Positions 1-64,000 of a stretch of DNA of 64,000 nucleotides are shown here, piece after piece. Positions within the stretch are counted from its first letter, which is position 1, and each line of letters begins with the position of its first letter. The stretch comes from Psammoneis japonica (lineage: Eukaryota). Both the position numbers and the translations under genes were made by a program. The DNA is taken from assembly GCA_008632985.1 (NCBI GenBank), contig QPGO01000285.1, forward strand, positions 1 to 64,000, in the 5' to 3' direction. The notes beneath the pieces are model-generated. The model was given only the letters and a program-made list of their open reading frames with translations, was not told the DNA's origin and did no database searches.

Positions 1-548
1 AGGGTGCAAAATTGCCAAGGGTGCAAGACAGCCAAGGGCTCAAAATCACAAAGGGTGCAAAATGGCAGCAAAAGGTGCAAAGTCAAAAATGGCGCAAAAT
101 GGCCAAGGGCGCAAAAAACGCCAATGGCACAAAATGACCAAGGGTGCAAGACAGCCAAGGGCTCAAAATCACAAAGGGCGCAAAATGGCGCAATGGGGTG
201 CCAAATCACAAAGGGCACAAAATGGCCAAGGGCGCAAAATGGCCAAGGGCTCAAAATCACAAAGGGTGCAAAATGGCAGCAAAGGGTGCAAAATCACAAA
301 GGGTGCAAAAAGGCCAAAGGTGCAAAATCACAAAGGGTGCAAAATCACAGTGGGCAAAAAATGGCAACAAAGGGTGCAAAATCACAAATGGCACAAAAAG
401 GCCAAGAGCTCAAAATCACAAAGGGCACAAAATGGCCAAGGGCTCAAAATCACAAAGGGTGCAAAATGGTGGCAAAGGGCACAAAATCACAAAGGGTGCA
501 AAATGGTGGCAAAGGGTGCAAAATCACAAAGGGCACAAAATCACAAAG

Positions 549-685
549 GGCGGGTTCCAACCCCAGGCAGGACTTGGTGTGACATTGGCCATGCGAGCTC
601 CGCAGCAAACTTCTGCTGCAATGAAAATGCGAATGATCGCCAACAGGAAAAGAGGCAATTTTGCGAACGCATCTCCTCCTTGGAA
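549..685 (+). mobile_element. MITE family, truncated copy (left end only)
   Basis: GGCGGGTTCCAACCCCAGGCAGGACTTGGTGTGACATTGG matches the left end of the full copies; no right TIR. Confidence 0.75.
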
Positions 686-1010
686 TGGCCAAGGGCGCAA
701 AATCACAAAGGGTGCAAAGTGACAAATGGCGCAAAATGGCAGCAAAGGGTGCAAAATCACAAATGGTGCAAAATCACAAAGGGTGCAAAATGGCCAAGGG
801 CGCAAAATCACAAAGGGCGCAAATTTGCCAAGGGTGCAAGACATCCAAGGGCTCAAAATCACAAAGGGCGCAATGTGGCGGCAAAGGGTGCAAAGTCACA
901 AAGGGCGCGAAATGGCCAAGAGCTCAAAATCACAAAGGGCGCAAAATGGTCAAGGGCTCAAAATCACAACTGGTGCAAAATGGCGGCAAAGGGTGCAAAA
1001 TGGCCAAGGG

Positions 1011-1176
1011 TGAATGAGCGCTGATGTGCTGTCACAAACATGGGCAGCTCATGTGCTGTTGGCGATTGGCCCACTGCCGCTTGTTTGGTGGCCCCGGCAG
1101 CATGACATCTCACAATTCCAGAACTTGTTGACGCTGTCCAACACTCTGTCTTGCCTTGCACCCAATTCTCAGCTGT
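1011..1176 (+). repeat. Truncated copy of the copia-1 LTR, part of a local duplication (~830-1176 vs ~1240-1960)
   Basis: Nearly identical to 1797-1962, including the upstream satellite junction CCAAGGG|TGAATGAGCG. Confidence 0.85.
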
Positions 1177-1327
1177 GGAAAGGGCACAAAATCACAAATG
1201 GCACAAAGTGGCCAAGGGCAAAAAACACAAATGGCACAAAATGACCAATGGCGCAAGACATCCAAGGGCTCAAAATCACAAAGGGCGCAAAATGGCAGCA
1301 AAGGGTGCAAAATCACAAAGGGCGCGA

Positions 1328-1692
1328 GACACGTTCCAGACGCAGGCGGGAATCCGTGTGACATTGGGCCCGCAGAATTCTGCGTGCGAGCTCCGCACTA
1401 AAATCACACGGCAATTAAAATGTCAATGATCGCCAACAGAAAATGAGGCAATTTTGCGAACGCACAAACTTGCCCAGTTGCACTCTTCAGACATTGAAGA
1501 GTGCAGCTGGTGCGTTGTTGTTTCTGTAAATTCGTCACATGAAACATCTGGGGCTTCACAAAACAGCGAGTCTGGACAATTTTTTTAAAATGCCACACGT
1601 AGAAATGTGCATGCGAAACATGCGACGGATGACAAAAATTGTTTGTGTCACACGTCAGCACTGCGAGCTCCCACCCAGGGCTGGAACGCGTC
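1328..1692 (+). mobile_element. MITE (non-autonomous DNA transposon), TIR GAC(A/G)CGTTCCAG...CTGGAACGCGTC, 4-bp TSD
   Basis: Terminal inverted repeats; flanks GCGA / ACGA; an empty-site paralogue (GGGCGCGAAATGG) lies at ~903-915. Confidence 0.85.
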
Positions 1693-2499
1693 ACGAAATG
1701 GCCAAGAGCTCAAAATCGCAAAGGGTGCAAAATGGTCAAGGGCTCAAAATCACAGCCAGTGCAAAATGGCGGCAAAGGGTGCAAAATGGCCAAGGGTGAA
1801 TGAGCGCTGATGTGCTGTCACGAACATGGGCAGTTTGTGTGCTGTTGGCGATTGGCCCACTGCCGCTTGTTTGGTGGCCCCGGCAGCATGACATCTCACA
1901 ATTCCAGAACTTGTTGACGCTGTTCAACACTCTGTCTTGTCTTGCACCCAATTCTCAGCTGTCATGGTGGCATTTGCTTGCACTTTGTCAGAGCCAATGT
2001 GCTGTGATGTTCATTGCCTGGAATGGGCATTGCAAATGGTGCGACGGTGTCATTGCGATAGATTGTTTTTTGCGGCAAAGGCCATGTTGGTCCCGTGGTT
2101 GCTCGCGCAATCGCTGAGTCCTTTGCGCACATCAATGTTCATGGACATGAATGATGCGCTCTTGCAGATCAGAGCTGTGATCCGTCAGACATGATGTCAG
2201 TGGACGGTTGGCCAAGACACACAAACATTCGTGATGAAGACAACACAATGATTCATGTGTTGAGGTCTGTCATTTGACCATGTGCGTTTGGCTGACCAAA
2301 ATGCATTGTCAAATTGTTCAGACACTGTGCATGTGGGCACATGTCTGTTGGAAACCATTGCTGAGGTGTGACACCACCTGCTCGCGGGTTTGCCAAGTGG
2401 AAGCTGCCAAATTGGCATGAGAGCCACACATTTTTCTCACTTTCCTCCACTCACACAAGTGGATGCTCACACGTTGAAACGCGAGTGACTGCTCACACA

Positions 2500-4398
2500 C
2501 CATGGCCGCTGCTGCAGCCTTCACCGCTTGTCTTGTGCATTGTGGACACAGTGCACAGGCGCACACCCACACAGCCGGTCAAGGCTTTGCTGCCATTCAG
2601 GACTTGGAACAGGTCCCTTTGGCAGAGATTGCTGCCGTGACTGAGGGCCCACACAGCCAGCCAAGGCTTTGCTGCCATTCAGGACTTGGAGCAGGTCCCT
2701 TTGGCAGAGATTGCTGCCATGACTGAGGGCATTGTGAAGAGCGTGGATGCCGCCGCTGACCCCCAAGTCTGCTTCCCATGCCTGGCGAATTGCAAGTTCA
2801 AGGCACTGCGCGCATGGATTGACTGCCGCAGAGCCCGGAACCAACAGCCGACTGCTGCTCTCTTTGCTGGCAACGTCATTGGGAAAAGGACGGCACGTCT
2901 CACAGAGTTGGAGCCACTCAAGTCAGCAGACTCGGATGACGAATCGGCTTCCAAGACGGCCGCGGAACTCAAGAATCTGTGTGACTGGCCTGCCTTCCAA
3001 GAGTTGCTGGACGCGTTCCAGCCCTGGGTGGGACTCCGTGTGACATTGGGCCTGCAGAATTCCACGCACAAGCTCCGCAGCACAAGAATTTGATCAATGG
3101 ACACATTTGTCTTCAACATCAAATGAACGGCCAAGTTTGTGGTGCAATTGCACCTCTTGCCACTCAACGTTTTTGCAAATGCACCTGCACTGCACGATTC
3201 TTAAGACATTGCAGAATTGCGCTGCAACAAAACATGTCAAAAGTTTTTGGACGGATCGCTTGACAAGTGCACCGTAAAATGACACAAAATGTCAAAAAAT
3301 CACATGGAATTCTACGTGCGTGACATGCAACGAGATTCAAAAAACTGTCGATGTCACAGCTCAGCAGTGCGAGGTCCCACCTGGACCTGGAACGCGTCAC
3401 TGGAGACCGAACTGTGCCACCACCACAGTGCAGTTGCCGGCACACCCCTCATCCACTCAATTGGGGAGCACGAAGATGTCACTGCCAAAATGTTGGCTGC
3501 CACCTGCACTGCCATTGACGAACACCTCATTGCCACTGCTCGACTTGCAGGAGCTCAGCATGCACAGGATGGGCAACGCCTGCATGACCTCTTGAAGAAG
3601 TCAGTGACAGGGGGGCCCAGATGGGCTTTTGTCAAACCTTCCAATCGCAATCATGATGGTTGCACTGCTTTCTTTGCACTCAAGAGGCAGGCAGAAGGAT
3701 CGGCTGCCGCCACTGCTTGAAAGAACCGTGCTTGTGCACAGATTGCTGCTGCGAAGCACACCGGACGGGGTCAATTTACTTTCAACCAGTGCACTCAACG
3801 CCATCAAAAGGCTCACAACAACTTGTCCGAGCTTGATGAGCCGGCAGCCAAGACCAAGCAGGTCTCTGACTTTCTCAAAGGTGTCTCTGACCCCAGGTTG
3901 GAAACTGGCAAGAGTGCAGTTGACGGAGACCCGACAAAGCCAGTGGATTTTGAGGCATGCCAGCAGTGCATGAAGACTCTGGCAGAGAATGCCAAGAACC
4001 GCAATGCTGACACTCGTGGAATGGCGTCTGTCCAATGCCGCAGCAGCTGGCGTGGAAACCCTGGTGGCAAACACCAACCTAAAAAGGACAAGCCCGGGAT
4101 CAGGGCAGGCTGTCATCCTGTTGAAGAGTGGAGTGCTCTTGACAGTCCTGAGCAAGAGCAAGTCAAGAAGCTCCGCAAGGCCAAGAAAGCCGAGAAGAAA
4201 CGCAAAGCAGCAGCTGCATCCTTGGAGGCTGAGTCGGCCAATGCCGAAACTTGCGCTGTCAAGAAGGTGGCTGTTGCTGAGCCTGAACCCAAACCTGCTG
4301 ACAAACAAAAGGACTCCGAAGAGTCCAGCAAACCTGCTGCCAATGCAGGCACGCAGTTTGGATGCAGCACCCATGAGAAACCTCAGAAGGAGGAATGA
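2500..4398 (+). pseudogene. copia-1 gag remnant (split by the MITE at 3010-3398; ~80-bp tandem duplication at ~2576-2730)
   Basis: Segments WPAFQELL..., GTPLIHSIGEHE, FFALKRQAEG, KQVSDFLKGVSDPRLE resemble diatom copia gag; in-frame TGA at ~3718. Confidence 0.7.
3010..3398 (+). mobile_element. MITE copy inserted in copia-1 gag
   Basis: GACGCGTTCCAG...CTGGAACGCGTC perfect 12-bp TIR core; flanks GCTG / ACTG. Confidence 0.9.
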
Positions 4399-4479
4399 AT
4401 GGCAGCGCCAGCACTGAAAGGCATGGAGCCGACTGTTGCCAAACCTGCTGGCACCACACGTTGTTCATCCAGGCAATTC

Positions 4480-6890
4480 TCAAAGGATGTGCACATCTCT
4501 TTGTCATTTTCTGGACATTCAGATGGCAAAGCAACCAATGATTTGGACTCACACACTGACACGTGTGCTGTTGGATCCAATTTTGCAATGTGCTCTGACG
4601 TCATCACCCCTGAGATGGGAGCCTTCTGCTGATGCCATGGCACAAAAGGAGGAAGCGCACGCACATGCTGGTGTGCGCCAGCGATCATTGAAGTCTGATG
4701 GACAGGCAACAATGATGAATGTGACCAGGTGCATTGCTTCAATTCATTCACATCAAATGTCTCATCATGAAGAGAACGTCATTGTGGACACTGACGACGA
4801 CAATTCTCTGCATCACCGCCTGGTTGCTCAGGTGAATGTCTCCCACAACGACATTGAGGGAGACGGGCTGCACGACCGGCATGACCCAGATGTCCACCCG
4901 GACTGCAGAAATGGGTGCATGCACTGTCAACCTTGAGTTGTGCATCGACTGTCACACCCGAGATGCTCTCCAAGAGGTGGAACATTGGCCTGACGGCCGC
5001 TGAGAACACCCTTGGAGTGATGACCCAGGCAGGGGTCTGCAATGTCTGCACACCATCAGAGCGGAAAGTCTGGAAGAAAGCCCCCTCTGGCCAGATGTTT
5101 TTGAAGGTCAAATCGATGTGTGGCAAGACAGGAGGAAGTGCACTTGCCAACGGAAGAGGGTGTGACAGGTTCTGTCCTTGGAAAAGGAAACAGGACCACC
5201 CGAATGCCGTCATGTCATTTGTGCATGACGTTGGTGCACCGCAAGTCCTTGTGTCGGATGGCGCGCCGGAAATGGCAGAAGGCCAGACCAAGGACATTTG
5301 CAAGGAACACAGGATGCACCAGGAGGTGTCCACCCCATGCAGCCCCTGGCAGAACCTGGCCGAGGCATCCATTCCTGAGTTGAAGAAGAGAAAAAAAACT
5401 CGAAATCCACTTTGCCGCTGCCTCGCTGCTGCCCACACCAACACCGACCACAGCAGACCCACACCCCCCAGTGCCCACAAAGGGCAGCAGGGACAATTTA
5501 AACACCGTTGAATGTTGTCAGAAAGACAGTGCCATTGGCGCATTGTCCGAAGGCAGCACCGTTAACACATCGTCAGAAAGAGGCTGTTTGTTTTAAGTCA
5601 GAATGGCAGCTGACCGGATGCTTGTTGCATGGCAACCACAGTTGCTGTGCCTCAAAGAATGGACAAGCCCAGCCACACCACTTGGAAGACACCAAAACAA
5701 ACGCTGCAGAAAAACCAAACATGTGTCTGTCTTCAAAGACAACATGCTTGAAGAGATGTGAGAGAGATTCCTGGGATGAAAAAACACCCAAGAAAGTCCA
5801 ACACGGACCCCAACGAAGGAAAAGGAAATGATGTTCAGAATTGTCGGATGAAATTTCCGTCATGCATGGAATTGTGCAGAAATTGTGTGCTGAAGTTGCA
5901 ACATCGAAGAGCATGAAGAAGCAACACCGAGACTTGGAACTGCGAACCACTTGGAAGACTTGTGACAACCCACTTTGGAACACCGTAGAACATCCATCAC
6001 ATGTTGCAGCACATTGGAGAGAAAACTCAAAGGAAGCATGTTGGTGAGAAGAACAAGAGGATGAACCTCACATGGTTGTCGACTTGAAATTCTGGCCAAA
6101 TGCGTGGAATTGCACACGAAACTTGTGCTGAAATGGCTGACTTGAAAATTGCTGAATCGTGCAGAATTTAATGCAGAAAACATGCTGACATTGGGAAAGA
6201 AGTGCAAAGAGATGCAACACCATGGCGGCGCTGCTCCCCCGGATGCAGACAAAACAGAGTGTCCCCTCCGATGTCTTTTGGTTTCTCTGTCATTGGCACA
6301 ACTGCCTGACGCCCCAAAGTGCCCGAGGAGGTTGGCACACCACCACACTCTCACACAGGACAATCCCACGGGCGCTTGCGTGGAATTGTGAGTTGAAGAA
6401 GAGAGCCCGCATGACTCCACGCCGGACTGGCACTCACAGGTGACTTTGGCCCCAAAGTGCCAAATGGGCATGTGATGTCCGATGCATGATTGCAACTGTC
6501 ATGTCAGACATGGGAGGACGAGTCCCAGAAGAAGAGGTGACAGGTTCAACACCCAATGTTTCGTCCCTCTCTCTCTCTTTGATTGGCATCAACCTGTCCA
6601 CTGTTGCATGCCTGTGGTGGAGTTCCCACATGAGAAGAAGTGCATCGGCCGTTGGCTCAGAGTGGCTGACAACTGCACTGACAATGTGGCATTTGTTGTC
6701 CTGCCCGAATCAGGCAGACCCATCATTCGGAAAGATGCACGGGCCATGCCGGAGGATGACCTTAAAACTGTGGCGATCCAAACAGATCTTGCATCAGTTG
6801 ATCAGGCTTTGATCAAACGGCTCAACATCCTGGAACAGGGCGCCAATGCTGACTTCCCTGAACTCCCTGACAACTTCATGGACAAATGAT
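4480..6890 (+). pseudogene. copia-1 protease + integrase remnant (interrupted at 5392-6388)
   Basis: LDSHTDTCAVGSN (aspartic protease motif), VTPEMLSKRWNIGL, VGAPQVLVSDGAPE, PCSPWQNLAEASI, FPHEKKCIGRWL. Confidence 0.8.
5392..6388. mobile_element. Unclassified ~1-kb insertion flanked by a 16-bp direct repeat
   Basis: TGAGTTGAAGAAGAGA at 5376-5391 and 6389-6404; integrase homology stops and resumes at these repeats. Confidence 0.65.
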
Positions 6891-6899
6891 GCGATGCTG

Positions 6900-8600
6900 T
6901 TGAACCCGTGGAACCTGACTCTTCCAAACCAGAAGCTGATGAGTGTGCCCCGGAGGGGCTGGATGAACACCTCACAGCTCAAGTCATGTTGCCACGAGGA
7001 GGCAAGCTGACTCATGCCAGGGTTGTTGCACGCAAACGAGATGGCGGCGGGGCTCCCATTGGTGCTGGGAATGCCTCACAGCTCAAGTCATGTTGCCACG
7101 AGGAGGCAAGCTGACTCAAGCCAGGGTTGTTGCATGCAAACAAGATGGCGGCGGGGCTCCCGTTGGCGCTGGGAATGACAACCCTGTCCCAGACTCGAGG
7201 ACATGCAATGTGGAGTTTCCTGATGGATCCACTGATTCCTGTGCTGCTGACGCAATTGCAAAGAACCCATTTGCTCAGACAGACTCTGAAGGGAATGCCT
7301 GCCAGGTTGTGAAGGAGACAGTCGATCACCGATGTGATGCCCGTGCCGCAACGGCTGATGACGGGCACACAATGACTGAGACTGGCAGGCGTGCTCCCAG
7401 GAGGATGACGGCAGACTGGGACCCACAAGTCAAATGGAAGGATGGGACTGCATCCTGGGCTCCCCTCAAAGATTTGAAGGAATCCAATCTAGTCGAGGTT
7501 GCTGAGCACGCTGTGGCAAACGAGGCAGCCAGCGAACCAGCTGTTGACTGGTGGGTCCGAGACATCTTGCATCGCAGGTCAAGGATCCTGAAGAAAGTCA
7601 AGTCGCGTCACTGGAAACGCACGCACAAGCTCGGAATTGAACTCCCAAAATCTGTTGAGGAAGCTGTGGAAACAGACAACAGAGTGAGGACTGACTTCAG
7701 GTTCAAGGCTGTTGAGGAGGAAATGCGCAACATCATGCCTGCATTTGAGTTCAGCGATGATGACACTGCACCGGTCGGGTGCAAACACATTGATTGTCAT
7801 GTGATCTTTGACATCAAGAGTGCCCTCCAACGCAAAGCAAGGTTCGTGGCCAGAGGCCATCAAACCAATCCACCCAAGGAATTGACTTGTTCCAGTGTGG
7901 TGTCGCGTGACAGCACTGGGATGGCATTCACTGTGGCAGCTCTGAATTGCCTGGAGGTCCTGAGTGCAGACGTTCAGAGCACCCACTTGAACGCACACAC
8001 TGAGGAAAAGTGTCATGCTGCTGCTGGCCTGGAATTTGGGAAGCACAACAAGGGAAGGCCGGCGATTGTTGTCCGAGACTTGTGTGGTCTCAAGTCTTCA
8101 GGTGCAAGATTTGGGGAACACATGGCAGCCACTTTGCGCGACACTGGGTTCATGTCTGCATGTGAGCTGCGGTTGAGCCGGACGGCTTCAAGCACTGGGA
8201 GTGCATGCTTGTTTGCGTGGACGACTTGTTGTGCATCTCCCATGAACCTCAGAAGGTCGTGGATCATGTGAGCTCCAGGTGCACACTCAAGGATGGAAGT
8301 GTCTGCGAGACGGAAGAGCACTTGGGCGCCCAGATTAGAAAGCACCAGTTGTCTGAATCGGACGGCGAGACATGCTGGGCTGTGTCCTCTGACCTTTGTG
8401 TCAAAAGGGCATTGGCTGATGTTGAGTTGGAGCTCAAGAAAACTGACAGGCGCCTTCTGATGAAGGCGTCAACGCCCTTGAGCTTGGGACACAGGCCTGA
8501 ACTGGATGGCTCACCTGAGGTGAACACCAAAACTGCCAGCTGCTGCCAAGGCCTCATTTGTGTGCTGCGATGGGCAGTTGAGCCAGGGCCCACTTGGCAG
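6900..8600 (+). pseudogene. copia-1 pol: pre-RT region + reverse transcriptase remnant (RNase H apparently deleted)
   Basis: VKWKDGTASWAPLKDLKES, KSRHWKRTHKLGIELPKSV, RKARFVARGH, TCSSVVSRDS, ADVQSTHLNA, LCGLKSSGA, LVCVDDLLCIS (YVDD read as CVDD); ~104-bp tandem duplication at ~6970-7175. Confidence 0.92.
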
Positions 8601-9321
8601 TGCCAGGAGTTGTCCTGTGGTGAGTCCCAAAAGGGGACAAACCGAGCAGGTTTGCCCCGCAGGTGCATCTTTTCCCACCCCCAGAATGAAAATGCCGCCC
8701 TGGGACGGGGCAGCATCAGGTTGCATTTGTCCATCAATCTGGCCCAAGCGGAGCTGGCATCAATTCAAGGGGGCTGAATGAATCCTGACATGCTGTCACG
8801 AACATGGGCAGTTTGTGTGCTGTTGGCAATTGGTCCACTGTCTCTCATTTGGTGGCCCTGGCAGCGCAGCATCTCACAATTCTGGAACCTGTTGATGCTG
8901 CTCAACACTCTGTCTGGTCTTGCACCCAACCATTGGCTGTCATGGCAGAATTCACTCAAGGGCACAAAATCACAAAGGGCGCAAAATCACAAAGGGCACA
9001 AAATGGCCAAGGGCGCAAAATCACAAAGGGCAAAAAATCACAAAGGGCACAAAATGACCAAGGGCACAAGACAGCCAAGGGCTCAAAATCACAAAGGGCA
9101 CAAAATGGTGGCAAAAATCACAAATGGCACAAGATGGCCAAGAGCTCAAAATCACAAAGGGCGCAAAATGGACAAGGGCGCAAAATGGTGGCAAAGGGTG
9201 CAAAATGGTGGCAAAGGGCACAAAATTGCAAAGGGTGCAAAATGATGGCAAAGGGTGCAAAATCACAAAGGGTGCAAAATGGCCAAGGGCGCACAACCAC
9301 AAAGGGTGCAAAATCACAAAG

Positions 9322-9717
9322 GACAGGTTCCAGCCCCAGGTGGGACTCGGTGTGACATTGGGCCCGCTGAATTCTGTGCTTGAGCTCCACAGCAAATTTG
9401 TGCTGCAATGAAAATGTGAATGATCACCAACAGAAAAAGAGGCAATTTTGCGAGCACATCTCCTCTTTCATGCTTGGAGCACATCATTGGCAGTTGCCGG
9501 GGTGTGTTCTGCAGACATTGAAGAACATGCCCAGCGCATTTTCATTCTCACAAATGTCGAAAATGGAGAGCCTCTGGCTTTGCAAAACAGGGAGCATGAA
9601 ACAATTTTGAAGAGTTCAGCAAGTGGAAATGCACGTGCACGACATGCAACACGATCCAAAAAACCATTGATGTCACAGTGCAGCAGCACGAGGTCCCACC
9701 TGGAGCTGGAGCACATC
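9322..9717 (+). mobile_element. MITE copy
   Basis: GACAGGTTCCAGCCCCAGGTGGGAC...GTCCCACCTGGAGCTGGAGCACATC; flanks AAAG / AAAT. Confidence 0.85.
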
Positions 9718-10659
9718 AAATGGCGCAAAATGGTGGCAAAGGGTGCAAAATCACAAAATGGCACAAAATCACAAAGGGTGCAAAATTGCAAAGGGTGCAA
9801 GACAGCCAAGGGCTCAAAACTGCAAAGGGCGCAAAATGGCGGCAGAGGGGGCAAAGTCCCAAAGGGCGCAAAATGGCCAAGGGTGCAAAGTCCCAAAGGG
9901 CGCAAAATGGCGGCAAAGGGTGCAAAATCACAAATGGCGCAAAATGGACAAGAGCTCAAAATCACAAAGGGGGCAAAATGGCTGAGGGCTCAAAGTCACA
10001 AAGGGTGCAAAATGGCAGAGCAAAGGGTGCAAAATGGCCAAGGGCACAAAATCAAAAAGGGCTCAAAATGGTGGCAAAGGGTGCAAAATGACGTGGGGCG
10101 CAAAATCACAAAGGGTGCAAAATGGCAGCAAAGGGTGCAAAATGACAAAGGGCACAAAATCAAAAAGGGCTCAAAATGGCGGCAAAGGGTGCAAAATGAC
10201 AAAGGGTGCAAAATGGCGGCAAAGTGTGCATGATGACAAAGGGCACAACATCACAAATGGCACAAAGTGGCCAAGGGCGCAAAATCACACATGGCACAAA
10301 ATGACCAAGGGCGCAAGACAGCCAAGGGCTCAAAACCACAAATGGCGCAAAATGGCCAAGGGCGCAAAATGACAAAGGGTGCAAAATGGCGGCAAAGGGC
10401 ACAAAATGGCCAAGGGTGCAAAATCACAAAGGGTGCAAAATGGCCAAGGGCACAAAATCACAAAATGCGCAAAATCACAAAGGGCACAAAATGACCAAGG
10501 GCTTGAGATGGCCAAGGGCGCAAAATTGCAAAGGGTGCAAAATGGCAGCAAAGGGCGCAAAATCACAATGGGCAAAAAATGGCCAAGGGTGCAAAATCAC
10601 AAAGGGCGCAAAATGGCGGCAAACGGTGCAAAATCACAAAGGGTGCAAAATGACAAAGG

Positions 10660-11217
10660 GACGTGTTCCAGCTGCATGTGAGCCAAATCGTGCACAAGAA
10701 CAACATTTGCGCAATTTTTGTGTGCCCCCCCAACTTGCGATCGATCTTTCACCACCAAAAGCACAGATTTGCAGAGGTGCAAATGTGTTTTGCAACACTG
10801 ACAAGACTTGCATGAGTGCTTCAATGTTGTTGTCATTGCGCCATCTGTGTTTTTCATTGTGGTGAAAGATTTGCAGCACAGCAGATGATTTTTGGCAAAA
10901 ATGTTGCCATCATTTGGGTGTCACCCAAACACGTCTTTCTGCAGTGCCACTTGGTGGGTTTTCTGCCTGTGAAGAAATCTCGCTGCAAATCTGCTGATGT
11001 GCAATCAGCGCTGAGTCCACTGAGGAAGTTTGTGATGCATGTCCCATGAGGACTTGAATGCCCCTCAAAAAAATGTTCAAATGTTCATGCTCCAGAAGCC
11101 CACAAGAGTCAATCCATCCAAGCATTTTGTGCGAAAATGCTGCACACACTAAAAGATGCATGAGTTGCGCTCAAAGTGGATTGTCATTTTGTGTGTCACC
11201 TGGCACTGGAGCATGTC
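10660..11217. mobile_element. Related longer MITE (~560 bp) sharing the same TIR core
   Basis: GACGTGTTCCAG...CTGGAGCATGTC; perfect 4-bp TSD AAGG; different interior, with a second inverted copy at 45593-45915. Confidence 0.8.
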
Positions 11218-11723
11218 AAGGGTGCAAAATCACAAAGGGCGCAAAATGGCAGCAAAGGGTGCAAAATCACAAAGGGCACAAAGTGGCCGCAAGGGCGCAA
11301 GATGGTCAAGGGTGCAAAATCACAAAGGGCACAAAATGGTGGCAAAGGGTGCAAAATCACAAAGGGCGCAAAATGGCCAAAGCCACAAAATCACAAAGGG
11401 CGCCAAAATCACAAAGGGCACAAAATGACCAAGGGCTTGTTCAAGTTGGTGCAGTGTGGGTGCTTTTGTCATGGAGAAAGTTTGTGAAATCTCAAAAGTG
11501 GTTGTTGTGTGAGTTTGAGGATGAGTTTCCTGTGCGCGGCAATGGTTTGAAATGAAATGAATGATGAGTTGTGACAGGTTCACAACTGGGTGAAATTGTG
11601 GAATTGCGGGGGTGATTGTCGCGCAAATGGAGCCATTTTGAAAGGCAAATGTTTGATGCATGTTGAGCAGAGCTGCAAACAAGATGCATGTGCAATGCTT
11701 GCAGATGAAATGAGTGTGCTTTT

Positions 11724-12122
11724 GACGTGCTCCAGCTCCAGGTGGGGGACCTCATGCTGCTGAACTGTGACATGATTGTTTTTTGTCATCCGTCGCATGT
11801 TTCACATGTGCATTTCCACGTGTTCTGTTGCAAAAAATTGTTCCACACTGCCTGTTTTGCAAAGCCAAAGGCTCTCTGTTGTCTGCATTCATGACAATGA
11901 AAATGCGCTGGGTGCATTCTTTGATGACTGAAGAGCGCACCTGAGCATGCTGCAAAGATTGTGCTTCAAGTGCAGAGGAGGAGATGCGTTCGCAAAATTG
12001 TCTCTTTCTCTGTTGATGATCATCCATGTGTTCATTGCTTGACAATTTTTTCTGTGGAGCTCCCGCGCAGAATTCTGTGGGCCCAATGTCACAAAAAGTC
12101 CCACCCAGGACTGGAGCCCATC
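11724..12122 (-). mobile_element. MITE copy (inverted)
   Basis: GACGTGCTCCAG...CTGGAGCCCATC; TSD TTTT. Confidence 0.85.
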
Positions 12123-12404
12123 TTTTTTTTGCCTTTTGGATGGCAAGTGGACATGTGCAAATTCAGTGCAGTTGAAACGAAAATGATTTTTTCTGATTTT
12201 TGCAGTGGGAGATTGACACAGGAACAAACAAGAAGGATTGCATGACAGACACCAGCAATCACATGGCAGAGTGAGACCCACCATGAAGAATTGTTGGAAA
12301 GGATCCATCTGCTCCAATGGAGAAGAAGTCCAAATCTGCACAAGCACTCTGACCTGGACGTGTGTTGTTGCGCCAAAATCCAGCGAGCATGAAACTGGAA
12401 TGAC

Positions 12405-12796
12405 GACGGGCTCCAGTCCCAGGTGGGACTCCGTGTGACATTGGGCCCGCAGAATTCTACGTGCGAGCTCCGCAGCACGAGAATTTGACCAATGGACACA
12501 TTTGTCTTCAACATCAAACAAACTGCCAAGTTTGTGGTGCAATTGTGCCTCTTGCCACTCGACGTTTCTGCAAATGCGCCCGCCCTGCGTGATTCTTAAG
12601 ACATTGTAGAATCGCGCTGCAACAAAAAAATGTAAAAAGTTGTTGGACGGATCGCTCAACAAGTGCACCGTAAAATGACACAAAATGTCGAAAAAATCAC
12701 GTAGAAATCTGCGTGCGCGACATGCGACGTGATTCAAAAAAACTGTCGATGTCACAGTTCAGCAGCACGAGGTCCCACCTGGACCTGGAACGCGTC
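12405..12796 (+). mobile_element. MITE copy (least mutated; retains several TA and CG)
   Basis: GACGGGCTCCAG...CTGGAACGCGTC; perfect TSD TGAC; close to the copy at 3010-3398. Confidence 0.92.
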
Positions 12797-14850
12797 TGAC
12801 CACATTTGTCTGTGGTGGAAAGAGCGGCACAAAACTTGCCCCTGGATTGCCAGTTGATGACCTGCTTGCAAAGGAACAATGGACAAAAGCCATTCTTGCA
12901 GCCTTCTTTGACAGCTGGGCTGTCCATGAAACTTTTGAAGATCTGCGCGCATTTGCTCCAAAGAGTCAGTTTGAAATGCTCTCCACCAAATCCAGTGCCG
13001 TTGTTGCCATGAATGTGCTCAATTGCACTGTCATGGGCAACTTTGTCGTCATCAGTCAAGAGAAACATTTTCATTGCACACAGCTGCAGAGATGCCAGGT
13101 GGGTTGCAAGCTGTGTTGCAAGCAAGAGAAGCAAGCAATGTGGCCTTGCGAGATGGCTCCTGGCCATTTGTGTGGATGCCACACATGACAATGCCCAATG
13201 GCCCAGGCACTTGGACAGGAGGAGGAGGAACATGGGCTGTGTGCTGCCTCTGTTCTGGACAGAACATCACAGAGGCAAAATGGGGTGCGCGAGTCACAGA
13301 GCATTGTTGCCCGCCTTGCAATTCTTGGCGCACTCCTTTGTTTGTTGGGAGCACACCTCTCTGACTGAAGCGCAGGTTTGCTCATTGGCGCTCCATGTTT
13401 GTCATTCATTTCCACCCTTGCTCACCAATTTTTGACATGATCATTGCCCCACGACCCAAAATTGTTGTCTTCCACATTCCCACCTGAAACATGACAAAAT
13501 TGCACTGGACCGGCACATGCATGTTCTGCTCTCAGCAACTCCATCAAATTTCCACACTCTTTGTCACCATTGGGTGATGTCGCTGAAATTTTCCATTGAA
13601 GTTGTTGCGCGCGATGCTTTCATGTTGCATGTTGTCACATCATGCGCCTGTGCAGTGAAAACAGTGATCACACCACAAACGCTCACCCTGCTCTCAGCCA
13701 GTCAACTGTGCTGCAATCAGATTTGTCCTGCCTGCACCGTCTCTGCAGAATTTCTGCCCTGTGAACTCGTTGCCCGGCTGGATGAAAACAAGAAAAAGGC
13801 ACACCGGCCCAACCCAAATCAAACAGGAATTGCCGCAATGCACTCATTTTTTGTTCCCCTCCCTGAGCCCTTTTGGTCATTCCCTCCTGCTAAATTGCCC
13901 TCATTTCCCGGGAATTCCCCAAAAGGGCAAGGTGATTCCCCCTTGCCCTTGCCATTTTTGGGAATCCTCAATTGGGCAAAACAACACTGAGCTGTTGGCA
14001 TGCCATTGACAGGACAGGACAAGTTCTCTGCCCACCTTGGGTGCTCCGTTGGTTGGTCTCTTGCTCTTGCAGACATTGACGTTCACCAAGAAAGATCACC
14101 GGACACATTCCCCACAGGCACAAAATCTGGATCTGACAATTCTTTGGCTGACAAAGAAGACTCCATTTGTTCTGCGGAGATGGGTGGCATGGAATCCTCT
14201 CCAGACCTTTGCGGGGGACGACAAGTTTTCCGACGATCTTTTTGATGGCAGTGGCCACTGCAATGACACTGACAAAAGCAGCGAAGATGCCAAAAGCACC
14301 TGTGTTTCCCTCTGGAAAATCTGCTCATGCCAAGAAATGTGGTGCATCATGCCCCTTTTTCCACGCTGTTTTCTGATCTTTTTTGTTCAACTTTGACAGC
14401 ATTGAAGACTGACGAAGATGTGGCTGTCTTCACAAGTGGCAACAGGGAACACCACACTGCTAAAAGTCATTTCTGGAGGACAACAGAAATGCAACGCAGG
14501 AGGAAGCTCTTCCTTTCCAAGATTGACCGGACTCCTGGCCCCGACTGATTCATCAGGGAGCGCTCCAGCCCCGCTTGTTTGCGCAAGGGTGATTTGTCCT
14601 GATGTCATCCAGAATTTTTTTCCCAGATGATGGTTGTCCATGGGAGCCTGTGTCATTGAGATCCAAGGGCGGCCTGATGCAGGATGCACTGGTGTTTCCT
14701 GCATTGGCTGTGCTGAATCTTTGGTTGTCCCTTGCAATGACCCCAACACTCAACATTTGTCATGTCTTGGATGTTCGCGGGTGTGCACATCTGGCCATTG
14801 TGGCAAGCTGTCAAACCGGGCTCAACCAATTTTTTCCACATGGTCACCAA

Positions 14851-15249
14851 GACGTGCTCCAGCTCCAGGTGGGACCTCGCACTGCTGCACTTTGACATCA
14901 ATGGTTTTTTTTTAATCGCTTCGCATGACACGCGCACACATTTCTGCGTGCTGCATTCTACAAAATTGTTTCATGCTCCCTGTTTTGCGAAGCCAAAGGC
15001 TTTCTATTTTCAACATTCATGAGAACAAAAATGTGCTGGGCACATTCTTCAATGTCTGCAGAACACACCCAGGCAAACTGTCAATGATGTGCTGCAAGTG
15101 TGAAGGAGGAGATGCACTCGTAAAATTGCCTCTTTTTCTGCTGGCGATCATTTGTTTTTTCGTTGCAGTGCAAATTTGCTGCAGAGCTTGCAAACAGAAT
15201 TCTGCGGGCCCAATGTCACACGGAGTCCCACCTGGGACTGGAGCCCACC
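14851..15249 (-). mobile_element. MITE copy (inverted)
   Basis: GACGTGCTCCAG...CTGGAGCCCACC; perfect TSD CCAA. Confidence 0.88.
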
Positions 15250-15861
15250 CCAAGCACTCGGATGACTTCAGGAGCATGCCAGAGTTGGCCGCTCTGACAC
15301 ATTTCTGTCATGCCATCAATTTGTTTGGCGTGACTCCACGCATGATGAACCCAAGCAGGGGCAACTTCATCTCCGCACAATGCACCAATCATGATGAAAT
15401 TGCAAGCGACAATGAGGGCCATCTTGCCAACGTTGCAATGGGCAACCGTTGTGGCAGCAAGAGGAGGTGCATTGACTCAGGAAACAAGGAAGAGCACCAA
15501 TGCATTGCACCAAGTGAAAAACTTGACAACTTGACTGTGAACACAAGAGCAGACAAAATGACCACTGATGTGATGTCCTTGTTGATTTGGGTCAATGAAA
15601 ACACAGGAGCTGCACACTTTCAACACTCTGTCATCAAAAAGAAGTGTCAAGAAGTGCGCAATGGTTGGTTTTGTGAAACTGACATTGACAAGTTCCGGCA
15701 ATGATCACTTCACATGTGCTTGTTGGATGGCAGGTGAAGTGCTCTTCTCCATGCTTCTGGGATGTCTTTGAAATTTTCTTTGCCTTGGTCTTCAAAAGTC
15801 TCTCCCCCATTGACGCGCATGTTTGCGCTGGCCCACCCACAAATGCTCAATTGAAGAGTGT

Positions 15862-16170
15862 GCGCAAAATCACAAAGGGTGCAAAATGTCAAAGGGCACA
15901 AAATCACAAAGAGGGTGCAAAATCACAAAGGGTGCAAAATGGCGGCAAAGGGTGCAAAATCACAAAGGGCTCACAATGGCCAAAGGCACAAAATCACAAA
16001 GGGCTCAAATCACAAAGGGTGCAAAAGGGCTCAAAATCACAAAGGGCACAAAATGGTGGCAAAGTCATCAAAATCACAAATGGCGCAAAATGGCCATGGT
16101 CGCAAAATCACAAAGGATGCAAAATCACAAAGGGCGCAAGTCAGCCAAGGGCAAAAAAATCACAAATGAC
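15862..16170 (+). repeat. Satellite A, short array
   Basis: AAAATCACAAAGGGTGC units. Confidence 0.9.
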
Positions 16171-19100
16171 AGCACCGCCCACACTGCATGCATTGTGAGC
16201 ACATCCACAATCATCATGATGCAAGATGATGTGGGCCAGAATGAGCTGCGCACTCTCTGATGTGCTTTGCTGCTTTTGGGTTGAGGCACATTGTTTGCAG
16301 CAACAGCAGGTGGTGGACAATCTTTCCAGGAGGCCATGGTTGCTTCCCCGCTTGTCCCATCTCACCCAGCCAAACCACAATTTGGTCACCACAGAAGTGG
16401 CCACCCTGCATTGCATTTGGCAGCCCTTTGACCATTTTTGTCAGCCCAATGGCACAATGTCCAAGATTGTGCGGCAGCTTCTCTGCTTTCAGCACCCCAG
16501 CTTAAAGAGGGCCTGCTGATGCTGTTCCTCCCCAGGGCTCCTGTCATTCATCCTTTGGCCACCAGCCAAGATTTTCCCTTTGCTCCTCATCTTGCAAGCC
16601 CATCTCCTTTTTCAACATGTCCTGCAAATTGCACAACACCACACAACTTGGTGTGGCACCTGGTGTTGACGTCGTGCTGATGCAACCACACAACAAGCCA
16701 AAAACTCACTGAGACAAACATCGTGAAAGGAGGTGAGCACCACGATGCTTCTGTTGACCATCTCCACATCAACAAACATCAGAACAGATGAAAATGACAC
16801 AGGAGAGTCGATTCTCACCATCAATGTAAAGAAAACCCCAACAACATTCTGAGAAGACCTGCAAAATCTGCTCCATGTGTGGTCAACCATGGTGCGTGCA
16901 TCACAAAAACTCAAACACAGAAACCACAGCCATCTGGAAAATGTTGTTGCTCTTGTTCAGAATCCAATCTTTTTTGTTGAGAATCCCATTTTCTTAACAA
17001 GGGCTCATCAATGCTGCACAGGTGCATTTTGACAATTGTTTCAACATGCCAAGTGGGGTTTGATGCTCAAAACAAACCAGCTTTGTTGTGAGTGCAATCT
17101 TGACAATGAGTCGCTTCTGCTGATTTTGTCTTTTTTCAACAACTGGAGCAACCTTCCAAGTGGGAAATGACACTCAATGAAGCCCGTTTCCCCCCACTTT
17201 TTCTTTCTTGTTCAGCGTCAATTTGCCACAATTTTCTCATGTTGTTCATGACAAAATGATGATGCTCATTTGCGCTGATGATGACTTTGCAATGCTGTGT
17301 CTGTTCTTCTGTTTTAGCTTGATCTGTGTCGGTTCTAAAATCTTGTTTCTGTGCCCAAAGGGGCTCCTTTGTCTCCTGTCCCTTGTTCACATTTTTTCTC
17401 TCTCCCATTCCAAGTTCCCTCTTGTCCTCTGCACTCACCACTCCCTTTTGTCCCACCCTTGGTTGCTCCCTTGCAATTAATTTCTCTCCATTGGGTGCAT
17501 CCAGAAGTGCCTCATTTTGGCCATGACTCCACTTTTGCACGCTCCCCTGTTCTCATCCACTGCATCACCTGACACCTGAGAAGACAGTGTGCGAACGATC
17601 TTCAGAGTTTCACTTTTCTTCAATTTTCAAATGGCTCATCACACTCCTGCCACTCGCCTTTTATCCTCCCTTGTCCCCCCCCGCACACTCTCCTCTGCCC
17701 ACCCTTTGCATGATCATGGTGCCTGTGCACAACACCCCTTGCCTGTGAATGCCTCATGTCCCAAACCTGCCTCGTCCCCTCCATGCTCATCCACTTCTTG
17801 CTTCATCACTGTGCCTGTGTGCAGTGTGTGCAAAGTTTTTTGTCAGCACAAGGTGCAAGCATGTTGGCCTTGCGTGCTCCCAGCTCATGCTCCCCCGCTG
17901 TCTCATGCCTTGTGTCCCTCACGCTCCCCCCCTGTCTCATGCCTTGTGTCCCAAGCCTTTCCTCCTTCCTCTCTGCCACTCTGCTTCCTCCCCCCCACCA
18001 ATGTCTCTCTCATCGTCCTGTTCTCTGCCACTGTTTTTGTGTTTTGTGTCATGCGAGGGCATCACCACTTGTTTTTAACCAGAATTTTGATCACATCTGT
18101 CCATCCACTTCATTTGCTGTCCTGGTTCAAGCCACACTTTTGTTTTAAAAAACAATGTTTTGCATCACTTTCTGAAGTGCTGAGTGTTTTGAACGACTCA
18201 AACACGTCACAATGTCGTTGACTTCATTGTCCCATGTGATGCCCTTGCTTCTTGTCACCTTGCATCTGTCTTGTTCATTTTCTGGTCATTTGTCATTGCA
18301 CCTTGTTGGCGCGCTCTTGTTGAGAATGAAGTTTCTCCAATTTTCTTCTTTGCTCCCAGCAGCTGCTCTTGCACCCACACATTGTCGCCAATTGTGACAA
18401 CCCAGCCAGGTGCCGGCCACGGCAGTTCAAACCATGCCAGCACCGCTGGTGGCCGTGGCCACGGTTGTGGTGCCGGCCGCACAGGACGGGGTGGTTCAGC
18501 AGCTCCAGCGCAAGCCCAGAGTGGGGCCAGCCCACATGTGTGACCTCCCTCTGTTTTCAAAGATCTGCCTGCTGATGACCCAGCAACTGAATCTGCTGCC
18601 ACTTCTCTCTCTTTCTCCCAAGAGATGGACAGTGTTGCAGAATCTCCTGTTGTTCCTGGGCAAGATCTTGCCTTTCTTTGGCAACATGATGCAATCCTTT
18701 TCTTCAAAACTCCCCAGCTGCTTCAAAACTCCAAGTGCTGCACCACCTGCCAGCTCAACCCCAAAAACACGATGCACGAGGAGTGCAAAATGTGGCTGCA
18801 TTTTGTTTGGCGAATGCGTGGACTGTGCAAACACCAAAACAAAAAACTGCTCAAAGAAATTCAGGCCAGGGCAGCTGACCATCAGAAGGAAATCACCAAA
18901 GCCAACAAAGCCACAGAGTCTCTCCACCTTGTGCAGAAAAAGACCCTTCACGCCAGAGAAACGACAGTGTTGAGCAATCACATGGCAGCCGCACGCACGA
19001 AATCACCGGAATCACACAGAAATTGCACCAGCATCTTGGCTGGTGAGAAGGACACCACACATGCAAAAACACTCATTGTGCCAAACATCATGTGGCAGTT

Positions 19101-20052
19101 GAATCATCTGGCAATGATGGGCATGCCGCGAAGGCAGAAGACTCCCATTCTCATCTCTCATTTTCCCATCAATTTTTAGGATGGTGACAGCAACCAAATG
19201 TCCAATGTGGAAATCCTCTGGATGGCAGGGATTCAAACAACAACCCTGTTGTAAAACCGCAGTGCAGGCAGCCACAAAATGGCGCAGCTGTGAAAACACA
19301 ACTCCCCAAGTGCAAAAAAGGGAAACAGTGGCAAGGAAGGACAGCAAGTGCATCCAAGCCAACTCATTGATGACACTGATCAATGAGGGCAAATGGCCAA
19401 ATGGATCAAGGTTGCACTTCATCTTTAGAACATCAAAGCTGGGGATGCAATCGTCAATCAACAAACCGCTTCTTGCATGGCCCAAGCCAACAGATTTGCG
19501 CAACTCTGGCAGCGAGCTGCAAATGGACCAGACGTTGTCAATGTGAGGTGAGTGAATGGTTTGGGTTGCAACCTGTTGGTCATGTTCACTGTGCATGTGT
19601 CCAATGGCGGCTGTTTGTTGCAGGTCCCCTGCATCACTGAAGGCTCCATTGGAAAGAGACACAATGGGTGCTTTGGCTGTCTTGAGGCTGTTGTGACCAT
19701 CGAAGCAGCAATCCAAAAGCCTGCCAAGTTCTGTGCTGGCCAAACGCAGCGAAGGAACACAACAGCCATCCATCATTTTGTTTCTTTTCTTTGTGTTGAT
19801 GTCCGACGGGTTGCTGTGGTTAAACAAAACATGTCCGGGGGCAAACCAAGGGATGTCGGTGACTTGCTTGACACACTCAGAAACAGCAACAAACCCAGAA
19901 ATCACGACAGGATCATCAACAGGCCGGACTTTGCCAGTCGGTGCACCATTGTGAGAACTCTTCCTTCCCGCGCATTGGCTGGATGCAAAGCCACAGTCGG
20001 CAAACATGCCAAGCGTCTGACAGACAGCGTGAGAGGAGGAAGTGCCAGCAGA

Positions 20053-21265
20053 GTTGGGTGAATGCTGTGTGATGATGCTGTGCACAACACATGCCCAAAT
20101 GTGTGTGCGGAGAAGGGACTCAACAACCAGCCGAGTGGCATCATCTTTGCCTCTTGGGTTGTTGAGAACCTCTCATGCTCGTCAGGTGCCGGCGGCAGTG
20201 CACAGCATTCTGAGTGGTCACGAGTCTTTGTGCTTCCTGAGGTTGCTGGTTCGAAGCAGCCTCAAATCCAAGCCTCCTTTTCTTTCTTGGCCTGCCCCTT
20301 TCCGACCCCATCTGGGGTGGGCGGTTGGGCTTCGAACCCACTCCTCCCTTGGCCGGATGCACCACATGACGCCAACCCATCCTGCCCATCAGAGGGAGTG
20401 CATGGTCAAAATTTCGCAAGTCCGCCGTGTGGATGTGCCACATGGTGACAACCCATCCTGCGATGAGAGGGAGAGTTGGACAAATGCTGTGTGATGATGC
20501 TGTGCACAACACATGCCCAAATGTGTGTGCGGAGAAGGGACTCAACAATTGGCCGAGTGGTGTCATCTTTGCCTCTTGGGTTGTTGAGAACCTCCCATGC
20601 TCATTGGGTGCCAGCGGCAGTGTGCAGCATTCTGAGTGGTTGTGAGTCTTCATGCTTCCTGAGGTTGCTGGTTCGAATCGGCCTCAAATCCAAGCCTCCT
20701 TTTCTTTCTCGGCCTGCCACTTTCCAACCCCATCCGGGGTGGGCGGTTGGGCTTCGAACCCACTCCTCCCTTGGCCGGATGCACCACATGGCGCTAACCC
20801 ATCCTGCCCAACAGAGGGAGTGCATGGCAAAAATTTCGTAAGTCCGCCGTGCAGATGCGCCACATGGCAACAACCCATCCTGTGACGAGAGGGAGAGTTG
20901 GACAAATGCTGTGTGATGATGCTGTGCACAACACATGCCCAAATGTGTGTGCGGAGAAGGGACTCAACAATTGGCCAAGTGGCAATTTCTTTGCCTCTTG
21001 GGTTGTTGAGAACCTCCCGCACTCGTCAGGTGGTGTGCAGCATTCTTGGATTTGAGGCCGATTCGAACCAGCGACCTNCAGGAAGCGCAAAGACTCACAA
21101 CCACTCAGAATGCTGTGCACTGCTGCCGGCACCCAATGAGCATGGGAGGTTCTCAACAACCCAAGAGGCAAAGATGACACCACTTGGCCAATTGTTGAGT
21201 CCCTTCTCCGTGCACACATTTGGGCATGTGTTGTGCACAGCATCATTGCACAGCATTTGTCCAAC
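20053..21265. repeat. 422-bp tandem repeat (~2.4 units) closed by an inverted copy of the first ~220 bp; foldback/long-TIR-like element
   Basis: Unit starts GAGTTGG at 20051, 20473 and 20895; 21046-21265 is the reverse complement of the unit's 5' half; a single N at 21078. Confidence 0.85.
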
Positions 21266-23046
21266 CAGCAGCAGGAGTTTTGCCAGCTTTCTTGGAGAGA
21301 GCCTTGAAATCCAATGGATCAAGGATGGGGTGGCCCTCATTGACGACATGAAGGCAGCTGCTGTGGTGGTTCTGGTTGGGAGGACACACCTTGAACTGGA
21401 CAGCGCCGTTGCAATGAAACGGCACAATGGCCCGGTGCATGTCTGCGCGTGCCATCATGTGATGACAGTGCTTTCCGTCAGCACAAATGGAAGCCTGCCC
21501 CCAGTTTAGATTGGGCAGCACAAAGTGAGCGCAAGTGATGTGTGCCCAACAAGCATGGCTGGCCTGCCCAAGCTTGCAAAGTGCGGATGCTCTCCTCCAG
21601 CGCAATTGTTTGGGCTCCTTGTGCACCATGCCAATGTCCTTGAGTCCTCTCCATTGTCTGGGAATGGAGTGTGGGACAGTGGATGGCTGTCAAGTTTTGA
21701 CAGGAAGGGATGGCACCACGTTGTCAGGAATTTTTAGCCAAGCCCAATCCAATCATTCACAGCGGCATCAGTTGAGGGAGTGCTGGTCAATGATGCGTGC
21801 GATGATGCAGCGGCAGGAGGCAATGAGGTTGCTGCAATGTGAGTGGGGGGGAGTGGGGTTCAACATGTGGGGGGGAGCAGCAGGAGACAAACCAGTGCAT
21901 TGGTCTGCGGACTCAACAACACCAAGATTGGCGCCATTGCAAATGCCACAGGAGGCGGCATCATGATGATCAACCATGCCTGGAGTGGGATGGCCTCCAA
22001 AAGCTGCACCCCTGCAACAGGCAGAGGCCATGGGATGAACCCTGGCAGCATGTTCTCTGGCTCTCAAGCCAAGAAAGTAAGATCCAGCGGCTGCACCCCC
22101 AAAGTGAGGAGGGAGCTGCGGACACAAACTGACAAAATCAGTGCAGAGAGCATCCGCTGACATCGTTGCATCCCCAATTGGAGTGGGGGGCACATGGGAC
22201 AAATCTGGGTGGCAACATCGGATGAGCCGCCAAACAACAAAGAATGTCTGGCTGCGCCCCCAACAAAAATGAGGGGCATGAGATGAGCCCTGGCAGCACG
22301 CTGGACATCTCTGGCGCCGTCCAAGCAAGGCGGCAATGCACAAATCCGAGCAGACAAAGACGGTTGTTGATCTGATGGTTGTGCTTCCTGGTCCTGTGCT
22401 GCACTGTTGCAGTGCTTCTTTGACGGTTGAGAGTGCTGAGTGCCCCTCTTTGCCTTTGTGGAGCCTGATTGGGATGAACAGCGACCCATGGCACCAGTGA
22501 GGATGTGTTGTTCATGTGGCAAAATGAGACTGGATGGCAACAATGTGGGCACCGGTGAAAAAATGGTGAACAAAAATTTTGGGGGCAGGGATGCAGGAGA
22601 TCCAACAAAAATTTTGGAGCAAACAAACATGCAGAGTGAACAAGACATTGACACAATTAAAGGCTGAAGGTTGAAATTTTTGCACTGGTCAGAAGACAGC
22701 TTTGCCCCATTGGAAAGACAGAAGTGGCAGATTGCACAAAAATTTAGAGCACCCGTCAAACAGAGAAGAAGAATTTTGCATGGGCAGCCCACACAGAAAA
22801 TGCGCACAAAGGAAGCCCTCTGGGAAACACTGGGTGATGCAGACTGCTTCGAATGGGTGGGACAAATTAAATCAAGCAAACATCAATTGAGTTTGTCTGG
22901 GGTGCTTGGGTCAGGCGGGCGCTGCTGGAATCATGAGGGGTGGTGTGAAATTGATGGACTGATGAAATTTGATGAACTTCACCCCTCATTTGAGGAGCCA
23001 CAAAACCCAACGGAACAATCAAACCCCCCGTTAAACCCGCCTCTGA

Positions 23047-24792
23047 CATCAAGGAAAAAGACCAGTTGTTTCAAGGAAAATGACCAGTTGTTTCAAGGAA
23101 AACAACAAGTTGTTTCAAAGAAAACAACAAGATGTTTCAAGGAAAATGAACAGTTGTTTCACAGAAAACAACAAGTTGTTTCAAGGAAAATGTCCAGCTG
23201 TTTCAAGGAAAACAACAAGTTGTTTCAAGGAAAATGTCCAGCTGTTTCAAGGAAAACAACAAGTTGTTTCAAGGAAAACAACCAGTTGTTTCAAGCAAAA
23301 TGACCAGTTGTTTCACAGAAAACAACAAGTTGTTTCAAAGAAATGGCCAGCTGTTCCAAGGAAAACAACAAGTTGTTTCCAGGAAAACAACAAGTTTTTC
23401 CAAGGAAAACAACAAGTTGTTTCAAGGAAAATGACCAGTTGTTTCAAGGAAAACAACAAGTTGTTTCAAGGAAAATGACCAGCTGTTTCACAGAAAACAA
23501 GTTGTTTCAAGGAAAATGTGGCCAGCTGTTTGAAGGAAAACAACAAGTTGTTTCAAGGAAAGCAGCCATTTGTTTCAAGGAAAGCAGCCAGTTGTTTCAA
23601 GAAAAATGACCAGCTCTTTCAAGGAAAACAACGAGTTGTTTCAAAGAAAACAAGACGTGCTCCAGTCCTGGGCGGGACTTTTTGTGACATTTGCTCCACA
23701 GAATTCTGCATGCAAGCTCTGCAGCTTGCACTCTGGTTGATGGATGCAGCTGTCCTCTGCACAAAATGAACAGCCAAGTTTGCAGCACATGTGTCCCTGT
23801 TTGCACTTGCAGCTTTGGACAATGTGTGCCTGCCCTGCGCCATTCTCAAGACAGTCGAGAATGGATCAGAAGAGAAAACACAAAAATTTGTTGAATGGAT
23901 TGCCCGACAATTGTGCCACAAAATGATGCAAAATTTTGCCAAAGTCATGCAGAAATGCACGTGCGCAACATGCAACACAATTTGAACAACCGCCATCAAT
24001 GTTGCAGCTCAGCAGCACGAGGTCCCACCCAGACCTGGACCGCATCACAACAAGTTGTTTCAAGGAAAATGACCAGTTGTTTCGCACAAAACAATCAGCT
24101 GTTTCAAGGAAAACAACAAGTTGTTTCAAGGCTTGAAACAACCAGTTGCTTCAAGGAAAACAGCAAGTTGTTTCAAGGAAAATGACCAGTTGTTCCAAGG
24201 AAAACAACAAGTTGTTTCAAGCAAAATGACCTGCTGCTCTTTGTTGATGTCAAGAAAACCAACCAGCTGTCTCAAGGAAAACAGCCAGTTCTTTCAAGGA
24301 AAGCAACCCGTTGTTTCAAGGAAAACAGCCAGCTCTTTCAAGAAAAACAACCAGCTGTCTTTGTTGACATCAAGAAAGCCAGCCAGTGACCAGCTGCTTC
24401 AAGGAAAACAACAAGTTGCTTCAAGGAAAACAGCAAGTTGTTTCAAGGAAAATGACCAGTTGTTCCAAGGAAAGCAACAAGTTGTTTCAAGGAAAATGAC
24501 CTGCTGCTCTTTGTTGATGTCAAGAAAACCGACCAGCTGTCTCAAGGAAAACAGCCAGTTCTTTCAAGGAAAGCAAACCACTGTTTCAAGGAAAACAGCC
24601 AGCTCTTTCAAGGAAAACAACCAGCTGTCTTTGTTGAGGTCAAGAAAGCCAGCCAGTGACGTTGTTTCAAGGAAAAAACAAGTTGTTTTGAGGAAAATGA
24701 CCAGCTGTTCCAAGGAAAACAACAAGTTGTTTCAAGGAAAATGACCTGCTGCTCTTTGTTGACATCAAGGAAACCAACCAGCTGCCTCAAGG
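23047..24792 (+). repeat. Satellite B (~22-bp quasi-palindromic unit CAAGTTGTTTCAAGGAAAACAA / CCAGTTGTTTCAAGGAAAATGA)
   Basis: Dozens of tandem units; interrupted by a MITE and by copia-2. Confidence 0.95.
23654..24046 (+). mobile_element. MITE copy in satellite B
   Basis: GACGTGCTCCAG...CTGGACCGCATC; perfect TSD ACAA. Confidence 0.88.
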
Positions 24793-25040
24793 TGACAGAA
24801 TTTGAACAAGATTTTAGTTTGTCACACACAATTCTGTGTGCTCTTAGTTCTGTGCGTGTCGCGCGATGCAGTTTGCTTTCAAGCCACGTGGCTCACAAGA
24901 ACAACAACAACAGCGGTGCTGACATCACGACACCAGTCTTTTGGCTCCTGTGATGGTCTCTGCATGGAGACTCATCTGCTGTTTGGACAGCAGCAAGGAG
25001 TTGTTGTTTTCTCCCACCCAGTCATCTTCAATTTCTGTCA
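24793..25040 (+). repeat. copia-2 5' LTR
   Basis: TGACAGAA...TTCTGTCA; aligns end to end with 31409-31653. Confidence 0.95.
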
Positions 25041-25829
25041 GATTGGCAGTCTTGCTCATTGTCATCCATTGAGCGTTCATCGTCGTTGAGAAATTTTTGA
25101 CGACGCGCCCCGTTTGCGGTGAAAGCACACATCTGCCTTCTTCGCTGCTGGATGCTGGATTAAATCTGCAAGTTTGGGTTTGTCCAATGCCTCCCATCGT
25201 TGGACATGTTTGTTCAACGGACATTTGTTTGGCAAGGAATTCCCAAATTCTCAGACATTCGAGATTCTGGATTCCCTGTGGTGGACTCTGCCCTGGTTGG
25301 CAGACAAACCAATCCATCCGCTTGCGTCCATGTGCACACAACACAAACCCTTGACTCTGGCCCTGCTCCATGCATGCCAAGTCTGCTGCTTTGCATCCAC
25401 GCCGGACCGCTGGTCTTCTGCAGACCTGCATGGTCCACGAGGACAACTGTGAGAGGAAGCAGTTCGTGACACAGCCTGCATTAGGGTGAGGGTGCATTTC
25501 CCACGTTTGTCCATCCCTCCGCAGCGTCAAATTTGGCTGGCCTGATCAGGTTGTCCAACCAACATAAAATGAGAATGGTCCAGAGGTCTTGCCCACCTTC
25601 AGCTGGCTTGTCAGCAGGGGGATTTTAACCTCTCACTCTGCTCCTCTCAAGCAACCCAAAGCATCGCCAGCTGTGGGTTTGGATGTGCCGGCACAACTCT
25701 GCAGACCGGATGGGGAGCTTGGCACTTCGCTGCAAATGGGACATCATGGCCCGGCAGCTTCTGACTTGTGAGACAGTTCAAGACTTTAAGTCGAGACTCA
25801 AGCCAAGTTTCAAGTCATTTCAAGCTCAC

Positions 25830-28800
25830 CCTCCCATGCCAGGCAGCAACAAATCAATGGCCTCAAGCACATCCTGGGCACTGTTCTGAACCAAGCTGCA
25901 GACAGTCCATTGCGCTCCGCTCTCAACATTGACGGCACCGATTTGCATCAGGACCTCTTTGCTTTTACTCTGACGCAACTGGATGCCCTTGTTTGTGACA
26001 ATGGCACCAATCAAATGCCCTTGCCACGTGGTTGCAAAGCACAGACAGCAGCGCTGATTAGCCTGCACATGGCAAAAGTGCGCGGTGGTGCCGATGTTGG
26101 CAACAATCCTCAATTGTTCACACACGAGGAGTTCGCTGACTGTCGTCTCAGTCCTGAGCATGTGGCACCCCTCTCCATGGGCACAGTGCCGTCTGCTCTC
26201 CCACTCCTGGCTCATTGCCACCCAAACCGCATGACCCCATGCATGACTTTGAATGAGGCATCAAACATGACCCACTTGCCTTCGCGCTTCTCAAGTCCAA
26301 CAAACAGTGGCACACGTGGCACACCTCAATCGTCTCACAGGCCCACTCCCAGGATGTTGACTGCATTCTTGATCCGAAGCACAAGCCCTCTACAGCCAAG
26401 GACAAGGCTCTGTTTCACAAACAACAGAAGCACATGTTCGCCGTGTTCGAATGCATCTTGCAGAATGACAAATGCAAGGCACTTGTTTGTGAACATGTTG
26501 GCTCCTCTGATGCTCAAGCGGTGTGTCGTGACCTGTCCAAGTGCACCCTTGCTTCTGCTTGTGCATCCCTGGAGTCCCAACCCTTCTCATGCACCACCTC
26601 ACCACTGCTTGCCTCGGTGATGGCACCTGGAAAGGATCCACTCATGCCTTTGCACTTCACTGGCAGGACCAGCTTCACAAGTGTGAAGCTCTTGTCCCGG
26701 GTGCGGACCATTTCTCTGCTGGCCAGAAATGTGTCATGCTTGAGAATGCTGTTCAGCCTGTCAAAGAACTCTGTTCAGCAAAGAATCAGGCCAATCAGTT
26801 CTGCGCGCAGAATGGCAAGGGCCTTTCTCATGAGCAGCACTGTGGACTCCTGCTTTCTGCAGCGGCACAGTGTGGCAGCACGTTTGCCCCCAAGATGGCT
26901 CCTTGCACTCCACGCCGTGTCATCTGTGGACATGACCTGGCCCCTGACAACCCTGACAATGATGCATTCTTTGACATCAACAGCGATGTTGACGTCATCC
27001 AAGCTCATGCTGTGCAAATTCGTGGCAACTCACTCACCAGGGAACAATGGCGTTGCGTTCCACCGGACCATCAGCGCATTTGGGAAACCTTGCCCCAGCC
27101 CGCCAAGGCCATCATTCTTGGCTCGCAACACCGCCCACACCGGCAACTGCCATGACTTGACGGCAGTCAACCTGCACAACCTCTGCATTGGCAGCGATGG
27201 CGATGTCAACTTGTCTGCCAACGCTCATGATCTTGCGTCGGCCTCCACACAATCTGATGCCACAGCCAATGCAGCCAATGCCAACCCCGTTCTGGCTCAT
27301 CTCACCAGGCGCAAGCCTCTGCCACCCGGCAACTTGCAATCATCCTGACACCTGAACAGCCTCCTTCTGCTCATTCTGGAGAGAAATCCCCTGGATCTGC
27401 ACTTTCCGTCCGCTCTGACGCAAAGCCCAGCGACACTGACATCAAAAAAAATGGTCACAAATGCCATCATGTCAACAACCACAATGTTGTCTGCTCTGCC
27501 TCAACCCACAAATGACTTGCAAAGGCGCCCTCATGGATCGTGGTGCAAACAGTGGCATCGCCGGTGATGATGTTTGTGCCGCTGCTCACGCTGGTTGCCA
27601 GGTTGACGTCCAAGGTGTCGATGATCACCAGTCAGTCAACGTTCCCATTGTCGCTGCCAGTGGTGTCATCCACACACAACGTGGCCCCGTCATTGCCACT
27701 CTTCACCAGCGCGCCTGCACTGGAAAGGGCAAGACCACACACATTCTTGCGGTCAACTTGAGTGGCACAAACACAACGTCAACAATTGGTCCATCAAGGT
27801 CCCCAATGGTCTGCAGCGCATCACCACCATTGATGGATGCATCACCCCCATTGACATGAAAGGTGGCCTTCCGTGCATTGCCACGCACCTGCGCACTGAT
27901 GCTGAGTGGGGCACCTTGCCACACGTTGTCCTCACTGGTGATGACACTTGGGACCCATCTGTCCTTGACCGCCATTTTGCAGACAATGAGACATGGCATG
28001 AAGCCGCATCTGACCTCCAGGCCAACCTGACTGCCAACCTCTTTGATGGGTTTGGCAACTGTCGCCACCATCATGTTGTCAACAATGCCATGCTTGCAGA
28101 CTCCATCCTTGATGACCACCTGCTCCCAACGTCTGATTTCTTCTGTGAATGCCATGAGCGCAAGACAAATCCAAAGGGTCCCGACTTTGAGTCTCTGCAC
28201 CCTCATTTTGGCTTTCTTCCGAAGGACACTGTCCACTGCACTTTTGATTGCACGATGCAATGCGCTCACATGCCCACCAGCACACACTTGAAAAAGGTGC
28301 GCAAGTCACCCAACCCAGCTCTCAATGTCCACCAATGCAACAAACCCGTTGCCACTGACACGGTGCGCTCTGACACCCCCACCATTGACTCCGCTGCACC
28401 AGCACCCAGCTCTTTGTTGGCACCGAGTCCCTTGTCATGGACGTTTGTGGCGCCAAGTCCAACAAGGAATTTGTCAACATGCTTGAGAACAACATTTGCA
28501 GTTGTGGTGGCCTCCAAGCTCGTCAGTGACCGTGCTCAAGTTGAGATCAGCAACAAGGTTCTCGGCATCCTTCATGCCCTCTTCAGCTCCAGTTGGAAAA
28601 GCAAGCCTCACCAACAGCATCAGAATTTTGCTGAACGTCGCTGCCAAACTTTGAAGACCATGGCCAACACCATCGTGGATCACTTTGGGTCTCCGGCTTG
28701 CACCTGGCTGCTTGCCCTGATGTGGCACTGCTTCGTGCTCAACCACACGGCATCTGCCAAGCTCCACTGGCATGCTCCCACCAAAGCACTGTCCGGCTCT

Positions 28801-31340
28801 GCTCCCAACATCAGCCCATCCTCCATTTTCAATGGTGGGAACCCGTGTGCCATCACCTGGATGATTCTGACTGGCTGTCAAAATCCCATGAATTGCGCGG
28901 TCGCTTTGGCGGCATTGCCAATCACGTGGGCCACCAAATGACGCTCAAGATTCTTTCTGATGACACTCACATTCTCCACTGTTCCAACATGTGTTCCGCC
29001 CATGATCCGTCTGCCCCAAACCTGCGTCTTGCTCCTCCTGACAAGAAATCTGCTGAACCCATCGTTGAATCCCGCCACAACTCCAGGGATTTGCCGGATT
29101 CACCAGATCGGGAGGCAATCAGGATGCCCAAAATGCCGGTCTTTGACCCCAAGGATGTCATCGACTTGCCTTCCTCATGAAGCCACAAGAGGATGGACAG
29201 CACCACAGAGCCCGCATCATCAAAGTCGTTGAGGACCATGACTGGAAAATTGGAGAAAATCCCGAACTGGTCAAGTTCATTTGCTCCACCAACAATGACG
29301 AACACAAGGAAGTCCTGGCCTGCAACGACATCATGCACCACATTGAGCAAGAAGACGAGGACACTGCCCTCTGGAAGTTCCAATGCATCGTGTCACACAA
29401 AGGACCATTGCAACCCCATGATCCCTCTTGGAAAGGCTCAAGCCACAACGTCATGCTTGAATGGGAGAATGGGGAGATCACGTCTGAACCCCTTGCCATC
29501 ATTGCCAAGGACAATCCTGTCACCAGCGCCATTCATGCATGTGAGCATGGCCTCCTTGAAGCTGAAGGATGGAGGCATTTTTGCGAGAAAACCCTGCATC
29601 AGAAGAAGCCATTCCACATGGCCAACCAAGCCAAGCTGCGCTCCTTTCACACTGCACCATGATGCAAGCACAGGCATGAAGTGCCACGGGACCGCAAGCA
29701 TGCTTTGGCCCTCAATGAGCACAACGGCAACCTCAAGTGGGGAGATGCAACAGACCTTGAGATGACTCAGCTTGATGAGCACAAGGTCTTCCATGACTGC
29801 GGACATTGCAAAGATTCCAGCGCCCCGTTGGGACACAAGAAGATCTGGGTGCATCTTGTCTGCAATGTCAAACACTGCGAATGGCACAAAGCAAGGCTTG
29901 TTGCCGATGGACACCTCACAGACATGCCCGTTGACAGTGTTTGTTCCGGAGTGGTGTCTCTTTGCGGGCTGCAAATGATGATCTTCCCAGCCAAACTCAA
30001 CTAACCAGAGACTTGGGCCACCAACATTGGGAGCGCCTGTCTCAAAGCTGTGACCAAGGAGAAACTGTGCATCACAGCAGGCCCCGAATTTGGCAAGCTA
30101 GAAGGACACATCCTTGTCATCCACAAGGCCTTGCACGGACTCCGCAGCTCTGGCCTCAGATGGCATGAACGCTTTGCTGATTGCCTGCATGCCGAAGGCT
30201 TCTTCCCGTGAAAAGCTGAGCCCAAGATCTGGCTGCGCAGGAATGGTGGCCACTGCGAATGCGTGGCAGCACACTTGGACAACCCAGCCTTTGCCATGAA
30301 GAACCCCCAGGCTTTCACAGACACCCTCATGGAGAAATGCAAGTTCAAGCTCAAAGGCACTGGACCATTGGAGTTCCATCTTGGTTGCAATTTCACCCAT
30401 GATCCTGATGGCACCCTGTGCCTTGCTCCCCGCAAGTGCATTGAGCGCATGGTTGACAACTGCGTGTGCCTCCATGGGGAGAAGCCCTGCACTGATGTGC
30501 TTTCACCCCTTGACAAGGGAGACCACCCTGAGCTTGACACTTCCGAATTGCTCAAACCGGGTGGCATCCACCAACTTCAATCCTCAATTGGTTCCCTGCA
30601 ATGGGCCGCACCCCTTGGTCACATTGACGTTGCTGCGGCTGTCATGTCTCTGTCTGGCTTCTGTGCAGTGCCCTGCCAGGGCCACCTGGACCGCGCCACA
30701 CGTGTCTGCAGATTCCTCTCCAAGATGCATCATGGTGCCCTCCGAGTGCACACTGAGAAGTCTGACTGTTCAGACCTTCCCAAGCCCATGCATGACTGGG
30801 CCCAGTCTGTGCATGGGGAGGCAGAAGAGCTGCTCCCACAAGATGCGCCTGAGCCACTTGGCAAGTTCGTCACCACACACACTGCATTGATGCAAACTTG
30901 TTTCATTGCATGCTTGCTGGATGCTCTGTCACCAGCATCCTCCATTTCCTCAACAAGTTTCCGGCTGATTGGTTCTCTGAGAAACAAGCTGCAGTTGAGA
31001 CTGCCACGTGTGGATCTGAGTTTGTCGCCACAAGGACGTGCGTTGAGCAGATTGTTGACCTGCGCATGACTTTGCGTTGCCTTGGCATCCCCGCTTGTGA
31101 AACATGTTGCATGTTTGGGGACAACAAGTCAGTTGTGGACAGCGCCACCATCCACCGCACTCCAAGTCACACAAGCAACACACCACCCTCTTGTTCCATC
31201 GTGTGTGTGAGGCAATTGCCTCCGGTTTCCTTGAGCTTCATTTCGTCAAAGGGTCTTGCAACCCAGCTGACATCCTCAGCAAGCATTGGGGTTGCTCCCA
31301 AGTCTGGAACCTCCTTTGTCCTCCAATGTTTTGGAACTTT
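25830..31340 (+). pseudogene. copia-2 gag-pol remnant
   Basis: ALMDRGANSGIAGDDV (protease), VATDTVRSDTP and HQQHQNFAERRCQT (integrase), KGSSHNVMLEWENGEITSEPL, KARLVADGHLT, VCSGVVSL, KALHGLRSSG, AAHLDN (degraded YVDD), VETATCGSEFVA and MFGDNKSVV (RNase H). Confidence 0.92.
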
Positions 31341-31408
31341 GATCCCGAGGCTTTCAACCAATCTGACTTTGAATCCATTGCTGTTGACCCCTCAAGCAAA
31401 CTGGGGAG

Positions 31409-31653
31409 TGACAGGATTTGAACAAGATTTTGGTTTGTCACACACAATTGTGTGTGCTCTTAGTTCCATGCGTGCCGTGCAATGTGGTTTGCTTTCAAGC
31501 CACATGGCTCACAAGAACAATGACAGCAGTGCCAAGATCATGACACCAGTCTTTGAGCTCCTGCAATGGTCTCTGCATGGAGACTCATCTGCCATTTAGA
31601 CAGCAGCAAGGAGTCATTGTTTTCTTCCACCCAGTCATCTTCAATTTCTGTCA
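31409..31653 (+). repeat. copia-2 3' LTR
   Basis: Preceded by a purine tract; ends CTGTCA followed by TSD CCAGG. Confidence 0.95.
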
Positions 31654-32505
31654 CCAGGAAAACAGCCAGTTCTTTCAAGAAAAGCAACTTGTTTCAAGGA
31701 AAACAGCCAGTTCTTTCAAGGAAAACAACCAGTTGTCTTTGTTGATGTCAAGAAAGCCAGCCAGTTGCTTCAAGGAAAACAGCCAGTTGTTTTTGTTGAT
31801 GTCAAGGAAAACAGCCAGTTGCTTCAAGGAAAACAACAAGCTGCTTCAAGGAAAACAACCAGCTGTTTTTGTTGATGCCAAGAAAACCGACCAGTTGTTT
31901 CAAGGAAAATGACCTGCTGCTCTTTGTTGATGTCAAGAAAAACAACTGGCTGTTTCAAGGAAAACAGCCAGTTCTTTCAAGGAAAACAACCAGCTCTTTC
32001 AAGGAAAACAACCAGCTGTTTTTGTTGATGTCAAGAAATGCAGCCAGCTGTTTCAAGGAAAACAACCAGCTGCTTTTGTTGATGCCAAGGAAAACAACGA
32101 GTTGCCTTTGTTGATGTCAAGGAAAATGCACAGTTGTTTCATGGAAAACAGCAAGTTGCTTTTGTCAATGTCAAAAAAACCAGCCAGTTGTTTCAAGGAA
32201 AATGACCAGCTGATTTTGTTGATGCCAAAGAAAACAACAAGTTGCCTTTGTTGATGTCAAGGAAAATGTGCAGTTGTTTCAAAAAAGAAAACAGCAAGTT
32301 GCTTTTGTCAATGTCAAGAAAACCAGCCAGTTGTTTCAAGGAAAATGACCAGCTGATTTTGTTGGTGCCAAAGAAAACAACAAGTTGCCTTTGTTGATGT
32401 CAAGGAAAATGTGCAGTTGTTTCAAAAAAGAAAACAGCAAGTTGCTTTTGTCAATGTCAAGAAAACCAGCCAGTTGTTTCAAGGAAAACAACCAGCTGGT
32501 TTTGT
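31654..32505 (+). repeat. Satellite B (continues after copia-2)
   Basis: Same GTTGTTTCAAGGAAAACA units with TTTGTTGATGTCAAG higher-order spacers. Confidence 0.92.
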
Positions 32506-32519
32506 TGCTGTGAAGGACA

Positions 32520-32810
32520 GCTGTGTTTTTGACACTTGCACAGCATCCTCTCATGCTGTTGCTCCAGAGGAGCAGGTGTCAGATGCCTTTGCCCGGCGCC
32601 ATCTCAAGAAGCCATCTGCATGGCCTGAATGGCACATGGGCAAGTTCAAGCAACTGGGCCAGTTCTGTGAATTGGATGTGTTTGCTGCCCCCATCAAGTT
32701 TCCCATGGGTGTCATTGTGCTTTGCCCACATTGGCAGCATGGCCTCAAGCATGATGGTGCAAGGCATTCCTGTCAATGTTTTTGTGGCTCCCTGTGCACA
32801 GTGACCACAC
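32520..32810 (+). pseudogene. Fragment of a third copia reverse transcriptase
   Basis: WPEWHMGKFKQLGQF...VLCPHWQHGLKHDGARHSCQCFCGS resembles the copia RT N-terminus (W..A...E....; W.Y..K.DG..K.R....GS). Confidence 0.65.
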
Positions 32811-32849
32811 GATGTGGGCGCAAGCCCAGTGCTTGCTGACTGAGAACAT

Positions 32850-33085
32850 GCACTCCAGAGAGGGGGCCAACGTCAGTTGCCACGAAAGTGATGTGTGGAT
32901 GAAGAGAGGCACCCTCTGAGGCAGCCCCCAATGCTGGAAAGTGCCAAACAGCAAGCCGCGCTTCTGCTTGTGTGACAAATGCATTCCAGAGAGGGGGCCA
33001 ATGTCAGTCACTGCAAAAGTGATGCAGACAATCAGAGGCAGCATTTGAGGCAGTTCAAGATGCTGGAAAGTGCAAACAGCGTGTG
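32850..33085 (+). repeat. Diverged ~130-bp tandem duplication
   Basis: CCAGAGAGGGGGCCAA(C/T)GTCAGT...ATGCTGGAAAGTGC occurs twice. Confidence 0.7.
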
Positions 33086-33899
33086 AGCATGTGAGATTGT
33101 AGCTTGGTTTGATGCACAACGTGAGTTGTCTGCACGCCGGCATGTGGTGCTTGCATCAAGCAGCTGACAATGCAAGACAAATCAGACTTTCCACAGTGAT
33201 GGAAATTTTGTCATGCTGGCGTGCATCTCAGATTGTTGCCCTGCCAGACAATGAAGAAAGAGGACAGTGCAACACAGGGAAGATTGTCACCAGACTGATG
33301 CACAGTGATTGTGAGAGCACAATGAGTGTCACATCCTTGCATCCACGATCAACTTGACTCAGTTTGCTTGGCGGGTCATTGTGGATGACTGATGGATGCT
33401 GTCATCATGTCCCCCTTTCCAGAGAGTGGGCTCTCACAGCGCAAAAGTTGGAGGATGGGCACAGATTGTGTCCTCCCATGCTCTTGACAAGAAAAAATTT
33501 GAGGCTGTTCTGTTGCATGGTCTTCACCTCTGTCACAACCAGCAGAGCCACATCAGATGCCTCAGGGTTCCACAACACATGGAGCCTGAAACTTTGCACA
33601 TTTGAAGGGTGTCATGCTTGCTGCACCCCCACACCAGACACATCCACGCTGCATTGCACAGAGTGCTGGATCCTTGTGATTGCACTCTTCTGGCCCTCCT
33701 GTGGTGACGGAATCAAACCAGTGTGCAAGGGATCTAGAATTCTCCCAAGCTGACAACTCCTCAGTCACAGACTGGGTGCAAAGCACCTGAGCTGACACTC
33801 AAAATGGAGTGCAAAACATCAGACTGAAAAGAAAATGAGTGCAATGCACCAAACATGTTTGCCAATCTGGCGACAAATCCGAAGCATGTCGAACATGCG

Positions 33900-35350
33900 A
33901 TGCGTCGAGAAGAAACTTTGGGCTTCTTGTTTGAGCCTCGTCCAATGAATGTCATCAATGTGACTTGACGCTTTGGGCCTTGAAGCCCCACACGCATCTG
34001 GCACAAGTCAAATGGTCCTGCCACAAAGTGTTCAGCCAAAGGGGAAGGAGCAGACCGCAGATGGCCAAACCAGGGTGTCATTCATTGCTGAAATTTCACC
34101 CACCTTCTGAGGTCTAACTGGGAAAAGCCATGGGTCTCAACCATTGGCTCAAAGCTTGCAAACATCCAGCCAGAACCTGCCATTGACCAGGGATCTTGAG
34201 CTCCAATCTGAGTGCTGCTGTGCCCACCAATGTGCGTGATGCACACCTTGAGCAGTCGCGTGACAATGGCTGGACTCCAGCCAATCCACTTGTGCAACAG
34301 AGAGCAGGAGTCACTTGAGCTTGAGGATGACAGGCAACAAAAAACATCTTGGTGGTCAAGTTGGATGTGGGCTTGTGCAGCTTGGCAAAAAACTGCTTGG
34401 TGCTTGGATGAACTGCGCCGGGGACCAAAGTGGGGAGAGGCACTGCATTGGTTGCAGAGCCTTCCTCATCCAAGTCACCATCTGCATCATCAACTGTTTC
34501 CAAATCTTTGATGTGACCTTGAGAGCCTGAATCCAAAGAATCTGTTTCAACTGGAGGTTTGCCGGACCACATGCTTTGCAATGGTTCAAACACAAAGTCC
34601 TCTCCTGCGTCAGCCTTGGAGCAGCCACCTCATGGAACATTTCCAAGCCACTTTTCTAAAGGAGAACCAGCAATCTTAGAATGGAAATGAAAGAAACGAG
34701 TGCCAGTGCCATCAGCTGTCATGTGAAAAATCATTGCAGATGGCAACAGTGTCATTTGCACAACATTCTCCTTGTGAAACCATCCGGGATGACCCAATCC
34801 TTGAACAAAAGGCAGCTTCTGAAGCTTGCAAGAAACAGGGAAGACCTTCTCAAGCACTCTGCACAGACCCTCAGGGCAAAAAAGCAGCTTGGCAGAGATG
34901 CCTTGTGACTTGTCTGACTTGACTTGCTTGCGCACACACGCTGTGTCCCCTGAGTTAAACTTGCGGCATGCTCTGCCCCAACTTTTTAGCTCAACATGCC
35001 TGTGACGCCACTTGTCATTCAACACCACATTCAACAACTCATGCTGCTTGAATGGCGATGGAGCAGTCAACTCAAAATGCTTGAGAGCACATTGTGGCAC
35101 TGAGGCTGAGCCATGGATGGGCTGGGCTTGAATGTCCAATGGAAAAGGAAACTTGTGTCCAACAGCCACCAGTGACCTTGCAATGTCAGCAGCATCAACA
35201 GGCAACATGCTCCATGCGTGTGCAGCAAAAAGAACACCAAGCTTCCAGAGTGTTGACGACTCTCTCTGTTTTGTTGAGAAACCGGTTGAAACTCTCATTG
35301 CAAACAGCGCAATGATTGCACCATGTTCTGTTCCTCACTGCACTCCAATT
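33900..35350 (-). pseudogene. LTR-retrotransposon integrase C-terminal remnant
   Basis: ESFNRFLNK (cf. ERFNR.L), W..GVLFAAHAW (cf. AYAWN), GHKFPFPLD, FNSGDTACVRKQV, EGLCRV (cf. GPY). Confidence 0.55.
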
Positions 35351-36599
35351 CAAGCCAATCCTTTTTGGATCAGCGCACCAGCACTTTTGCCACTGTTGCA
35401 GATGCCGCCAAATCTCCAGCCGGATCTGAGCCAAAAATGCTGCTGTTTCCGAGCAAAAAAATTCCATCTTTCAAAATCAATCTTGTCTGGGGTGGCTGCT
35501 TGAGGAAGAGTGCCACATGGCAAACAATGTTCATCAAAAGCAGCACCCAAATGCAGATTCATCACTCACCCTTTCATTCCAGCCAATGCTGCATCTTGAC
35601 TTTGCACCAAGATGGAAGATGGGAAATGGGGGGCATGGTGCCACAAATGAAGCCAACCATGGAATTTTTTCATGCATGACAGGCTTGTGATCTGCATCTT
35701 CAATGCCACAAAAATGCAACAAGACAGTGCACCTTGCACTCATTTTTGCTGTTGCTGCACTCTTCTCCTCTCTTCTTTGCTTCTCTCTTGTTGTTGCAGC
35801 AGCAACGGGGTTGCTTCGCTCCCCCTCTCCCCCCCTCTTCTTCCGTCAGCACCCCCCCTGTTTTCCCTGGTGGTTGAAGGGTTGACATCTGAGGCCCGCA
35901 GAAAAGGCCTTCAGTCACATGTCACTGAGCCCCACCATCTCATGGCATGCACGCACGCGCCTTGATTGGAAGGCCCCACTCCAGATTGAAGTTGACGCTT
36001 GCTTGTTGGAAAGACAACATTTTTGTTCATTCTCAATTTGCAGATTAGAATGTCAGGCATTTGTTGTGCCACGACACATTTCATTTAATTGACATTTGTT
36101 GACTTGTGCGCCAAAATGCCAAGTCACACGGCACTGTCATTCCCTCAACTGAGGACAGTTGCATTTTGTTCCAGCTGAAAAATGTTCATTTTCATGTTGA
36201 ACAAGGCACTTTTGCCAAAATTTCTGCATCTCCGTCTTCATGATGGATGTTGACAATTCTGCAAAATTTTCCACCCTTTTCTGCTCTCCCCCAAAACCCC
36301 CTCCTCTCCGCCAAATCACAATCTTTCATTTGCGCCGTTCCCCCGAGCGATCCTGTTTGGGGCATTTGTCCCTTCTGCTTGTGATCCACAGGTCCAATCC
36401 CCCATGGTTTTGGCGAATCTGCGCAGAGCCGTGAAAGCAGCATGACAACAAGTCCGTGGTTTCTGCGTCCTCTGTTCATGCCGCGATGGCCCATGGCAGT
36501 GTTCCTCTCCTGCTGTTGCGACCATGGCCCATTGCAAAGTCATGCCCAAGCAAAAGCAATGTCTCTCTTCTGGCTCTGAATCATTCGGGGATGCCACCG

Positions 36600-39500
36600 A
36601 GTGTGCCACTCACCCATCGCACCACTTTGTCACGTCTCCAGACCATGACGGCTTGCTTGATGACATCATTCAACATCATCCAACGTGGAGGCAAACCTCT
36701 CTGATGACTTCAATCTCAGCTCTGATGACTGCTCCAGTGGCAACGACTCGTCTGCTCAAGGCAATGATCACGCCAGTGCACCGTCTGCATCCAGAGACCT
36801 TGACGGTTGTGCCAGTGATCTTTCTTTTCCCAACAAAGACGATGTGGGTGCCGATTCTTTAGACGGAAGCGATGTCTCTGTTCTTGACGACCATGCCAAA
36901 GTGTGCACAAATGGTGTTGACGGTGCCTGCATGACAAAGCCCCAATTTAAAGAAATCATCGAGACGCAGCACTGCCGCCAGAAGTTCATCGAGACTCACA
37001 ACTGGACACCCTCCGCTGACCTCATTGCCCTGCCCTTCATTTGTCACAACTGCCAGAATTGAGCCTCCCATTTCTTCATGGAAGTGTTGATGGTCAACAA
37101 CATGGTTGTTGCCCATTCTCTTGGCCACAAAGATGGCTTTCATTGTGCAAAAAGCCGTGGCTGGATTTGTTTTTGTCGCAAAGATGGGAGGCATGTTCTG
37201 GAGTGCCACAAGCTGGCCGAAACCATTTCCAATCTTGCCCGATTTGGAAACATCTCCATGCAATCATTGATGATTTACACGAGATGACAGTGAGCGAACA
37301 AATTGGCAACGACCCATGCTTCCTTTGGCTCCACAGCTTCAGATCCAAGTTGGATTTTTTTGCGCAATGCCTGAGCATCGCTGCCACCACAATGGACTGT
37401 TGCTTTCTCCCTCATGTTGATGAAGAGTTCGGCAATTTTTGATGCTGGTCGACCATCATTTTTTCCAGCTGCGAAAAGAGGAAACAGTTCGTTCTGTTTT
37501 GCAACAATGTTTTGACCCTGATGAGCATGGGACAGAAGTTGAAGGATGGGAAGGTTGCCAAGAAGATCCTTGCCGATCATCTGGAATGTGTCAAGGTTTG
37601 CGTCGACACTCATGCCATGGCGAAAGGCATGGCACAAAAACACCAAGAGTTGGTTGAGCGTGAGCTCCATTCCACCTTCAAGTGTTCCTACAAGGACATG
37701 AATCGTCTCAAGTTCCGCAACCTGGCAATTGTGCGATCGCGTGTCCACGATCTCACGCATCCACACCTTTCCCGTGTGGCAAAGGCAAAGTTTGTTTCTT
37801 CCACCAAGAGGAGGAAGAAGAGCAAGGATTCCTCCAGTGTGTCTGCTGGTTCTCTGGCACCTCTGCCCCCTTCATCCAAGAAAGAAACCAACCGGAATCC
37901 TGTTGCTCATCCAACCGGCACCATGGCCAATGCCCCACCATCCGCCAAATGCCACATGAGTGCACTGGCCTCCCAGTTGCAACCTTCGGCTGAAGACAAA
38001 GTCGAGGCGTTGTTGGACGGAGAGTTGTCGTCGTCGGGTGAATCATCAACTGAAGACCACCCCATCCAGAATGTTCCCGACGCAGGTGCTGTGGGTCCAT
38101 CCACGGGAGGAGTCACTTCTTTGGCATCTCCATCAAAGCCAAGCACATTGGCCAGCACCACAACTTCCTCATCAATCGACGATCGGTTCCCCCGTGGTCA
38201 TTGTCGCCGCTTTGTGTCCCTTTCTGATGTCTCTGGGCATGCTCCTTGTGTTTGCATCATTTGTGATCCAGGTGACGATGACGATGACAACAAGCAATCT
38301 GCCAATTGTGAGTTGAACCTGCATCATTCTCCAGCTGACTGTCACTTGCTCGATGATCTACGACATCATCTCCACTCCTTTGTGATGACGCAACCACTTC
38401 CTTCTGCTGCAAATCATGGCCGGGAGCTGGTGGTTGTCCCACCCAGAGCTCAACGTGTTCAGGATGATGCCGCCATTTTGCACTTGTCCTCCCGTCTTTG
38501 GCAGAAACACTTTGGATCTCTCCAAGTTGATGTTGGCATGATTGCCCATTTTGTGCTTGAACATGGCCATTCCAATCCCAATCGTGATGGGAAGATCATG
38601 CGCTGCAAGAAAAACAACGTAGATCGGTCCAAGCAGCCAGACAAATGGGACTGGATCGATTTTGGCTGCTGTGGTTGGTCTCACAATGTGCTCAAGAATG
38701 GCGGGAAAGTCCCATCACTGCAAGTCGGTTTTGGAATTTTTGAGAAAGAAAAAAACGTCGTCATCCGCAATCAGATTAAGTCCATGCTTGCGGATGTGCA
38801 CGATTCCATGCAGAGGTGCCATGGTGAGCTGGAGACAGAGCACTTTGGCAATCCTTGACCCCACAACAACACCACAAGAACTGCAATGTGTGGGGCCGCG
38901 CTTCACACTGGGCTGGGTTGCAAAGCAGCAAGGAATGAGCTTGGCACTGTCCAAGTTAAGACAATGCCTGATGGTGTGCAGATTCATCCAGACAAGTTGG
39001 GGAATGTCGTTTCTGTCAAGTTCCTTGCCAACAGCTGGAAACGCACGGGTGAACATTTTGACCAGCATCTGACGTCATTGCCGTTGAAGACAATGATGCT
39101 GAAGCATGTCACAGCCACAAATCGCGCATGCAAGGAGTTCTCTTTGTCGCGCAAGGGTCCTCATGGTCCACCAATGGATTTGAACCACCGCCATCCCAAG
39201 AACATGTTTCTCGATGATCATTGCCCACACAAGGAAAAGGCACTCGACAAGGCTGGTTCGACTGTCATGGACAGGTTGGAGTTTCCCACCTCCTGCATTT
39301 GGGATTTGTGGTTGTCAATGGGGATCACCATCCTGCTCTGACTCTGAGATGTGCTCGGAATCCACAAGGTTGTCAAGATTGCAATCATGGCTTCTTGTCA
39401 GACTGGATTCCACTGGTTCTTCCACATCGGCATGGAGCACAGGGACGAGTTGACTGAACTCAGTTCTGATCCTGCACTTGTCTGCTGTCAACTGGGCATG

Positions 39501-40770
39501 AAGCTGTTTGGCACTGCCGCTGGAGACGCAGGAGTTGCTCCACGCCGTCTGAACCCCAGTGGCTGCAGTTTTGTTTTCTGCTTTGAAAGAACTGGAGTGG
39601 CCGGGGAAGACCTGGGTGATTTGGAAAATCAAGATGCAGCAGCAGAGGAAAACAAATGTTCTCAATCCCCAAATGATTTTGGCTCAGATGTTGACAAGTT
39701 GGCGGCACAACAAGAATTGAGTTGTCCTGAGGATGAGAGAGGCATCCCTCCCAATGGTGCCAACAAACACTGTGACTCTGAATCACCGGACTTTGACGAC
39801 ATGACGGAATCACCTCAAGAGAGCCCAGATCTCTCAGCGCAACCAAAGAAAACAAAGGTGTTGTTTTTGTGCATGACACAGACAAATGACATTGATTCTC
39901 TGTCATTCACAAATGTGCTTGACGACATCAACGACGACTTGTTCAGTGGAAATTCCAAACTGAGATCCGACGTGACAAGGATGCTTGCCTGTTGTGACAC
40001 GGTGCTTGATGCAACCAACTGCACCATTGATTGTGAACTTTGCACAGCTTCTCTGAGCAACGGTCACAACGCCCATCACATCAACTGCAGCGCATGCAGT
40101 CCTGCATTTTGCAATGAGGTCATCACAAAGTTCGGAAGCGACTTTGAGGAAAATCAACTTGGATTGCTTTTGGCCACAAAAGGGTTGGTTGAGCGACAGA
40201 TTCAACCCACGCTTCTTCTTCGGCAGGACATTGCCTGAACTGTCAAATGCAATGAAAGTTGGCTGGCGGTGCCATCAGCATCCTTTTTGATGTTGAGACA
40301 TTTCTTTCCCATGTCTTGCACGAGGAGTCCATTGTTGAAATGCACCGCGCCCTTTTTCCGAAGGATGTGCGCGTCCTGTTGCACGAACCGCACCATTGCA
40401 GCTGTTTCGATGATGAACAGTGCAAACAAAAGCTGAGTCTAGATCATGCACACCAGGTGAACAAATGCCTGGCCGGTGTTGCAAGCAGCAAAGTTGGCCA
40501 GTCGGTTCCAGAACCTTTTTGCCTTCAAGCCGAAGAGGTTTGGAAGTGGCTGAGCAACGAAAACCACCACATCAATCTTTGCAAATGGACAGTGCCACTT
40601 CAGCTGGCATTCATTGGACACAGAAATGGCACAAAACACGTTGAGATGGCAATCGCAGTGACAACCAATGAAAAGTTGGAAAGATGGTCAGACACAAAAA
40701 CACGTGAGGCAACGAGCTGGTTCCTCACAAAGAGCAGCTCCCCGCCAATGATTGAGCCACATTGATGCAT
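36600..40770 (+). pseudogene. Large degraded multi-domain gene (>1,300 codons) of probable transposon origin
   Basis: Chain of long same-strand ORFs (36685-37062, 37078-37287, 37512-38858, 38886-39341, 39351-40238, 40259-40765) joined across TGA stops and small frameshifts; Cys clusters; methyltransferase-like segment near 40150-40290. Confidence 0.55.
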
Positions 40771-40989
40771 GTCGAGTCAAACGATCGTCCCGTTGACATG
40801 CCTCATCAAGTCACGGTTGCAGCTTTTTGCAGGTGGAGAACAGACGTGTTGCGGGGCATGCAAATGCACACCTGTGTTGTCAAAGGCTGCCAATGAGACA
40901 GATGGAAGACAAGGCAGGAGATCATGCCTTCGTCCATCCAGAGTCAAATCCAAATTTATGTTGAAGTCGTGCAACCAAAACTCCATTGC

Positions 40990-42651
40990 GCAATGATCGT
41001 TTCGACGCTCCTCAGGGTGCATCATGTGCGGATGCGAGAGAAGAGCCTCTGCAAGCTTCTGTTGCCACTTGAGGCAGCCATCCAATGGACTGTCCTTGCT
41101 GAATGCTGCTGCAGCAGAGCCGGCCCATCCAAGTGCTGGCTTGTTGAGACAGGGAACAATCTCCACATTGACTGGAGAACAAGAAAGACCAAGCTGATTG
41201 GTTTGGCAGGATGTGTTTGCAACATTGTTGGCGGGACACATGCAGAAGTGATGCACTCAACCGGCGCCACCACCATTGGATGATTTCCGTCCACAGACAA
41301 AGTCTTGTGACTTCTGGCCACCAAACATTGGCCCTTGCACAAGTCGGACACGCATGCACCGGCAAACACCACCCAAGTTTGCCATCATGAGGGGAGGCTC
41401 TGCCTGCAATGCCTTCAAATCTTCCAAGAGAAAAGACAACATGTCATGGTGAGCCTGCATGTTTGATGAACACGGGGGCTTGCCCGATTGCATGTCTTTG
41501 TTCACATTCCCGTTCTCATCAAGTGCAGCAACCGCACCATCCTTGTCTGTGCTGGGCATGAACCCCAGGTGATGCCAGGCGCAATCATGCTCACGCACAT
41601 GCCTCTTGGCAAGAAGAATGCAGAACAACCAGGTAATGAGGGGACACCTTTGACAGGCATCAGTCCCTGTCTGATCAGCGCACGAGGCGATTGGCAACAG
41701 CAAGTCCTTCTTGCAGTCAAAGTCACTGGGGAGGGCATCGCATGTGTCAGAGCACCATTTGTTGGACATGATCTCACCAAGATCACAGTCGTTGATGGGA
41801 ACGCACTTGTGGAAACGTTCCTGCAGGGACTTGTTCTCATTGAGATTGTGCTCGTTGTCAAACATCGAGTGGGCGAGCAAATCTCTCAACATGTCCAGCA
41901 CGCGGAAGCAAGTGACTTCCTGCCCACCAATGAGGCGAGTGTCAGGCTGGGGCAGAGAAACCTTCTCATGGAGTTTCTTTGCCAACAAGTCACGCCCAAG
42001 ACACTGGGAACAATCAAATTTCCGCTTCTTGCTGAACCGGCGCAACAGGGTGAGCAACTGTCCGCAGAATTTATGAGTGGCGCCGGAATTGTCACACAGT
42101 GCAATCAGCTCCAACGAGGCCTCCTCCAACAGTGCAAAGGTTGGCGGATCAGGTGCATCCCCGTGCAAGGCATCGGAGTTGGCATTGCTGGTGGTGGGGA
42201 GGACGCCAGGGGGTGGATCCTGGGGCAAAATGGATTCTTCACATGCACCCACCGGGGAAGAATGCAAAGAACCGGCAGGAGGAGTGCCAGGGAACATTTT
42301 GTAAAGAGAGGAATCATCATTGTCACCCACGTTGTCATCACAATCCTCTTCCTCCTCCTCCTCCTCCTCCTCAGATTCTTCATTGGGGGGGGGGGGGGGG
42401 GGGGGGGCGTGGGCTGCGGATTGTCCATTTGCGGGTGGGAAACTGTGTGAGTCATCATCTCCATTGAGGCCCGTGCTGGGATTTAGTGCTTTGTCATTCT
42501 CAGGTGCAGAAACGGATGACTGACAAGCAATTTGCTGCTTTCGGAACACAAGAACGGCGGCTTGCAACATCTGGCACAATCGAGTTGTGGCAGATGCACT
42601 GGGGTGGGCTGCATTGTGCAAGCGGTGGTTGCGACGGTGGGAAACAGGCAT
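40990..42651 (-). pseudogene. Plavaka-type (CMC/KDZ-related) transposase remnant, 3' truncated
   Basis: LLLPIASCADQTGTD..QRCPL..WLF.....RHVRE...AWHHLGFMP, HHDMLSFLLEDL..LQ, GGQKSQDFVCGRK..NGGGAG*.HHFCMC match my recollection of the Plavaka transposase core, with Y->C/H and R->stop changes. Confidence 0.75.
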
Positions 42652-43599
42652 GCCAAGCTAAGAGGGCCATTGGAAATGAGAAACGCAAAGATGCAGGACA
42701 AAACAATTGGGTGCTTGTTCACAACCATTTGTTGGCGTGCGTGTGTTGGATTGTTTTTTGAATCAAATTGTTGAGTGTGCACCCTGCTGACTTTTGAATG
42801 GGAGACACTTGGTGTGGTGGCAATGGCCGTTGGAGAGTTGGCCACAGGGAGGCAATTGGACATGAGGGCATGCACACATTTGGAAATTAAAGACGGCATT
42901 TTTGAATTGGGGAGAGGATCTGTTCAAATTTCAGTGCAAATGTCCAGCCAAACAAAGAAACATTGGTGAAAGACACTGTTCAGGTGAGCAGAAATTTGTG
43001 CTTGGAAATGGAGAAGGATTGCCGTCACCCACACGTGGTCCACAAGACTGGCCACATCCATCAACATGCTTGCAGCAAGTGCACATGAGCACACACCAGA
43101 AATGAAAACACAGCGGCAGCAGCAAGGACAATGGCGCATGTGGAGCAGGAGCTGAGCTCAACCGAGTGGATGGCGGATGAGGCAAAGGTGGTGGAAGACA
43201 CAGCGAAGGTGAGAGATCATGCAAAGGAAACATTGTTCCTCAGTGTGACACTCACATTTGATGAAAAGGAAATGGAGGAAATGGGCATGCTCTGCTGAGA
43301 TTATGAACAGAACTGCGGCCCCAAGATGATGCATGGCCTGCTGAACGAATTGCCCGAGGCAGAGCAAAAAACATGCCTGCACCACCTGTGGCTTGCGATG
43401 AAACAAAAAAAGATGCATCAGGAGTGGCCAGCAATTGAGAGGTTGAATGCATGCCAGGCGCAGCAGGACAAGTTCCACGGTGAGTGATGACGGAGGGTGA
43501 AACGAGGACAGCAAATGTGATTGCTGACGTCGCGTTTCCTGCCACAAATGAAGCTCTTTGTGCATGCTGCAATGAGAACAATTGCATCTTGCCATTGCC

Positions 43600-44500
43600 G
43601 GAAAGATTCCAAGATCGCTTGGGAAACCCGGTTTTGCAGATGGTGTTCTACGACCACATGCTGCGTCCGATTGTCAGAGACACACGCTGGAAAGAGTGCA
43701 TTTCCAGGAACAAGAGGATGGGCACAGCGTGCGCCGAGGCGTTTGCCCACATGCTCCTCAAGAACAACTGCGATCCATGGCATGCCAAGTGCAAGAGCCA
43801 AAACAAGGACAGGACTTTGATGACGGACTGCGATGTGGAGTTGGCTGATGATGGAGGAGGCAAGGACTTGTGCGAGATGATCATGCCAGACATCGTGACA
43901 GCCGAAGAGAGGGACGGCCAGGACCAGAGCAAGTTTGTGCCACTCCAGAAAGATCCACAAGAAGAAGAGATGTTGCAGGAGGAAGGTCCATCAGTGCAAG
44001 AACTGAAGCAGAAGTTTGAGAACACAAGGGAAGAGTCCGTCACAAAACGTGACACCATGGCCAAGAAGACAAGAGAAGAGCCAAATGCTGCACTGCAAGT
44101 GACGGCTCTGAAGAAGGCTGCAGAAGTGCTCGTTGCCATCCAAAATGATGTGGGTGCATCCAGCAAAAAGAGAAAGGTTGTCAGGAACCTCGAGCATTTC
44201 ATGGCGGCAAAGCCAAAAAACTTGGACAGAAACGTGGGACCGAGGAAGTGCAAGACACTGAGGAAGAGCAAAGGGCGGTCACCAAAGGCTGACAAGTTCT
44301 TTGTTGACATGGTCAAGGAGATCAAGCAAGATGTTGCAAGCAGACACCTGGGCCGATGGGAAGAGCTCCCACAGAGCCGTTGCGACCAAGCAAGATCAAC
44401 AGGCGGCAGAAGAAGCGTGGGACGGCTCGGACAATGAAGATGACAAACAGGTCAGTTGTGCTGAAGTGTGCGAACTGGAGTTGGTGGTGGTTTGGTCAAG
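43600..44500 (+). pseudogene. Transposon accessory ORF divergent from the Plavaka transposase
   Basis: FYDHMLRPIV...WK...EAFAHMLLKNNC..W followed by a coiled, basic tail; head-to-head with the transposase. Confidence 0.5.
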
Positions 44501-45229
44501 AGCAACTCAGCAGCCATGAATTGCAATTGCAGCCATTTGAAGTCAATTGCAGCAGAGACATGCAACAAACGGATGGGACCACGGAAAACACTGTTTGAAC
44601 ACACCAGTCAACCCATTGACTTCAACCGTAAAAATTGGAAACAAATCAAAACACAGCATTCGATCATCACCCAGTCGGCACCAACAAGAAAAGTCAAATC
44701 CAACAAAGCAGCTGGTTTGGCATCATCGACTGATTGGGTGGCACCCCACTTGCTGGGGTTGACAACTGTTTTGGAAAGTCCACGGACATTTGTTGGTTGG
44801 CGTGGACATTCATTTGTTTTCAATCATGGCCATTTGTGGCAAACAGTCGTGACTCGCATTGAATCGCTTTGGTTCATCACAAGTGAGCACATGTGCGGGC
44901 TGTCACGTGTTTTGTCACCAACAATGTCCGTTGGCATGACCACAAGACAATTCATGGAAACGGGCCTCTGACGGAGTCAGCCATGAGAAAAATGCCATGA
45001 CCATCATAGAAAATCTGGGACACCCGGCATTTTGTTGTGTTTCAAGACATGCCTGTTTGCACGAGACTCCTTTTGCAAGAACCACATGTCTTTGAGACAT
45101 TCGATGTTTGTCGAAGACAATTTTCGAGAGACACACACATTTGATGCACACACAATCAATGTTTGAAAATTCAGTGCATGCTCTTTCAATGCCAGCACAC
45201 ATTTCTGCGATGCGATTTAATTTGGCGAC

Positions 45230-45388
45230 TCTCCATTTGTCGCAGAGACAAATCTTTTTTTTGTCTCCACTTTCTGTCGGCAGAGACAAATTTTGTTAGA
45301 GACAGCCGGAGACAGATGGAGACAAGACAAATGGAGACGGAGACAAAACAGATGGAGACAACAGAGACAAATCGAAATGTGCACAGTG
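45230..45388. repeat. Subterminal GAGACA(AA) direct/inverted repeats ending in CACAGTG (probable CACTG-type transposon end)
   Basis: About 9 GAGAA/GAGACA-type motifs plus inverted TTTGTCTC, then CAGTG. Confidence 0.55.
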
Positions 45389-45592
45389 CACACACAGCAC
45401 CCACACAGATGCTGCGCCATGGAGCACATGACGATCTGCCTCCAGAGAGCAGAGAGAGAGAGCTGGCAGGCCTGCCGTGCTGCAGAGCAAAGGCTGGGTG
45501 TCGCAAGACCTTGATCCGCTCTCCATTTGGCACTGAGCCGTGATGCACGTTGCTTCAAAATGGCGCTGACATGACAGTGGGAACTGCTCCAG

Positions 45593-45915
45593 GACGTGCT
45601 CCAGTCCCAGGTGACGCACAAAATGACAATCGATTTTGAGTGCAATTTGTGTGTCTTTTAGTGTGTGCAGCATTTTTGCACAAAATGCTCAGATGGATTT
45701 TGACTTTCACAGGCTTCCAGAGCATGAACATTTGAGCAGTTTTTTGAGGGGTGTTCAAGTCCTCATGGGGCGTGCATCACAAACTTCCTCAGCAGACTCA
45801 ATGCTGATTGTGCGTCAGTGGATGTGTGCTGAGATTTCTTTGCAGGCAGAAAACCCACCAAGCAGAATCGTAGAAAACATTGTTCAGGTGACATCCAAAT
45901 GACGGCAATGTTTTC
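45593..45915. mobile_element. Partial inverted copy of the 10660-11217 element, at the domain boundary
   Basis: GACGTGCTCCAGTCCCAGGTGACGCACAAAATGACAATC... is the reverse complement of ~10895-11217. Confidence 0.85.
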
Positions 45916-46636
45916 GTAACTGGGGAGGGGTTCTTCAAATCTGAGAAAACCCGAATCCATTTTTAGCAGAATCAATGCAAATCTACACTTTTTGAGAATC
46001 TGTATTTATTTCTCCGGAATCCTTGAAAATATGTACCTATTTTGAACCAAAATCTGTGGCACAGATTTTCTGTGATAATCACGGTGCACCCCCGGGGCAA
46101 AGCCACCTGCTCAGGACACTCTAGCTAGCTAGCTTGTCAATGTTAATACAATCCTTGCCTCTACATGTTTAGAAAAGATTTGATCGGATAGAACTCAGGA
46201 ATGACACTGATGTATATTCTATAGAGTTAAACCCAAAGGTCGAACACAAAAATGGAAGGTGACAAGGAATTGATAGTTCCTCCTTTCACATGTATGCAGC
46301 GTGGGTAACAAAATCCAACGCGAATCGGATCTACCACGTGTATGAGTGGAGCTGGGTATACAAACTCACTCCGTCTTCTTTTCATTGGAATCCAGAAACG
46401 AGTACGCTTCTTTATCCGCAGAAGTGGAAAGGTGACAAAGAACTGACTGTTCCTCCTTTCAAGGTTATGAAATGTTGGTAACAATACCAATGCATCCGTT
46501 GTAAACCGAGGTCTACCACGTGCGGGTGGAGCTGGTAACAATTACTATTCCGTGCCATGGCTTCGTTGGAGCTCAAACACTCGAAACTTTTCAGTGCAAG
46601 ATAATGCCATGCGAAGGCTGACGGAGATAGTCAAAT

Positions 46637-49298
46637 TTAGAGATGAAAGTATCGACTTCGCAACCCGCCAACTTTCCCGACTTCAGTTGACGCAGAGCCG
46701 GATGCATGCCAAGACTTAGCTGGCGGCATAGCCGACACAGGCGAAGAGCCTGACGCCTGCGAAACCTTAACCGACGCTGGAGAAGAGCCTGACGCCTTGT
46801 GGGGAGGGCCAGAAGATGGCGCAGCCAGTGGTGAAGATCCTGAAGCCGACGGTGGCATTGCAGGAGAAGACCCTGAAGCCTCTGGCGGTGAGCCAGATGC
46901 ATCAGGCGAAGATCCAGAAGCTTTGGGAGGAGAGCCAGATGCCGAAGCCTTGGGCGGCGAGCCAGATGCCTCAGGCGAAGATCCAGAAGCTTTGGGTGGC
47001 GGGCCGGATGCCTTGGGCGGAGAAGCCGATGCCGAAGCCTTAGGCGGAGAGCCCGAAGCCGGCGCTGGCATGACAGGAGAAGGACCCGAAGCCTTGGGTG
47101 CCTTGGGCGCGGAGCCTGGTGCCTTGGGCGCGGAGCCTGGTGCCTTGGGCGCGGAGCCGGGTGCCTTGGGCGCGGAGCCGGGTGCCTTGGGCGCGGAGCC
47201 GGGTGCCTTGGGCGCGGAGCCCGGTGCCTTGGGGGCCGAGCCTGGGGCCTTGCTCTTGGAGCCTCCCTTGCTCTTGGAGCCTCCCTTGCTCTTGGAGCCT
47301 CCCTTGCTCTTGGAGCCTCCCTTGCTCTTGGAGCCTCCCTTGCTCTTGGAGCCTCCCTTGCTCTTGGAGCCTCCCTTGCTCTTGGAGCCTCCCTTGCTCT
47401 TGGAGCCGCCCTTGCTCTTGGAGCCGCCCTTGCTCTTGGAGCCGCCCTTGCTCTTGGAGCCGCCCTTGCTCTTGGAGCCTCCCTTGCTCTTGGAGCCGCC
47501 CTTGCCCTTGCCCTTCGTTGGCGCAGGAGTAGGCTCTGGCGTCGGCTCAGGCGTCGGCTCAGGGGTAGGAGCTGGCGTAGGAGCTGGCGTAGGTTCCGGA
47601 GTAGGTTCCGGCGTGGTGCGGCGTTGGTGCAGGGTTGGTGCAGGCGTTGGTGCAGGCGTTGGTGCAGGGGTTGGTGCAGGCGTTGGCGCAGGCGTTGGTG
47701 CAGGCGTTGGTGCAGGCGTTGGTGCAGGGGTTGGTGCCGGGGTAGGTTCGGGCGTTGGAGCCGGGGTTCGACTCTTGCTCTTCGAGGATGACTTGCTCTT
47801 CGGAGGATGACTTGCTCTTCGAGGATGACTTGCTCTTCGAGGACGGTGATGGCGGCTTCGGCGATGGCGACGGTGGCTTCGGTGCTTTTGTTGGAGCAGG
47901 TGTTGGCGCATCCGTCGCAGGCGCATCTGTCACAGGAGCAGGTGTTGGCGCATCCGTTGCGGGGACAGGTGTTGGCGCATCCGTGCGGGGCAGGTGTTGG
48001 CGCATCCGTCGCAGGAGCAGGTGGTGACGGGGGCTTGGGCGAAGGCGATGGGGGCTTGGGCGAAGGCGACGGGGGCTTGGGCGAAGGCGATGGGGGCTTG
48101 GGCGATGGCGACGGGGGCTTTGGAGGACAAGGACCCGGTGACGGCGGCTTCGGTGACGGCGACGGGGGCTTCGGTGCCTTCGTTGGGGACTCAGTGGCCG
48201 GAGGCGGCGCCGCAGAAGGAGACGCAGTTGCCGGAGGCGGTGTCGAAGGCGGCGGGGGCTTTGGCGAAGGCGATGGCGGCTTTGGCGACGGCGACGGTGG
48301 CTTCGGTGCTTTTGTTGGAGATGCAGTTGCCGGAGGCGGTGTCGAAGGCGGCGGGGGCTTTGGTGAAGGCGATGGCGGCTTTGGCGACGGCGACGGGGGC
48401 TTCGGCGCTTTCGTTGGGCAGGGAGTTGCTTTCTTTGTTGGCGCAAAAGTCGGAGCCGGGGTCGGGTACTTCGTGGCTGGCGCCTTCGTTGGGTACGGGC
48501 TAGTCGGCGCCTTCGTTGGGTACGGGCTAGTTGGAGCCTTCGTTGGGTACGGGCTAGTTGGAGTCTTTGTTGGGTACGGCGTCCCAACCGGTTCCGGTTC
48601 AAGTGTCGGAACAACAGTAGGCTCGAACGTGACAACGGGTTCCGGTGCTGTAGGGCTCAACGTGACAACGGGTTCCGGTGCTGATGGAGCTGGTGTCGGA
48701 GGCGGCGACGGGAACGGAGTCGGAGGAGGAGATGGTTGGCGCGTAGGCGGTGGGGGTGCTGTCGTTGGGCTCAACGTGACAACGGGTTCCGGTTCTGTCG
48801 GTGCGGGTGTTGGAGGCGGTGTTGGTGGCGGTGTTGGTCCTGCGGTGGGGCTCAACGTGACAACGGGTTCCGGTTCTGTCGGTGCGGGTGTTGGAGGCGG
48901 TGTTGGAGGCGGTGTTGGCGGCGGCGTTGGTCCTGCGGTGGGGCTCAACGTGGTCACGGGCTCCGGTTCGGTCGGTGCGGGTGTCGGAGGCGGCGTTGGC
49001 GGCGGCGTTGGCGGCGGAGTCGGAGGCGGTGTTGGTGCTGCGGTGGGGCTCAACGTGACAACGGGCTCCGGTGTCGTCGGCGCCGGCGTTGGGAACTTGA
49101 AAACAATCCCTGGCTCTTCGTAGGCGCACAGGTGGTGTCATCTATAAGAAGATCTCTGTCCTCTTTGCGGAGATAAGGTCGTCCCGTTGTACGCTCTAAC
49201 ACCTCAGACGCACGACGAAGGATTTTACTGAAGAAACGATCATCCGCTGCCGCGTGTGGAGCTACCGAGAGCAGCAGCAGCAATGTTGCGAGACGCAT
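46637..49298 (-). CDS. Secreted Pro/Thr- and Lys/Ser-rich repetitive protein (mucin/silaffin-like cell wall or adhesive protein); several apparent frameshifts
   Basis: Signal peptide [18 protein letters not shown]; repeats [26 protein letters not shown], ~14x [20 protein letters not shown]; reading frame shifts near 49110, 47990, 47805 and 47630. Confidence 0.8.
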
Positions 49299-50569
49299 GG
49301 TTTCTCTATCAAGTCAGTGACTAAAAGCTCAAAGGAAATGATCTGCTCTTGGGTCACGGGTGTGAAACGCGGCTTTGGAGAAAAAATGAGAAACTATTGA
49401 GCTTCATGCAACGAGATGTGGGACATGCGACCCTTGCGAGACTTGCGAAATGTCGGAGCTCTAGTCGTAAGAGTGAGGGAGTCTTGGCTTGGTTGCGTAA
49501 AAAGATTCAATTTCGAGCGCGGGAAACAAATTTGTCCAGCTATTATCAGAAGTGAACTTTCACAGTGAATTTATGTATGTGTTGTTTGCATTTTCAACTT
49601 ATTCAAGATTTAAAGATAAACTTAACAATATATACTGTACTATATGACATACTATACATTGAACACGAGTTGACGAGACAGAAAATGGCGGATTTGTTAA
49701 ATGTATTTTGTGTTCGAAACTCTTTGTTGAGTCGGATGCACCTTTCCGTTGAGCGTCAAGAATGTTGGAACGAGCCCAAATTTTGTTGGATCCCTTCTGC
49801 GTGCCAGCTCGTTTCTTGGCAAACAACGGAAAACCGCGTTGGGAATGGCGAATCTTCCGATTAAATTTCCGATGCCAGGTGGAATCGTATCAATCATACA
49901 TAGAATCTATCATCCAGTCAATCGAACACTTAACAGTGACATTGGTCCACACATCGTGTCATCTCCCGTTTCTTGGGCGCTCGTAGCTACCTAGCTCGTA
50001 GAACAGGAGGTCGCTCCTCTCTCTACTCTACGGTACCGTAGCTACTAGAGTAGCTCTCTACTCTCTACTACTAAGGACAAGGGTTGAGTGCCATTGTGGC
50101 TCCTTACCTTAGAGAGTCGTCAACAACAGCGGTCGGCCAAAGCTGTTGTGCCTCTAGTTAGTAGTTCGGTCTCTTGTTTGGATAAGATCCAACTCTAGAA
50201 TAGCTGCTGTACCGCTTCCTTAGCATTCTTTTTCTCGTTAGACTTATTATTATCTTTTGACTCGATCAGGTTGTCGATAGAAGAAACTGGTTGCACTGGC
50301 ACAGTCGACGTATTCTGTACGACTTCCAAACGACACTACTTTCCTCTCAACATTCGATGGATGCGAACATGAGCATGTACAAAACAAAAATACGACTTCA
50401 TAAGAAAGGTATTTGATGGCTAGGTTAGATAAGAATTGCCCCCTTTCACCTTTTCAGTTTCTTGTTTGTCGTAGTGGCAATTGTCCGTTTCAGTTTTACG
50501 ACCCGAGTAAAGTGTGAAAATCTATGCATGACCATGTGTCAAATACAGCAATACAGAGTGGACTTCTGC

Positions 50570-51266
50570 CTAGGTTGAAACACGAGCGTTGATCCTCTCG
50601 TTAAAGGTACGGGCAGAAGCTTTCTTGGCAGTAAACGCCTTCTCATACTGCTTAAAAAGCTTCTTGTCGTTATCGGTGAGACCTGGAATCTTGTAAATGT
50701 CTTTCACATCCTGGTAAGGACCATTGCTAGCAATCTTGCCAGCCGCGGTGGGGTACATGCCTATGAAAAGCAACAGGGGAATGAAAACACGACGATGAGA
50801 AGGGTTGAATCAAGTTTTGGTAAAGCCTTTGACAGAGCTGTTTTAGACCACATTGTACATACCAGGCAGAGCCTTGTAGTCGGCCTAGAGAACGAGCGGG
50901 TGGGAACAAAAAGGTACAGTGATTAGAAGGGTTCGTATTGAGTCGTATTGATGTTTCTATTGTAGAGCTGTCCAACTTTCTACTCACCACAAAAGCAGAG
51001 TTGAGATCGAGTAATCCTCCCGTCGCCTGCTGACCGGCAACAACCTCGTAATCGTTAGCGAAATCGCGATCACTTCCAATTCCTGCCTGAGTCCTGGTTG
51101 GCTCACGAGCCACAGCAGGGGCAGCCACAAGAAGAGCAGCCAGACCCGAAGCAATCGCTTCTCGGCGAGACGCCATATCCAGTTCCAACGAAGTGCGTAC
51201 AGCATGCTTGGCAGGTGCAAAAGCCACAGCAAGCGGCGCCATCATTGCGAGGAAAAGAAACTTCAT
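50570..51266 (-). CDS. psbU: Photosystem II 12-kDa extrinsic protein PsbU precursor (3 exons: 51266-50988, 50884-50863, 50760-50570; 163 aa)
   Basis: Signal peptide + AFAP, thylakoid transfer domain (SRREA...AVA), LDLNSAFVADYKALPGMYPTAAGKIASNGPYQDVKDIY; GT-AG introns restore the frame. Confidence 0.93.
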
Positions 51267-51731
51267 GATAAAGAACGTTGGGGGTTCGACGACAATCAGT
51301 TCAGCAAATTATGGAAGTAAGTAATGGAGGTGGTGCAGATTATGAGAACTCTACCAAAGGTGCTCTGACACGATATCTATCAAAGGCCTGAACATGCGAA
51401 CCCCACGGAGAATCTTTTGTGCTCTTCTTGGTGTTGATTGATGGGTGCTCGTCACACAAAACGACTTCAAAAGTTGATGTGCGGCTTCGCATAGATCCGG
51501 TGTCCGCCGTAGAATTCTACGGGAGAAACATACTGTGGTCCGTGGGATTGACGGATGAAAGCAAGACTCAGAAGATCCGGGTCTTTAAAAGTACCAGGAT
51601 ACGTAAAATTGTACATACGTCGTCTAACGGTGGATGTCAACGTAGATTGCTCAGAATTTTGGCGCGCGCCACCACAACACACACGGCTTCACACCCATCT
51701 CATCTCATTCTTTTGTTGCAGCTTCAAGACA

Positions 51732-54700
51732 ATGCCGTCGAAAAAGGCCGCGGCGCTTCGGGCCTTCAAGGAGGCTCGTTCCCGTAAGAACAATGGACTT
51801 GGTGGAGTAGATGATTATGAAGTTAAAGACGAGGGCGACGTGTACGAAGTGCTGGAAGAATCAGAGTATCAAGAGTTGGTTGAGTCTCGACGTCAGCGTG
51901 AAGATTTTGTTGTCGATGATGGTAAGGCCATTCGTTGCAGGTATGCATGTACTAAATGACTTATGGCTAACTCCTTGTCGCTCTACACTGCTATAGATGG
52001 CTTGGGATACCACGATGACGGCGAAGAGCGCTTAGGAGATGAAGACGGTGATGGTGACTCTCGTCCTAAGAAAAGATCTGGGACGGCTGCTAATTTGACT
52101 GCAGAGGCACTCAGAAAAGCCAGAAGAACCAATGCTATGCTGGCTGAAAAGAAAAAGAAGCAACAGATGGATGACGCAGAAGACACCGTCGGTAACAACA
52201 AGTCCATGTGGGATTACGTCAAGCGCGGTGCGTCTTCATCTGCAAATCAACGCAAGATTGCTTCAACGAACATGGACGTTAATGTCGATTCGCTTCTAGA
52301 TGAATTGGACGAACCCATCCACATTCCTTCCAAGAGGCCTCGTCACCATAAGTCATCCTCATCTAGGCGTGCCTATGGGCGAGCGTCGCATGGCCGACCA
52401 TCTCATCGCAGCGGCAGCTCTTCTTCACGTCGTCCTCATCGCAGTGTGCTGAGTGTGCCTCGCACTCATGATACCACTTATCAGGAGCCTGACGTACCTC
52501 AAGAGAACGATATCGGTGGAGGAGACTGGGCCAATGACGACGAGCCTATGCAGGACATGGATACAACGGAGCCTCCTGTGCCTGAGGACAATGCCACCTC
52601 TATCGAAAGAAATGATGACGTTGTTGATACCGAGACGAAACAAGCACCGACCGAGACAACGAGCGAGGATGGACCGAAACCCATGGACGCGACAGATGAC
52701 GATACCAACCAAGATGCAAAGCAAGAACCTTTGTCGGAAGAACAGCCAGAGAAAAAAGTTGTTCGCAAACGCTTTGCGCGTAAGAAGCTCGGAAGCTTGT
52801 CAGCCCCAGCGCAGAAGGCTCAGGAAGAAAAGGCACGAGCTGCCCGAGAGAAAACTAAAGCCGCCGTTGCACCTCCTACACCTGTCGCTCTGGATGTCAG
52901 TGGGGCTTCGTTTCGTCCTGACGTGATTCAAGGAGAAAATACGGCTGAAGCATCAGTATCTGCTGCCAATCTCGAGTCGGTGGTGCAAAAGGACGAGGAA
53001 ACAGGGGATAGCTACCTGGACATGTTTTGGATCGACGCGACGGAACAAAAGGGAGACATTCATGTATTTGGCAAGGTTCAGCTCCCCAGTAAGGATAATA
53101 CCAAGCCGGTATTTGTCAGCTGCTGTGCCGTCGTCAAGAACAATGTCAGGAATCTTTTCGTACTTCCGAAACGAAAAGACGACGGAGAATTTGAATCCAT
53201 GATGGATGTCCATACAGAACTCAAGTCAGTTTTGCAACCATCGTGTATTCCAAACGTTCAAGGCGCCACATGGGCTGGTAAAGTTGTGAAGCGCAAGTAC
53301 GCGTTTGAAGATCCGGCTATTCCTCGTGAAGAAACTTCCTATTTCAAGGTGGTTTACGACGCCAAGTATCCTGTTCCGTCACAAGAAGTATGCAGCGAGG
53401 GTGGAAAGTACTTTGACAAGATTTTGGGTGCAGGTGCATCTACTCTCGAGAACTTTATCATCAAGCGAAAGCTTATGGGTCCCTGCTGGATTCGCATTCG
53501 CAATCCTCAACCCAACGGATCTCCGATGAGTTGGTGCAAGCTCGAAATGCAGGTGGACTGTCCCAAGCATCTTAATAGGCTCGATTTGGTCACCAAGGGT
53601 GTACCCCGTCCGCCTCCTCCTATGGTTACTGTTTCTTTCAAGCTCAAGACGATTGTTAATCCCAAGACGCAAAAGTCGGAGATTGTATCCGTCAGCACCA
53701 TTTGTCACAAGCAAGTTTCCTTGGAGACGGCTTCGGATGAATCGACGCGTCACATGACGCAGCTCTCTCTCATTCGTCCTTTAGGTGGAGCTAGTGGTGG
53801 TGGCATTCCGCAATTCCCCCGTGACATAGACTCTGAGATTGCTACTTCCATTCCTCAGTTGCAACGTATGCCCAACGAGAGAGCCTTGCTCAGTAGGCTC
53901 TTGGCGCAAATTGGAAACTGGGATCCCGACGTTTTAGTCGGACACAACGCGTGGGGATACGACATGGAGATTATTTTGTCTCGTTGTGCCGAGTTAAAAG
54001 TCCCTACGTGGAGTAAGATTGGAAGACGTCGCAGGATGCAGCTTCCGCATCGGTCGTCGTTTTCCAAGTCCAAGGATTGGGCCATAGCTGATGCGGTGGC
54101 AGGGCGACTACTTTGTGATACATATTTGAGCGCTAAGGAATTGCTTCGTGAGACAACATACTCGCTCACCAACCTGGCGGCTTCGCAACTCAAGATGGAT
54201 CGCCAGGAGATTCAGCCGGTTGACGTCCCGCGGTGGTTTTCTTCGTCCAAACACATTTGCCACCTTGCCAGTACCACCTTGTCCGACGCCCAGCTGGTGC
54301 AACGGCTTTTCTTCAAGTTACAGATTCTGCCTCTAACCAAACAGCTAACCAACATCGCTGGTAACTTGTGGTCGCATACGATCAGAGGACGGCGTGCGGA
54401 GCGTAACGAGTATCTGTTGCTACATGAGTTTCATGAGCTCAAGTTCATTGCTCCAGAAAAGAAGAAATCCAAGCAGGATGCAACGTCGAAGAAGGCTAAA
54501 TACAGCGGTGGTCTGGTGTTGGAACCAAAGAAGGGTCTCTACAATTCGTTTATTCTCTTGTTGGATTTTAACAGCCTCTACCCCTCCATTATTCAGGAAT
54601 ACAACTTGTGCTTTACCACCATGGATTGGTCCAAGTATACAGATGGAGATGGCTCTTCGTTACCTCCGGTTCCGGATGATAGCTTGGATCGAGGGGTTCT

Positions 54701-56517
54701 TCCGCGGGTTATTAAGACTCTTGTCGAACGCCGACGTGGTGTCAAGAATATGCTCAAGAAAGAAGAAAATGCGGAGAAGAAGCAAGAGGTAAGGCATTAT
54801 TGGCTTGAGCGTGATTTGCCTGTCCTTTCGACAATGTCTTATTATTGCGTTTTCTGTCTCTGCAGCTGAACATCCGTCAGCAAGCTCTCAAGTTGACTGC
54901 CAACTCCATGTACGGATGCCTTGGTTTTTCTAATTCTCGCTTTTACGCTCAGCCGATTGCCGCACTCGTCACAGCCATGGGACGTGAAACTCTTCAGCGT
55001 ACGGTGGATGTCGCACAAGACACTGTCGGTCTTGAAGTGATTTACGGCGACACGGACAGTATTATGATCAACACTCGGATCTTGGATGCGTCGAAGGTGG
55101 ACGAGGTCAACAAGCTTGGAGACAAGGTCAAGAGGGAGGTTAACAAACTCTATCGAAGCATTGAGTTGGATATTGATGGCATTTTTCGCAAGATGCTGTT
55201 GCTTAAGAAGAAAAAGTATGCTGCGGTTACTGTGACGCAAAAGCCCAACGGAGAATACGAGTACTCCCAAGAGGAGAAGGGTCTCGATTTGGTGCGAAGG
55301 GACTGGTGCATTCAGTCGAAGGATACGGGACGTTACGTGTTGAGTCAGATCCTCTCGGACGAAGACGGCGAAGAAGTTGTAACGAAAATTCACGAGCATC
55401 TTGAAGGCGTCGCTGCAAAAATGAGGAATGGCGAGCTACCGCTTAAAAAGTACGAGATTACCAAGGGACTGAGCAAGCATCCAAATGATTACCCCGACGG
55501 TAAATCTCAGCCTCACGTCATTGTGGCCAAGGCGATGTTAAAGAACAACCGGCCTGTCAATACGGGAGACCACATTCCCTATGTCATCACGGCTGCAAAC
55601 GAAGATTCATCGTCAGACCAGCCCACGACAAAGACCTCGGCTGCTGAACGCGCGCGTCACCCTGAAGAAATCGAACGTAGCAACGGGGCCCTAAAACCAG
55701 ACGTCGAGTGGTATCTTGGCCAGCAGATTCTCCCTCCTATTGCTCGCCTCTGTGAGCCTATTGCCGGGACCTCGCAAAGTATTCTCGCTGAGAAACTAGG
55801 GTTGGACTCGACCAAATATTCAAGTGTTATCCACTCTGGTGGAACCGAAGTGGACGACGAGGATCTGGTGGATTACACCCCGGCGTCGAGTCTACCCGAC
55901 GAGGAGCGGTTCAAGAATGTTGAGAGGCTTATGCTTACCTGCTCGGCTTGCAATGTGAAGAGCGAGTTTCCAGGAGTGTTTTTGCCTCCAAAGACGCCAC
56001 TACTGGATCCACTACGCTCGTTTCGGGATTGCGCTGTGTGAACCCCGACTGTCCTCACCCTGAGTTTTGGGGTAAACCCAGTCATGTCGATTGCTTGGCT
56101 CGGGTTTCCAACGCCGTTTCCATGTTGGTCCATCGTCGTATGAGACAGTACTACCTGGGCGAGATTCGTTGCGAAGACCCCTCCTGCGGTCTTGTCACCC
56201 GCCAGCTCTCTGTTGTCGGTGAGCAGTGTATGAGTCGAGGTTGCACGGCTTCCATGCACCCTGTGTACAGTGAGCGTGCGATGCACGACCAGCTCAAGTA
56301 CCTGGACGCTCTGTTTGATGTTAATCACGTTTGTGAGAAACTCGAACAAAAGAAGTTCGGCACCAAGAAGGATCTGCTCAGGGACATTTCCAAGAATGAC
56401 AGGACCACGTGGGAGGAGCTCCGTGAGGGCGCCAACAAGTATCTACAGGGTAGCGCTTATAACTGGATTGAAGCCTCCTTGTGGACAACGTTGTTTGGCA
56501 GTAGTAGCCCGAGGTAA
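51732..56517 (+). CDS. POLA1: DNA polymerase alpha catalytic subunit (exons 51732-51921, 51997-54788, 54866-56517; 1-nt frameshift near 55980)
   Basis: EDFVVDDDGLGY N-terminus, [56 protein letters not shown]-terminal Cys zinc fingers. Confidence 0.97.
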
Positions 56518-56593
56518 AGCAGTAAGCGCGTGTGGGGCGTTGCCGTAATTTAAACCTTGTAGTATTTCATGGACTACTATTTTAAGTATCCTA

Positions 56594-58042
56594 TTACTGT
56601 CCTTTCCGCACTTCTATTACTGAAGAGGTGCATAACTTCGATTCCATAAGCGTGAGGTCGCAAACTCCCACGACTTTATTCGTTTGCGAGTCAAAAGATT
56701 CCTTTGAGTGCCCGACAACGCACTTGAGAGTCAGGACAAAGAGCGCATTTCGATTCAACAACGCCTTGGCTTGGAGCATGAGCTTGGCCTGGTTATCCAT
56801 ATCCTTGAGGCACATGTCACTGACGAAAACATCAATGCCGAGCCATTATTGGAGGTGTTTTCTGCTTGTTTCTCAAGGTGAAGAATTGCATCACACGTTT
56901 TCATTCTCAAGTGAGTGACATTCGCGTGGCTGCGAACTTGTTCGTCCAATACGGCAGGATCAATGGCGTACACGTGTGAGCAGCCATTTTGTACAAGGAA
57001 TCGAGTCCATCCACCCGGTGATGCTCCACAGTCCATTGCAACTTTCCCATGAAGCGACGCTACAGAGTATCGATTGAATGCCTCCTGCAACTTGAAGTAA
57101 GCTCTCGAGACTCTGTCCTTGTTTATTTTGCCTTTCTCAATCACGAGGCCAGAATAGGTCTCAGCGCTGGACAATCCCAGTAGAAAATAGTCATTATCAA
57201 TTTGTACAAATGAGAAAACATGCGTAAAGCCAGTTGGGGCCAGTGTAATCTGTAGCTTGTTGCGTTCAGAGTACTGGCACAATCTCTCTGCGACGATCGG
57301 TTTTAATCTTGGTGGGCATGTTACGACTCGCAGAATTTTCTTGGCGGGATGCGGAGAATGGGCGAACGGGGCTTGTCGAAACAGGTCATCCAGAGCCGCT
57401 TCCGGCAAGCGTATTTCATCGTCACAGAACAACTTGGGACTCAAAGAGAAACTTGATTCAAGGCAGGCTTTAAAATAGTATCCTGAGCGAGCCTGGATGC
57501 ATACATAACAAGATCGTTTGTATTTTCTACCAAAGATGGCTCCAGAAATAAAAGAGAGGTGACTCGTTTCTTGCCAAACGCCAAGGAACCAATCTCCGAC
57601 AAGTTGAAGTTTCGCTTTTGCTCGGTAATGTAGCTTTGTAATCGAGACAAGTGAGAGGTATTGCACTGAACAACCACCACGTATGGTATGCGCTTATTGT
57701 CCAAAGACAAGTGTGTAAGCCTGTGTTGGATTTCTCAAAGTCCCTCTCTGCTTTGGTCTTTTGCTTTTTCGGAGGAACGGGAACGGGTCTTTCGTATGCG
57801 TAGCCAACCTTGTACTTCGTCGAAGTCGAGTTGTTGTTTGCTTTCCACGCTTCCTGCGCCGATTCGTTTGTTTCAAAAGTCACAAAGGCGAACTTATTTT
57901 GCACAATGACAATGCTCTTGAGAGAACCATAGACACCAAACTCTTGCTTGAGTTCTTCTTCTGTGATTGATTCGCTTAGGTTTCCAACAAACAAGCGATT
58001 CGAGTTCTCCATACTATAGTCGCTCAACTCCACGTTAGCCAT
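56594..58042 (-). CDS. RRM domain + FtsJ/RlmM-like SAM-dependent RNA 2'-O-methyltransferase (apparent frameshifts near 57715 and 56850-56900)
   Basis: RNP motifs LFVGNL and FAFVTF; VSRAYFKLQEA, AMDCGASPGGWT, VYAIDP, V.DMCL, FVLTLK. Confidence 0.8.
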
Positions 58043-58599
58043 ATGCTGAAGACCGTGTACGAGTCGCTATGTTCTAGATCCAATACAGAAACTCCTCTGT
58101 GAATGAGAGATTGATGAATCGCAATAAAAAGTAAGCATGAAGCAGCGACATTACAGGCACGCAGAAGCACGCCGCAATCACGGCCCACGCGCGTTGCATA
58201 TAACATACCGTCATCTGTATGGCTCTCTAGAACGTGCTATTTTCTTTCGTTGTCTCTACTTTTCTTGCATAAGGAGCCATTATTGGTGAAAAGACACGCA
58301 TTGAGATGCATTATAATATCATTCCGTGAGTTGCATCGGTGTTCAGCCACTCTCAAATCGCCATCGTCATGCCGACAAGCCCGCAACAGCGCGGTGATAT
58401 GGGTGTTTGATATTTATATCTTAAAATATGAATATAATCATTAACAGATTCATCATCACAAAAACTCTCCATGACATCCCTCCCGCTAAACTCGACACGA
58501 TGTTTCTTGTTTTAATCATTCAACGACGGAATTGTTGACGCAGACGCCATACCGTTACTCTAAGGTGTAGAGGAATCACTTGTTACGGAAAATCAGCAC

Positions 58600-59973
58600 A
58601 TGTCGCTCTTGTTCCACAAGCCAAACACAACAGAAAACGGACGAGGGCAAAGAATGTTTTGCCTCATCAGGTTGATTCTGTCGATTGTCCTTTTACTGTT
58701 GGTTGCTACATCCTGGCGTCAACTTCACTTTGCATCTGCAACAAACGACAAGGGATCGCCTTTCTTTTCATTGTCGCGATGGGGTTTTCGACGAGCGCCC
58801 TCGTCGTCGTCGTGGTCATCACTCTTGACGTTGGATCCATCCAAGATTTTACCCACGCTGGTGAAGCACGGGGGTTTGCTCGTTCCGGATTACATTGAAA
58901 AAGATCTAGAGTCATTGGCTCAAGTCTGTCATGTCGAAGCATCGAGTCTTGATGTCGCAAATCGAAAGCTTGAACTAGTGAATTTCACCGTGGCTCTCTC
59001 AAACGAAACTCAACAACAAGAGGATTACAATGCTGCGCTGAGAATCGGTCGAGTTTACATTGAGTGGGATTCCTATCTGCGTCCCTGTGTCAATATTCAA
59101 GTAGAGCAAGTTGAGATTCTTCTTGAATTTACCAATTTTCTTCTCACAAGAAACAATTGGTGAGTCTGCTATGTACGGTATTTGCGTTGAGATGTGCGGA
59201 AGATTGTTCATGACGCATAACAGTACCAACAGGGATTTTTTGTTTTTGTTTATATCCACCTTAGGCACGAATTGAACGATGCTGGGTTTCCTCCCCGTCT
59301 GCTCTTGGAGAGTAGTGGTACTAGCGACAGTGACGCGCCGAGTAGCACCTTTGTTCGGTTTAGCAATGTGGAATTTCTTGGCAATGTCGTGGTACGCATT
59401 CAATCACGCCCGTTGGACCATAAACCATTGACCAACGACATCATGTTTGACTTTGCTACACTCAAGGATTTGACTTTGGAGATTCAAGCATTGGCGGAAT
59501 CCAACAAGAGCAATAATAATGCAGACGAAAGACCCGGTTGCACCACGGATGAACTGTACAACCTGACGGTTGACTGGTTCATGCGAAAATTGGAGGGCGT
59601 CCTACAAAAGATTCTTTTAGAGTTTGCGTTTGCTCCAGAAGGTGGCATTAAGAGTGCTAGGCGACAAGTACAAGAGCATCGACAACAGCTTGCAAAAAAT
59701 GCTCGTTCCATGCTGAAGGAGTATGCAACGAGTGCCGGAAACAAGATATTGCAAGACCACGAAGGCTCCTTCTCAAGATTGAAAGACCTCGTGCCAAAAG
59801 AACATTTAGACCACCTGGAACAGGTGTCAAAGAAACAGCTAGATCGAGTAGCAGACGGTAGCTTGTTCAACAAAATCCTGAAGAAGGCGTTTGATAAGAA
59901 GGACAAACCACCGATTGGAGTGGACGAGGATACATATGAGTTCCCAGAAGACATTATGTTTCCCGATCTGTAA
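58600..59973 (+). CDS. Hypothetical protein with N-terminal transmembrane segment (exons 58600-59159, 59265-59973)
   Basis: Two long ORFs joined in frame by a GTGAGT...TTAG intron; hydrophobic LILSIVLLLLVA. Confidence 0.75.
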
Positions 59974-60039
59974 CACACTATGTTTCATAATAAAGAGCTA
60001 TTGCGTTTTCGATGCTGACGATCGACGATGAGTCCACAT

Positions 60040-60230
60040 CTACTAGGTACCGGTACCGGTAGAGCATTGTGATTGAGCACAACATAACACGCTCGCTACC
60101 GGTACTTACTTCTAGCTACTGTAGAAGTAGCTACTCTCTACTACTCTCTCTAGAGCTCTAGCTAGTAGACCACTCTAGTAGAGAGCTAGAGAGAGCTCTA
60201 GCTAGCTACTCCTACTAGCTAGAGTATGTC
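60040..60230. repeat. CTAG/TAG/CTA-rich low-complexity intergenic patch
   Basis: CTAGCTAGTAGACCACTCTAGTAGAGAGCTAGAGAGAGCTCTAGCTAGCTACT; similar patches at 49980-50075 and 46120-46133. Confidence 0.7.
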
Positions 60231-60557
60231 CATCCCCCTTGTCCTCCCGTCCGTCCGTCCGTCTCATGCCAATGCAGAGATGAACGCGAGGAGGGATAGG
60301 AGGAGTCGTCGTCGTCAGTAGACTAGTCTACCAAAAGATCTCTTGCCCATTCTGGGATTTTGACATCTCTCGTATCATAAGCTATAGAATCATCGTACTG
60401 GTATTCATTATCACGATCTGTATTTTTAAACTTCTATCCTAAATGAAGGTTTTGACATGGACAAACCGCTGATTTAGCATCCAAGATTCCAACGATCTCA
60501 TGTTAACCAATCTTTAAACTTGATTGGTTGTCTAATGAAGCAACTTGTTATTCGTGA

Positions 60558-62243
60558 TCATGATCCGTATATCCAACTTATGCACGCCATGGAGAGGAAT
60601 ATCACAGAAACAACCCCAACCGCAATAAAGATACTGGGGTGATCCACGTCTTCGTGGTGGCCACAATAAAACAACCTGCACGGCATGCTTCGTGAATCCG
60701 AAATCTCTGAAAGCACTCGTTTGTAGAGGTCATCCTGGACCGTCAAAACATATCTAGCCTCGGAGGGTGCCTGGTTCTTTTGCCGACACGCAGCACAGTT
60801 GTCGCAGTTGCAGTTGCACGCACAACCACCAAAGTAGTTCACTTCTTCATCCATTAGATACTCGGAAAAGTCATCGTATTCATCAAGGTAGTCTGATCTG
60901 AAAATCATTCCTGACTCCAATTCCGAGTCCATCAACAACTGGACCTTGTCGGTTGGTGCATGAAAAAGAACTTTTCCAGTTTTTGTCACGCCACGAAACA
61001 AGGTGCTTCTCCTGACATCCGACACGACAGATGTAACCGATACGGTCGACAGCATGGACGAGAGACTCAGTTCCGATCCAGTTCGTTGAAGTGGTAATGG
61101 TCCGCTTTGTCCGTCACCGGAAGAAAAGGATCTGGCCCGTGTCGCCAGCGGTGGACGTGCGCTTCGTGTTGCGCCACCAACACGTTTTCGTTCCGAGGAA
61201 AAGGGTGATTTGTGTACTGGCGGCAATCCTTCGGAAGAAAAGGTACGGCGATGATGTCCACTAGCTGATGGACGAGTGTCTGATCCGTAGGAGCTGATTC
61301 GACGGTGTCCACCTATTGGACGCCCACCCAAAGAATTGTTTCTACGATGATGACCAAGAGATCCTGTGCGTTTGTGACTTGACCTAGGACGCGGTGGTGT
61401 CGTTGAACTAGCCATCACGCCATCTCTGTCTTGTGGTTCCGCTTCTTGAGAACGTGACAATAGCGGTGTCCTCTGGGTGCTGTCTGTAGCAGAATGGACG
61501 CGTCGATGATTCCTGGATAACAAACTTGGACGTGGTAATGTCAAAGATGGGGAACTTGGTCGGGGTGGTGGTTTTGCGGCTACTGCTTCGGTTGATACAT
61601 AACCAGAATTACTCGGTGATTTTGTGTTGCCGGAGGAATATATCTGACTTAATTGGTGCTGATCATGTTGAGGTGGAGTTTTGTATATAGAGGATCGTGG
61701 GCTTGACCGGTGACCCGTGCTTCCAGTTGACTTGCGACGAGAGCTTCGGGTACTGCTCGGCGGAGGAGGAGTCCTCGCTGTTGAACCATAGCCAGTGTGT
61801 TGTACTTCGTCTTTTGAGGGAGAGAGAAGCGGATGCCCAGGTTCGCTCCAGGTAATTACTCCCGGAGCACCATGGCCATTGGCGGGAGAAAGACCCCCGT
61901 AACCATAGTCATAAGCATTTTCCTGAGGTGGCGGTGGTGGTGGAGGCGGCGGCGGTAGTGTGTTTGACCACGAAACGTGCTGCACATGATGAGGTTGGTA
62001 TTGATTTGATGGAGTCACGCTGGGGTCAAAGAAAGGAATAATCTCATCATCCGAAGCAGATCTGTATCGGTCTTGAGGAGGCGTTCCTCCGTAACCGAGA
62101 TTAGAATGTTGCTCTGCTACAGAACTATGTGATTGTCGATACATGAGTTGTTGGTCCTCCCATGCAAGCTGCTCTTCTCCAGTTGAAAAGCGACGATCCT
62201 GGTTCAGATCATGGCCCAACTCAGCACTTGACTGCTGCGTCAT
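60558..62243 (-). CDS. Hypothetical 561-aa protein: disordered Ser/Pro/Arg-rich N-terminus, Cys cluster, C-terminal transmembrane helix
   Basis: Single long ORF; CACNCNCDNCAAC; PCRLFYCGHHEDV; hydrophobic tail. Confidence 0.8.
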   Translation of the reverse strand: MTQQSSAELGHDLNQDRRFSTGEEQLAWEDQQLMYRQSHSSVAEQHSNLGYGGTPPQDRYRSASDDEIIPFFDPSVTPSNQYQPHHVQHVSWSNTLPPPPPPPPPPQENAYDYGYGGLSPANGHGAPGVITWSEPGHPLLSPSKDEVQHTGYGSTARTPPPPSSTRSSRRKSTGSTGHRSSPRSSIYKTPPQHDQHQLSQIYSSGNTKSPSNSGYVSTEAVAAKPPPRPSSPSLTLPRPSLLSRNHRRVHSATDSTQRTPLLSRSQEAEPQDRDGVMASSTTPPRPRSSHKRTGSLGHHRRNNSLGGRPIGGHRRISSYGSDTRPSASGHHRRTFSSEGLPPVHKSPFSSERKRVGGATRSARPPLATRARSFSSGDGQSGPLPLQRTGSELSLSSMLSTVSVTSVVSDVRRSTLFRGVTKTGKVLFHAPTDKVQLLMDSELESGMIFRSDYLDEYDDFSEYLMDEEVNYFGGCACNCNCDNCAACRQKNQAPSEARYVLTVQDDLYKRVLSEISDSRSMPCRLFYCGHHEDVDHPSIFIAVGVVSVIFLSMACISWIYGS

Positions 62244-62778
62244 ATTATGAACAACGAGGCAATCAAAACTGACCTAAGTTAACGCCATTGTGGGTAGTGA
62301 CGTCGTCGTAACGTCTTGTACCGGTAGGCATGGCGGCGCTTTCAGCGACGCCGCATTGAACATCGAGAACGCATGCGGCGGAGTGCCCCTCTTATTTTGT
62401 GAGGCGTGACACAACATTACATTCATCTTCGTCGACATATCTTCTAATTATATCTTTCATACTATACCATTCTTAAAATATGACATAACTTAATGATAGC
62501 TTAGAGCACAAATACAATTTATTCATTTCAACGTCGCATGGGAGTTATCTCGTAGAATTAATACCATTCGCTAAACTACACAAATTGTCAGTACTGAAGC
62601 TACTTGCTATCGCAGACTGTGGCGCAAAGCGCTTTCCCGCCTTCCATTTTTCTCACCGCGATTCCATGCTCCATGCACTGAAACAGCAGGTATTGTTGTT
62701 TTGATTGTATTCCAAATTGTCACTGCAGTTTCCTTCCACTTTTTGTCTGTACACGTCGTTAAAGTTCATTATACAACA

Positions 62779-63174
62779 ATGGGGAAAGGTTCGAACGTCC
62801 AGAAAGCGCAGGCAGCGAGAGAACGAAACCAGAAGAAACAAGGGAAAAGCGAAGAAGAACGCCGCGCCGCTTCCGACAAGGCAAATAAGGACAAGTCAGC
62901 ATTTGTTTGTCTCTTGTGTCGCCAGACCTTTATGGTAAACGCACGTCCGCCCGTGTTGTACCTTCATGTTACTTCCAAGCACCCCGCAGGCACCGATCCA
63001 GTGAGTTGCTTTCCGTCTCTAAAAGATTATGATCCCAACGACCCCAAAGGAGAGAAGAAAGCGGCAGCAGAAAAAGCAGGTGGGGCCGCCAAATCCAAAA
63101 AGAAAAAGAAGCAAGAGGATAATCTTGACGATTTGCTTGATGCGGGATTGAGTAAGGGCAAAAAGAAAAAATAA
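62779..63174 (+). CDS. Small 4F5/ZNF706-like zinc-binding protein (131 aa)
   Basis: MGKGSNVQKAQAARERNQKK...CLLCRQTF...LYLHVTSKH (C2H2-like), Lys-rich tail. Confidence 0.8.
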   Translation: MGKGSNVQKAQAARERNQKKQGKSEEERRAASDKANKDKSAFVCLLCRQTFMVNARPPVLYLHVTSKHPAGTDPVSCFPSLKDYDPNDPKGEKKAAAEKAGGAAKSKKKKKQEDNLDDLLDAGLSKGKKKK

Positions 63175-64000
63175 GCAATGCTGGCGTTCATAGTAATGCT
63201 GAGCAGGACATTGACATTAGAAACCAAGATGAACGGAGAGACAGCAGAAATCAAAGCACCCATGCTGTTTGTCGTACCGTAACAGGTTTATTGATGATGA
63301 TCAGTATAGACTTGCATGCTTCAATACTGCCTTTCCGTTCGATTTGTATCATTTCCTGTTTGTTTCGTGGGCCCGATGTTTGCTTGACTGATGTGTACCG
63401 TTAGGGTTTCTCAGTTTGTCGGAGGCAAGCGCAAAGGAAACATGAAATCTACTTTGTAGCCTAGTCGCACCACCGTAGCTCTACAGACAAACTTTGTGAC
63501 TGGACTAATATACCTTTGCGATTGACCACCGTCTTGGGTACAATGCACGGTGGGCATTCGCCCATGCTCACCGCGAGGTTCCAGAAGATCTGTGTGATTC
63601 GTATGATGCCGTTACCTATTTGGGCGCGGATACCGAAGCCGGAGGGGTCGTTTAAACTTATCGTCGAGATGCGGATATGCAACTTTTGGGAAAAGAGTGA
63701 AATCTAACCGACATGTCGGACTTCCTACGTCAATGTCCTCGTGCCCGGCGCGGCGGGTGCAAGCTCGCTGCCGTCATGGTCCGTCCAAGACAACTTTAAA
63801 GAAATCTTATAGGGATTTCCTGTCTTGCATAAGAGACTTGAGAGCCTAGCCCAAGTTCGGCCGACGGCATAGCAGGTACCCGAGGCTTTTGTCTCTTGTT
63901 TCCTTTCTATGGTGTGTCGCTACCTAGTTTCCGTAGTTGGCGTTCGTGGTTGTCAAACCAAGAAATGCGGATAAAGATGTGGAATCCAGCTAGTCAGACG

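Follow-up and report, generated by a model that had tools for sequence, protein, structure and literature searches.

We have analysed a window of 64,000 nucleotides from Psammoneis japonica (assembly GCA_008632985.1, contig QPGO01000285.1, positions 1 to 64,000), in which a long block of repeats adjoins genes of ordinary composition. All named best matches of the DNA polymerase alpha encoded in the gene flank are diatoms, which fits a diatom origin of the contig. The features of the window are as follows (o/e, observed/expected dinucleotide ratio).

1-45914: TpA-erased repeat block (o/e: TA 0.04, CG 0.44, TG 1.79, CA 1.62)
1-1323, + strand: 17-bp satellite array, with more arrays at 8958-9322, 9717-10660, 11218-11436 and 15862-16166 (Tandem Repeats Finder)
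1794-8945, + strand: copia-type LTR retrotransposon 1, copia-1 (self-BLAST, LTR alignment, tblastn with diatom copia homologues, Pfam)
1794-1967 and 8772-8945, + strand: LTRs of copia-1 (self-BLAST and LTR alignment)
2767-8756, + strand: coding remnants of copia-1 (Pfam: weak rve at 4885-5508, RVT_2 at 6967-8268)
3010-3398, + strand: ~390-bp dispersed repeat, a putative MITE, inside the copia-1 gag, where the gag match is interrupted (self-BLAST); further copies at 12405-12796 and 23654-24048 (self-BLAST, 68-89% identity)
9318-9720, + strand: ~400-bp dispersed repeat, likewise a putative MITE; further copies at 11721-12126 (- strand), 14851-15247 and 1335-1692 (self-BLAST)
20050-21265: 422-bp tandem duplication with an inverted partial copy (Tandem Repeats Finder, self-BLAST, pair alignment)
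23049-23653, + strand: 22-bp satellite array, with more arrays at 24047-24751 and 31656-32517 (Tandem Repeats Finder)
24792-31653, + strand: copia-type LTR retrotransposon 2, copia-2 (self-BLAST, LTR alignment, tblastn)
24792-25040 and 31408-31653, + strand: LTRs of copia-2, with coding remnants at 28354-31337
37443-38855, + strand: ORF of an unclassified multi-copy repeat (single homologue P0391, 46% identity, no Pfam family)
40918-42657, - strand: Plavaka-like DNA transposase remnant (313 homologues)
45593-45914, - strand: dispersed repeat at the block edge, second copy at 10898-11217 (self-BLAST)
45915-64000: gene flank of normal composition (TA o/e 0.52-0.77, CG about 1), with genes for a Pro/Thr-rich repeat protein, DNA polymerase alpha, an FtsJ-like methyltransferase and a zf-met2 protein (Pfam)

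A Pfam scan of 183 ORFs selected from the block returned two transposon-domain matches, both weak and under the curated cut-off, and Plavaka matches were sub-threshold (23 bits, cut-off 26.3) in two of the five homologues scanned. The transposons of the block are dead, genuinely old and degraded, as they carry CpG and background substitutions and are scarcely detected by Pfam.

The near-absence of TpA over some 46 kb that the original prediction described was borne out. Positions 1-45,914 hold 101 TpA sites (o/e 0.04), compared with 2,832±41 in 200 mononucleotide shuffles of the block (minimum 2,721) and 1,810 predicted at the o/e of the flanking genes (0.64). In 2-kb bins, TpA o/e is 0.00-0.07 (0-9 sites each) throughout positions 1 to 46,000 and 0.52-0.77 (50-107 sites each) in all bins past 46,000. 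The adjoining genes are normal, as had been stated, both in TpA and in the tyrosine content of their ORFs (2.4-3.8%). At the one boundary in this window, a dispersed repeat ends at 45,914 and the switch from erased to normal DNA lies no more than ~50 bp away, with TA density normal again from 45917 on. The block measures at least 45.9 kb, because erased DNA runs past the left end of the window. Where the block is at single-copy depth, at 34.0-35.4 kb, it lacks TA as fully as in its multi-copy parts, so the trigger may not be copy number itself.

The block has an excess of TG (o/e 1.79; flank 1.10) and of CA (o/e 1.62; flank 1.09), ApA is undepleted (1.30 against 1.17) and the GC content is about 0.50. 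By YpR mass balance, 3,293 TA and CG were lost and 3,456 TG and CA gained, with roughly half of this gain coming from ordinary CpG decay. CpG is depleted in parallel (o/e 0.44; flank 0.99), a feature absent from the original prediction. Six-frame stops in the block comprise 2,138 TGA, 109 TAA and 56 TAG; both tyrosine codons and TAA/TAG stops are removed, in keeping with the proposal that the elements are damaged by missense rather than by nonsense changes.

Sixteen pairs of paralogous copies, including both LTR pairs, were aligned (4,507 nt). CA/TG double changes are the commonest class (128), followed by the remaining double transitions at 16, 12, 9, 4, 1 and 1, with none of the CG/TA type. 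Of the CA/TG doubles, 5 and 7 separate the LTRs of the two copia elements. Among the paralogues, 129 CpG are changed to TG or CA in one copy and 65 are kept in both, so that at most ~32 of the 128 doubles are attributable to CpG. Within the pair at 20050-21265 (93.7% identity), all nine substitutions lie at CpG or former TpA sites, and none elsewhere, yet all TA has been lost. A 584-nt pair has lost ~96% of its inferred TA sites at a background divergence of ~2.5%, which by calculation corresponds to ~3.3 changes per TA site and ~0.0125 per ordinary site; the TpA mutation rate would thus lie orders of magnitude over background. Calculated from the paralogue pairs, TpA loss is at least ~7 times faster than the adjoining CpG decay. 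Substitutions outside YpR steps (132 transitions, 196 transversions) display no transition excess. The strand hit appears independent from site to site: neighbouring sites switch strand in 51 of 114 pairs, and Cys and His form no runs.

The coding remnants record the same change. All peptides cited in the original prediction were located: TCSSVV (7885), THLNA (7981), LCGL (8080) and CVDD (8214) in copia-1, LHGL (30131) and TCGSEF (31006) in copia-2, and CADQT (41668) in the Plavaka-like remnant. We defined a conserved-tyrosine column as one with Tyr in at least 70% of homologues, which gave 33 columns across three transposon families. Tyr is kept in none of them; 28 read Cys (TGY, 13) or His (CAY, 15), as had been claimed for invariant tyrosines, and five read another residue, whereas 55-85% of conserved non-Tyr columns are retained in the same comparison. 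The 17 columns of copia-1 read eight Cys, eight His and one Gln, and the 13 of copia-2 six His, three Cys and four others. Against its closest homologue (P0241, 69% identical), the Plavaka-like remnant has replaced nine Tyr by seven Cys, one His and one Leu, and the ORF at 37443-38855 has changed all four Tyr aligned with P0391 (one Cys, three His). The Tyr of the reverse transcriptase YVDD motif, present in 131 of 131 homologues, is Cys in copia-1. Eighty relatives of the copia element from environmental data have normal TpA (o/e 0.46-0.90), with no 1-kb window below 0.2. Elsewhere in public data, Tyr-free copia-like or Plavaka-like proteins were found (P0092, P0099 and P0277), of which P0092 and P0099 have the same Tyr to Cys/His pattern.

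The strand-symmetric A:T to G:C change at TpA that had been proposed is therefore visible both in the LTR-pair and paralogue differences and in the tyrosine replacements (13 Cys, 15 His). We infer its direction, TA to TG or CA, from the homologues. Since the LTR pairs and paralogues differ and Tyr reads Cys or His, the loss of TpA was a change made in place, on DNA and after insertion.

The residual TA sites are strongly biased by context. Of the 101, none is RTAY (~540-710 expected), 37 are RTAR or YTAY and 64 are YTAR, a context in which 17-18% of sites survive. These contexts differ from those of the flank (chi-square, p = 7e-23), and the probability of zero RTAY among 101 sites is 1e-12 under random regeneration from TG and CA. 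The process favours RTAY and spares YTAR most. The one pointer to activity that may be ongoing is this context bias. Neither the RTAY/YTAR motif nor the Bigelowiella natans precedent discussed below figured in the original prediction.

Sequence accuracy was assessed with a public run (X1) that may derive from the sample behind the assembly; the platforms of both are not on record. At single-copy depth (~50, like the genes), X1 contigs overlap the block for 1,221 nt and show 14 differences from it; over these 1,221 nt the window has one TA and 278 TG or CA. Among the 40 best-supported X1 differences across the block, three create a TA by themselves.

We are highly confident that a real, targeted process converting TpA to TpG or CpA operates in this genome. 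The best overall explanation, which we consider probable, is context-specific TpA hypermutation of repeat DNA, with a deaminase as the putative agent, together with CpG decay. A nuclear process turns TpA into TpG, or into CpA if the opposite strand is targeted. Its targets are silenced repeats: satellites and short dispersed repeats as well as the LTR retrotransposons and the DNA transposon. It acts on elements already in place, on either strand, up to near saturation, and ends within ~50 bp of the last repeat. Ordinary 5mC-type CpG decay proceeds in parallel and removes about half of the CpG, so that both palindromic YpR steps funnel into TG and CA. The outcome is permanent inactivation, with every conserved tyrosine lost, including that of the reverse transcriptase YxDD motif, and without AT enrichment or new stops. 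Up to this point the explanation is shown by the data. For the chemistry, the leading candidate is a nucleic-acid deaminase that would convert adenine to hypoxanthine in DNA at 5'-TA; it may be recruited to silenced or repeated DNA and would be of the kind proposed for B. natans. We rate an adenine deaminase as the agent at slightly under an even chance. Single-strand DNA deaminases usually leave strand-coordinated clusters, and the site-to-site independence in the block differs from this; TadA/ADAT enzymes prefer a pyrimidine at -2 and ADAR a G at +1, neither of which matches the RTAY preference. Whether the process evolved as a defence or is a by-product appears to us evenly balanced.

The alternative with the most to recommend it, although we think it improbable, is an enzymatic modification, on both strands, of the thymine at TpA sites within silenced DNA (5-hydroxymethyluracil, base-J-like or another hypermodification). 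The modified base would mispair or be mis-repaired to give T to C, a counterpart at TpA of 5mC-driven CpG decay, and the loss would be a side effect of epigenetic marking and not an editing defence. Like CpG, TpA is a palindrome, and the two decay in one block; lesions at symmetric marks would be expected to produce site-independent strand choice, and the sequence signature is the same for T to C as for A to G on the opposite strand. Such a route retains some probability because the CpG decay shows that the DNA of the block carries or once carried modifications. The 5-hydroxymethyluracil of dinoflagellates and the base J of kinetoplastid telomeres favour TpA contexts, which supports it; we know of no thymine modification of this type in diatoms, which counts against it, and a speed at least ~7 times that of methyl-CpG decay would be extraordinary if mispairing were spontaneous. 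Deamination is the route preferred, likewise without proof, by the authors of the B. natans study. Error-prone repair, in which deaminated 5mC is repaired so often in heavily methylated repeats that a Pol-eta-like polymerase is recruited, whose WA-motif A to G errors erode TpA near CpG, as in phase 2 of antibody hypermutation, would account for CpG decay and TpA loss sharing one block and for A:T to G:C transitions at an A preceded by T. We find it quite unlikely, as ApA, the other half of WA, is undepleted (1.30 against 1.17), non-YpR transitions are not raised (132 against 196 transversions), and saturation of at least 96% with RTAY wholly erased goes far past a polymerase error bias; hypermutable regions of B. 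natans, in the available text, also lack an accompanying GC to AT excess.

A misreading of real TA through base modification in heterochromatin, introduced by sequencing, basecalling or polishing, is very unlikely. The unrecorded platforms, the possible origin of X1 in the source sample and a sharp boundary compatible with a modified-DNA domain speak for it, but the X1 contigs (depth ~50, 99-100% identity, as with accurate reads) repeat the TA-free sequence, a misread palindrome would not yield stable, copy-specific TG or CA between paralogues and LTRs, the elements are genuinely old and degraded (CpG and background substitutions), and public proteins P0092 and P0099 have the same Tyr to Cys/His changes. 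ADAR-like A-to-I hyperediting of transposon RNA, fixed by reverse transcription and reintegration, would suit the two copia retroelements, and ADAR typically prefers a U immediately 5' of the A that it edits (Discussion of bioRxiv 10.64898/2026.01.13.699255). Editing at the RNA stage precedes integration, so the LTRs of one element would share their edits; the LTRs of each element, copied from a single template when it integrates, are separated by CA/TG doubles (5 in one element, 7 in the other), which contradicts this route. Satellites, the DNA transposon and short non-coding repeats are erased equally and both strands are equally affected (13 Cys, 15 His), leaving it highly improbable. For families natively poor in TA, or selection against TA with no hypermutation, nothing speaks except the depletion itself. 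This reading is contradicted by the replacement of Tyr in 33 of 33 columns and the normal TA of relatives, as well as by the CA/TG differences at homologous sites of copies and the equal effect on non-coding satellites, and we give it practically no credence.

TpA-directed hypermutation in a diatom would extend a phenomenon so far described in one rhizarian preprint to a major, experimentally tractable group of phytoplankton, and suggests an old or recurrent eukaryotic defence mirroring fungal RIP with opposite chemistry. The block is a naturally saturated substrate that gives a testable wider motif (RTAY far above YTAR) and allows the speed of TpA loss to be ranked relative to methyl-CpG decay. 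A natural DNA adenine deaminase, should that be the agent, would be of direct interest for base editing. For annotation, erased transposons slip past profile searches (2 of 183 ORFs matched), and TA-free DNA, almost without TAA and TAG stops, yields long false ORFs that may contaminate gene sets. More tentatively, and with the odds against it, diatoms and chlorarachniophytes may share a dedicated genome-defence system guided by homology, small RNA or chromatin, an SAR-wide 'A-type RIP' in which a natural, RTAY-preferring DNA adenine deaminase would remove all TpA from silenced selfish DNA, and of which P0092, P0099 and P0277 would be footprints in other organisms.

Like fungal RIP, the process in the block is an irreversible transition hypermutation of repeats in one dinucleotide context, with sharp edges at repeat ends and inactivated transposons. 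RIP, in the sources available, converts CpA to TpA and makes DNA AT-rich and stop-rich; the diatom block runs in the opposite direction, losing TpA and stops while keeping GC at ~0.50, and its TpA o/e of 0.04 and CpA o/e of 1.62 do not carry the RIP signature. With regard to the duplication dependence of RIP, the block edge is a repeat end, yet stretches at single-copy depth are equally erased. Diatom transposable elements are methylated by DNMT5a (PMC9998398, available text), and 5mC decay is present in the block (CG 0.44, 129 differences) and likewise yields TG and CA, but it is ~7 times slower and unable to remove TpA; it accounts for only some of the gain in TG and CA, and for no loss of TA. 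APOBEC/ADAR footprints in retroelements (PMC4866542, in the part available) are also deaminase-type, context-specific transition clusters in transposons. They are confined to retroelements and to a single strand and date from the time up to or during reverse transcription, whereas the diatom change is post-integration, affects both strands and includes satellites and a DNA transposon.

The original prediction knew of no such mechanism. This held for diatoms, where our literature searches found no report of TpA hypermutation, but not beyond them: a single report, from 2026 (Mettrop et al., bioRxiv 10.64898/2026.01.13.699255), describes the signature in the rhizarian B. natans, a marine alga unrelated to diatoms, where integrated viral DNA undergoes TpA-specific AT to GC hypermutation. 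According to the available text of that preprint, 230 of 231 mutations in two hypermutable regions of mutation-accumulation lines were A>G or T>C, all of these on TpA, at a rate ~1000 times background; the events arose de novo in laboratory lines with episodic activity, low-TpA coding sequences were enriched for reverse-transcriptase and DDE domains, and an ADAT2-like DNA adenine deaminase was the candidate agent. As far as that text goes, both systems convert TpA to TpG or CpA according to strand, strike selfish or foreign DNA adjoining normally evolving genes (here at one boundary), run at rates orders of magnitude over background and leave TpA-poor clusters rich in CpA and TpG as a long-term footprint. 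On the same basis, the hosts belong to separate supergroup branches, and the targets are a single-copy giant-virus insert and a virophage in B. natans, and transposons and satellites in the diatom. De novo events are demonstrated in B. natans, and we infer them in the diatom. CpG decay accompanies TpA loss here and CpG has no occurrence in the preprint text available, which also describes no motif like RTAY over YTAR. Saturation is far deeper in the diatom block (o/e 0.04, against a Rho of 0.45 in the B. natans viral region). Because TpA to TpG/CpA hypermutation has been demonstrated in B. natans lines, the diatom block is not unprecedented; it is of the same kind, a new and far more saturated instance.

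In the repeat block (positions 1-45,914), TpA is almost completely erased. TpA observed/expected ratios (o/e) were 0.00-0.07, or 0-9 sites, in each 2-kb bin of 1-46,000, and 0.52-0.77, or 50-107 sites, in the bins from 46,001 on. The block holds 101 TA, compared with 2,832±41 after mononucleotide shuffling (n=200, lowest 2,721), which bears out the near-absence of TpA over ~46 kb claimed in the original prediction; 1,810 would be expected at the o/e of the flank itself (45,915-64,000). TG and CA o/e are 1.79 and 1.62 in the block versus 1.10 and 1.09 in the flank, and the GC content of the block is ~0.50. A second depletion, absent from the original prediction, spans exactly the same block: CpG o/e is 0.44, versus 0.99 in the flank. 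With flank expectations as the baseline, the combined loss of TA and CG (3,293) matches the combined gain of TG and CA (3,456), indicating that two processes feed TG/CA in roughly equal parts and that CpG loss is the source of about half of the TG/CA excess. This depletion, along with CpG differences between paralogues, indicates that the repeats are or were cytosine-methylated.

The following features were annotated in the block:

in the block: satellite arrays with 17-bp and 22-bp units
1794-1967 and 8772-8945: LTR pair of the retrotransposon copia-1, with coding remnants at 2767-8756
24792-25040 and 31408-31653: LTR pair of the retrotransposon copia-2, with coding remnants at 28354-31337
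in the block: dispersed repeats of 390-400 bp, in two families, of which one occurs nested within copia-1
in the block: a 422-bp tandem duplication
37443-38855: unclassified repeat ORF
40918-42657 (-): DNA transposase remnant
45593-45914: dispersed repeat at the block edge, with its other copy at 10898-11217

The nested copy is a 390-bp dispersed repeat (3010-3398) inserted in the copia-1 gag, and is TA-free like its host element; erasure thus went on after, or acted anew on, nested insertions. A single N at 21078 lies within the tandem duplication and is possibly an unresolved base or an assembly join. Domain searches recovered little. The 183 ORFs picked from the block for Pfam included 24 long ORFs and 150 of the 247 listed ORFs of ≥90 aa, and only three matched at E ≤0.01, all below curated cut-offs (RVT_2 and rve, both weak, and Fer4_5, probably by chance). 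Two of five long homologues of the transposase remnant had sub-threshold Plavaka matches in Pfam, and Rfam gave no match anywhere in the window. The mutated copia ORF, used as a metagenome query, returned 175 pattern matches and no relatives, and a viral_contigs scan found none either.

Evidence that TA was ancestral came from homologous proteins. Conserved-Tyr columns were defined as those with Tyr in ≥70% of at least 10 aligned homologues, and were taken from pairwise BLASTP in the case of the Plavaka-like homologues. None of the 33 such columns retains Tyr in the window: 13 are Cys, 15 His and five other residues. The replacement of tyrosines by Cys or His, which had been noticed in individual transposon motifs, is hence general (28/33), and includes the Tyr of the reverse transcriptase YxDD motif, present in 131/131 aligned homologues and Cys in the window. 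Retention at the remaining conserved columns is 55-85% in the window remnants. The next-worst conservation was that of Arg (CGN), at 47%, and Ile (ATA among its codons), at 46%, which fits loss of CpG and TpA. The nine aligned Tyr of P0241, the closest Plavaka-like relative (69% identity), read seven Cys, one His and one Leu in the window, and the four of the sole homologue of the unclassified ORF read Cys, His, His and His. Among 476 copia-lineage relatives in a metagenome scan, 80 loci were kept; their TA o/e had a median of 0.66 (range 0.46-0.90) and in none did a 1-kb window fall below 0.2, although recruitment through conserved peptide patterns biases this set towards intact copies.

Three public copia-like and Plavaka-like proteins carry the same Tyr-to-Cys/His footprint at the protein level:

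P0092: 336 aa with no Tyr at all; seven conserved-Tyr columns, with two C, three H and two F
P0099: 619 aa, a partly erased copy; 11 conserved-Tyr columns, with three Y, four H, three C and one F
P0277: 391 aa; two conserved-Tyr columns, with C and H

Control homologues keep their conserved Tyr (P0001, 13/14; P0010, 17/19; P0242, 7/9; P0243, 8/9). P0092, P0099 and P0277 could be traces of this process, left either in other organisms or in other copies from the same organism.

The timing of the changes was assessed in 16 non-satellite paralogue pairs within the block (4,507 aligned nt). The commonest difference between paralogues was an adjacent double change, CA↔TG, with 128 occurrences; counts for the remaining seven double-transition classes were 16, 12, 9, 4, 1, 1 and, for CG↔TA, 0. 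This excess fits independent conversion of one ancestral YpR palindrome, with one copy becoming TG and the other CA. CpG was kept in both copies at 65 positions and changed in one (CG↔TG/CA) at 129, and from these states we estimated that ~32 of the 128 doubles derive from CpG and ~96 from TpA. The edge repeat at 45593-45914 differs from its other copy by 15 such doubles. The two LTRs of one element are identical at integration, yet those of the two copia elements differ by five and seven CA↔TG doubles, so these changes arose in place, after insertion.

Loss of TpA was also fast and specific. The pair 20475-20694 / 21265-21045 (93.7% identity) differs by four CA↔TG and five CpG changes and by no other substitution. 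In a 584-nt tandem pair with ~2.5% background divergence, ~96% of inferred TA sites were gone, as was ~35% of CpG per copy. Rates computed from the paralogue alignments put TpA loss ahead of ordinary substitution by two orders of magnitude or more, and ahead of the accompanying CpG decay by a factor of ~7. Outside YpR steps the paralogue pairs showed no transition excess (132 transitions versus 196 transversions), and ApA is not depleted in the block.

The 101 residual TA are distributed non-randomly by context (chi-square p = 7e-23), which reveals a four-base preference: none are RTAY, 37 are RTAR/YTAY and 64 are YTAR, corresponding to survival of 3.5-3.9% for RTAR/YTAY and 17-18% for YTAR. 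The density in the flank or in environmental copia predicts 538-709 RTAY. Had a completed burst been followed by regeneration of TA from TG/CA, RTAY should make up 24% of the residual TA, and the probability of finding 0/101 is 1e-12; the process either spared the survivors by context or kept removing new TA. An argument for ongoing activity from the count of regenerated TA was dropped in favor of this context argument, as the estimated ~146 lay too near the 101 observed. A mark of processive single-strand deamination was sought and did not appear: strand switched 51 times in 114 neighbor pairs, and the genes showed no long runs of Cys or His; strand choice looks independent between neighboring sites. 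The block thus records a TpA-specific A:T→G:C process that acted on already inserted DNA, hit both strands and ran to saturation. At the level of this mutational signature, the core of the original prediction is supported.

The process, with its RTAY preference and accompanying CpG decay, is confined to the repeat block in the window, which contains one block boundary. TA returns at 45917, 45964, 45984 and 46003 and then at normal density, right after the repeat ends at 45914, so spread into unique DNA is at most ~50 bp. Stretches of single-copy depth within the block (34.0-35.4 kb in X1, a public sequencing run) are as TA-poor as multi-copy ones.

The flank encodes a DNA polymerase alpha catalytic subunit at 51960-56038 (+), read in overlapping frames at 51960-54866 and 54815-56038, with probably an intron at their junction. 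Its named best matches are all diatoms (Seminavis, 66%; Attheya, 64%; Cyclotella, 63%), its best unnamed match is at 72%, and its protein-atlas matches are generic family B polymerase clusters only. These diatom matches, and the nearest named relatives of the copia element, from Fragilaria and Fistulifera, support a diatom origin of the window. A long Pro/Thr/Ser-rich ORF at 46594-49137 (-), built from numerous short tandem units (runs of PTPPPTPPP and KPPSPSP), would encode a product resembling a secreted, wall- or mucin-like protein, and has high depth in X2, a transcript-like public run. Contigs of X2 omit two segments of 102-103 nt within 50759-50987 whose ends, CT..AC, correspond to GT..AG when read on the opposite strand; they resemble a pair of short introns in a minus-strand gene at ~50730-51308. 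X2 depth is zero in 17/18 bins of 34,001-46,006, a result with no bearing on silencing of the block. A further run, X3, gave no matching contigs, and no RNA dataset was listed as containing the sequence.

As to the agent, we tentatively favor an enzyme that would deaminate adenine in DNA at 5'-TA and would be recruited to silenced or repeated DNA, a reading that we regard as a serious possibility, short of probable. The main rival, that a modified thymine at palindromic TpA mispairs in direct analogy to 5-methylcytosine at CpG, appears unlikely, and errors of a repair polymerase rank lower again. Also ranked below thymine modification are RNA editing and native composition. Editing before integration and a natively TA-free element are both excluded by the CA↔TG doubles between LTRs of the same copia element, and the normal TA of the 80 copia-lineage loci further opposes native composition.

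A sequencing artefact, such as a misread modified base, likewise ranks below thymine modification, and is argued against by the copy-specific TG or CA states and by the real degradation of the elements. The TA-poor sequence was reproduced by contigs of X1, although X1 may be the source sample of the assembly, so that its match represents agreement rather than full independence. X1 contains 0.65 of sampled words of 41,001-51,000, its contigs cover 30/30 bins of 34,001-54,000, and its single-copy depth is ~50 for genes as well as for parts of the block. Three X1 contigs, together spanning 1,221 nt inside the block, showed 14 differences from the window, which contains 1 TA and 278 TG/CA there. 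The 40 best-supported X1 differences in the block are mostly CpG transitions, and only three of them alone make TA. In repeat copies in X1, transitions account for 895 of the 1,084 listed places.

The effect on the elements does not depend on the agent: every Tyr codon and many of those for Ile, Leu and Val are altered and TAA/TAG stops vanish, leaving element proteins dead and reading frames deceptively open. Six-frame stops in the block number 2,138 TGA, 109 TAA and 56 TAG. The near-absence of TAA and TAG gives rise to many long spurious ORFs (247 stop-to-stop frames of ≥90 aa start before 46,000), and such blocks could mislead gene predictors into calling false genes.

The process had been thought undescribed in diatoms, and the literature searched held no report of it in that group; the same signature, however, appears in a 2026 preprint on the chlorarachniophyte Bigelowiella natans, the sole relevant report found. 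In mutation-accumulation lines of B. natans, 231/302 nuclear point mutations fell in two integrated viral regions, and 230 of these 231 were A>G or T>C, all at TpA, at ~1000x the background rate and in some lines only (bioRxiv 10.64898/2026.01.13.699255). In the B. natans genome, 124 clusters of windows are poor in TpA and rich in CpA+TpG, coding sequences low in TpA show enrichment for reverse transcriptase and DDE domains, and an ADAT2-like DNA adenine deaminase was proposed by the authors, without proof (bioRxiv 10.64898/2026.01.13.699255). Phaeodactylum lacking DNMT5a loses DNA methylation, and its young transposons are derepressed; DNMT4, a RID-related protein whose function is unknown, occurs widely in diatoms (PMC9998398). 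Methylation of diatom transposons by DNMT5a fits the CpG decay of the block without explaining its TA loss. The text of the B. natans preprint makes no mention of diatoms, CpG or wider sequence context, whereas the window displays both CpG decay and an RTAY preference, and compared with the B. natans case as described there, the block is much more saturated. The signature has thus been described once already, in a single preprint; what is new here is its diatom host, its depth, its motif and its link to CpG.

Follow-up and report, generated by a model that had tools for sequence, protein, structure and literature searches.

Fungal RIP turns C into T, chiefly at CpA, and thereby creates TpA. 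The first description of TpA-only hypermutation dates from 2026 and concerns a single chlorarachniophyte, Bigelowiella natans. According to the available text of the preprint, A-to-G and T-to-C changes there are restricted to TpA and fall in integrated viral DNA that is silent; an elevated rate was measured in mutation-accumulation lines, only some of which showed activity (Mettrop et al., bioRxiv 10.64898/2026.01.13.699255). The same text gives 124 TpA-poor, CpA+TpG-rich clusters, with reverse transcriptases and DDE transposases among the enriched families (10.64898/2026.01.13.699255). For dinoflagellates, the accessible part of a further article describes 5-hydroxymethyluracil (5hmU) as a product of TET/JBP homologues that silences transposons and is enriched on repeats; in C. 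cohnii, the T of TA and TC is the one it preferentially replaces (PMC11572971).

The window (the whole stretch of 64,000 nucleotides that was analysed) consists of a TpA-free domain and a flank of normal composition (Table 1). TA was counted 104 times in positions 1–46000 vs 721 times in 46001–64000, the flank having a TA rho of 0.52–0.77 and a CG rho of ~1.0. The domain continues past the left end of the window and measures at least ~46 kb; at its right boundary no obvious sequence landmark was found within 45870–45960. TA is the only A/T-containing dinucleotide that was wiped out, and its loss is confined to the domain. TGA accounts for 2141 of the 2310 domain stop triplets in six frames. 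With the flank as baseline, which is genic and may differ from the original composition of the domain, losses of 37.8 TA and 33.8 CG per kb (together 71.6) stand against a gain of 75.0 TG+CA; the two losses together match the gain. The CA share of CA+TG is 0.46–0.60 in every 2-kb bin, so both strands were hit. The TAs that survive cluster in TTAA and YTAA contexts and follow a graded neighbour rule; 18 of them lie in the 2733 bp of MITEs vs 83 in the other 43,167 bp of the domain (Fisher P = 2.7e-5). No RNA family was found in the window with Rfam.

Table 1. Positions of the domain, its repeats, decayed reading frames and flanking gene in the window. Y-R, pyrimidine-purine step.
Feature	Position	Strand	Remarks
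TpA-free domain	1–45900		TA rho 0.00–0.07; CG rho 0.23–0.57; CA+TG rho 1.57–1.85
Right boundary of domain	45870–45960		TA density back to normal within ~100 bp
17-bp satellite, largest array	9717–10660	+	Y-R site: TG 54, CA 28, CG 23, TA 0
17-bp satellite, other arrays	1–1323, 1696–1770, 8958–9322, 11215–11436, 15862–16166		
22-bp satellite	23049–24751	+	interrupted by c23654; Y-R site: CA 32, TG 18, CG 0, TA 0
22-bp satellite, second array	31656–32517		
MITE, partial copy	545–683	+	5' part only; nhmmer E = 2.3e-30
MITE copy c1328, subfamily B	1328–1692	+	5 TA, 23 CG; flanks GCGA/ACGA
MITE copy c3010, subfamily A	3010–3398	+	3 TA; flanks GCTG/ACTG; host is a copia-like remnant
MITE copy c9322, subfamily B	9322–9717	+	0 TA; within 17-bp satellite
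MITE copy c11723r, subfamily B	11724–12122	-	0 TA; target duplication AAAA
MITE copy c12405, subfamily A	12405–12796	+	6 TA, 28 CG; target duplication TGAC
MITE copy c14850r, subfamily B	14851–15249	-	4 TA; target duplication TTGG
MITE copy c23654, subfamily A	23654–24046	+	0 TA; target duplication ACAA; within 22-bp satellite
Weak integrase-core remnant, copia-like retrotransposon	4885–5508	+	rve, E = 0.0081, below Pfam's cut-off
Decayed copia-like reverse-transcriptase (RT) ORF	6967–8268	+	434 aa, 0 Tyr; outgroup test of direction
Decayed ORF, unnamed repeat	37443–38855	+	one relative (P0272), whose Tyr are His or Cys here
Decayed ORF, unnamed repeat	41260–42657	-	one relative (P0273), 69% identical over 172 aa; 8/9 of its Tyr are Cys/His here
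DNA polymerase alpha catalytic-subunit gene	51960–56041	+	normal flank; internal control and taxonomic marker; diatom-like

The signature of the domain matches the TpA-only hypermutation of B. natans. In both, TpA becomes TpG or CpA on both strands in confined regions that contrast sharply with normal DNA around them (silent giant-virus and virophage DNA in B. natans, putatively silent or foreign DNA here), and the long-term trace described in the preprint is likewise a loss of TpA with a gain of CpA+TpG. Depletion is far deeper here (TA rho 0.00–0.07 vs 0.45 given for the B. natans virus region), and CpG is co-depleted, which the available preprint text does not report for B. natans. The target described there is viral, whereas here it is a transposon and satellite domain, and the gene in the flank is diatom-like rather than chlorarachniophyte. 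A dinoflagellate source, considered first, and B. natans itself were both rejected because the polymerase matches point to diatoms. The B. natans process was observed in mutation-accumulation lines according to the preprint; here it is read from paralogues and outgroups. Fungal RIP is likewise a regional, repeat-directed and transition-only decay that wrecks transposon ORFs. Its polarity is opposite: in the domain TpA was destroyed and G+C went up (TpA rho 0.00–0.07, G+C 0.46–0.55). The Discussion of the B. natans preprint notes that A-to-G change next to a 5' T/U resembles ADAR editing (10.64898/2026.01.13.699255). If retroelement transcripts or cDNA were edited (ADAR/ADAT, APOBEC), only one strand would carry the marks; the domain shows a balance of TA-to-TG and TA-to-CA, and its DNA transposons and satellites were also hit. 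The domain is best described, with good confidence, as at least 46 kb of transposon remnants and satellites in which regional TpA-to-TpG/CpA mutation is near completion and MITEs decayed in place after insertion.

The polarity of the change had been proposed in an initial annotation of this DNA from four MITE copies. All strings and coordinates given there are present in the window, and nhmmer identified seven full copies and one partial copy. The elements are 365–399 bp long and lack coding capacity. Their terminal inverted repeats begin GACGYGYTCCAG..., and in 7/7 copies the 5' GACGYGYTCCAGYCC... pairs with the ...GGRCTGGARCRCGTC 3' end. The 4-bp target-site duplications differ from copy to copy and are perfect in four of the seven, with 3/4 bases matching in the other three. 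A G/A mismatch at c3010 and c1328 fits TA-to-TG or CG-to-CA equally, and imperfect duplications were rejected as a polarity test. Copy number is very high: 5655 contig pieces of run X1 match, and summed X1 depth over c12405 reaches ~2e5 vs 30–55 for single contigs. In run X2 a single piece matched. An empty site at c12405 is represented by an X1 contig that joins 12400 to 12797 and skips 396 bases (the element and one duplication); four letters at this joint fit either side. Inverted ends, a 4-bp duplication, a non-coding body, high copy number and an empty site are all as in other MITEs. Two metagenome scans returned 0 matches to the conserved 5' end, and an autonomous partner was not found in the window.

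The site 3' of GAATTC reads TA at 12458, CA at 3063 and TG at 1381 and 23707. Copies 3010 and 12405 differ reciprocally (CACATGGAATTCTACG at ~3301 vs CACGTAGAAATCTGCG at ~12698), with a second difference between ACATTGCAGAA (~3207) and ACATTGTAGAA (~12601). The alignment contains 45 columns with a Y-R step in all seven copies, 29 of them variable. The trio TA/TG/CA occurs at three of the 45 (67, 326 and 334), which are the sites of the initial annotation and hold no CG; at column 326, TA is present in two non-sister copies, TG in three and CA in two. CG is present in 16 of the 29 variable columns, where it was kept in 47% of cells, and is absent from 13. CG-ancestral columns with no CG left in seven copies were expected ~0.2 times if copies are treated as independent, which the tree model does not do, vs the 13 CG-free variable columns observed. 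A few private T-to-C changes of the window copies sit in TTT context.

A 4-state maximum-likelihood (ML) model of the 45 columns and seven copies gave a TA-to-TG/CA rate of 14 per branch-length unit, a reverse rate of 1.0 and a CG decay rate of 0.9; equal forward and reverse TA rates were rejected by 28 lnL units. A model with post-insertion decay on terminal branches was better by 13.7–17.8 lnL units in 6/6 settings, with a forward/reverse TA ratio of ~50 (profile interval ~25–150). On terminal branches TA decayed ~7 times faster than CG (13 vs 1.8). The direction is TpA to TpG/CpA, and reconstruction, which had been proposed as a check for all genomic copies, bore it out on the seven window copies with TA loss 14–50 times the reverse rate, except at columns 143 and 285, where TA looks derived. 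The claim that TA is ancestral at the cited sites holds for the ancestor of 3010 and 12405, where the terminal-branch model gives the trio columns a P(TA) of 1.00, 1.00 and 0.96. At the family root the values are 0.37, 0.94 and 0.95: after GAATTC the claim does not extend to the root, where TG is likelier (0.61), and the fourth cited site, ACATTG[C/T]AGAA, is ambiguous, with CG in copy 23654 and AA in the four B copies. Support for TA at the family root amounts to no more than 3.0 lnL units, the MITE copies being a small data set whose two subfamilies align poorly in their middle part. At least two single TAs are also derived: at 12633 the A is read as C in 99.8% of family depth, and at 7490 the codon of a conserved Pro changed from CCA to CTA.

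Copy c12405 is the least decayed: its branch is the shortest, and its 28 CG and 6 TA are the highest counts of any copy. The three copies with 10 CG each have 0 TA. Although its terminal branch is the longest, copy c1328 kept 5 TA, four of them in TAAA, which needs either context-dependent resistance or a new origin. TA count is therefore not monotonic with terminal branch length, and its use as a clock was rejected.

Comparison of ten repeat pairs within the domain yields 38 CA/TG double differences vs ~7.1 expected from independent CpG decay, as computed from 42 CG/CG and 49 CG/x sites. The Y-R sites of the two satellites differ in CG (Table 1); 0 CG in 50 units of the 22-bp satellite has P = 4e-6 if CG retention equalled that of the 17-bp site. 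The RT ORF mismatches the consensus of 35 relatives at 43 of 167 conserved columns. TA-to-TG/CA is the largest class (14–16 of 37 single-step mismatches, i.e. 14 plus 2 ambiguous), followed by 5 cases of CpG decay and 1 of CA-to-TA, and the strands are balanced (TA-to-TG 8 vs TA-to-CA 6). Conserved Tyr, Ile, Leu and Met were overwritten, and 6/6 conserved Tyr are now Cys or His. In the two ORFs of unnamed repeats the relatives' 13 Tyr are replaced by Cys (8), His (4) and Leu (1); the three decayed ORFs together have Cys/His at 18 of 19 Tyr positions of their relatives, and Tyr at none. TA was struck independently on either strand after insertion, as had been suggested, and the MITE model and three non-MITE tests agree on this; the process acted equally on both strands and followed duplication or insertion. 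Of the 140 domain ORFs that reach 120 aa, 112 were scanned with Pfam, which produced two transposon hits, both weak, and a further two at chance level; the other 28 ORFs sit in satellites or MITEs. No viral domain was detected among these 112; heavy decay may hide origins. A protein atlas search added nothing to the Pfam result.

CpG methylation and deamination with ordinary transitions could in principle give both the TG/CA excess and the paralogue differences. CpG decay, presumably by 5-methylcytosine deamination, also yields TG and CA and is also at work in the domain, where a CG deficit accompanies TG/CA gain and paralogues read CG, TG and CA at one site, as does the 17-bp satellite. CG rho is 0.23–0.57 inside vs ~1.0 outside, CG occurs in 16/29 variable Y-R columns, about half of the variable MITE sites thus being accounted for by CpG decay, and among the best-supported differences listed against genome-wide copies most are of CpG type. 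This deamination leaves TA untouched, however. It cannot strip 96% of TA, predicts ~7 double differences where 38 were seen, and leaves unexplained both the 18/19 Tyr-to-Cys/His replacements and the 22-bp satellite, whose CA/TG site lacks CG in all 50 units; CpG decay as the sole cause is refuted, in line with the initial annotation. Selection or structural constraint against TA (DNA flexibility, nuclease sites, stop codons) instead of a mutation bias would be in keeping with the mild TA shortage common in genomes, to which the normal flank (rho 0.52–0.77) conforms. The domain, however, is made of decayed transposons and satellites, the overwriting of conserved RT residues is damage and not benefit, the edge is sharp and hardly any TA is left in any of the six frames, which makes this explanation very improbable. 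An artefact, in which a base modification at TpA in silent chromatin is miscalled as TG or CA during sequencing or assembly, is hardly more credible: X1 contigs equal TA-free unique stretches letter for letter (two records, 0 other letters) and 682 X1 pieces are at least 99% alike, although X1 is not independent because it may be the source sample. Moreover, where paralogues differ at a site, each reads a clean TG or CA; the domain is also depleted in CG, and the surviving TAs obey the neighbour rule.

A steady-state turnover, with the domain already TA-free when the copies arose and the present TAs new and transient products of C-to-T or G-to-A changes at TG/CA, has more in its favour. The best fit of a homogeneous ML model lacks TA at the root, TG/CA flips passing through short-lived TA made from TG/CA at a rate of 1.0; relic TA therefore depends on the better-fitting, post-hoc split of terminal and internal branches. 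For columns 143 and 285 and for TAs 7490 and 12633 a derived state is the best reading, and the survivors cluster in TTAA/YTAA contexts. Against this stand the 13.7–17.8 lnL units by which the terminal-branch model is better in 6/6 settings, the TA in two non-sister copies alongside TG and CA at column 326, the relatives' Tyr codons, which attest to an earlier presence of TA, and the higher TA content of copies richer in CG. On balance turnover is considered unlikely. Under turnover the directional bias stays real, but the TA/TG/CA trios would mark a transient and not an ancestral TA, and the polarity at the sites cited in the initial annotation would be wrong. A last alternative keeps the same process and changes its chemistry: a TET/JBP-type enzyme would make 5-hydroxymethyluracil at TpA in silenced repeats, and its mispairing with G would give T-to-C on either strand. 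The strand symmetry of the domain fits, as do the dinoflagellate 5hmU data, including the TA/TC preference in C. cohnii given in the accessible part of that article (PMC11572971). The B. natans authors, in the available text, favour an ADAT2-like adenine deaminase, as a prediction only (10.64898/2026.01.13.699255), and thymine and adenine chemistry are inseparable by sequence alone. We regard the thymine route as possible, if somewhat unlikely.

Under the preferred reading, regional mutation of TpA in the domain, the process would convert TpA to TpG or CpA by an A:T-to-G:C transition on either strand and would have run almost to completion, with ordinary CpG decay proceeding in parallel and probably several times slower. 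Each MITE copy would have arrived by an insertion of its own, with TA and CG sites in it, and would have decayed where it landed; such a history would leave TG in one paralogue, CA in another and an occasional TA. The process may be an enzyme-driven, chromatin- or repeat-targeted editing by analogy with B. natans, acting by adenine deamination at 5'-TA or by a thymine modification that mispairs with G.

More tentatively, at somewhat below even confidence, diatoms or a close relative may possess an active domain-targeted DNA-editing defence that erases TpA from inserted transposons and satellites on both strands, under a neighbour rule in which TAT/TAC are most exposed and TAA least, alongside cytosine methylation. 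Such a system might be old and widespread in SAR, because a chlorarachniophyte shows the same signature, and would be the opposite-polarity counterpart of fungal RIP. Only TGA stops are left in domains of this kind, so long spurious ORFs abound, and decayed genes show Cys/His for Tyr, which misleads gene callers and homology searches. The graded neighbour preference and the co-occurring CpG loss are two handles beyond those in the available text of the B. natans preprint. If the reading is true in a diatom-like genome, this would be a far more advanced case and the process would not be peculiar to one alga or to viral inserts. TpA erasure would then be a general way of disabling repeats, and its enzyme would be findable by comparative genomics, among deaminase or TET/JBP genes common to lineages with TA-free domains.

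The TA, TG and CA states among the MITE copies, on which the initial annotation was based, were confirmed. All of its strings and coordinates were located in the sequence; the dinucleotide after GAATTC reads TA at 12458, CA at 3063, and TG at 1381 and 23707, and the pairs with reciprocal TA retention at ~3301/12698 and ~3207/12601 match the quoted strings. The interpretation that TA was changed to TG or CA after insertion, by independent hits on either strand, is supported, with much stronger evidence found outside the four copies originally used. The feature proper is a domain, at least 46 kb long, in which TpA is erased.

Within this domain the observed/expected ratio (rho) is 0.00–0.07 for TA (104 TA in 46 kb), 0.23–0.57 for CG and 1.57–1.85 for CA+TG. 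The corresponding flank values are 0.52–0.77, ~1 and ~1.1, and the step between domain and flank occurs within ~100 bp, where an obvious landmark is absent. Relative to the flank baseline, the losses of TA (37.8 per kb) and CG (33.8 per kb) add up to 71.6 per kb and are balanced by a TG+CA gain of 75.0 per kb. Both strands are affected alike, since CA and TG are balanced in all 2-kb bins (CA share of CA+TG 0.46–0.60 in each). CpG depletion spans exactly the domain that lacks TA (flank CG rho ~1.0), which suggests a common target for cytosine methylation and the TpA process. With TAA and TAG almost lost, TGA accounts for most stop triplets in all six frames of 1–46000 (2141 of 2310), and ORFs of 120 aa or longer number 140; most of these ORFs are probably spurious. 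The domain contains 17-bp and 22-bp satellites, MITEs, a decayed copia-like element recognised by weak rve and RVT_2 matches, and further decayed repeats. A DNA polymerase alpha gene lies in the flank; its best relatives are 66–73% identical, and all three of these named by organism are diatoms. The gene consists of two long overlapping ORFs, indicating a short intron or a frameshift in the overlap. An 848-aa ORF in the flank contains 12- to 105-bp tandem repeats throughout (58% G+C) and gave no Pfam match.

Coordinates of the domain, the flank and the features within them
Feature	Start	End	Strand
TpA-free domain	1	~45,900	
Flank of normal composition	~46,000	64,000	
MITE copy c1328	1328		
MITE copy c3010	3010		
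MITE copy c9322	9322		
MITE copy c11723r	11724		-
MITE copy c12405	12405		
High-depth region between c12405 and c14850r	13808	13990	
MITE copy c14850r	14851		-
MITE copy c23654	23654		
Decayed ORF, first	37443	38855	
Decayed ORF, second	41260	42657	
Fragment like MITE terminal inverted repeat	45590	45615	
848-aa ORF	46591	49137	-
DNA polymerase alpha gene	51960	56041	
DNA polymerase alpha, first ORF	51960	54869	
DNA polymerase alpha, second ORF	54815	56041	
DNA polymerase alpha, intron or frameshift	~54,815	~54,869	

The element is a true MITE. Seven full copies and one partial copy were found by profile search of the window, all inside 1–24,100. Terminal inverted repeats are present, and the 4-bp target duplications vary between copies; four are perfect (TGAC, TTGG, AAAA, ACAA) and the remaining three have one mismatch each. 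For c12405, a contig of sequencing run X1 joins 12400 to 12797 and skips the element and one duplication exactly, with four letters at the joint fitting either side. The source of this empty site is either the other haplotype or a flank paralogue. The empty-site contig (window 12401–12800) has roughly half the summed flank depth in X1, so the insertion either is polymorphic or postdates a duplication of its flank; in another X1 contig, 12401 is joined to 12800 and two different letters lie between them. The family has a very high copy number, with thousands of copies suggested by X1: 5655 of its contig pieces were placed on 4.4 kb, and summed depth over c12405 reaches ~2e5, compared with 30–55 for single contigs. 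Depth of up to ~4800 between c12405 and c14850r indicates another high-copy repeat there. Similarity to the terminal inverted repeat (GACGTGCTCCAGTCCCAGGTG...) is also seen in a 25-nt fragment ~300 bp inward of the domain boundary. The copies form subfamilies A, ((3010, 12405), 23654), and B, (1328, ((9322, 14850r), 11723r)), and the branch of c12405 is by far the shortest.

Direction of change was analysed in the 45 alignment columns with a pyrimidine-purine (Y-R) step in all seven copies. Sixteen are invariant, 16 contain CG, eight hold only CA and TG, one holds TA and TG, one CA and TA, and three hold TA, TG and CA. These three are the originally noted sites (columns 67, after GAATTC, 326 and 334); a fourth, ACATTG[C/T]AGAA, proved poor evidence, with CG in c23654 and AA in the B copies. 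No single step interconverts CA and TG, and a CG or TA intermediate is therefore required in each mixed column. CG is retained in 47% of cells of the CG-holding columns, and a CG-ancestral column without CG in seven copies is therefore expected ~0.2 times, against 13 variable columns seen. Among the variable Y-R columns, 29 in number, CpG decay explains 16; it is insufficient alone, as had been proposed.

A 4-state model (CG, TG, CA, TA; single steps only) was fitted on the MITE tree. With homogeneous rates, TA->TG/CA proceeds at 14 per branch-length unit, the reverse at 1.0, CG decay at 0.9 and return to CG at 0.06, and equality of forward and reverse TA rates is rejected by 28 lnL units; TA is unnecessary at the root and acts as a short-lived intermediate. 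An alternative model, with slow internal branches (source elements) and fast-decaying terminal branches (inserted copies), was better by 13.7–17.8 lnL units across two branch-length sets and three root positions. Here the forward/reverse ratio is ~50 (profile interval ~25–150), TA decays ~7x faster than CG, and TA makes up 4–17% of Y-R sites at the root. Support for TA at the family root is only modest (3.0 lnL units). In the 3010/12405 ancestor, P(TA) is 1.00, 1.00 and 0.96 at columns 67, 326 and 334. At the family root it is 0.94 and 0.95 at columns 326 and 334, and 0.37 at column 67 (TG 0.61). Root TA is also inferred at columns that are now TG/CA only: 29 (0.90), 392 (0.92), 370 (0.69) and 408 (0.65).

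Evidence independent of the MITE model was obtained from other repeats. Among ten pairs of repeats from the domain, which comprise tandem units, one inverted copy and two pairs of MITEs (42 CG/CG and 49 CG/x sites), 38 CA/TG double differences were counted, whereas independent CpG decay predicts ~7.1; the excess implies that TA was present at duplication and then lost independently in each copy. A site of the 17-bp satellite reads TG 54, CA 28, CG 23 and TA 0 times, which marks it as CG-type. One in the 22-bp satellite reads CA 32, TG 18, CG 0 and TA 0 times (P = 4e-6 if CG-type). The two are the ancestral-site classes predicted by the hypothesis. The copia-like reverse transcriptase (RT) ORF contains 0 Tyr in 434 residues, compared with 2.7–4.8% in 35 relatives used as outgroup (chosen by coverage among 150 matches listed). 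Over the aligned core, the ORF matches the consensus of the relatives at 124 of 167 conserved columns. The 43 mismatches comprise 8 single TA->TG steps, 6 TA->CA steps and 2 ambiguous cases of this class, besides 5 CpG decay events, 9–10 other transitions, 6 transversions and 6 multi-step changes. Several RT changes span codon borders (e.g. T/ATT -> T/GTT, slash marking the border). All six conserved Tyr are now Cys (4) or His (2). In the two other decayed ORFs, each compared with a single relative, 13 Tyr became Cys (8), His (4) or Leu (1), with one reverse case; pooled, Cys or His stands at 18 of the 19 Tyr positions, and Tyr is kept at none. Each of these two ORFs has exactly one relative (P0272, P0273) among 5.8 billion proteins and no Pfam domain; the repeat family that contains them is undescribed. 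Editing of transcripts or cDNA would be an alternative source of such changes in a retroelement; the TG/CA balance in the retroelement ORF, taken with the fact that DNA transposons and satellites have decayed as well, argues against it and for a DNA-level process.

The TAs left in the domain are a mix of relics and new arrivals, which tempers the proposed polarity (TA ancestral, TG and CA derived). A TA is present in 13 MITE columns, and ~4 of these (67, 312, 326, 334) support a relic. Six of the 13 involve transversions, and TA at columns 143 and 285 looks derived from TG or CA. TA 12633 depends on an A where 99.8% of family depth in X1 reads C, and TA 7490 is a CCA->CTA change at a conserved Pro. 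MITE copies with more CG have more TA; counts (CG, TA) are (28, 6), (23, 5), (19, 3), (13, 4) and three times (10, 0). TA density in the MITEs is ~3.4x that of the remaining domain (P = 2.7e-5), as expected if the MITEs arrived later. TA counts are not ordered by branch length, with c1328 as outlier. At 11874, 12008, 12568 and 15141 the window's MITE copies carry C in place of the T of almost every copy genome-wide. The context at these positions is TTT/TCT, not TpA, a hint that TpA is not strictly the sole target of T-to-C change in the domain.

TA survival relative to the flank depends on the 3' base (TAA 13%, TAG 7%, TAC 3%, TAT 1%). TTAA (4.9x) and CTAA/TTAG (4–5x) are over-represented among survivors, which include no ATAT, GTAC or ATAC/GTAT. 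This rule reflects either a preference of the process in the order TAT > TAC > TAG > TAA or faster regeneration of TAA. As for the chemistry, a thymine-based reaction is possible; in dinoflagellates, 5hmU is formed on repeats with a preference for TA and TC (PMC11572971). An ADAT2-like deaminase was proposed, as a prediction only, for the one close precedent in the literature searched, Bigelowiella natans (bioRxiv 10.64898/2026.01.13.699255). There, 231 of 302 nuclear mutations in mutation-accumulation lines fell in two integrated viral regions, as A-to-G or T-to-C changes at TpA (~6e-7 per site per generation), and 124 clusters in the genome are poor in TpA and rich in CpA+TpG, with reverse transcriptase and DDE domains enriched among them. 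P. japonica differs in lineage, in its target (repeats, with no viral gene seen in the 112 of 140 ORFs scanned, instead of integrated viral regions) and in deeper depletion (TA rho 0.00–0.07 vs 0.45). Co-occurring CpG loss and the neighbour rule are features here, unlike in B. natans as far as that preprint describes it. Fungal RIP is the reverse of the TpA loss observed here. No description of TpA hypermutation in diatoms was found in the literature searched, subscription journals being mostly outside its scope. The TpA-erasing domain of P. japonica represents the same kind of process as one described only months ago.

Follow-up and report, generated by a model that had tools for sequence, protein, structure and literature searches.

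A TpA-depleted repeat domain in the diatom Psammoneis japonica whose surviving TpA sites show a graded flank bias

Fungi and animals are both known to hypermutate invading DNA in a targeted way: in fungi RIP introduces C>T changes, and in animals APOBEC and ADAR enzymes act. RIP, a process of ascomycete fungi, converts C to T mainly at CpA, creates TpA and lowers GC content. The first report of a counterpart aimed at TpA and yielding A:T>G:C dates from 2026 and concerns one chlorarachniophyte, Bigelowiella natans. Its mutation-accumulation lines had 231 single-base mutations within two integrated viral regions, of which 230 were A>G or T>C, all of these at TpA (10.64898/2026.01.13.699255), and its genome contains clusters of 1-kb windows that are poor in TpA, rich in CpA and TpG, and enriched for reverse-transcriptase and DDE domains (Mettrop et al., 10.64898/2026.01.13.699255).

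Here we analysed a stretch of 64,000 nucleotides from P. japonica (contig QPGO01000285.1, positions 1 to 64,000; hereafter the window), in which ~95% of the TAs in 46 kb of satellites and defunct transposons have been converted to TG or CA (Table 1). Positions 1-45,900 hold 101 TAs in all (0-8 per 1-kb bin), with none in 1-1000, placing the start of the domain at or before base 1. The strand-symmetric rho in the domain is 0.04 for TA, 0.44 for CG and 1.70 for CA/TG, compared to 0.64, 0.99 and 1.10 in the adjoining gene region and, for a set of 62 related copia loci, 0.67, 0.99 and 1.13, while the other seven symmetric dinucleotide classes range from 0.89 to 1.30. As none of the 62 related loci has a TA rho below 0.46, TA depletion is not a property of the copia family. 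Per kb, the losses of TA (39.7) and CG (40.2) are matched by a gain of 78.6 in TG/CA, and GC is the same in domain and control (0.50 vs 0.50). At the right edge, TAs lie at 45871, 45917, 45964, 45984 and 46003, and beyond these the density is ~43 per kb; the transition is thus less than 150 bp wide, with the domain ending between 45,871 and ~46,000. Summed contig depth is 5462 at 45342-46008 and drops across this edge to 175, then 49; the boundary of the depleted domain is thus also the edge of repeated DNA. Within the domain, satellites and non-retro repeats are as depleted as retroelements (no TA in 9001-11000, a 17-bp satellite area), and the 32.0-35.3 kb segment is TA-depleted, yet near single-copy depth. 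The first copia remnant, aligned to 1359-aa polyproteins with E 7.5e-113, retains an integrase trace (4885-5508) and RT/RNase H (6282-8699) as weak matches to rve and RVT_2, whereas family searches assigned none of the multi-copy elements of 36000-45900.

Table 1. Coordinates of features in the window
Feature	Position	Strand	Remarks
TpA-depleted, CpG-poor, TG/CA-rich repeat domain	1-45900		extends past left window end
Sharp right edge of depleted domain	45871-46003		normal TA density regained within ~100 bp
Dead copia-type retroelement remnant 1	4565-8699	+	frameshifted, without Tyr
Dead copia-type retroelement remnant 2	29147-31316	+	tblastn with 20 full-length homologues
17-bp satellite, unit AAGGGCGCAAAATCACA	1-1010	+	no TA
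Other 17-bp satellite arrays (AAGGGCGCAAAATCACA)	8958-9322, 9717-10660, 11215-11427, 15862-16166		no TA
22-bp satellite, unit TCAAGGAAAACAACCAGTTGTT	23049-24741	+	split by 390-bp element
Second 22-bp satellite array (TCAAGGAAAACAACCAGTTGTT)	31694-32507		
~390-bp repeat family, least-mutated copy	12405-12796	+	6 surviving TAs
~390-bp family, other copies	1335-1692, 3010-3400, 9326-9717, 23654-24048	+	
~390-bp family, other copies	11724-12120, 14851-15247	-	
422-bp tandem repeat	20050-21032	+	2.3 copies
Multi-copy elements, unclassified	36000-45900		summed depth 268-5462 vs ~50 for single-copy DNA
Long open frame in 36000-45900 block	37443-38855	+	
Long open frame in 36000-45900 block	41260-42657	-	
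Ordinary gene region, internal control	46001-64000		TA rho 0.64, CG rho 0.99
DNA polymerase alpha	51963-56041	+	two overlapping frames, control region
FtsJ-like methyltransferase	56755-57666	-	control region

The initial annotation of this sequence had proposed that the few surviving TAs betray a mutator preferring TA followed by a pyrimidine, and the sites it named all exist (1399 CTAA, 1416 TTAA, 3202 TTAA, 5499 TTAA, 7490 CTAG, 8336 TTAG and 24845 TTAG, the last noted there as ~24853). Among the 101 survivors, 64 are YTAR (TTAA 29, TTAG 20, CTAA 11, CTAG 4) and 37 have one favourable half (GTAA 12, GTAG 7, CTAC 7, TTAT 4, TTAC 3, ATAG 2, ATAA 1, CTAT 1). None is RTAY (ATAC, ATAT, GTAC and GTAT each 0 of 101, where the annotation had called them essentially absent), although base composition predicts 25.3 and flank-conditional frequencies predict 20.2. 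TTAA and CTAA/TTAG do make up most survivors, but CTAG, also thought to be favoured, does not stand out (4 seen, 5.5-6.4 expected); likewise, a purine follows the A on both strands in the 64 YTAR sites, but the supposed binary pyrimidine/purine split gives way to a graded bias, the base 3' of the A being A in 109, G in 56, C in 29 and T in 8 cases when both strands are pooled. The YTAR/one-sided/RTAY distribution of 64/37/0 differs from that in 46,001-64,000 (140/369/212 among 721 TAs; chi2 = 102, p = 6e-23), and the 16 NTAN tetramers, which the annotation had wanted compared between domain and genes, are not equally depleted. The ten strand-symmetric classes differ as well between domain and gene flank (chi2 = 143.5, p = 2e-26), as does the domain from the 14,104 TAs of the 62 copia loci (2554/6952/4598; chi2 = 147.6, p = 9e-33); for about four survivors the site is shared between two repeat copies, which leaves the result unchanged. 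At +2, A is found in 52% vs 26%, and the bias reaches +3 too: TAAA (61) and TAGA (33) survive, as opposed to TACC (1), TATT (1) and TATA (0), such that TAYY fares worst and TARA best.

To describe this gradient, we fitted to the 16 NTAN counts a destruction model in which the A of each strand is lost at a rate set by its own 3' base, with baselines that are proxies for the ancestral sequence. The fitted survival per half-site is 0.50-0.56 for A, 0.30-0.32 for G, 0.11-0.12 for C and 0.03 for T, with relative loss rates T > C > G > A of about 5:3:1.6:1, and a second baseline returned the same parameters. The deviance is 23-25 on 12 df, a residual misfit that includes over-prediction of CTAG (8-11 vs 4) and under-prediction of TTAG (12-15 vs 20), compared to 172-175 for the null and 35.3 for a steady-state model. 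The TG/CA products share the flank bias of the survivors: YTGY, which has a common origin with RTGR in YTAY/RTAR sites, gained 31.1 per kb vs 13.3 per kb for RTGR, CpG decay also adding to TG classes with a 5' bias of its own. Tyrosine codons of the copia remnants point in the expected direction (7 Cys/5 His after Y, 5 Cys/10 His after R), but not significantly (Fisher p = 0.26). The annotated preference for TA followed by a pyrimidine is thus borne out, context-dependent destruction providing the best fit and the products agreeing with it. Because the loss rate follows the 3' base and a pyrimidine at +2, RRTAYY-like sites have disappeared and YYTARR-like ones (TTTAAA, CTAGA) are still present. 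The gradient may stem from how readily a base flips out where purines and pyrimidines alternate, and not from recognition of particular bases.

As TpA is palindromic and the data are symmetric, an A target in TAY and a T target in RTA fit identically, and the survivor, model and product counts can equally be read as a 5'-purine preference (ATA > GTA > CTA > TTA). The target could in that case be the thymine in 5'-R-T-A, which a TET/JBP-type enzyme, for example, could oxidise to 5hmU/5fU, or which could carry some other bulky modification, the modified T pairing with G and leading to T>C; 5-formyluracil is established to miscode as C. One domain ORF gave a sub-threshold lead (score 0.89) to Plavaka transposases, which travel with TET/JBP genes in fungi; however, this lead failed in Pfam and a homologue search gave one unnamed match. 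We know of no modified T in diatoms, and a literature search found no paper joining 5-hydroxymethyluracil, dinoflagellate and TpA. The only study of a TpA signature we are aware of proposes adenine deamination, as a hypothesis (10.64898/2026.01.13.699255). We consider a thymine target unlikely here.

The flanks would be uninformative if all old TAs were gone and the present ones had arisen anew from C>T at pyrimidine dimers (YCA>YTA; TGR>TAR), in a UV-like manner befitting a photosynthetic cell. Such an origin predicts roughly 50% YTAR, 50% one-sided and 0% RTAY sites (seen 64/37/0) in the order TTAA > CTAA/TTAG > CTAG (seen 29, 15.5 each and 4), and, with TG+CA at 212 per kb, C>T at a few percent would be enough. 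At four parameters each, however, creation alone fits worse than destruction (deviance 48.4 vs 25.0; logL 131.6 vs 143.3), predicting 9.5 ATAA, 5.3 ATAG and 8.3 TTAT where 1, 2 and 4 are seen, and it leaves both the A excess at +2/+3 and YTGY > RTGR unexplained. Moreover, at least three surviving TAs of the 390-bp family are ancestral, since other copies hold both TG and CA there, and new formation thus appears improbable.

The direction of change is seen most directly in aligned copies. Among copies of the 390-bp family, TA, TG and CA coexist at single alignment columns, and each non-satellite kb of the domain holds TG and CA in about equal numbers. When the two copia remnants were compared to their homologues, none of 34 conserved Tyr positions was kept: 15 had become His (CAY), 12 Cys (TGY), one Gln (CAA), one Trp (TGG) and five other residues, so that 29 of the 34 codons are single-transition derivatives at the TA, whereas for most of the remaining conserved residues the share retained is 52-85%. 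Within 9 bp, changes to His alternate with changes to Cys. TpA loss therefore acts on both strands, at the DNA level, and consists of nearly nothing but A:T>G:C at TpA (TA>TG or CA) within sharply bounded mobile and repeat DNA (copia remnants, satellites, repeats), as described for B. natans-type hypermutation. CpG decay is a second process, separable from TpA loss: it happens without TA loss, as CG rho is <0.5 in 7 of the 62 copia loci, whose TA rho is 0.46-0.79. These same loci speak against error-prone repair, by which T:G mismatches from 5mC deamination would recruit polymerase-eta-like patch synthesis with its hotspot at the A in WA. The CpG decay of the domain (rho 0.44) would make mismatches frequent, and in somatic hypermutation polymerase eta leaves A>G at WA as its signature, but WA includes AA, which is undepleted here (rho 1.21-1.30), and there is no rise in AG (0.93-0.95), making this route very improbable.

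TpA loss is real mutation. Read-derived contigs of run X1, which stem from one sample that is possibly the source of the assembly itself, differ from the TA-poor sequence at 1-5 positions over 344-452 bp at a depth of ~50, the same as genes, and 996 of 4875 contigs are at least 99% alike to the window. Long-read assemblies are known to contain systematic miscalls at modified motifs, and a modified base at TpA might be misread by sequencer or base-caller with the TAs still present in the DNA, all the more as reads and assembly possibly share a sample. Yet the contigs repeat the TA-poor sequence, including its local TG/CA mix, at gene-like depth; strand-specific misreading would produce all-TG or all-CA reads rather than outcomes alternating within 9 bp; and copies of one repeat carry different outcomes, leaving such an artefact hardly credible. 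ADAR-like editing of double-stranded transposon transcripts, reverse-transcribed back into DNA, could draw on the two retroelement remnants and on the ADAR preference for U before the edited A (PMC10661471), but we give it next to no credence, as it would leave a one-strand A>G mark and has its hotspot at UAG (PMC10661471), whereas here TG equals CA, with Cys and His outcomes interleaved, satellites and short non-coding repeats are depleted to the same degree, and TAG, with 56 of 202 half-sites, survives comparatively well.

In light of these comparisons, we favour, with a probability of about 60%, a near-saturating, repeat-confined and flank-graded TpA transition hypermutation of a repeat island at the DNA level. 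The left 45.9 kb is a putatively silenced island of two dead copia elements, unclassified multi-copy elements, the 390-bp family and two satellites, to which an enzyme that targets foreign DNA or silent repeats, like the one suggested for B. natans, may be recruited. A strike on the top-strand A would turn TA into TG and one on the bottom-strand A would turn it into CA, with ordinary CpG decay adding the same products alongside. The data show the TpA loss together with its direction, two-strand action, confinement and flank gradient. The mutator is limited to the repeat or heterochromatin block, ending within ~100 bp of unique DNA, and its rate of A loss rises with the 3' base in the order A < G < C < T (about 1 : 1.6 : 3 : 5), and further with a pyrimidine at +2. 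As to the chemistry, we infer as the likeliest course, if at slightly less than even odds, that an enzyme deaminates adenine in DNA to hypoxanthine, which the following round of replication reads as G. On a broader and rather speculative view, diatoms and chlorarachniophytes, perhaps SAR at large, may share a RIP-like defence that writes duplex TpA by means of a heterochromatin-directed, base-flipping enzyme, through conversion of A to hypoxanthine or oxidation of the paired T. An intermediate may be a mark on TpA that is symmetric in the manner of CpG, for example N6-methyladenine, which would be deaminated much as 5mC is to T, and flank stacking may set its efficiency, RRTAYY being easy and YYTARR hard; if so, the flank fingerprint would be an enzyme signature recognisable in any genome.

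A saturated footprint in a diatom suggests a wide occurrence of this process in major marine algae. For transposons the consequence is the removal of all Tyr codons and two of three stop codons, and TpA mutation would offset the GC loss from CpG decay and shape algal repeat landscapes. The graded preference TAT > TAC > TAG > TAA, worse with a +2 pyrimidine, is a falsifiable fingerprint with which genomes can be scanned, and a specification for any candidate enzyme in vitro. A natural mutator of DNA adenine (or thymine) that acts on both TpA strands, perhaps in duplex, within a short context would also be of interest for base editing.

Akin to TadA, ADAT2-ADAT3 and adenine base editors, whose A-to-I chemistry produces exactly A:T>G:C, the process strikes TAC, the second most depleted half-site, which recalls the natural U-A-C site of TadA at A34 of the ACG anticodon, with U before and C after (review table in PMC10661471). 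The annotated likeness to a TadA-type adenine deaminase is not supported by the context, however. The order of depletion is TAT > TAC > TAG > TAA, TAT being more depleted than TAC; TACG, the motif natural to TadA (14 survivors, TACA 11), is spared relative to TACC (1) and TACT (3), baselines being similar; and a T-in-RTA target fits equally. BjADAT2, described as the natural ADAT2 demonstrated to deaminate DNA adenine, prefers 5'GAA (PMC10354150), while in the domain only TA is depleted, and the editors ABE7.10, ABEmax and ABE8e are reported to be broadly compatible with A contexts, the 5'T restriction concerning C (PMC10354150). No deaminase family was found among the scanned window frames of at least 120 aa, and TadA/ADAT2 enzymes work on single-stranded loops, whereas here the two strands of a palindrome are hit equally. 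That the mutator belongs to the TadA/ADAT2 family is therefore doubtful. ADAR hyperediting, performed to our knowledge by animal enzymes, resembles the domain in A>G change and in U/T preferred before A, but it acts on dsRNA with a UAG hotspot, as opposed to DNA, both strands and a TAG that is spared relative to TAY. With fungal RIP the domain has in common a repeat-confined hypermutation with sharp edges at repeat boundaries and one dinucleotide context, which killed transposons and left a dinucleotide-skewed block adjoining normal genes. The direction is opposite, however: RIP changes CpA to TpA and raises TpA and AT, whereas here A:T>G:C destroys TpA and GC stays at 0.50, and the 32.0-35.3 kb segment, depleted near single-copy depth, gives no sign of a dependence on duplication.

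The closest precedent is the 2026 B. natans preprint, in which likewise only TpA is struck, giving TpG or CpA by strand, within sharply bounded silent or foreign DNA (10.64898/2026.01.13.699255). B. natans is a chlorarachniophyte and belongs to another supergroup lineage than the diatom. Its live target is a single-copy giant-virus insert with a TpA rho of 0.45, compared to transposons and satellites at 0.04 over at least 46 kb here, and its mutations were scored de novo (10.64898/2026.01.13.699255), whereas the diatom domain is known from its accumulated footprint. The main text of the preprint makes no mention of flanking context (10.64898/2026.01.13.699255), and the flank fingerprint is newly described here. 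Judged by this comparison, the diatom domain looks like the same kind of process, carried to saturation.

The sequence from base 1 to about 45,900, hereafter the domain, retains 101 TA dinucleotides (0-8 per 1-kb bin), while most kilobases of the adjoining gene region carry 26-67. The strand-symmetric dinucleotide ratio (rho) in the domain is 0.04 for TA, 0.44 for CG and 1.70 for CA/TG, the other seven symmetric classes lying at 0.89-1.30; the same three ratios are 0.64, 0.99 and 1.10 in the gene flank (46,001-64,000), used as internal control, and 0.67, 0.99 and 1.13 in 62 related copia loci from metagenomes, used as a second baseline. GC content does not change across the boundary (0.50 on either side). 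The domain ends abruptly on the right, and single-copy read depth resumes exactly where TA returns, while the left limit lies beyond the start of the window. Part of the domain is near single-copy depth (at a likeness of at least 90%) and is as depleted of TA as the rest. Pfam searches of the 136 open frames of at least 120 aa in the domain returned weak rve and RVT_2 traces, the remainder being at chance level, and relaxed Pfam thresholds applied to nine long frames gave no credible family. The right 18 kb holds ordinary eukaryotic genes, among them one for DNA polymerase alpha with DNA_pol_B, an exonuclease domain and a zinc finger; all named homologues among its best matches are diatoms, including Astrosyne, Nitzschia and Chaetoceros, with identities of 66% (Seminavis robusta), 65% (Attheya), 63% (Cyclotella), 62% (Thalassiosira) and 62% (Bacillariaceae). 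The organism is accordingly taken to be a diatom.

Positions and properties of features in the domain and in the gene region beside it
Feature	Position	Observation
~390-bp repeat family		seven copies in domain
Two TA-rich ~390-bp copies	12405-12796, 1335-1692	6 TAs in one copy, 5 in another (domain 2.2/kb)
Dead copia-type retroelement 1	4565-8699	
Frame matching copia polyproteins	6967-8268	1359-aa homologues, E 7.5e-113
Single N	21078	
Dead copia-type retroelement 2	29147-31316	
17-bp satellite, 22-bp satellite, 422-bp tandem repeat		tandem DNA in domain
Near single-copy stretch	32.0-35.3 kb	
Adjacent TG<->CA double changes	33599-33600, 33777-33778	single-copy depth; seen against sole covering read contig
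Multi-copy block	36-46 kb	summed contig depth 268-5462 (genes ~50)
Open frame	37443-38855	ESM Atlas: no usable match
Open frame in multi-copy block	41260-42657 (-)	Plavaka transposase lead dropped: ESM Atlas language-model score sub-threshold (0.89), no Pfam confirmation; homologue search, 1 unnamed match, 69% identity over 36% of query
TAs at right edge	45871, 45917, 45964, 45984, 46003	then normal density
Contigs of read run X2	46.3-49.4 kb	confined to this part of window; depth 164-625
Open frame adjoining boundary	46591-49137 (-)	~820 aa, GC-rich (0.67), acidic repeats; no Pfam family
DNA polymerase alpha	51963-56041	two overlapping frames, 51963-54869 and 54845-56041; at most one interruption
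Interruption in DNA polymerase alpha	54842-54869	either short intron or assembly frameshift

The depletion is the outcome of mutation, and is neither a matter of base composition nor an artefact. The copia frame of the first retroelement contains no Tyr among its 434 residues, compared to 2.4-4.8% in homologues. Across both remnants, 34 positions are conserved as Tyr (Tyr in at least 60% of four or more homologues) and none is kept: 15 have become His (CAY), 12 Cys (TGY), one Gln (CAA), one Trp (TGG) and five something else, whereas other conserved residues are mostly retained at 52-85%. Ile (34%) and Met (29%) are also poorly retained, as expected from ATA codons and T|A codon junctions. In the ~390-bp family, a single alignment column can hold TA, TG and CA in different copies, and relative to the copia loci the loss of 39.7 TA sites and 40.2 CG sites per kb is balanced by a TG/CA gain of 78.6 per kb. 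Contigs assembled from read run X1 have the same depth as the genes and agree with the TA-poor sequence, showing 1-5 differences in stretches of 344-452 bp; 996 of 4875 contigs are at least 99% alike, and the differences to other copies comprise 568 transitions and 85 transversions. As the reads are from a single sample, possibly the source of the assembly and of unrecorded library type, this check is good but not independent. The two adjacent TG<->CA double changes at single-copy depth look like independent outcomes of one ancestral TA, carried by two alleles or near-identical copies.

The initial annotation had read a 5'-TAY target preference from the flanks of the surviving TAs, and the comparison of NTAN tetramers between domain and genes shows that they are indeed unequally depleted. 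Among the 101 survivors, 64 are YTAR, 37 have one favourable half and none is RTAY, compared to 140, 369 and 212 of 721 in the gene flank (p = 6e-23; 2e-26 over ten symmetric classes) and 2554, 6952 and 4598 of 14,104 in the copia loci (p = 9e-33). Composition predicts 20-25 RTAY sites, and the reported near-absence of GTAC, ATAT and GTAT/ATAC is confirmed. The YTAR survivors are TTAA (29), TTAG (20), CTAA (11) and CTAG (4), the last of which had been listed as favoured and falls short of the approximately 6 expected. When half-sites (the A of TA with its 3' base) are counted on both strands, A is followed by A in 109 cases, G in 56, C in 29 and T in 8; rather than following the proposed binary rule of a purine after A, the effect is graded and extends beyond one base, with A at +2 in 52% versus 26%. 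TAAA (61) and TAGA (33) are the commonest surviving half-sites, while TACC and TATT occur once each and TATA never.

Three four-parameter models were compared on the 16 NTAN counts. The best fit (deviance 25.0; null models, 143 and 172) was obtained with destruction of ancestral TAs in which the 3' base determines how fast each strand's A is lost. Its parameters were unchanged on the copia-locus baseline (deviance 23.0 versus 175 for the null), where survival per half-site is 0.50 for A, 0.32 for G, 0.12 for C and 0.03 for T, implying destruction rates of approximately 1 : 1.6 : 3 : 5. Uniform creation of TAs balanced by 3'-base-dependent destruction reached a deviance of 35.3. A UV-like alternative, in which the survivors are new TAs made by C>T after a given 5' base and destruction has no preference, fits worse with the same number of parameters (48.4), and predicts 9.5 ATAA, 5.3 ATAG and 8.3 TTAT sites where 1, 2 and 4 are observed. 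The products offer an independent check and are biased in the same sense as the destruction model: at a YTAY/RTAR site, a hit on the TAY strand leaves YTGY and a hit on the TAR strand leaves RTGR, and these two classes rose by 31.1 and 13.3 per kb, respectively. CpG decay feeds both classes with a bias of its own (TCG decays most, GCG least), and when it is allowed for, the TA-derived ratio of YTGY to RTGR is still roughly 2:1 or more. The Tyr codons, which test this directly, shift in the same direction without reaching significance (p = 0.26): Cys outnumbers His 7 to 5 where a pyrimidine precedes the codon, and His outnumbers Cys 10 to 5 where a purine does. We consider it probable (approximately 0.7) that the flank preference of the mutator is real, RRTAYY sites being struck fast and YYTARR sites slowly, which supports the proposed TAY-type preference and refines it to a graded order.

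Sequence alone does not distinguish whether the A in TAY or the T in RTA is the base lost. Deamination of adenine to hypoxanthine in DNA would yield the observed transition, and is the chemistry we would favour because it produces exactly this change and is the hypothesis put forward for the one case where the signature has been observed live. The speculative link to a TadA-type enzyme is weak and the attribution is not supported, as TAT is lost more than TAC, and TACG, the TadA motif, has 5-14 times the survival of TACC or TACT at similar baselines; the sparing of TACG might be caused by a methylated C at +1. BjADAT2, the natural ADAT2 with demonstrated editing activity on DNA, favours GAA when it acts on A and TCG when it acts on C, and ABE7.10, ABEmax and ABE8e have broad context compatibility for A (PMC10354150); the target here is TA and not the GAA of BjADAT2. 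The hotspot of ADAR is UAG (PMC10661471), whereas TAG is spared in the domain. Since the best targets alternate purine and pyrimidine, the rate may depend on how readily a base flips out of the DNA duplex. The domain has a little less TC/GA and a little more AA/TT than the controls. CpG decay there also depends on context, with the heaviest loss at TCG and almost none at GCG (fitted survival according to the 5' neighbour of C: T 0.41-0.48, A 0.58-0.64, C 0.67-0.84, G 0.93-1.03), and a 5'-T-preferring deaminase may contribute to the loss of TA and of TCG alike. Repair synthesis of the polymerase-eta type is an unlikely source, because the AA dinucleotide is untouched in the domain and because strong CpG decay goes together with normal TA in 7 of the 62 copia loci.

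The arrangement of the products points to a process at the level of DNA in which it is random which strand of the palindrome is struck: (i) each kilobase outside the satellites has about as much TG as CA; (ii) His and Cys outcomes alternate at spacings down to 9 bp; (iii) depletion is equal in satellites, short non-coding repeats and retroelements. This argues against RNA that was edited and then copied back into DNA and against strand-coordinated deamination of single-stranded DNA, and the per-kilobase comparison of TG with CA revealed no clusters of the APOBEC type, large imbalance being confined to satellites. Selection against transposon target sites (TTAA or TA) is rejected because TTAA survives best. 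The two TA-rich ~390-bp copies may be younger than the rest, and if so, the process would be gradual or still active.

Searches of the full-text literature found neither TpA depletion nor A>G hypermutation of repeats reported for diatoms, and no paper combining 5hmU, dinoflagellates and TpA. Strong TA depletion was found in none of the 62 copia loci among the matches listed, which do not include the contig of the Tyr-free protein P0389; the lowest TA rho (0.46) belongs to a metagenome contig of 1589 bases (L014; CG 0.46, TG/CA 1.40) that may be a partly mutated copy. Among the best 150 copia reverse transcriptase (RT) representatives, P0343, P0386, P0389 and P0329 contain 0-0.9% Tyr and 6-9% Cys+His, compared to medians of 3.5% and 3.9%. 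These Tyr-poor fragments, which come from other public assemblies (P0343/P0391, P0386 and P0329 from Logan; P0389/P0392 from JGI), are 41-48% identical to the RT of the window, and their conserved YGLK motif reads CGLK or HGLN. The footprint is therefore present elsewhere, in other elements or organisms.

The live example comes from mutation-accumulation lines of Bigelowiella natans, in which 231 of 302 nuclear single-base mutations fell in two integrated viral regions and 230 of these 231 were A>G or T>C, all at TpA, at a rate of about 6e-7 per site per generation (10.64898/2026.01.13.699255). That genome also contains clustered TpA-poor windows enriched in transposon domains, and ADAT2 was proposed as a candidate enzyme; flanking context is absent from the main text of the 2026 preprint (10.64898/2026.01.13.699255). 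The diatom domain bears the same TpA signature as B. natans, here as a saturated footprint, and looks like a second-lineage case of a type of genome defence that has been described only very recently.

Follow-up and report, generated by a model that had tools for sequence, protein, structure and literature searches.

Introduction

TpA-specific A:T→G:C hypermutation of invading DNA has so far been described, within the literature that we searched, in one 2026 preprint and in one organism, Bigelowiella natans (Mettrop et al., bioRxiv 10.64898/2026.01.13.699255). According to the main text of that preprint, de novo TpA→TpG/CpA hypermutation was measured in mutation-accumulation lines, integrated viral DNA is the target, and reverse-transcriptase and DDE-endonuclease domains are over-represented among TpA-poor coding sequences; a giant-virus region has a Rho of 0.45 and a virophage region has none. 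An ADAT2-like deaminase is proposed there as the candidate enzyme. LTRs, retrotransposons, CpG, satellites, context, diatoms and stramenopiles go without mention in the main text; the supplements may hold flanking-context data. Our searches of the literature for a TpA signature in diatoms or elsewhere, which included three diatom transposon papers, yielded nothing besides this preprint, and searches on B. natans transposons yielded nothing relevant.

Fungal RIP (Neurospora and others) prefers CpA and converts it to TpA. As described in PMC7296669, TpA is made and GC is lowered by RIP. Two further systems invite comparison, namely the decay of methylated CpG in silenced transposons (plants, vertebrates, some fungi, diatoms) and the ADAR/APOBEC hypermutation of retroelements before integration. 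Here we compare with these systems a 64,000-nucleotide stretch of the genome of the diatom Psammoneis japonica (the window), in which a first-pass annotation had drawn attention to the differences between the two LTRs of one retrotransposon, copia-2.

Results

The copia-2 element is a dead Ty1/copia-type LTR retrotransposon within a satellite array of a diatom genome. It has an RVT_2-type reverse transcriptase with the integrase upstream, TG...CA LTRs and a 5-bp target-site duplication (Table 1), and the homologue P0003 aligns to it by tblastn in the collinear order gag, integrase region, reverse transcriptase, RNase H. Stops interrupt the reverse transcriptase at 29660 (TGA), 30002 (TAA) and 30209 (TGA). 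Among the long frames of the domain and in a six-frame read-through of copia-2, Pfam gave no match to the integrase and recovered RVT_2 alone; the integrase is a putative assignment made from collinearity with P0003 and from motif reading. For the DNA polymerase alpha of the window the nearest named relatives are all diatoms (49-52% identity), and in a quick tree search with this one gene it nests inside the diatoms. An origin of the window in B. natans itself was rejected on these results.

Table 1. Features of the window, with positions, strand and basis of assignment.
Feature	Position	Strand	Basis or remark
TpA-erased, CpG-poor, TpG/CpA-rich repeat domain (retrotransposons, satellites, dispersed repeats)	1..45914	.	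continues past left window end
copia-1 5' LTR-like repeat (ends approximate)	1797..1979	+	repeat pair
copia-1 reverse transcriptase remnant	7210..8588	+	Pfam RVT_2 E 1.6e-4, under family cut-off; tblastn P0003, P0004
copia-1 3' LTR-like repeat (ends approximate)	8775..8957	+	repeat pair
22-nt satellite array, left of copia-2 insertion	23049..24792	.	repeat analysis
copia-2 left target-site duplication CAAGG	24788..24792	+	agrees with right copy at 4/5 positions
copia-2 5' LTR (TG...CA)	24793..25040	+	direct repeats, aligned
copia-2 gag-like region	26185..27134	+	tblastn, P0003 residues 121-442
copia-2 protease/integrase region (open frame 27625-28938)	27527..29162	+	tblastn, P0003 residues 560-1147
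copia-2 reverse transcriptase	29168..30874	+	Pfam RVT_2 E 1.2e-11; 54% identity to P0003
copia-2 RNase H / C-terminal pol part	30877..31334	+	tblastn, P0003 residues 1720-1871
copia-2 3' LTR	31409..31653	+	direct repeats, aligned
copia-2 right target-site duplication CCAGG	31654..31658	+	
22-nt satellite family, right of copia-2 insertion	31654..32507	.	repeat analysis
Dispersed repeat copy, end = border of TpA-free domain	45593..45914	-	81% identical, inverted, to 10898-11217

When copia-2 is excised in silico, the 22-nt satellite unit is restored, in register. Since the empty site restores the unit and the LTRs flank one element, the differences between the LTRs arose in the chromosome, which bears out the claim of the first-pass annotation that the changes followed integration. 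Since the two LTRs of an insertion start out identical, no kind of evidence that integrated DNA was acted upon is cleaner than such a pair.

The alignment of the LTRs has 245 gap-free columns, 217 identical and 28 substituted, plus one 3-nt indel. Half of the substituted columns (14 of 28) belong to seven adjacent TG↔CA double swaps; there are also two TA↔TG sites, five CG↔TG/CA sites, four other transitions and three transversions. Every example string that the annotation had cited for these LTRs is present, and its statements that TG↔CA swaps predominate and that transversions are few both hold; its further statement that TA→TG is the other chief class does not, since the two TA↔TG sites are fewer than the five CG↔TG/CA sites. 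In all five of the latter the CG state is that of the 5' LTR, where all seven of the known CpG sites remain CG. In a context-free simulation, in which 25 transitions and 3 transversions were put randomly on the 5' LTR in 200,000 runs, swaps arose with a mean of 0.54 and a maximum of 5, and none of the runs gave the seven observed or more; the mirror control, GT↔AC, occurs nowhere between the LTRs. The seven swaps also speak for hits on both strands.

A model with two rates taken from the regional losses given below, in which the repeats are assumed to have begun with the same dinucleotide content as the genic flank, predicts 4.9+1.8 swaps where 7 were seen, 1.0 TA/x sites (2 seen), 7.0 CG/x sites (5 seen) and 3.3 CG/CG sites (2 seen). 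On this model, and on trios of copies from another element family, the swaps are best read as probable traces of a dinucleotide in the ancestral sequence, TA in most cases and CG in some, that was changed separately in each LTR. The K2P distance of the LTRs is 0.128 over all columns and 0.027 outside TA, CG, TG and CA dinucleotides. Dating by LTR divergence is therefore inflated about five-fold here, as the annotation had anticipated in warning that age would be overestimated.

The annotation had seen a like pattern in copia-1, and the strings that it cited do lie at 1966-1978 and 8944-8956, at the ends of this second LTR-like pair. Over six repeat pairs of the window we counted 59 TG↔CA swaps, as against 7 AC↔GT, 6 AT↔GC, 4 AG↔GA and 2 CC↔TT, and 53 CG↔TG/CA sites. 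The same pairs have 60 other transitions and 73 transversions, which shows that the older ones have diverged substantially in ordinary ways too. A Pfam search of 24 long frames of the domain returned one weak RVT_2 match and nothing else.

Both elements lie in a repeat domain in which TpA has an observed/expected (O/E) ratio of 0.01-0.05. Its 1-kb bins hold 0-8 TA each, a figure that rises to about 40 per kb from position 46001 onward; overall the domain has 101 TA over 45.9 kb, or 2.2 per kb, where the sequence to the right of 49200 has 44.2 per kb. CpG is reduced as well, to an O/E of 0.25-0.56 from about 1.0 in the flank (27.9 against 57.1 per kb), and GC is about 0.49-0.55. The losses of TA (42.0 per kb) and CG (29.2 per kb) add up to 71.2 per kb, against a gain in TG plus CA of 72.6 per kb. 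The CpG loss with its matching TpG/CpA gain is as in 5-methylcytosine decay at CpG, the methylation being putative. TpA conversion is slower at YTAR contexts. The border of the domain, of which the window contains a single one, is sharp, with 2 TA in 45415-45914 and 31 in 45915-46414. It coincides with the end of the last repeat, which suggests that the process is aimed at repeats or at silenced chromatin and does not act chromosome-wide. Satellite DNA in the domain, which is not retroelement DNA, is as free of TpA as the retroelements.

Of the units of the 22-nt satellite, 15 have CA and 8 have TG at columns 11-12; TA and CG do not occur there. This dimorphism is tied to a 44-nt higher-order pattern and may be inherited, and the units were therefore not counted as independent events.

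The direction of the changes can be read from the tyrosine codons. In 20 columns that have tyrosine in at least 8 of 11 unmutated homologues, copia-2 has 10 Cys, 6 His, 2 Phe, 1 Leu and 1 Gln, and no Tyr. Sixty tyrosines of P0003 align to copia-2, where the codons are TGC (13), TGT (9), CAC (10), CAT (8), CGY (6), TTY (7) and others (7), with no TAY; Tyr→Cys thus occurs 22 times and Tyr→His 18 times. When homologues were compared with one another as a control, tyrosine was retained at 49.6% of places and replaced by His at 4.8% and by Cys at less than 2.2%. The passage of tyrosine codons to TGY or CAY, with no tyrosine left, shows the change from TA to TG or CA to be polarised and strand-symmetric. 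Among 24 conserved arginine columns, copia-2 keeps 9 and has 6 His, 2 Gln, 2 Trp, 2 Cys and 3 other residues.

Sixty metagenome loci with related Copia genes, found with a single protein, range in TpA O/E from 0.82 down to 0.02, with a Spearman correlation of -0.86 to TpG/CpA. In five pairs of copies (81-85% identical), the 263 TA of the TA-normal copy are represented in the TA-poor copy by TG (114), CA (114), TA (18) and other dinucleotides (17), a conversion to TG or CA at 228 of 263 sites, and a count in related environmental copies gave 232 TA→TG against 246 TA→CA. In the five pairs both copies have lost CpG (72 against 62 sites), and one has lost TA. Trios were also compared. At swaps between two TA-poor copies the TA-normal relative has TA at 15 of 23, 17 of 25 and 15 of 25 sites, and CG at none; in a second trio its state at 24 swaps is TA (10), CG (5), TG (5) or CA (4). 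On these alignments ancestral TA is the main source of TG↔CA swaps among the related environmental copies. Same-state outcomes exceed swaps in the trios (20:15, 28:17 and 29:15), so that some of the conversion there is older than the divergence of the copies.

In contigs of one sequencing run, which is possibly the source sample of the window itself, 8594 pieces match copia-2, 870 of them at 99% identity or more; contigs of another run gave no match. The repeat-rich domain ends at a repeat border, and the copia-2 family is very abundant by this count. We listed 40 of 1302 variable places, those at which the window copy alone differs; they comprise 17 other transitions, 13 transversions, 8 places with CG in the window and CA or TG elsewhere, 1 TA>CA and 1 new TA, and the LTR swap sites are absent among these 40. 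A few of the residual TA are newly arisen and not survivors, as at 25787, where the other contigs have CA in 13 of 13.

Discussion

We consider it likely that DNA of this domain underwent TpA-specific A:T→G:C hypermutation on both strands after integration, together with ordinary CpG decay. In the sequence of events that we propose, copia-2 would have inserted first, and its DNA and that of the surrounding 46-kb repeat domain would then have been mutated by two dinucleotide-specific, strand-symmetric processes, both yielding TpG or CpA. The dominant one would change the A of TpA by transition, whichever strand it lies on, giving TpG or CpA and running nearly to completion; the second would be the ordinary decay of CpG to TpG or CpA, about half complete. 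The LTRs would have been struck independently, so that an ancestral TA (or CG) became TG in one and CA in the other about half of the time, and this independent conversion of each LTR would account for the apparent TG↔CA swaps. The chemistry would most simply be adenine deamination to hypoxanthine in DNA, as proposed for B. natans. A targeting signal presumably guides the TpA process, and its function may be genome defence.

Another chemistry with the same outcome, such as a lesion on the T of TpA (oxidation to 5-hydroxymethyl- or 5-formyluracil that pairs with G) or error-prone repair of a TpA-specific modification, would need no adenine deamination. TpA is self-complementary, so that T→C on one strand is indistinguishable from A→G on the other in all of our counts. 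Thymine that has been oxidised can mispair with G, and among protists there are dioxygenases that modify thymine. We nevertheless regard a thymine-based route as unlikely, since the sole published proposal for the signature, as given in the B. natans preprint, is an ADAT2-like adenine deaminase (10.64898/2026.01.13.699255).

Decay of methylated CpG would make nothing about the locus unusual if every swap went back to a CpG that had been deaminated on one strand in one LTR and on the other strand in its partner. It does account for the CG↔TG/CA sites, for some of the swaps and for a share of the TpG/CpA gain: the domain is depleted of CpG, five sites contrast CG with TG or CA between the LTRs, 12 of the 24 conserved arginines read His, Gln, Trp or Cys, 5 of the 24 swaps of one environmental trio derive from CG, and CpG methylation of a diatom retrotransposon is mentioned in PMC2806351. 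However, decay of this kind leaves TpA untouched. It explains neither the 95% loss of TpA, which at 42 per kb exceeds the CpG loss (29 per kb), nor the replacement of tyrosine codons by TGY or CAY and the conversion at most TA sites of the related copies; the persistence of CG at 7 of 7 known CpG in the 5' LTR indicates that double hits at CpG should be rare, and in the environmental pairs CpG loss is independent of TpA loss, occurring in both copies and not in one. We therefore hold CpG decay on its own to be very unlikely. As sole cause it was rejected on the TpA data.

Editing before integration, by ADAR-like A-to-I conversion of the element's RNA or by deamination of its cDNA that was then copied into the genome, appears highly improbable. 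It shares with the present case deamination-type transitions clustered in retroelements. ADAR enzymes prefer a U preceding the edited A, as stated in the preprint (10.64898/2026.01.13.699255), hypermutated retroelements of such origin are known in animals (PMC4866542), and some conversions are common to several copies in the environmental trios. Yet ADAR/APOBEC changes are strand-biased and identical in both LTRs, whereas here the LTRs of one insertion are discordant at converted sites and the products are symmetric: TG and CA outcomes are equal, where editing of a single strand would give one product only. Satellites and other repeats are equally free of TpA, and the domain stops where a repeat stops. 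The contention of the first-pass annotation that both strands were affected, and that RNA or cDNA editing was not the cause, has thus stood, TA→TG being about as frequent as TA→CA wherever polarity could be read.

It is barely credible that a TpA base modification in repeat DNA was misread in sequencing or assembly and that the TG and CA calls are unreal, for although sites were read from assembled contigs rather than raw reads and the main contig source is possibly the window's own sample, the 870 closest contig pieces agree with copia-2 at 99% or more, like conversions occur in related elements of separately assembled metagenomes, the B. natans lines gained heritable new mutations of the same kind according to the preprint (10.64898/2026.01.13.699255), and misreading would not give a sharp border at a repeat end or consistent replacement of tyrosine along 5 kb.

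Returning to post-integration TpA hypermutation, the closest likeness is to B. natans as the preprint's main text describes it: TpA changes to TpG or CpA and to nothing else, both strands are affected, and the changes are restricted to certain regions of foreign or repeat origin, with TpA depletion coupled to CpA+TpG enrichment. In the window, too, the TpA process consists of transitions limited to TpA, on both strands and locally, with one border in view. The hosts differ, B. natans being a chlorarachniophyte (Rhizaria) and the present one a diatom (Stramenopila). Here the targets are LTR retrotransposons and satellites with near-complete depletion (O/E 0.02-0.05), CpG decay and a slower YTAR context are seen, and the end state alone is available, whereas in B. 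natans, by the preprint's account, rates were measured.

The locus also resembles fungal RIP, in that repeats undergo a dinucleotide-specific transition hypermutation of their DNA that acts on both strands, ruins transposon genes and inflates divergence; action in place on duplicated DNA, with a halt at repeat borders, may be a further likeness. The direction is reversed, however: TpA is destroyed and TpG and CpA are made, GC is not lowered, and the stop codons TAA and TAG are eliminated, not created. The C:G→T:A change at CpA that raises TpA and AT under RIP was not found in the domain.

Taken further, the data suggest, as a tentative possibility, a targeted DNA mutator of diatoms that works like RIP in reverse, is guided to repeats or silenced chromatin and turns nearly every TpA into TpG or CpA. 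It could be the same system as that of B. natans, possibly a homologous one, and an old genome defence of SAR that is active in environmental populations. If so, the mutator would strip transposons of all tyrosine codons and of all TAA and TAG stops, and the environmental copies would be seen at every stage of conversion. Seen in the LTR retrotransposons and satellites of a diatom, its end state would take the process beyond the chlorarachniophytes, and the search for the enzyme and the targeting signal could then turn to a host group that is dominant ecologically and already has laboratory models.

The loss of codons has a bearing on annotation. With tyrosine and many arginines lost, the integrase and most of the other frames of the domain escaped Pfam, and since two of the three stop codons are ruled out, ORF finders report long frames on either strand that are spurious.

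A regional domain depleted of TpA

The left part of the window is nearly devoid of TpA: between position 1 and approximately 45914 we counted 101 TpA in 45.9 kb (2.2 per kb; observed/expected ratio, O/E, 0.01-0.05), versus 44.2 per kb in the genic sequence right of 49200. CpG is halved in the domain (27.9 versus 57.1 per kb) and TpG and CpA reach O/E values of 1.6-1.9. The combined loss per kb of TA (42.0) and CG (29.2), 71.2, is balanced by a gain in TG plus CA of 72.6. Every 1-kb bin of the domain, satellites included, contains 0-8 TA. The one border lying within the window is sharp, with 2 TA in 45415-45914 and 31 in 45915-46414, and coincides with the end of an inverted copy of a dispersed repeat (Table). 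When six repeat pairs of the domain were pooled, TG↔CA swaps (adjacent double differences between two copies) numbered 59, versus 7 AC↔GT, 6 AT↔GC, 4 AG↔GA and 2 CC↔TT. The same pairs showed 53 CG↔TG/CA and 12 TA↔TG/CA differences, 60 other transitions and 73 transversions.

In the 22-nt satellite one dinucleotide is CA in 15 units, TG in 8 and TA or CG in 0, its CA/TG state being tied, within a higher-order pattern of 44 nt, to that of another variable base. Positions 1-46000 also hold 157 stop-free frames of at least 110 codons, on both strands and almost none matched by Pfam. Such frames are numerous because TAA and TAG are nearly absent, and gene finders and domain scans are misleading in TpA-free regions of this kind.

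Table. Positions of features in the window
Feature	Position	Remarks
copia-1 LTR-end strings	1966-1978, 8944-8956	Ends of a second LTR-like pair
Dispersed repeat, first copy	10898-11217
Assembly N	21078	Single; within repeat domain
22-nt satellite	23049-23653	Units with the CA/TG dinucleotide
copia-2 5' LTR	24793-25040	TG start, CA end
Residual TA	25787	CA in 13/13 other contigs
copia-2 region collinear with P0003	26185-31334	+ strand
copia-2 TGA stop	30209-30211	TGC in other contigs
copia-2 3' LTR	31409-31653	TG start, CA end
Dispersed repeat, border copy	45593-45914	Inverted; 81% identical to first copy
G-rich, A-poor, CpG-rich block	46591-49137	Close to TpA-free domain, outside it
DNA polymerase alpha gene	51960-56041	Right flank; two frames, 51960-54869 and 54815-56041

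copia-2 is a single insertion with discordant LTRs

The 6.4 kb between the direct repeats of copia-2 code for a Ty1/copia-type polyprotein. Frame 2, read through its stops, matches the Pfam family RVT_2 (E 1.2e-11), and P0003, an unmutated Copia polyprotein homologue of 1881 aa, is collinear with the element over a gag-like part, the integrase region, reverse transcriptase and RNase H. The 22-nt satellite surrounds copia-2 on both sides. A 5-bp target duplication (CAAGG/CCAGG) is present, and deleting the element with one duplication copy in silico puts the satellite unit back in register. copia-2 therefore represents one insertion event, at which its two LTRs were identical.

Of the 245 columns in which the two LTRs align without gaps, 217 are identical and 28 substituted; the LTRs also differ by one indel of 3 nt. 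The substitutions comprise 7 TG↔CA double swaps, 2 TA↔TG, 5 CG↔TG/CA, 4 other transitions and 3 transversions. The first-pass annotation had proposed that the LTRs differ mainly by TG↔CA swaps with few transversions, and this holds, the swaps accounting for 14 of the 28 substituted columns and transversions for 3. Placing as many transitions and transversions at random (200,000 simulations) gave a mean of 0.54 swaps and a maximum of 5. Between the actual LTRs, the mirror control, GT↔AC, was seen 0 times. The LTR-end strings reported there for copia-1 were likewise located. Since the copia-2 LTRs were identical at integration and are now discordant, the changes arose in the chromosome afterwards, as had been claimed.

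The swaps are what would be expected if each LTR was converted independently, an ancestral TA yielding TG/TG, CA/CA and TG/CA at 1:1:2, and CG likewise. We used a two-rate model with regional conversion fractions of 0.95 (TA) and 0.51 (CG) and flank dinucleotide densities, assuming a flank-like starting composition. For a 245-nt pair it predicts 4.9 swaps from TA and 1.8 from CG (7 observed), 1.0 TA/x (2 observed), 7.0 CG/x (5 observed) and 3.3 CG/CG (2 observed). On this model we infer that the seven swap sites were formerly TA or CG. Of the sites with CG in one or both LTRs, the 5' LTR keeps 7/7 and the 3' LTR 2/7; this lopsidedness, not significant with 5 discordant sites, could reflect different methylation of the LTRs.

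The LTRs are separated by a K2P distance of 0.128 over all columns, versus 0.027 (3 transitions) on the 115 columns outside TA, CG, TG and CA dinucleotides, and the transversion-only distance is 0.012. LTR-divergence dating would thus overestimate the age of copia-2 approximately five-fold, in line with the earlier warning.

Alignment of the contigs of one sequencing run on copia-2 returned 8594 pieces, indicating that the family is very abundant. The differences are mostly transitions (1141 transition and 161 transversion entries at variable places). At the 40 places listed among the 1302 variable ones, nearly all contigs of the family disagree with the window copy; 8 of these 40 are CG in the window and CA or TG elsewhere, which suggests descent of most of the family from a master that had already undergone CpG decay.

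Direction of change

Querying 1.84 billion representative proteins with the RT region yielded 11,715 relatives. In sixteen that are full-length, Tyr content is normal (3.2-5.3%) and Cys makes up ∼1%; the three forward frames of copia-2 each contain 0-1 Tyr per ∼2286 codons. At 20 columns where Tyr is conserved (at least 8/11 homologues), copia-2 has 10 Cys, 6 His, 2 Phe, 1 Leu, 1 Gln and 0 Tyr; Arg is retained in 9 of the 24 columns where it is conserved, the remainder being 6 His, 2 Gln, 2 Trp, 2 Cys and 3 others. The 60 P0003 Tyr residues aligned to copia-2 codons correspond to TGC (13), TGT (9), CAC (10), CAT (8), CGY (6), TTY (7) and others (7), never TAY. In the control comparison of homologue with homologue, Tyr was kept in 49.6% of cases and replaced by His in 4.8% and by Cys in <2.2%. 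These replacements indicate that TA→TG and TA→CA occurred about equally on the two strands, and that CG→TG/CA occurred too. The six CGY (Arg) codons, in which both TA bases would have to change, may be double hits or true family differences.

Related environmental copies

Four of the 150 best RT relatives, all from public assemblies, are free of Tyr, with 8-15% Cys plus His. Through P0071, a relative with partial depletion, 60 loci were located on metagenome contigs; as nothing in the window matches them closely at the DNA level, they represent another element family. TpA O/E in these loci ranges between 0.82 and 0.02 (below 0.15 in 7/60) and correlates inversely with TpG/CpA (Spearman -0.86) and more weakly, in the positive sense, with CpG (+0.52), TpA and CpG falling together. 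Between them the loci display all stages of conversion within an environmental population. In L020, L011 and L060 the change from TA-normal to TA-poor DNA is abrupt; L023 and L017 are evenly half-depleted.

Five pairs of TA-normal and TA-poor copies, 81-85% identical and not independent because they share loci, contain 263 TA in the TA-normal copies, which in the TA-poor copies read TG (114), CA (114), TA (18) or other (17). CG was lost in both directions (72 sites in the TA-poor copy, 62 in the TA-normal copy), unlike TA, so that the TpA process can be told apart from CpG decay. In trios with the TA-poor loci L019 and L028, swap sites are TA in the TA-normal relative at 15/23, 17/25 and 15/25, and CG at 0; in the trio L045/L058/L033, the 24 swap sites are TA (10), CG (5), TG (5) or CA (4). 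Same-state outcomes exceed swaps in the L019/L028 trios (20:15, 28:17 and 29:15), so part of the conversion is older than the divergence of the copies.

Flanking-base context

Among the 101 residual TA of the window, 64 are YTAR (29 TTAA, 31 TTAG/CTAA, 4 CTAG) and 0 are RTAY, versus 19% and 29.5% of TA in the normal flank. In the polarised environmental pairs, duplicate loci included, TA survives in 21% of CTAA/TTAG and 12% of TTAA, and in 0/86 ATAC/GTAT, 0/46 GTAA/TTAC and 1/60 GTAC. The bias recurs in copies of known ancestral state, so a preference of the mutator for certain four-base contexts seems likely. Three TA are left in the copia-2 LTRs, all TTAG (one shared, two discordant). At least one residual TA, located between the LTRs, is new rather than a survivor (Table).

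Mechanism and precedent

Taken together, the data show a DNA-level, strand-symmetric conversion of TpA to TpG or CpA that takes place after integration, is directed at repeats, is slow at YTAR and is accompanied by CpG decay. It would involve deamination of adenine in DNA to hypoxanthine, with targeting possibly through repeat homology, small RNA or chromatin state, and might serve in defence. A lesion on the T of TpA instead of the A would give sequences that cannot be told apart from these. That the TG/CA calls are artefacts is unlikely, as judged on assembled contigs, given 870 near-identical contig pieces, the separately assembled metagenomes and the heritability reported for such mutations in the rhizarian alga Bigelowiella natans. 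CpG decay does occur in the domain, but as the sole cause it fails, contradicted by the TpA data. RNA or cDNA editing, already rejected in the first-pass annotation because both strands are affected, fails in view of the near-equal TG and CA products, the discordant LTRs and the TpA-free satellites.

Within the literature searched, one report matches the TpA signature (bioRxiv 10.64898/2026.01.13.699255). According to that preprint, 231 of 302 new nuclear mutations in B. natans mutation-accumulation lines fell in integrated giant virus and virophage sequences, all but one of the 231 being A→G or T→C at TpA, at a rate of ∼6e-7 per site per generation and in some lines only. It also describes 124 clusters of windows poor in TpA and rich in CpA and TpG, for which an adenine deaminase resembling ADAT2 is put forward by its authors. 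The words LTR, retrotransposon, CpG, satellite, context, diatom and stramenopile do not occur in its main text. Full-text literature searches and term look-ups in diatom transposon papers found no description of the signature in diatoms.

The right flank

Genes of the right flank are ordinary and include, besides polymerase alpha, an FtsJ-type methyltransferase and a zf-met2 protein. The closest named polymerase alpha sequences are all from diatoms (Attheya, Nitzschia, Cyclotella, Chaetoceros, Pseudo-nitzschia and Thalassiosira; 49-52% identity); Nannochloropsis matches at 43%, and no match exceeds 66%. In a quick maximum-likelihood tree the window sequence is nested in the diatoms, in a clade that leaves out the bolidophyte Triparma (SH-aLRT 99). 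The polymerase alpha gene is split near 54.8 kb, as would fit either a single short intron or a change of frame there. The G-rich block (G 395-461 and A 94-119 per kb) has long open frames on both strands, including an 848-codon minus-strand frame without a Pfam match, and its low TA count is an effect of base composition.
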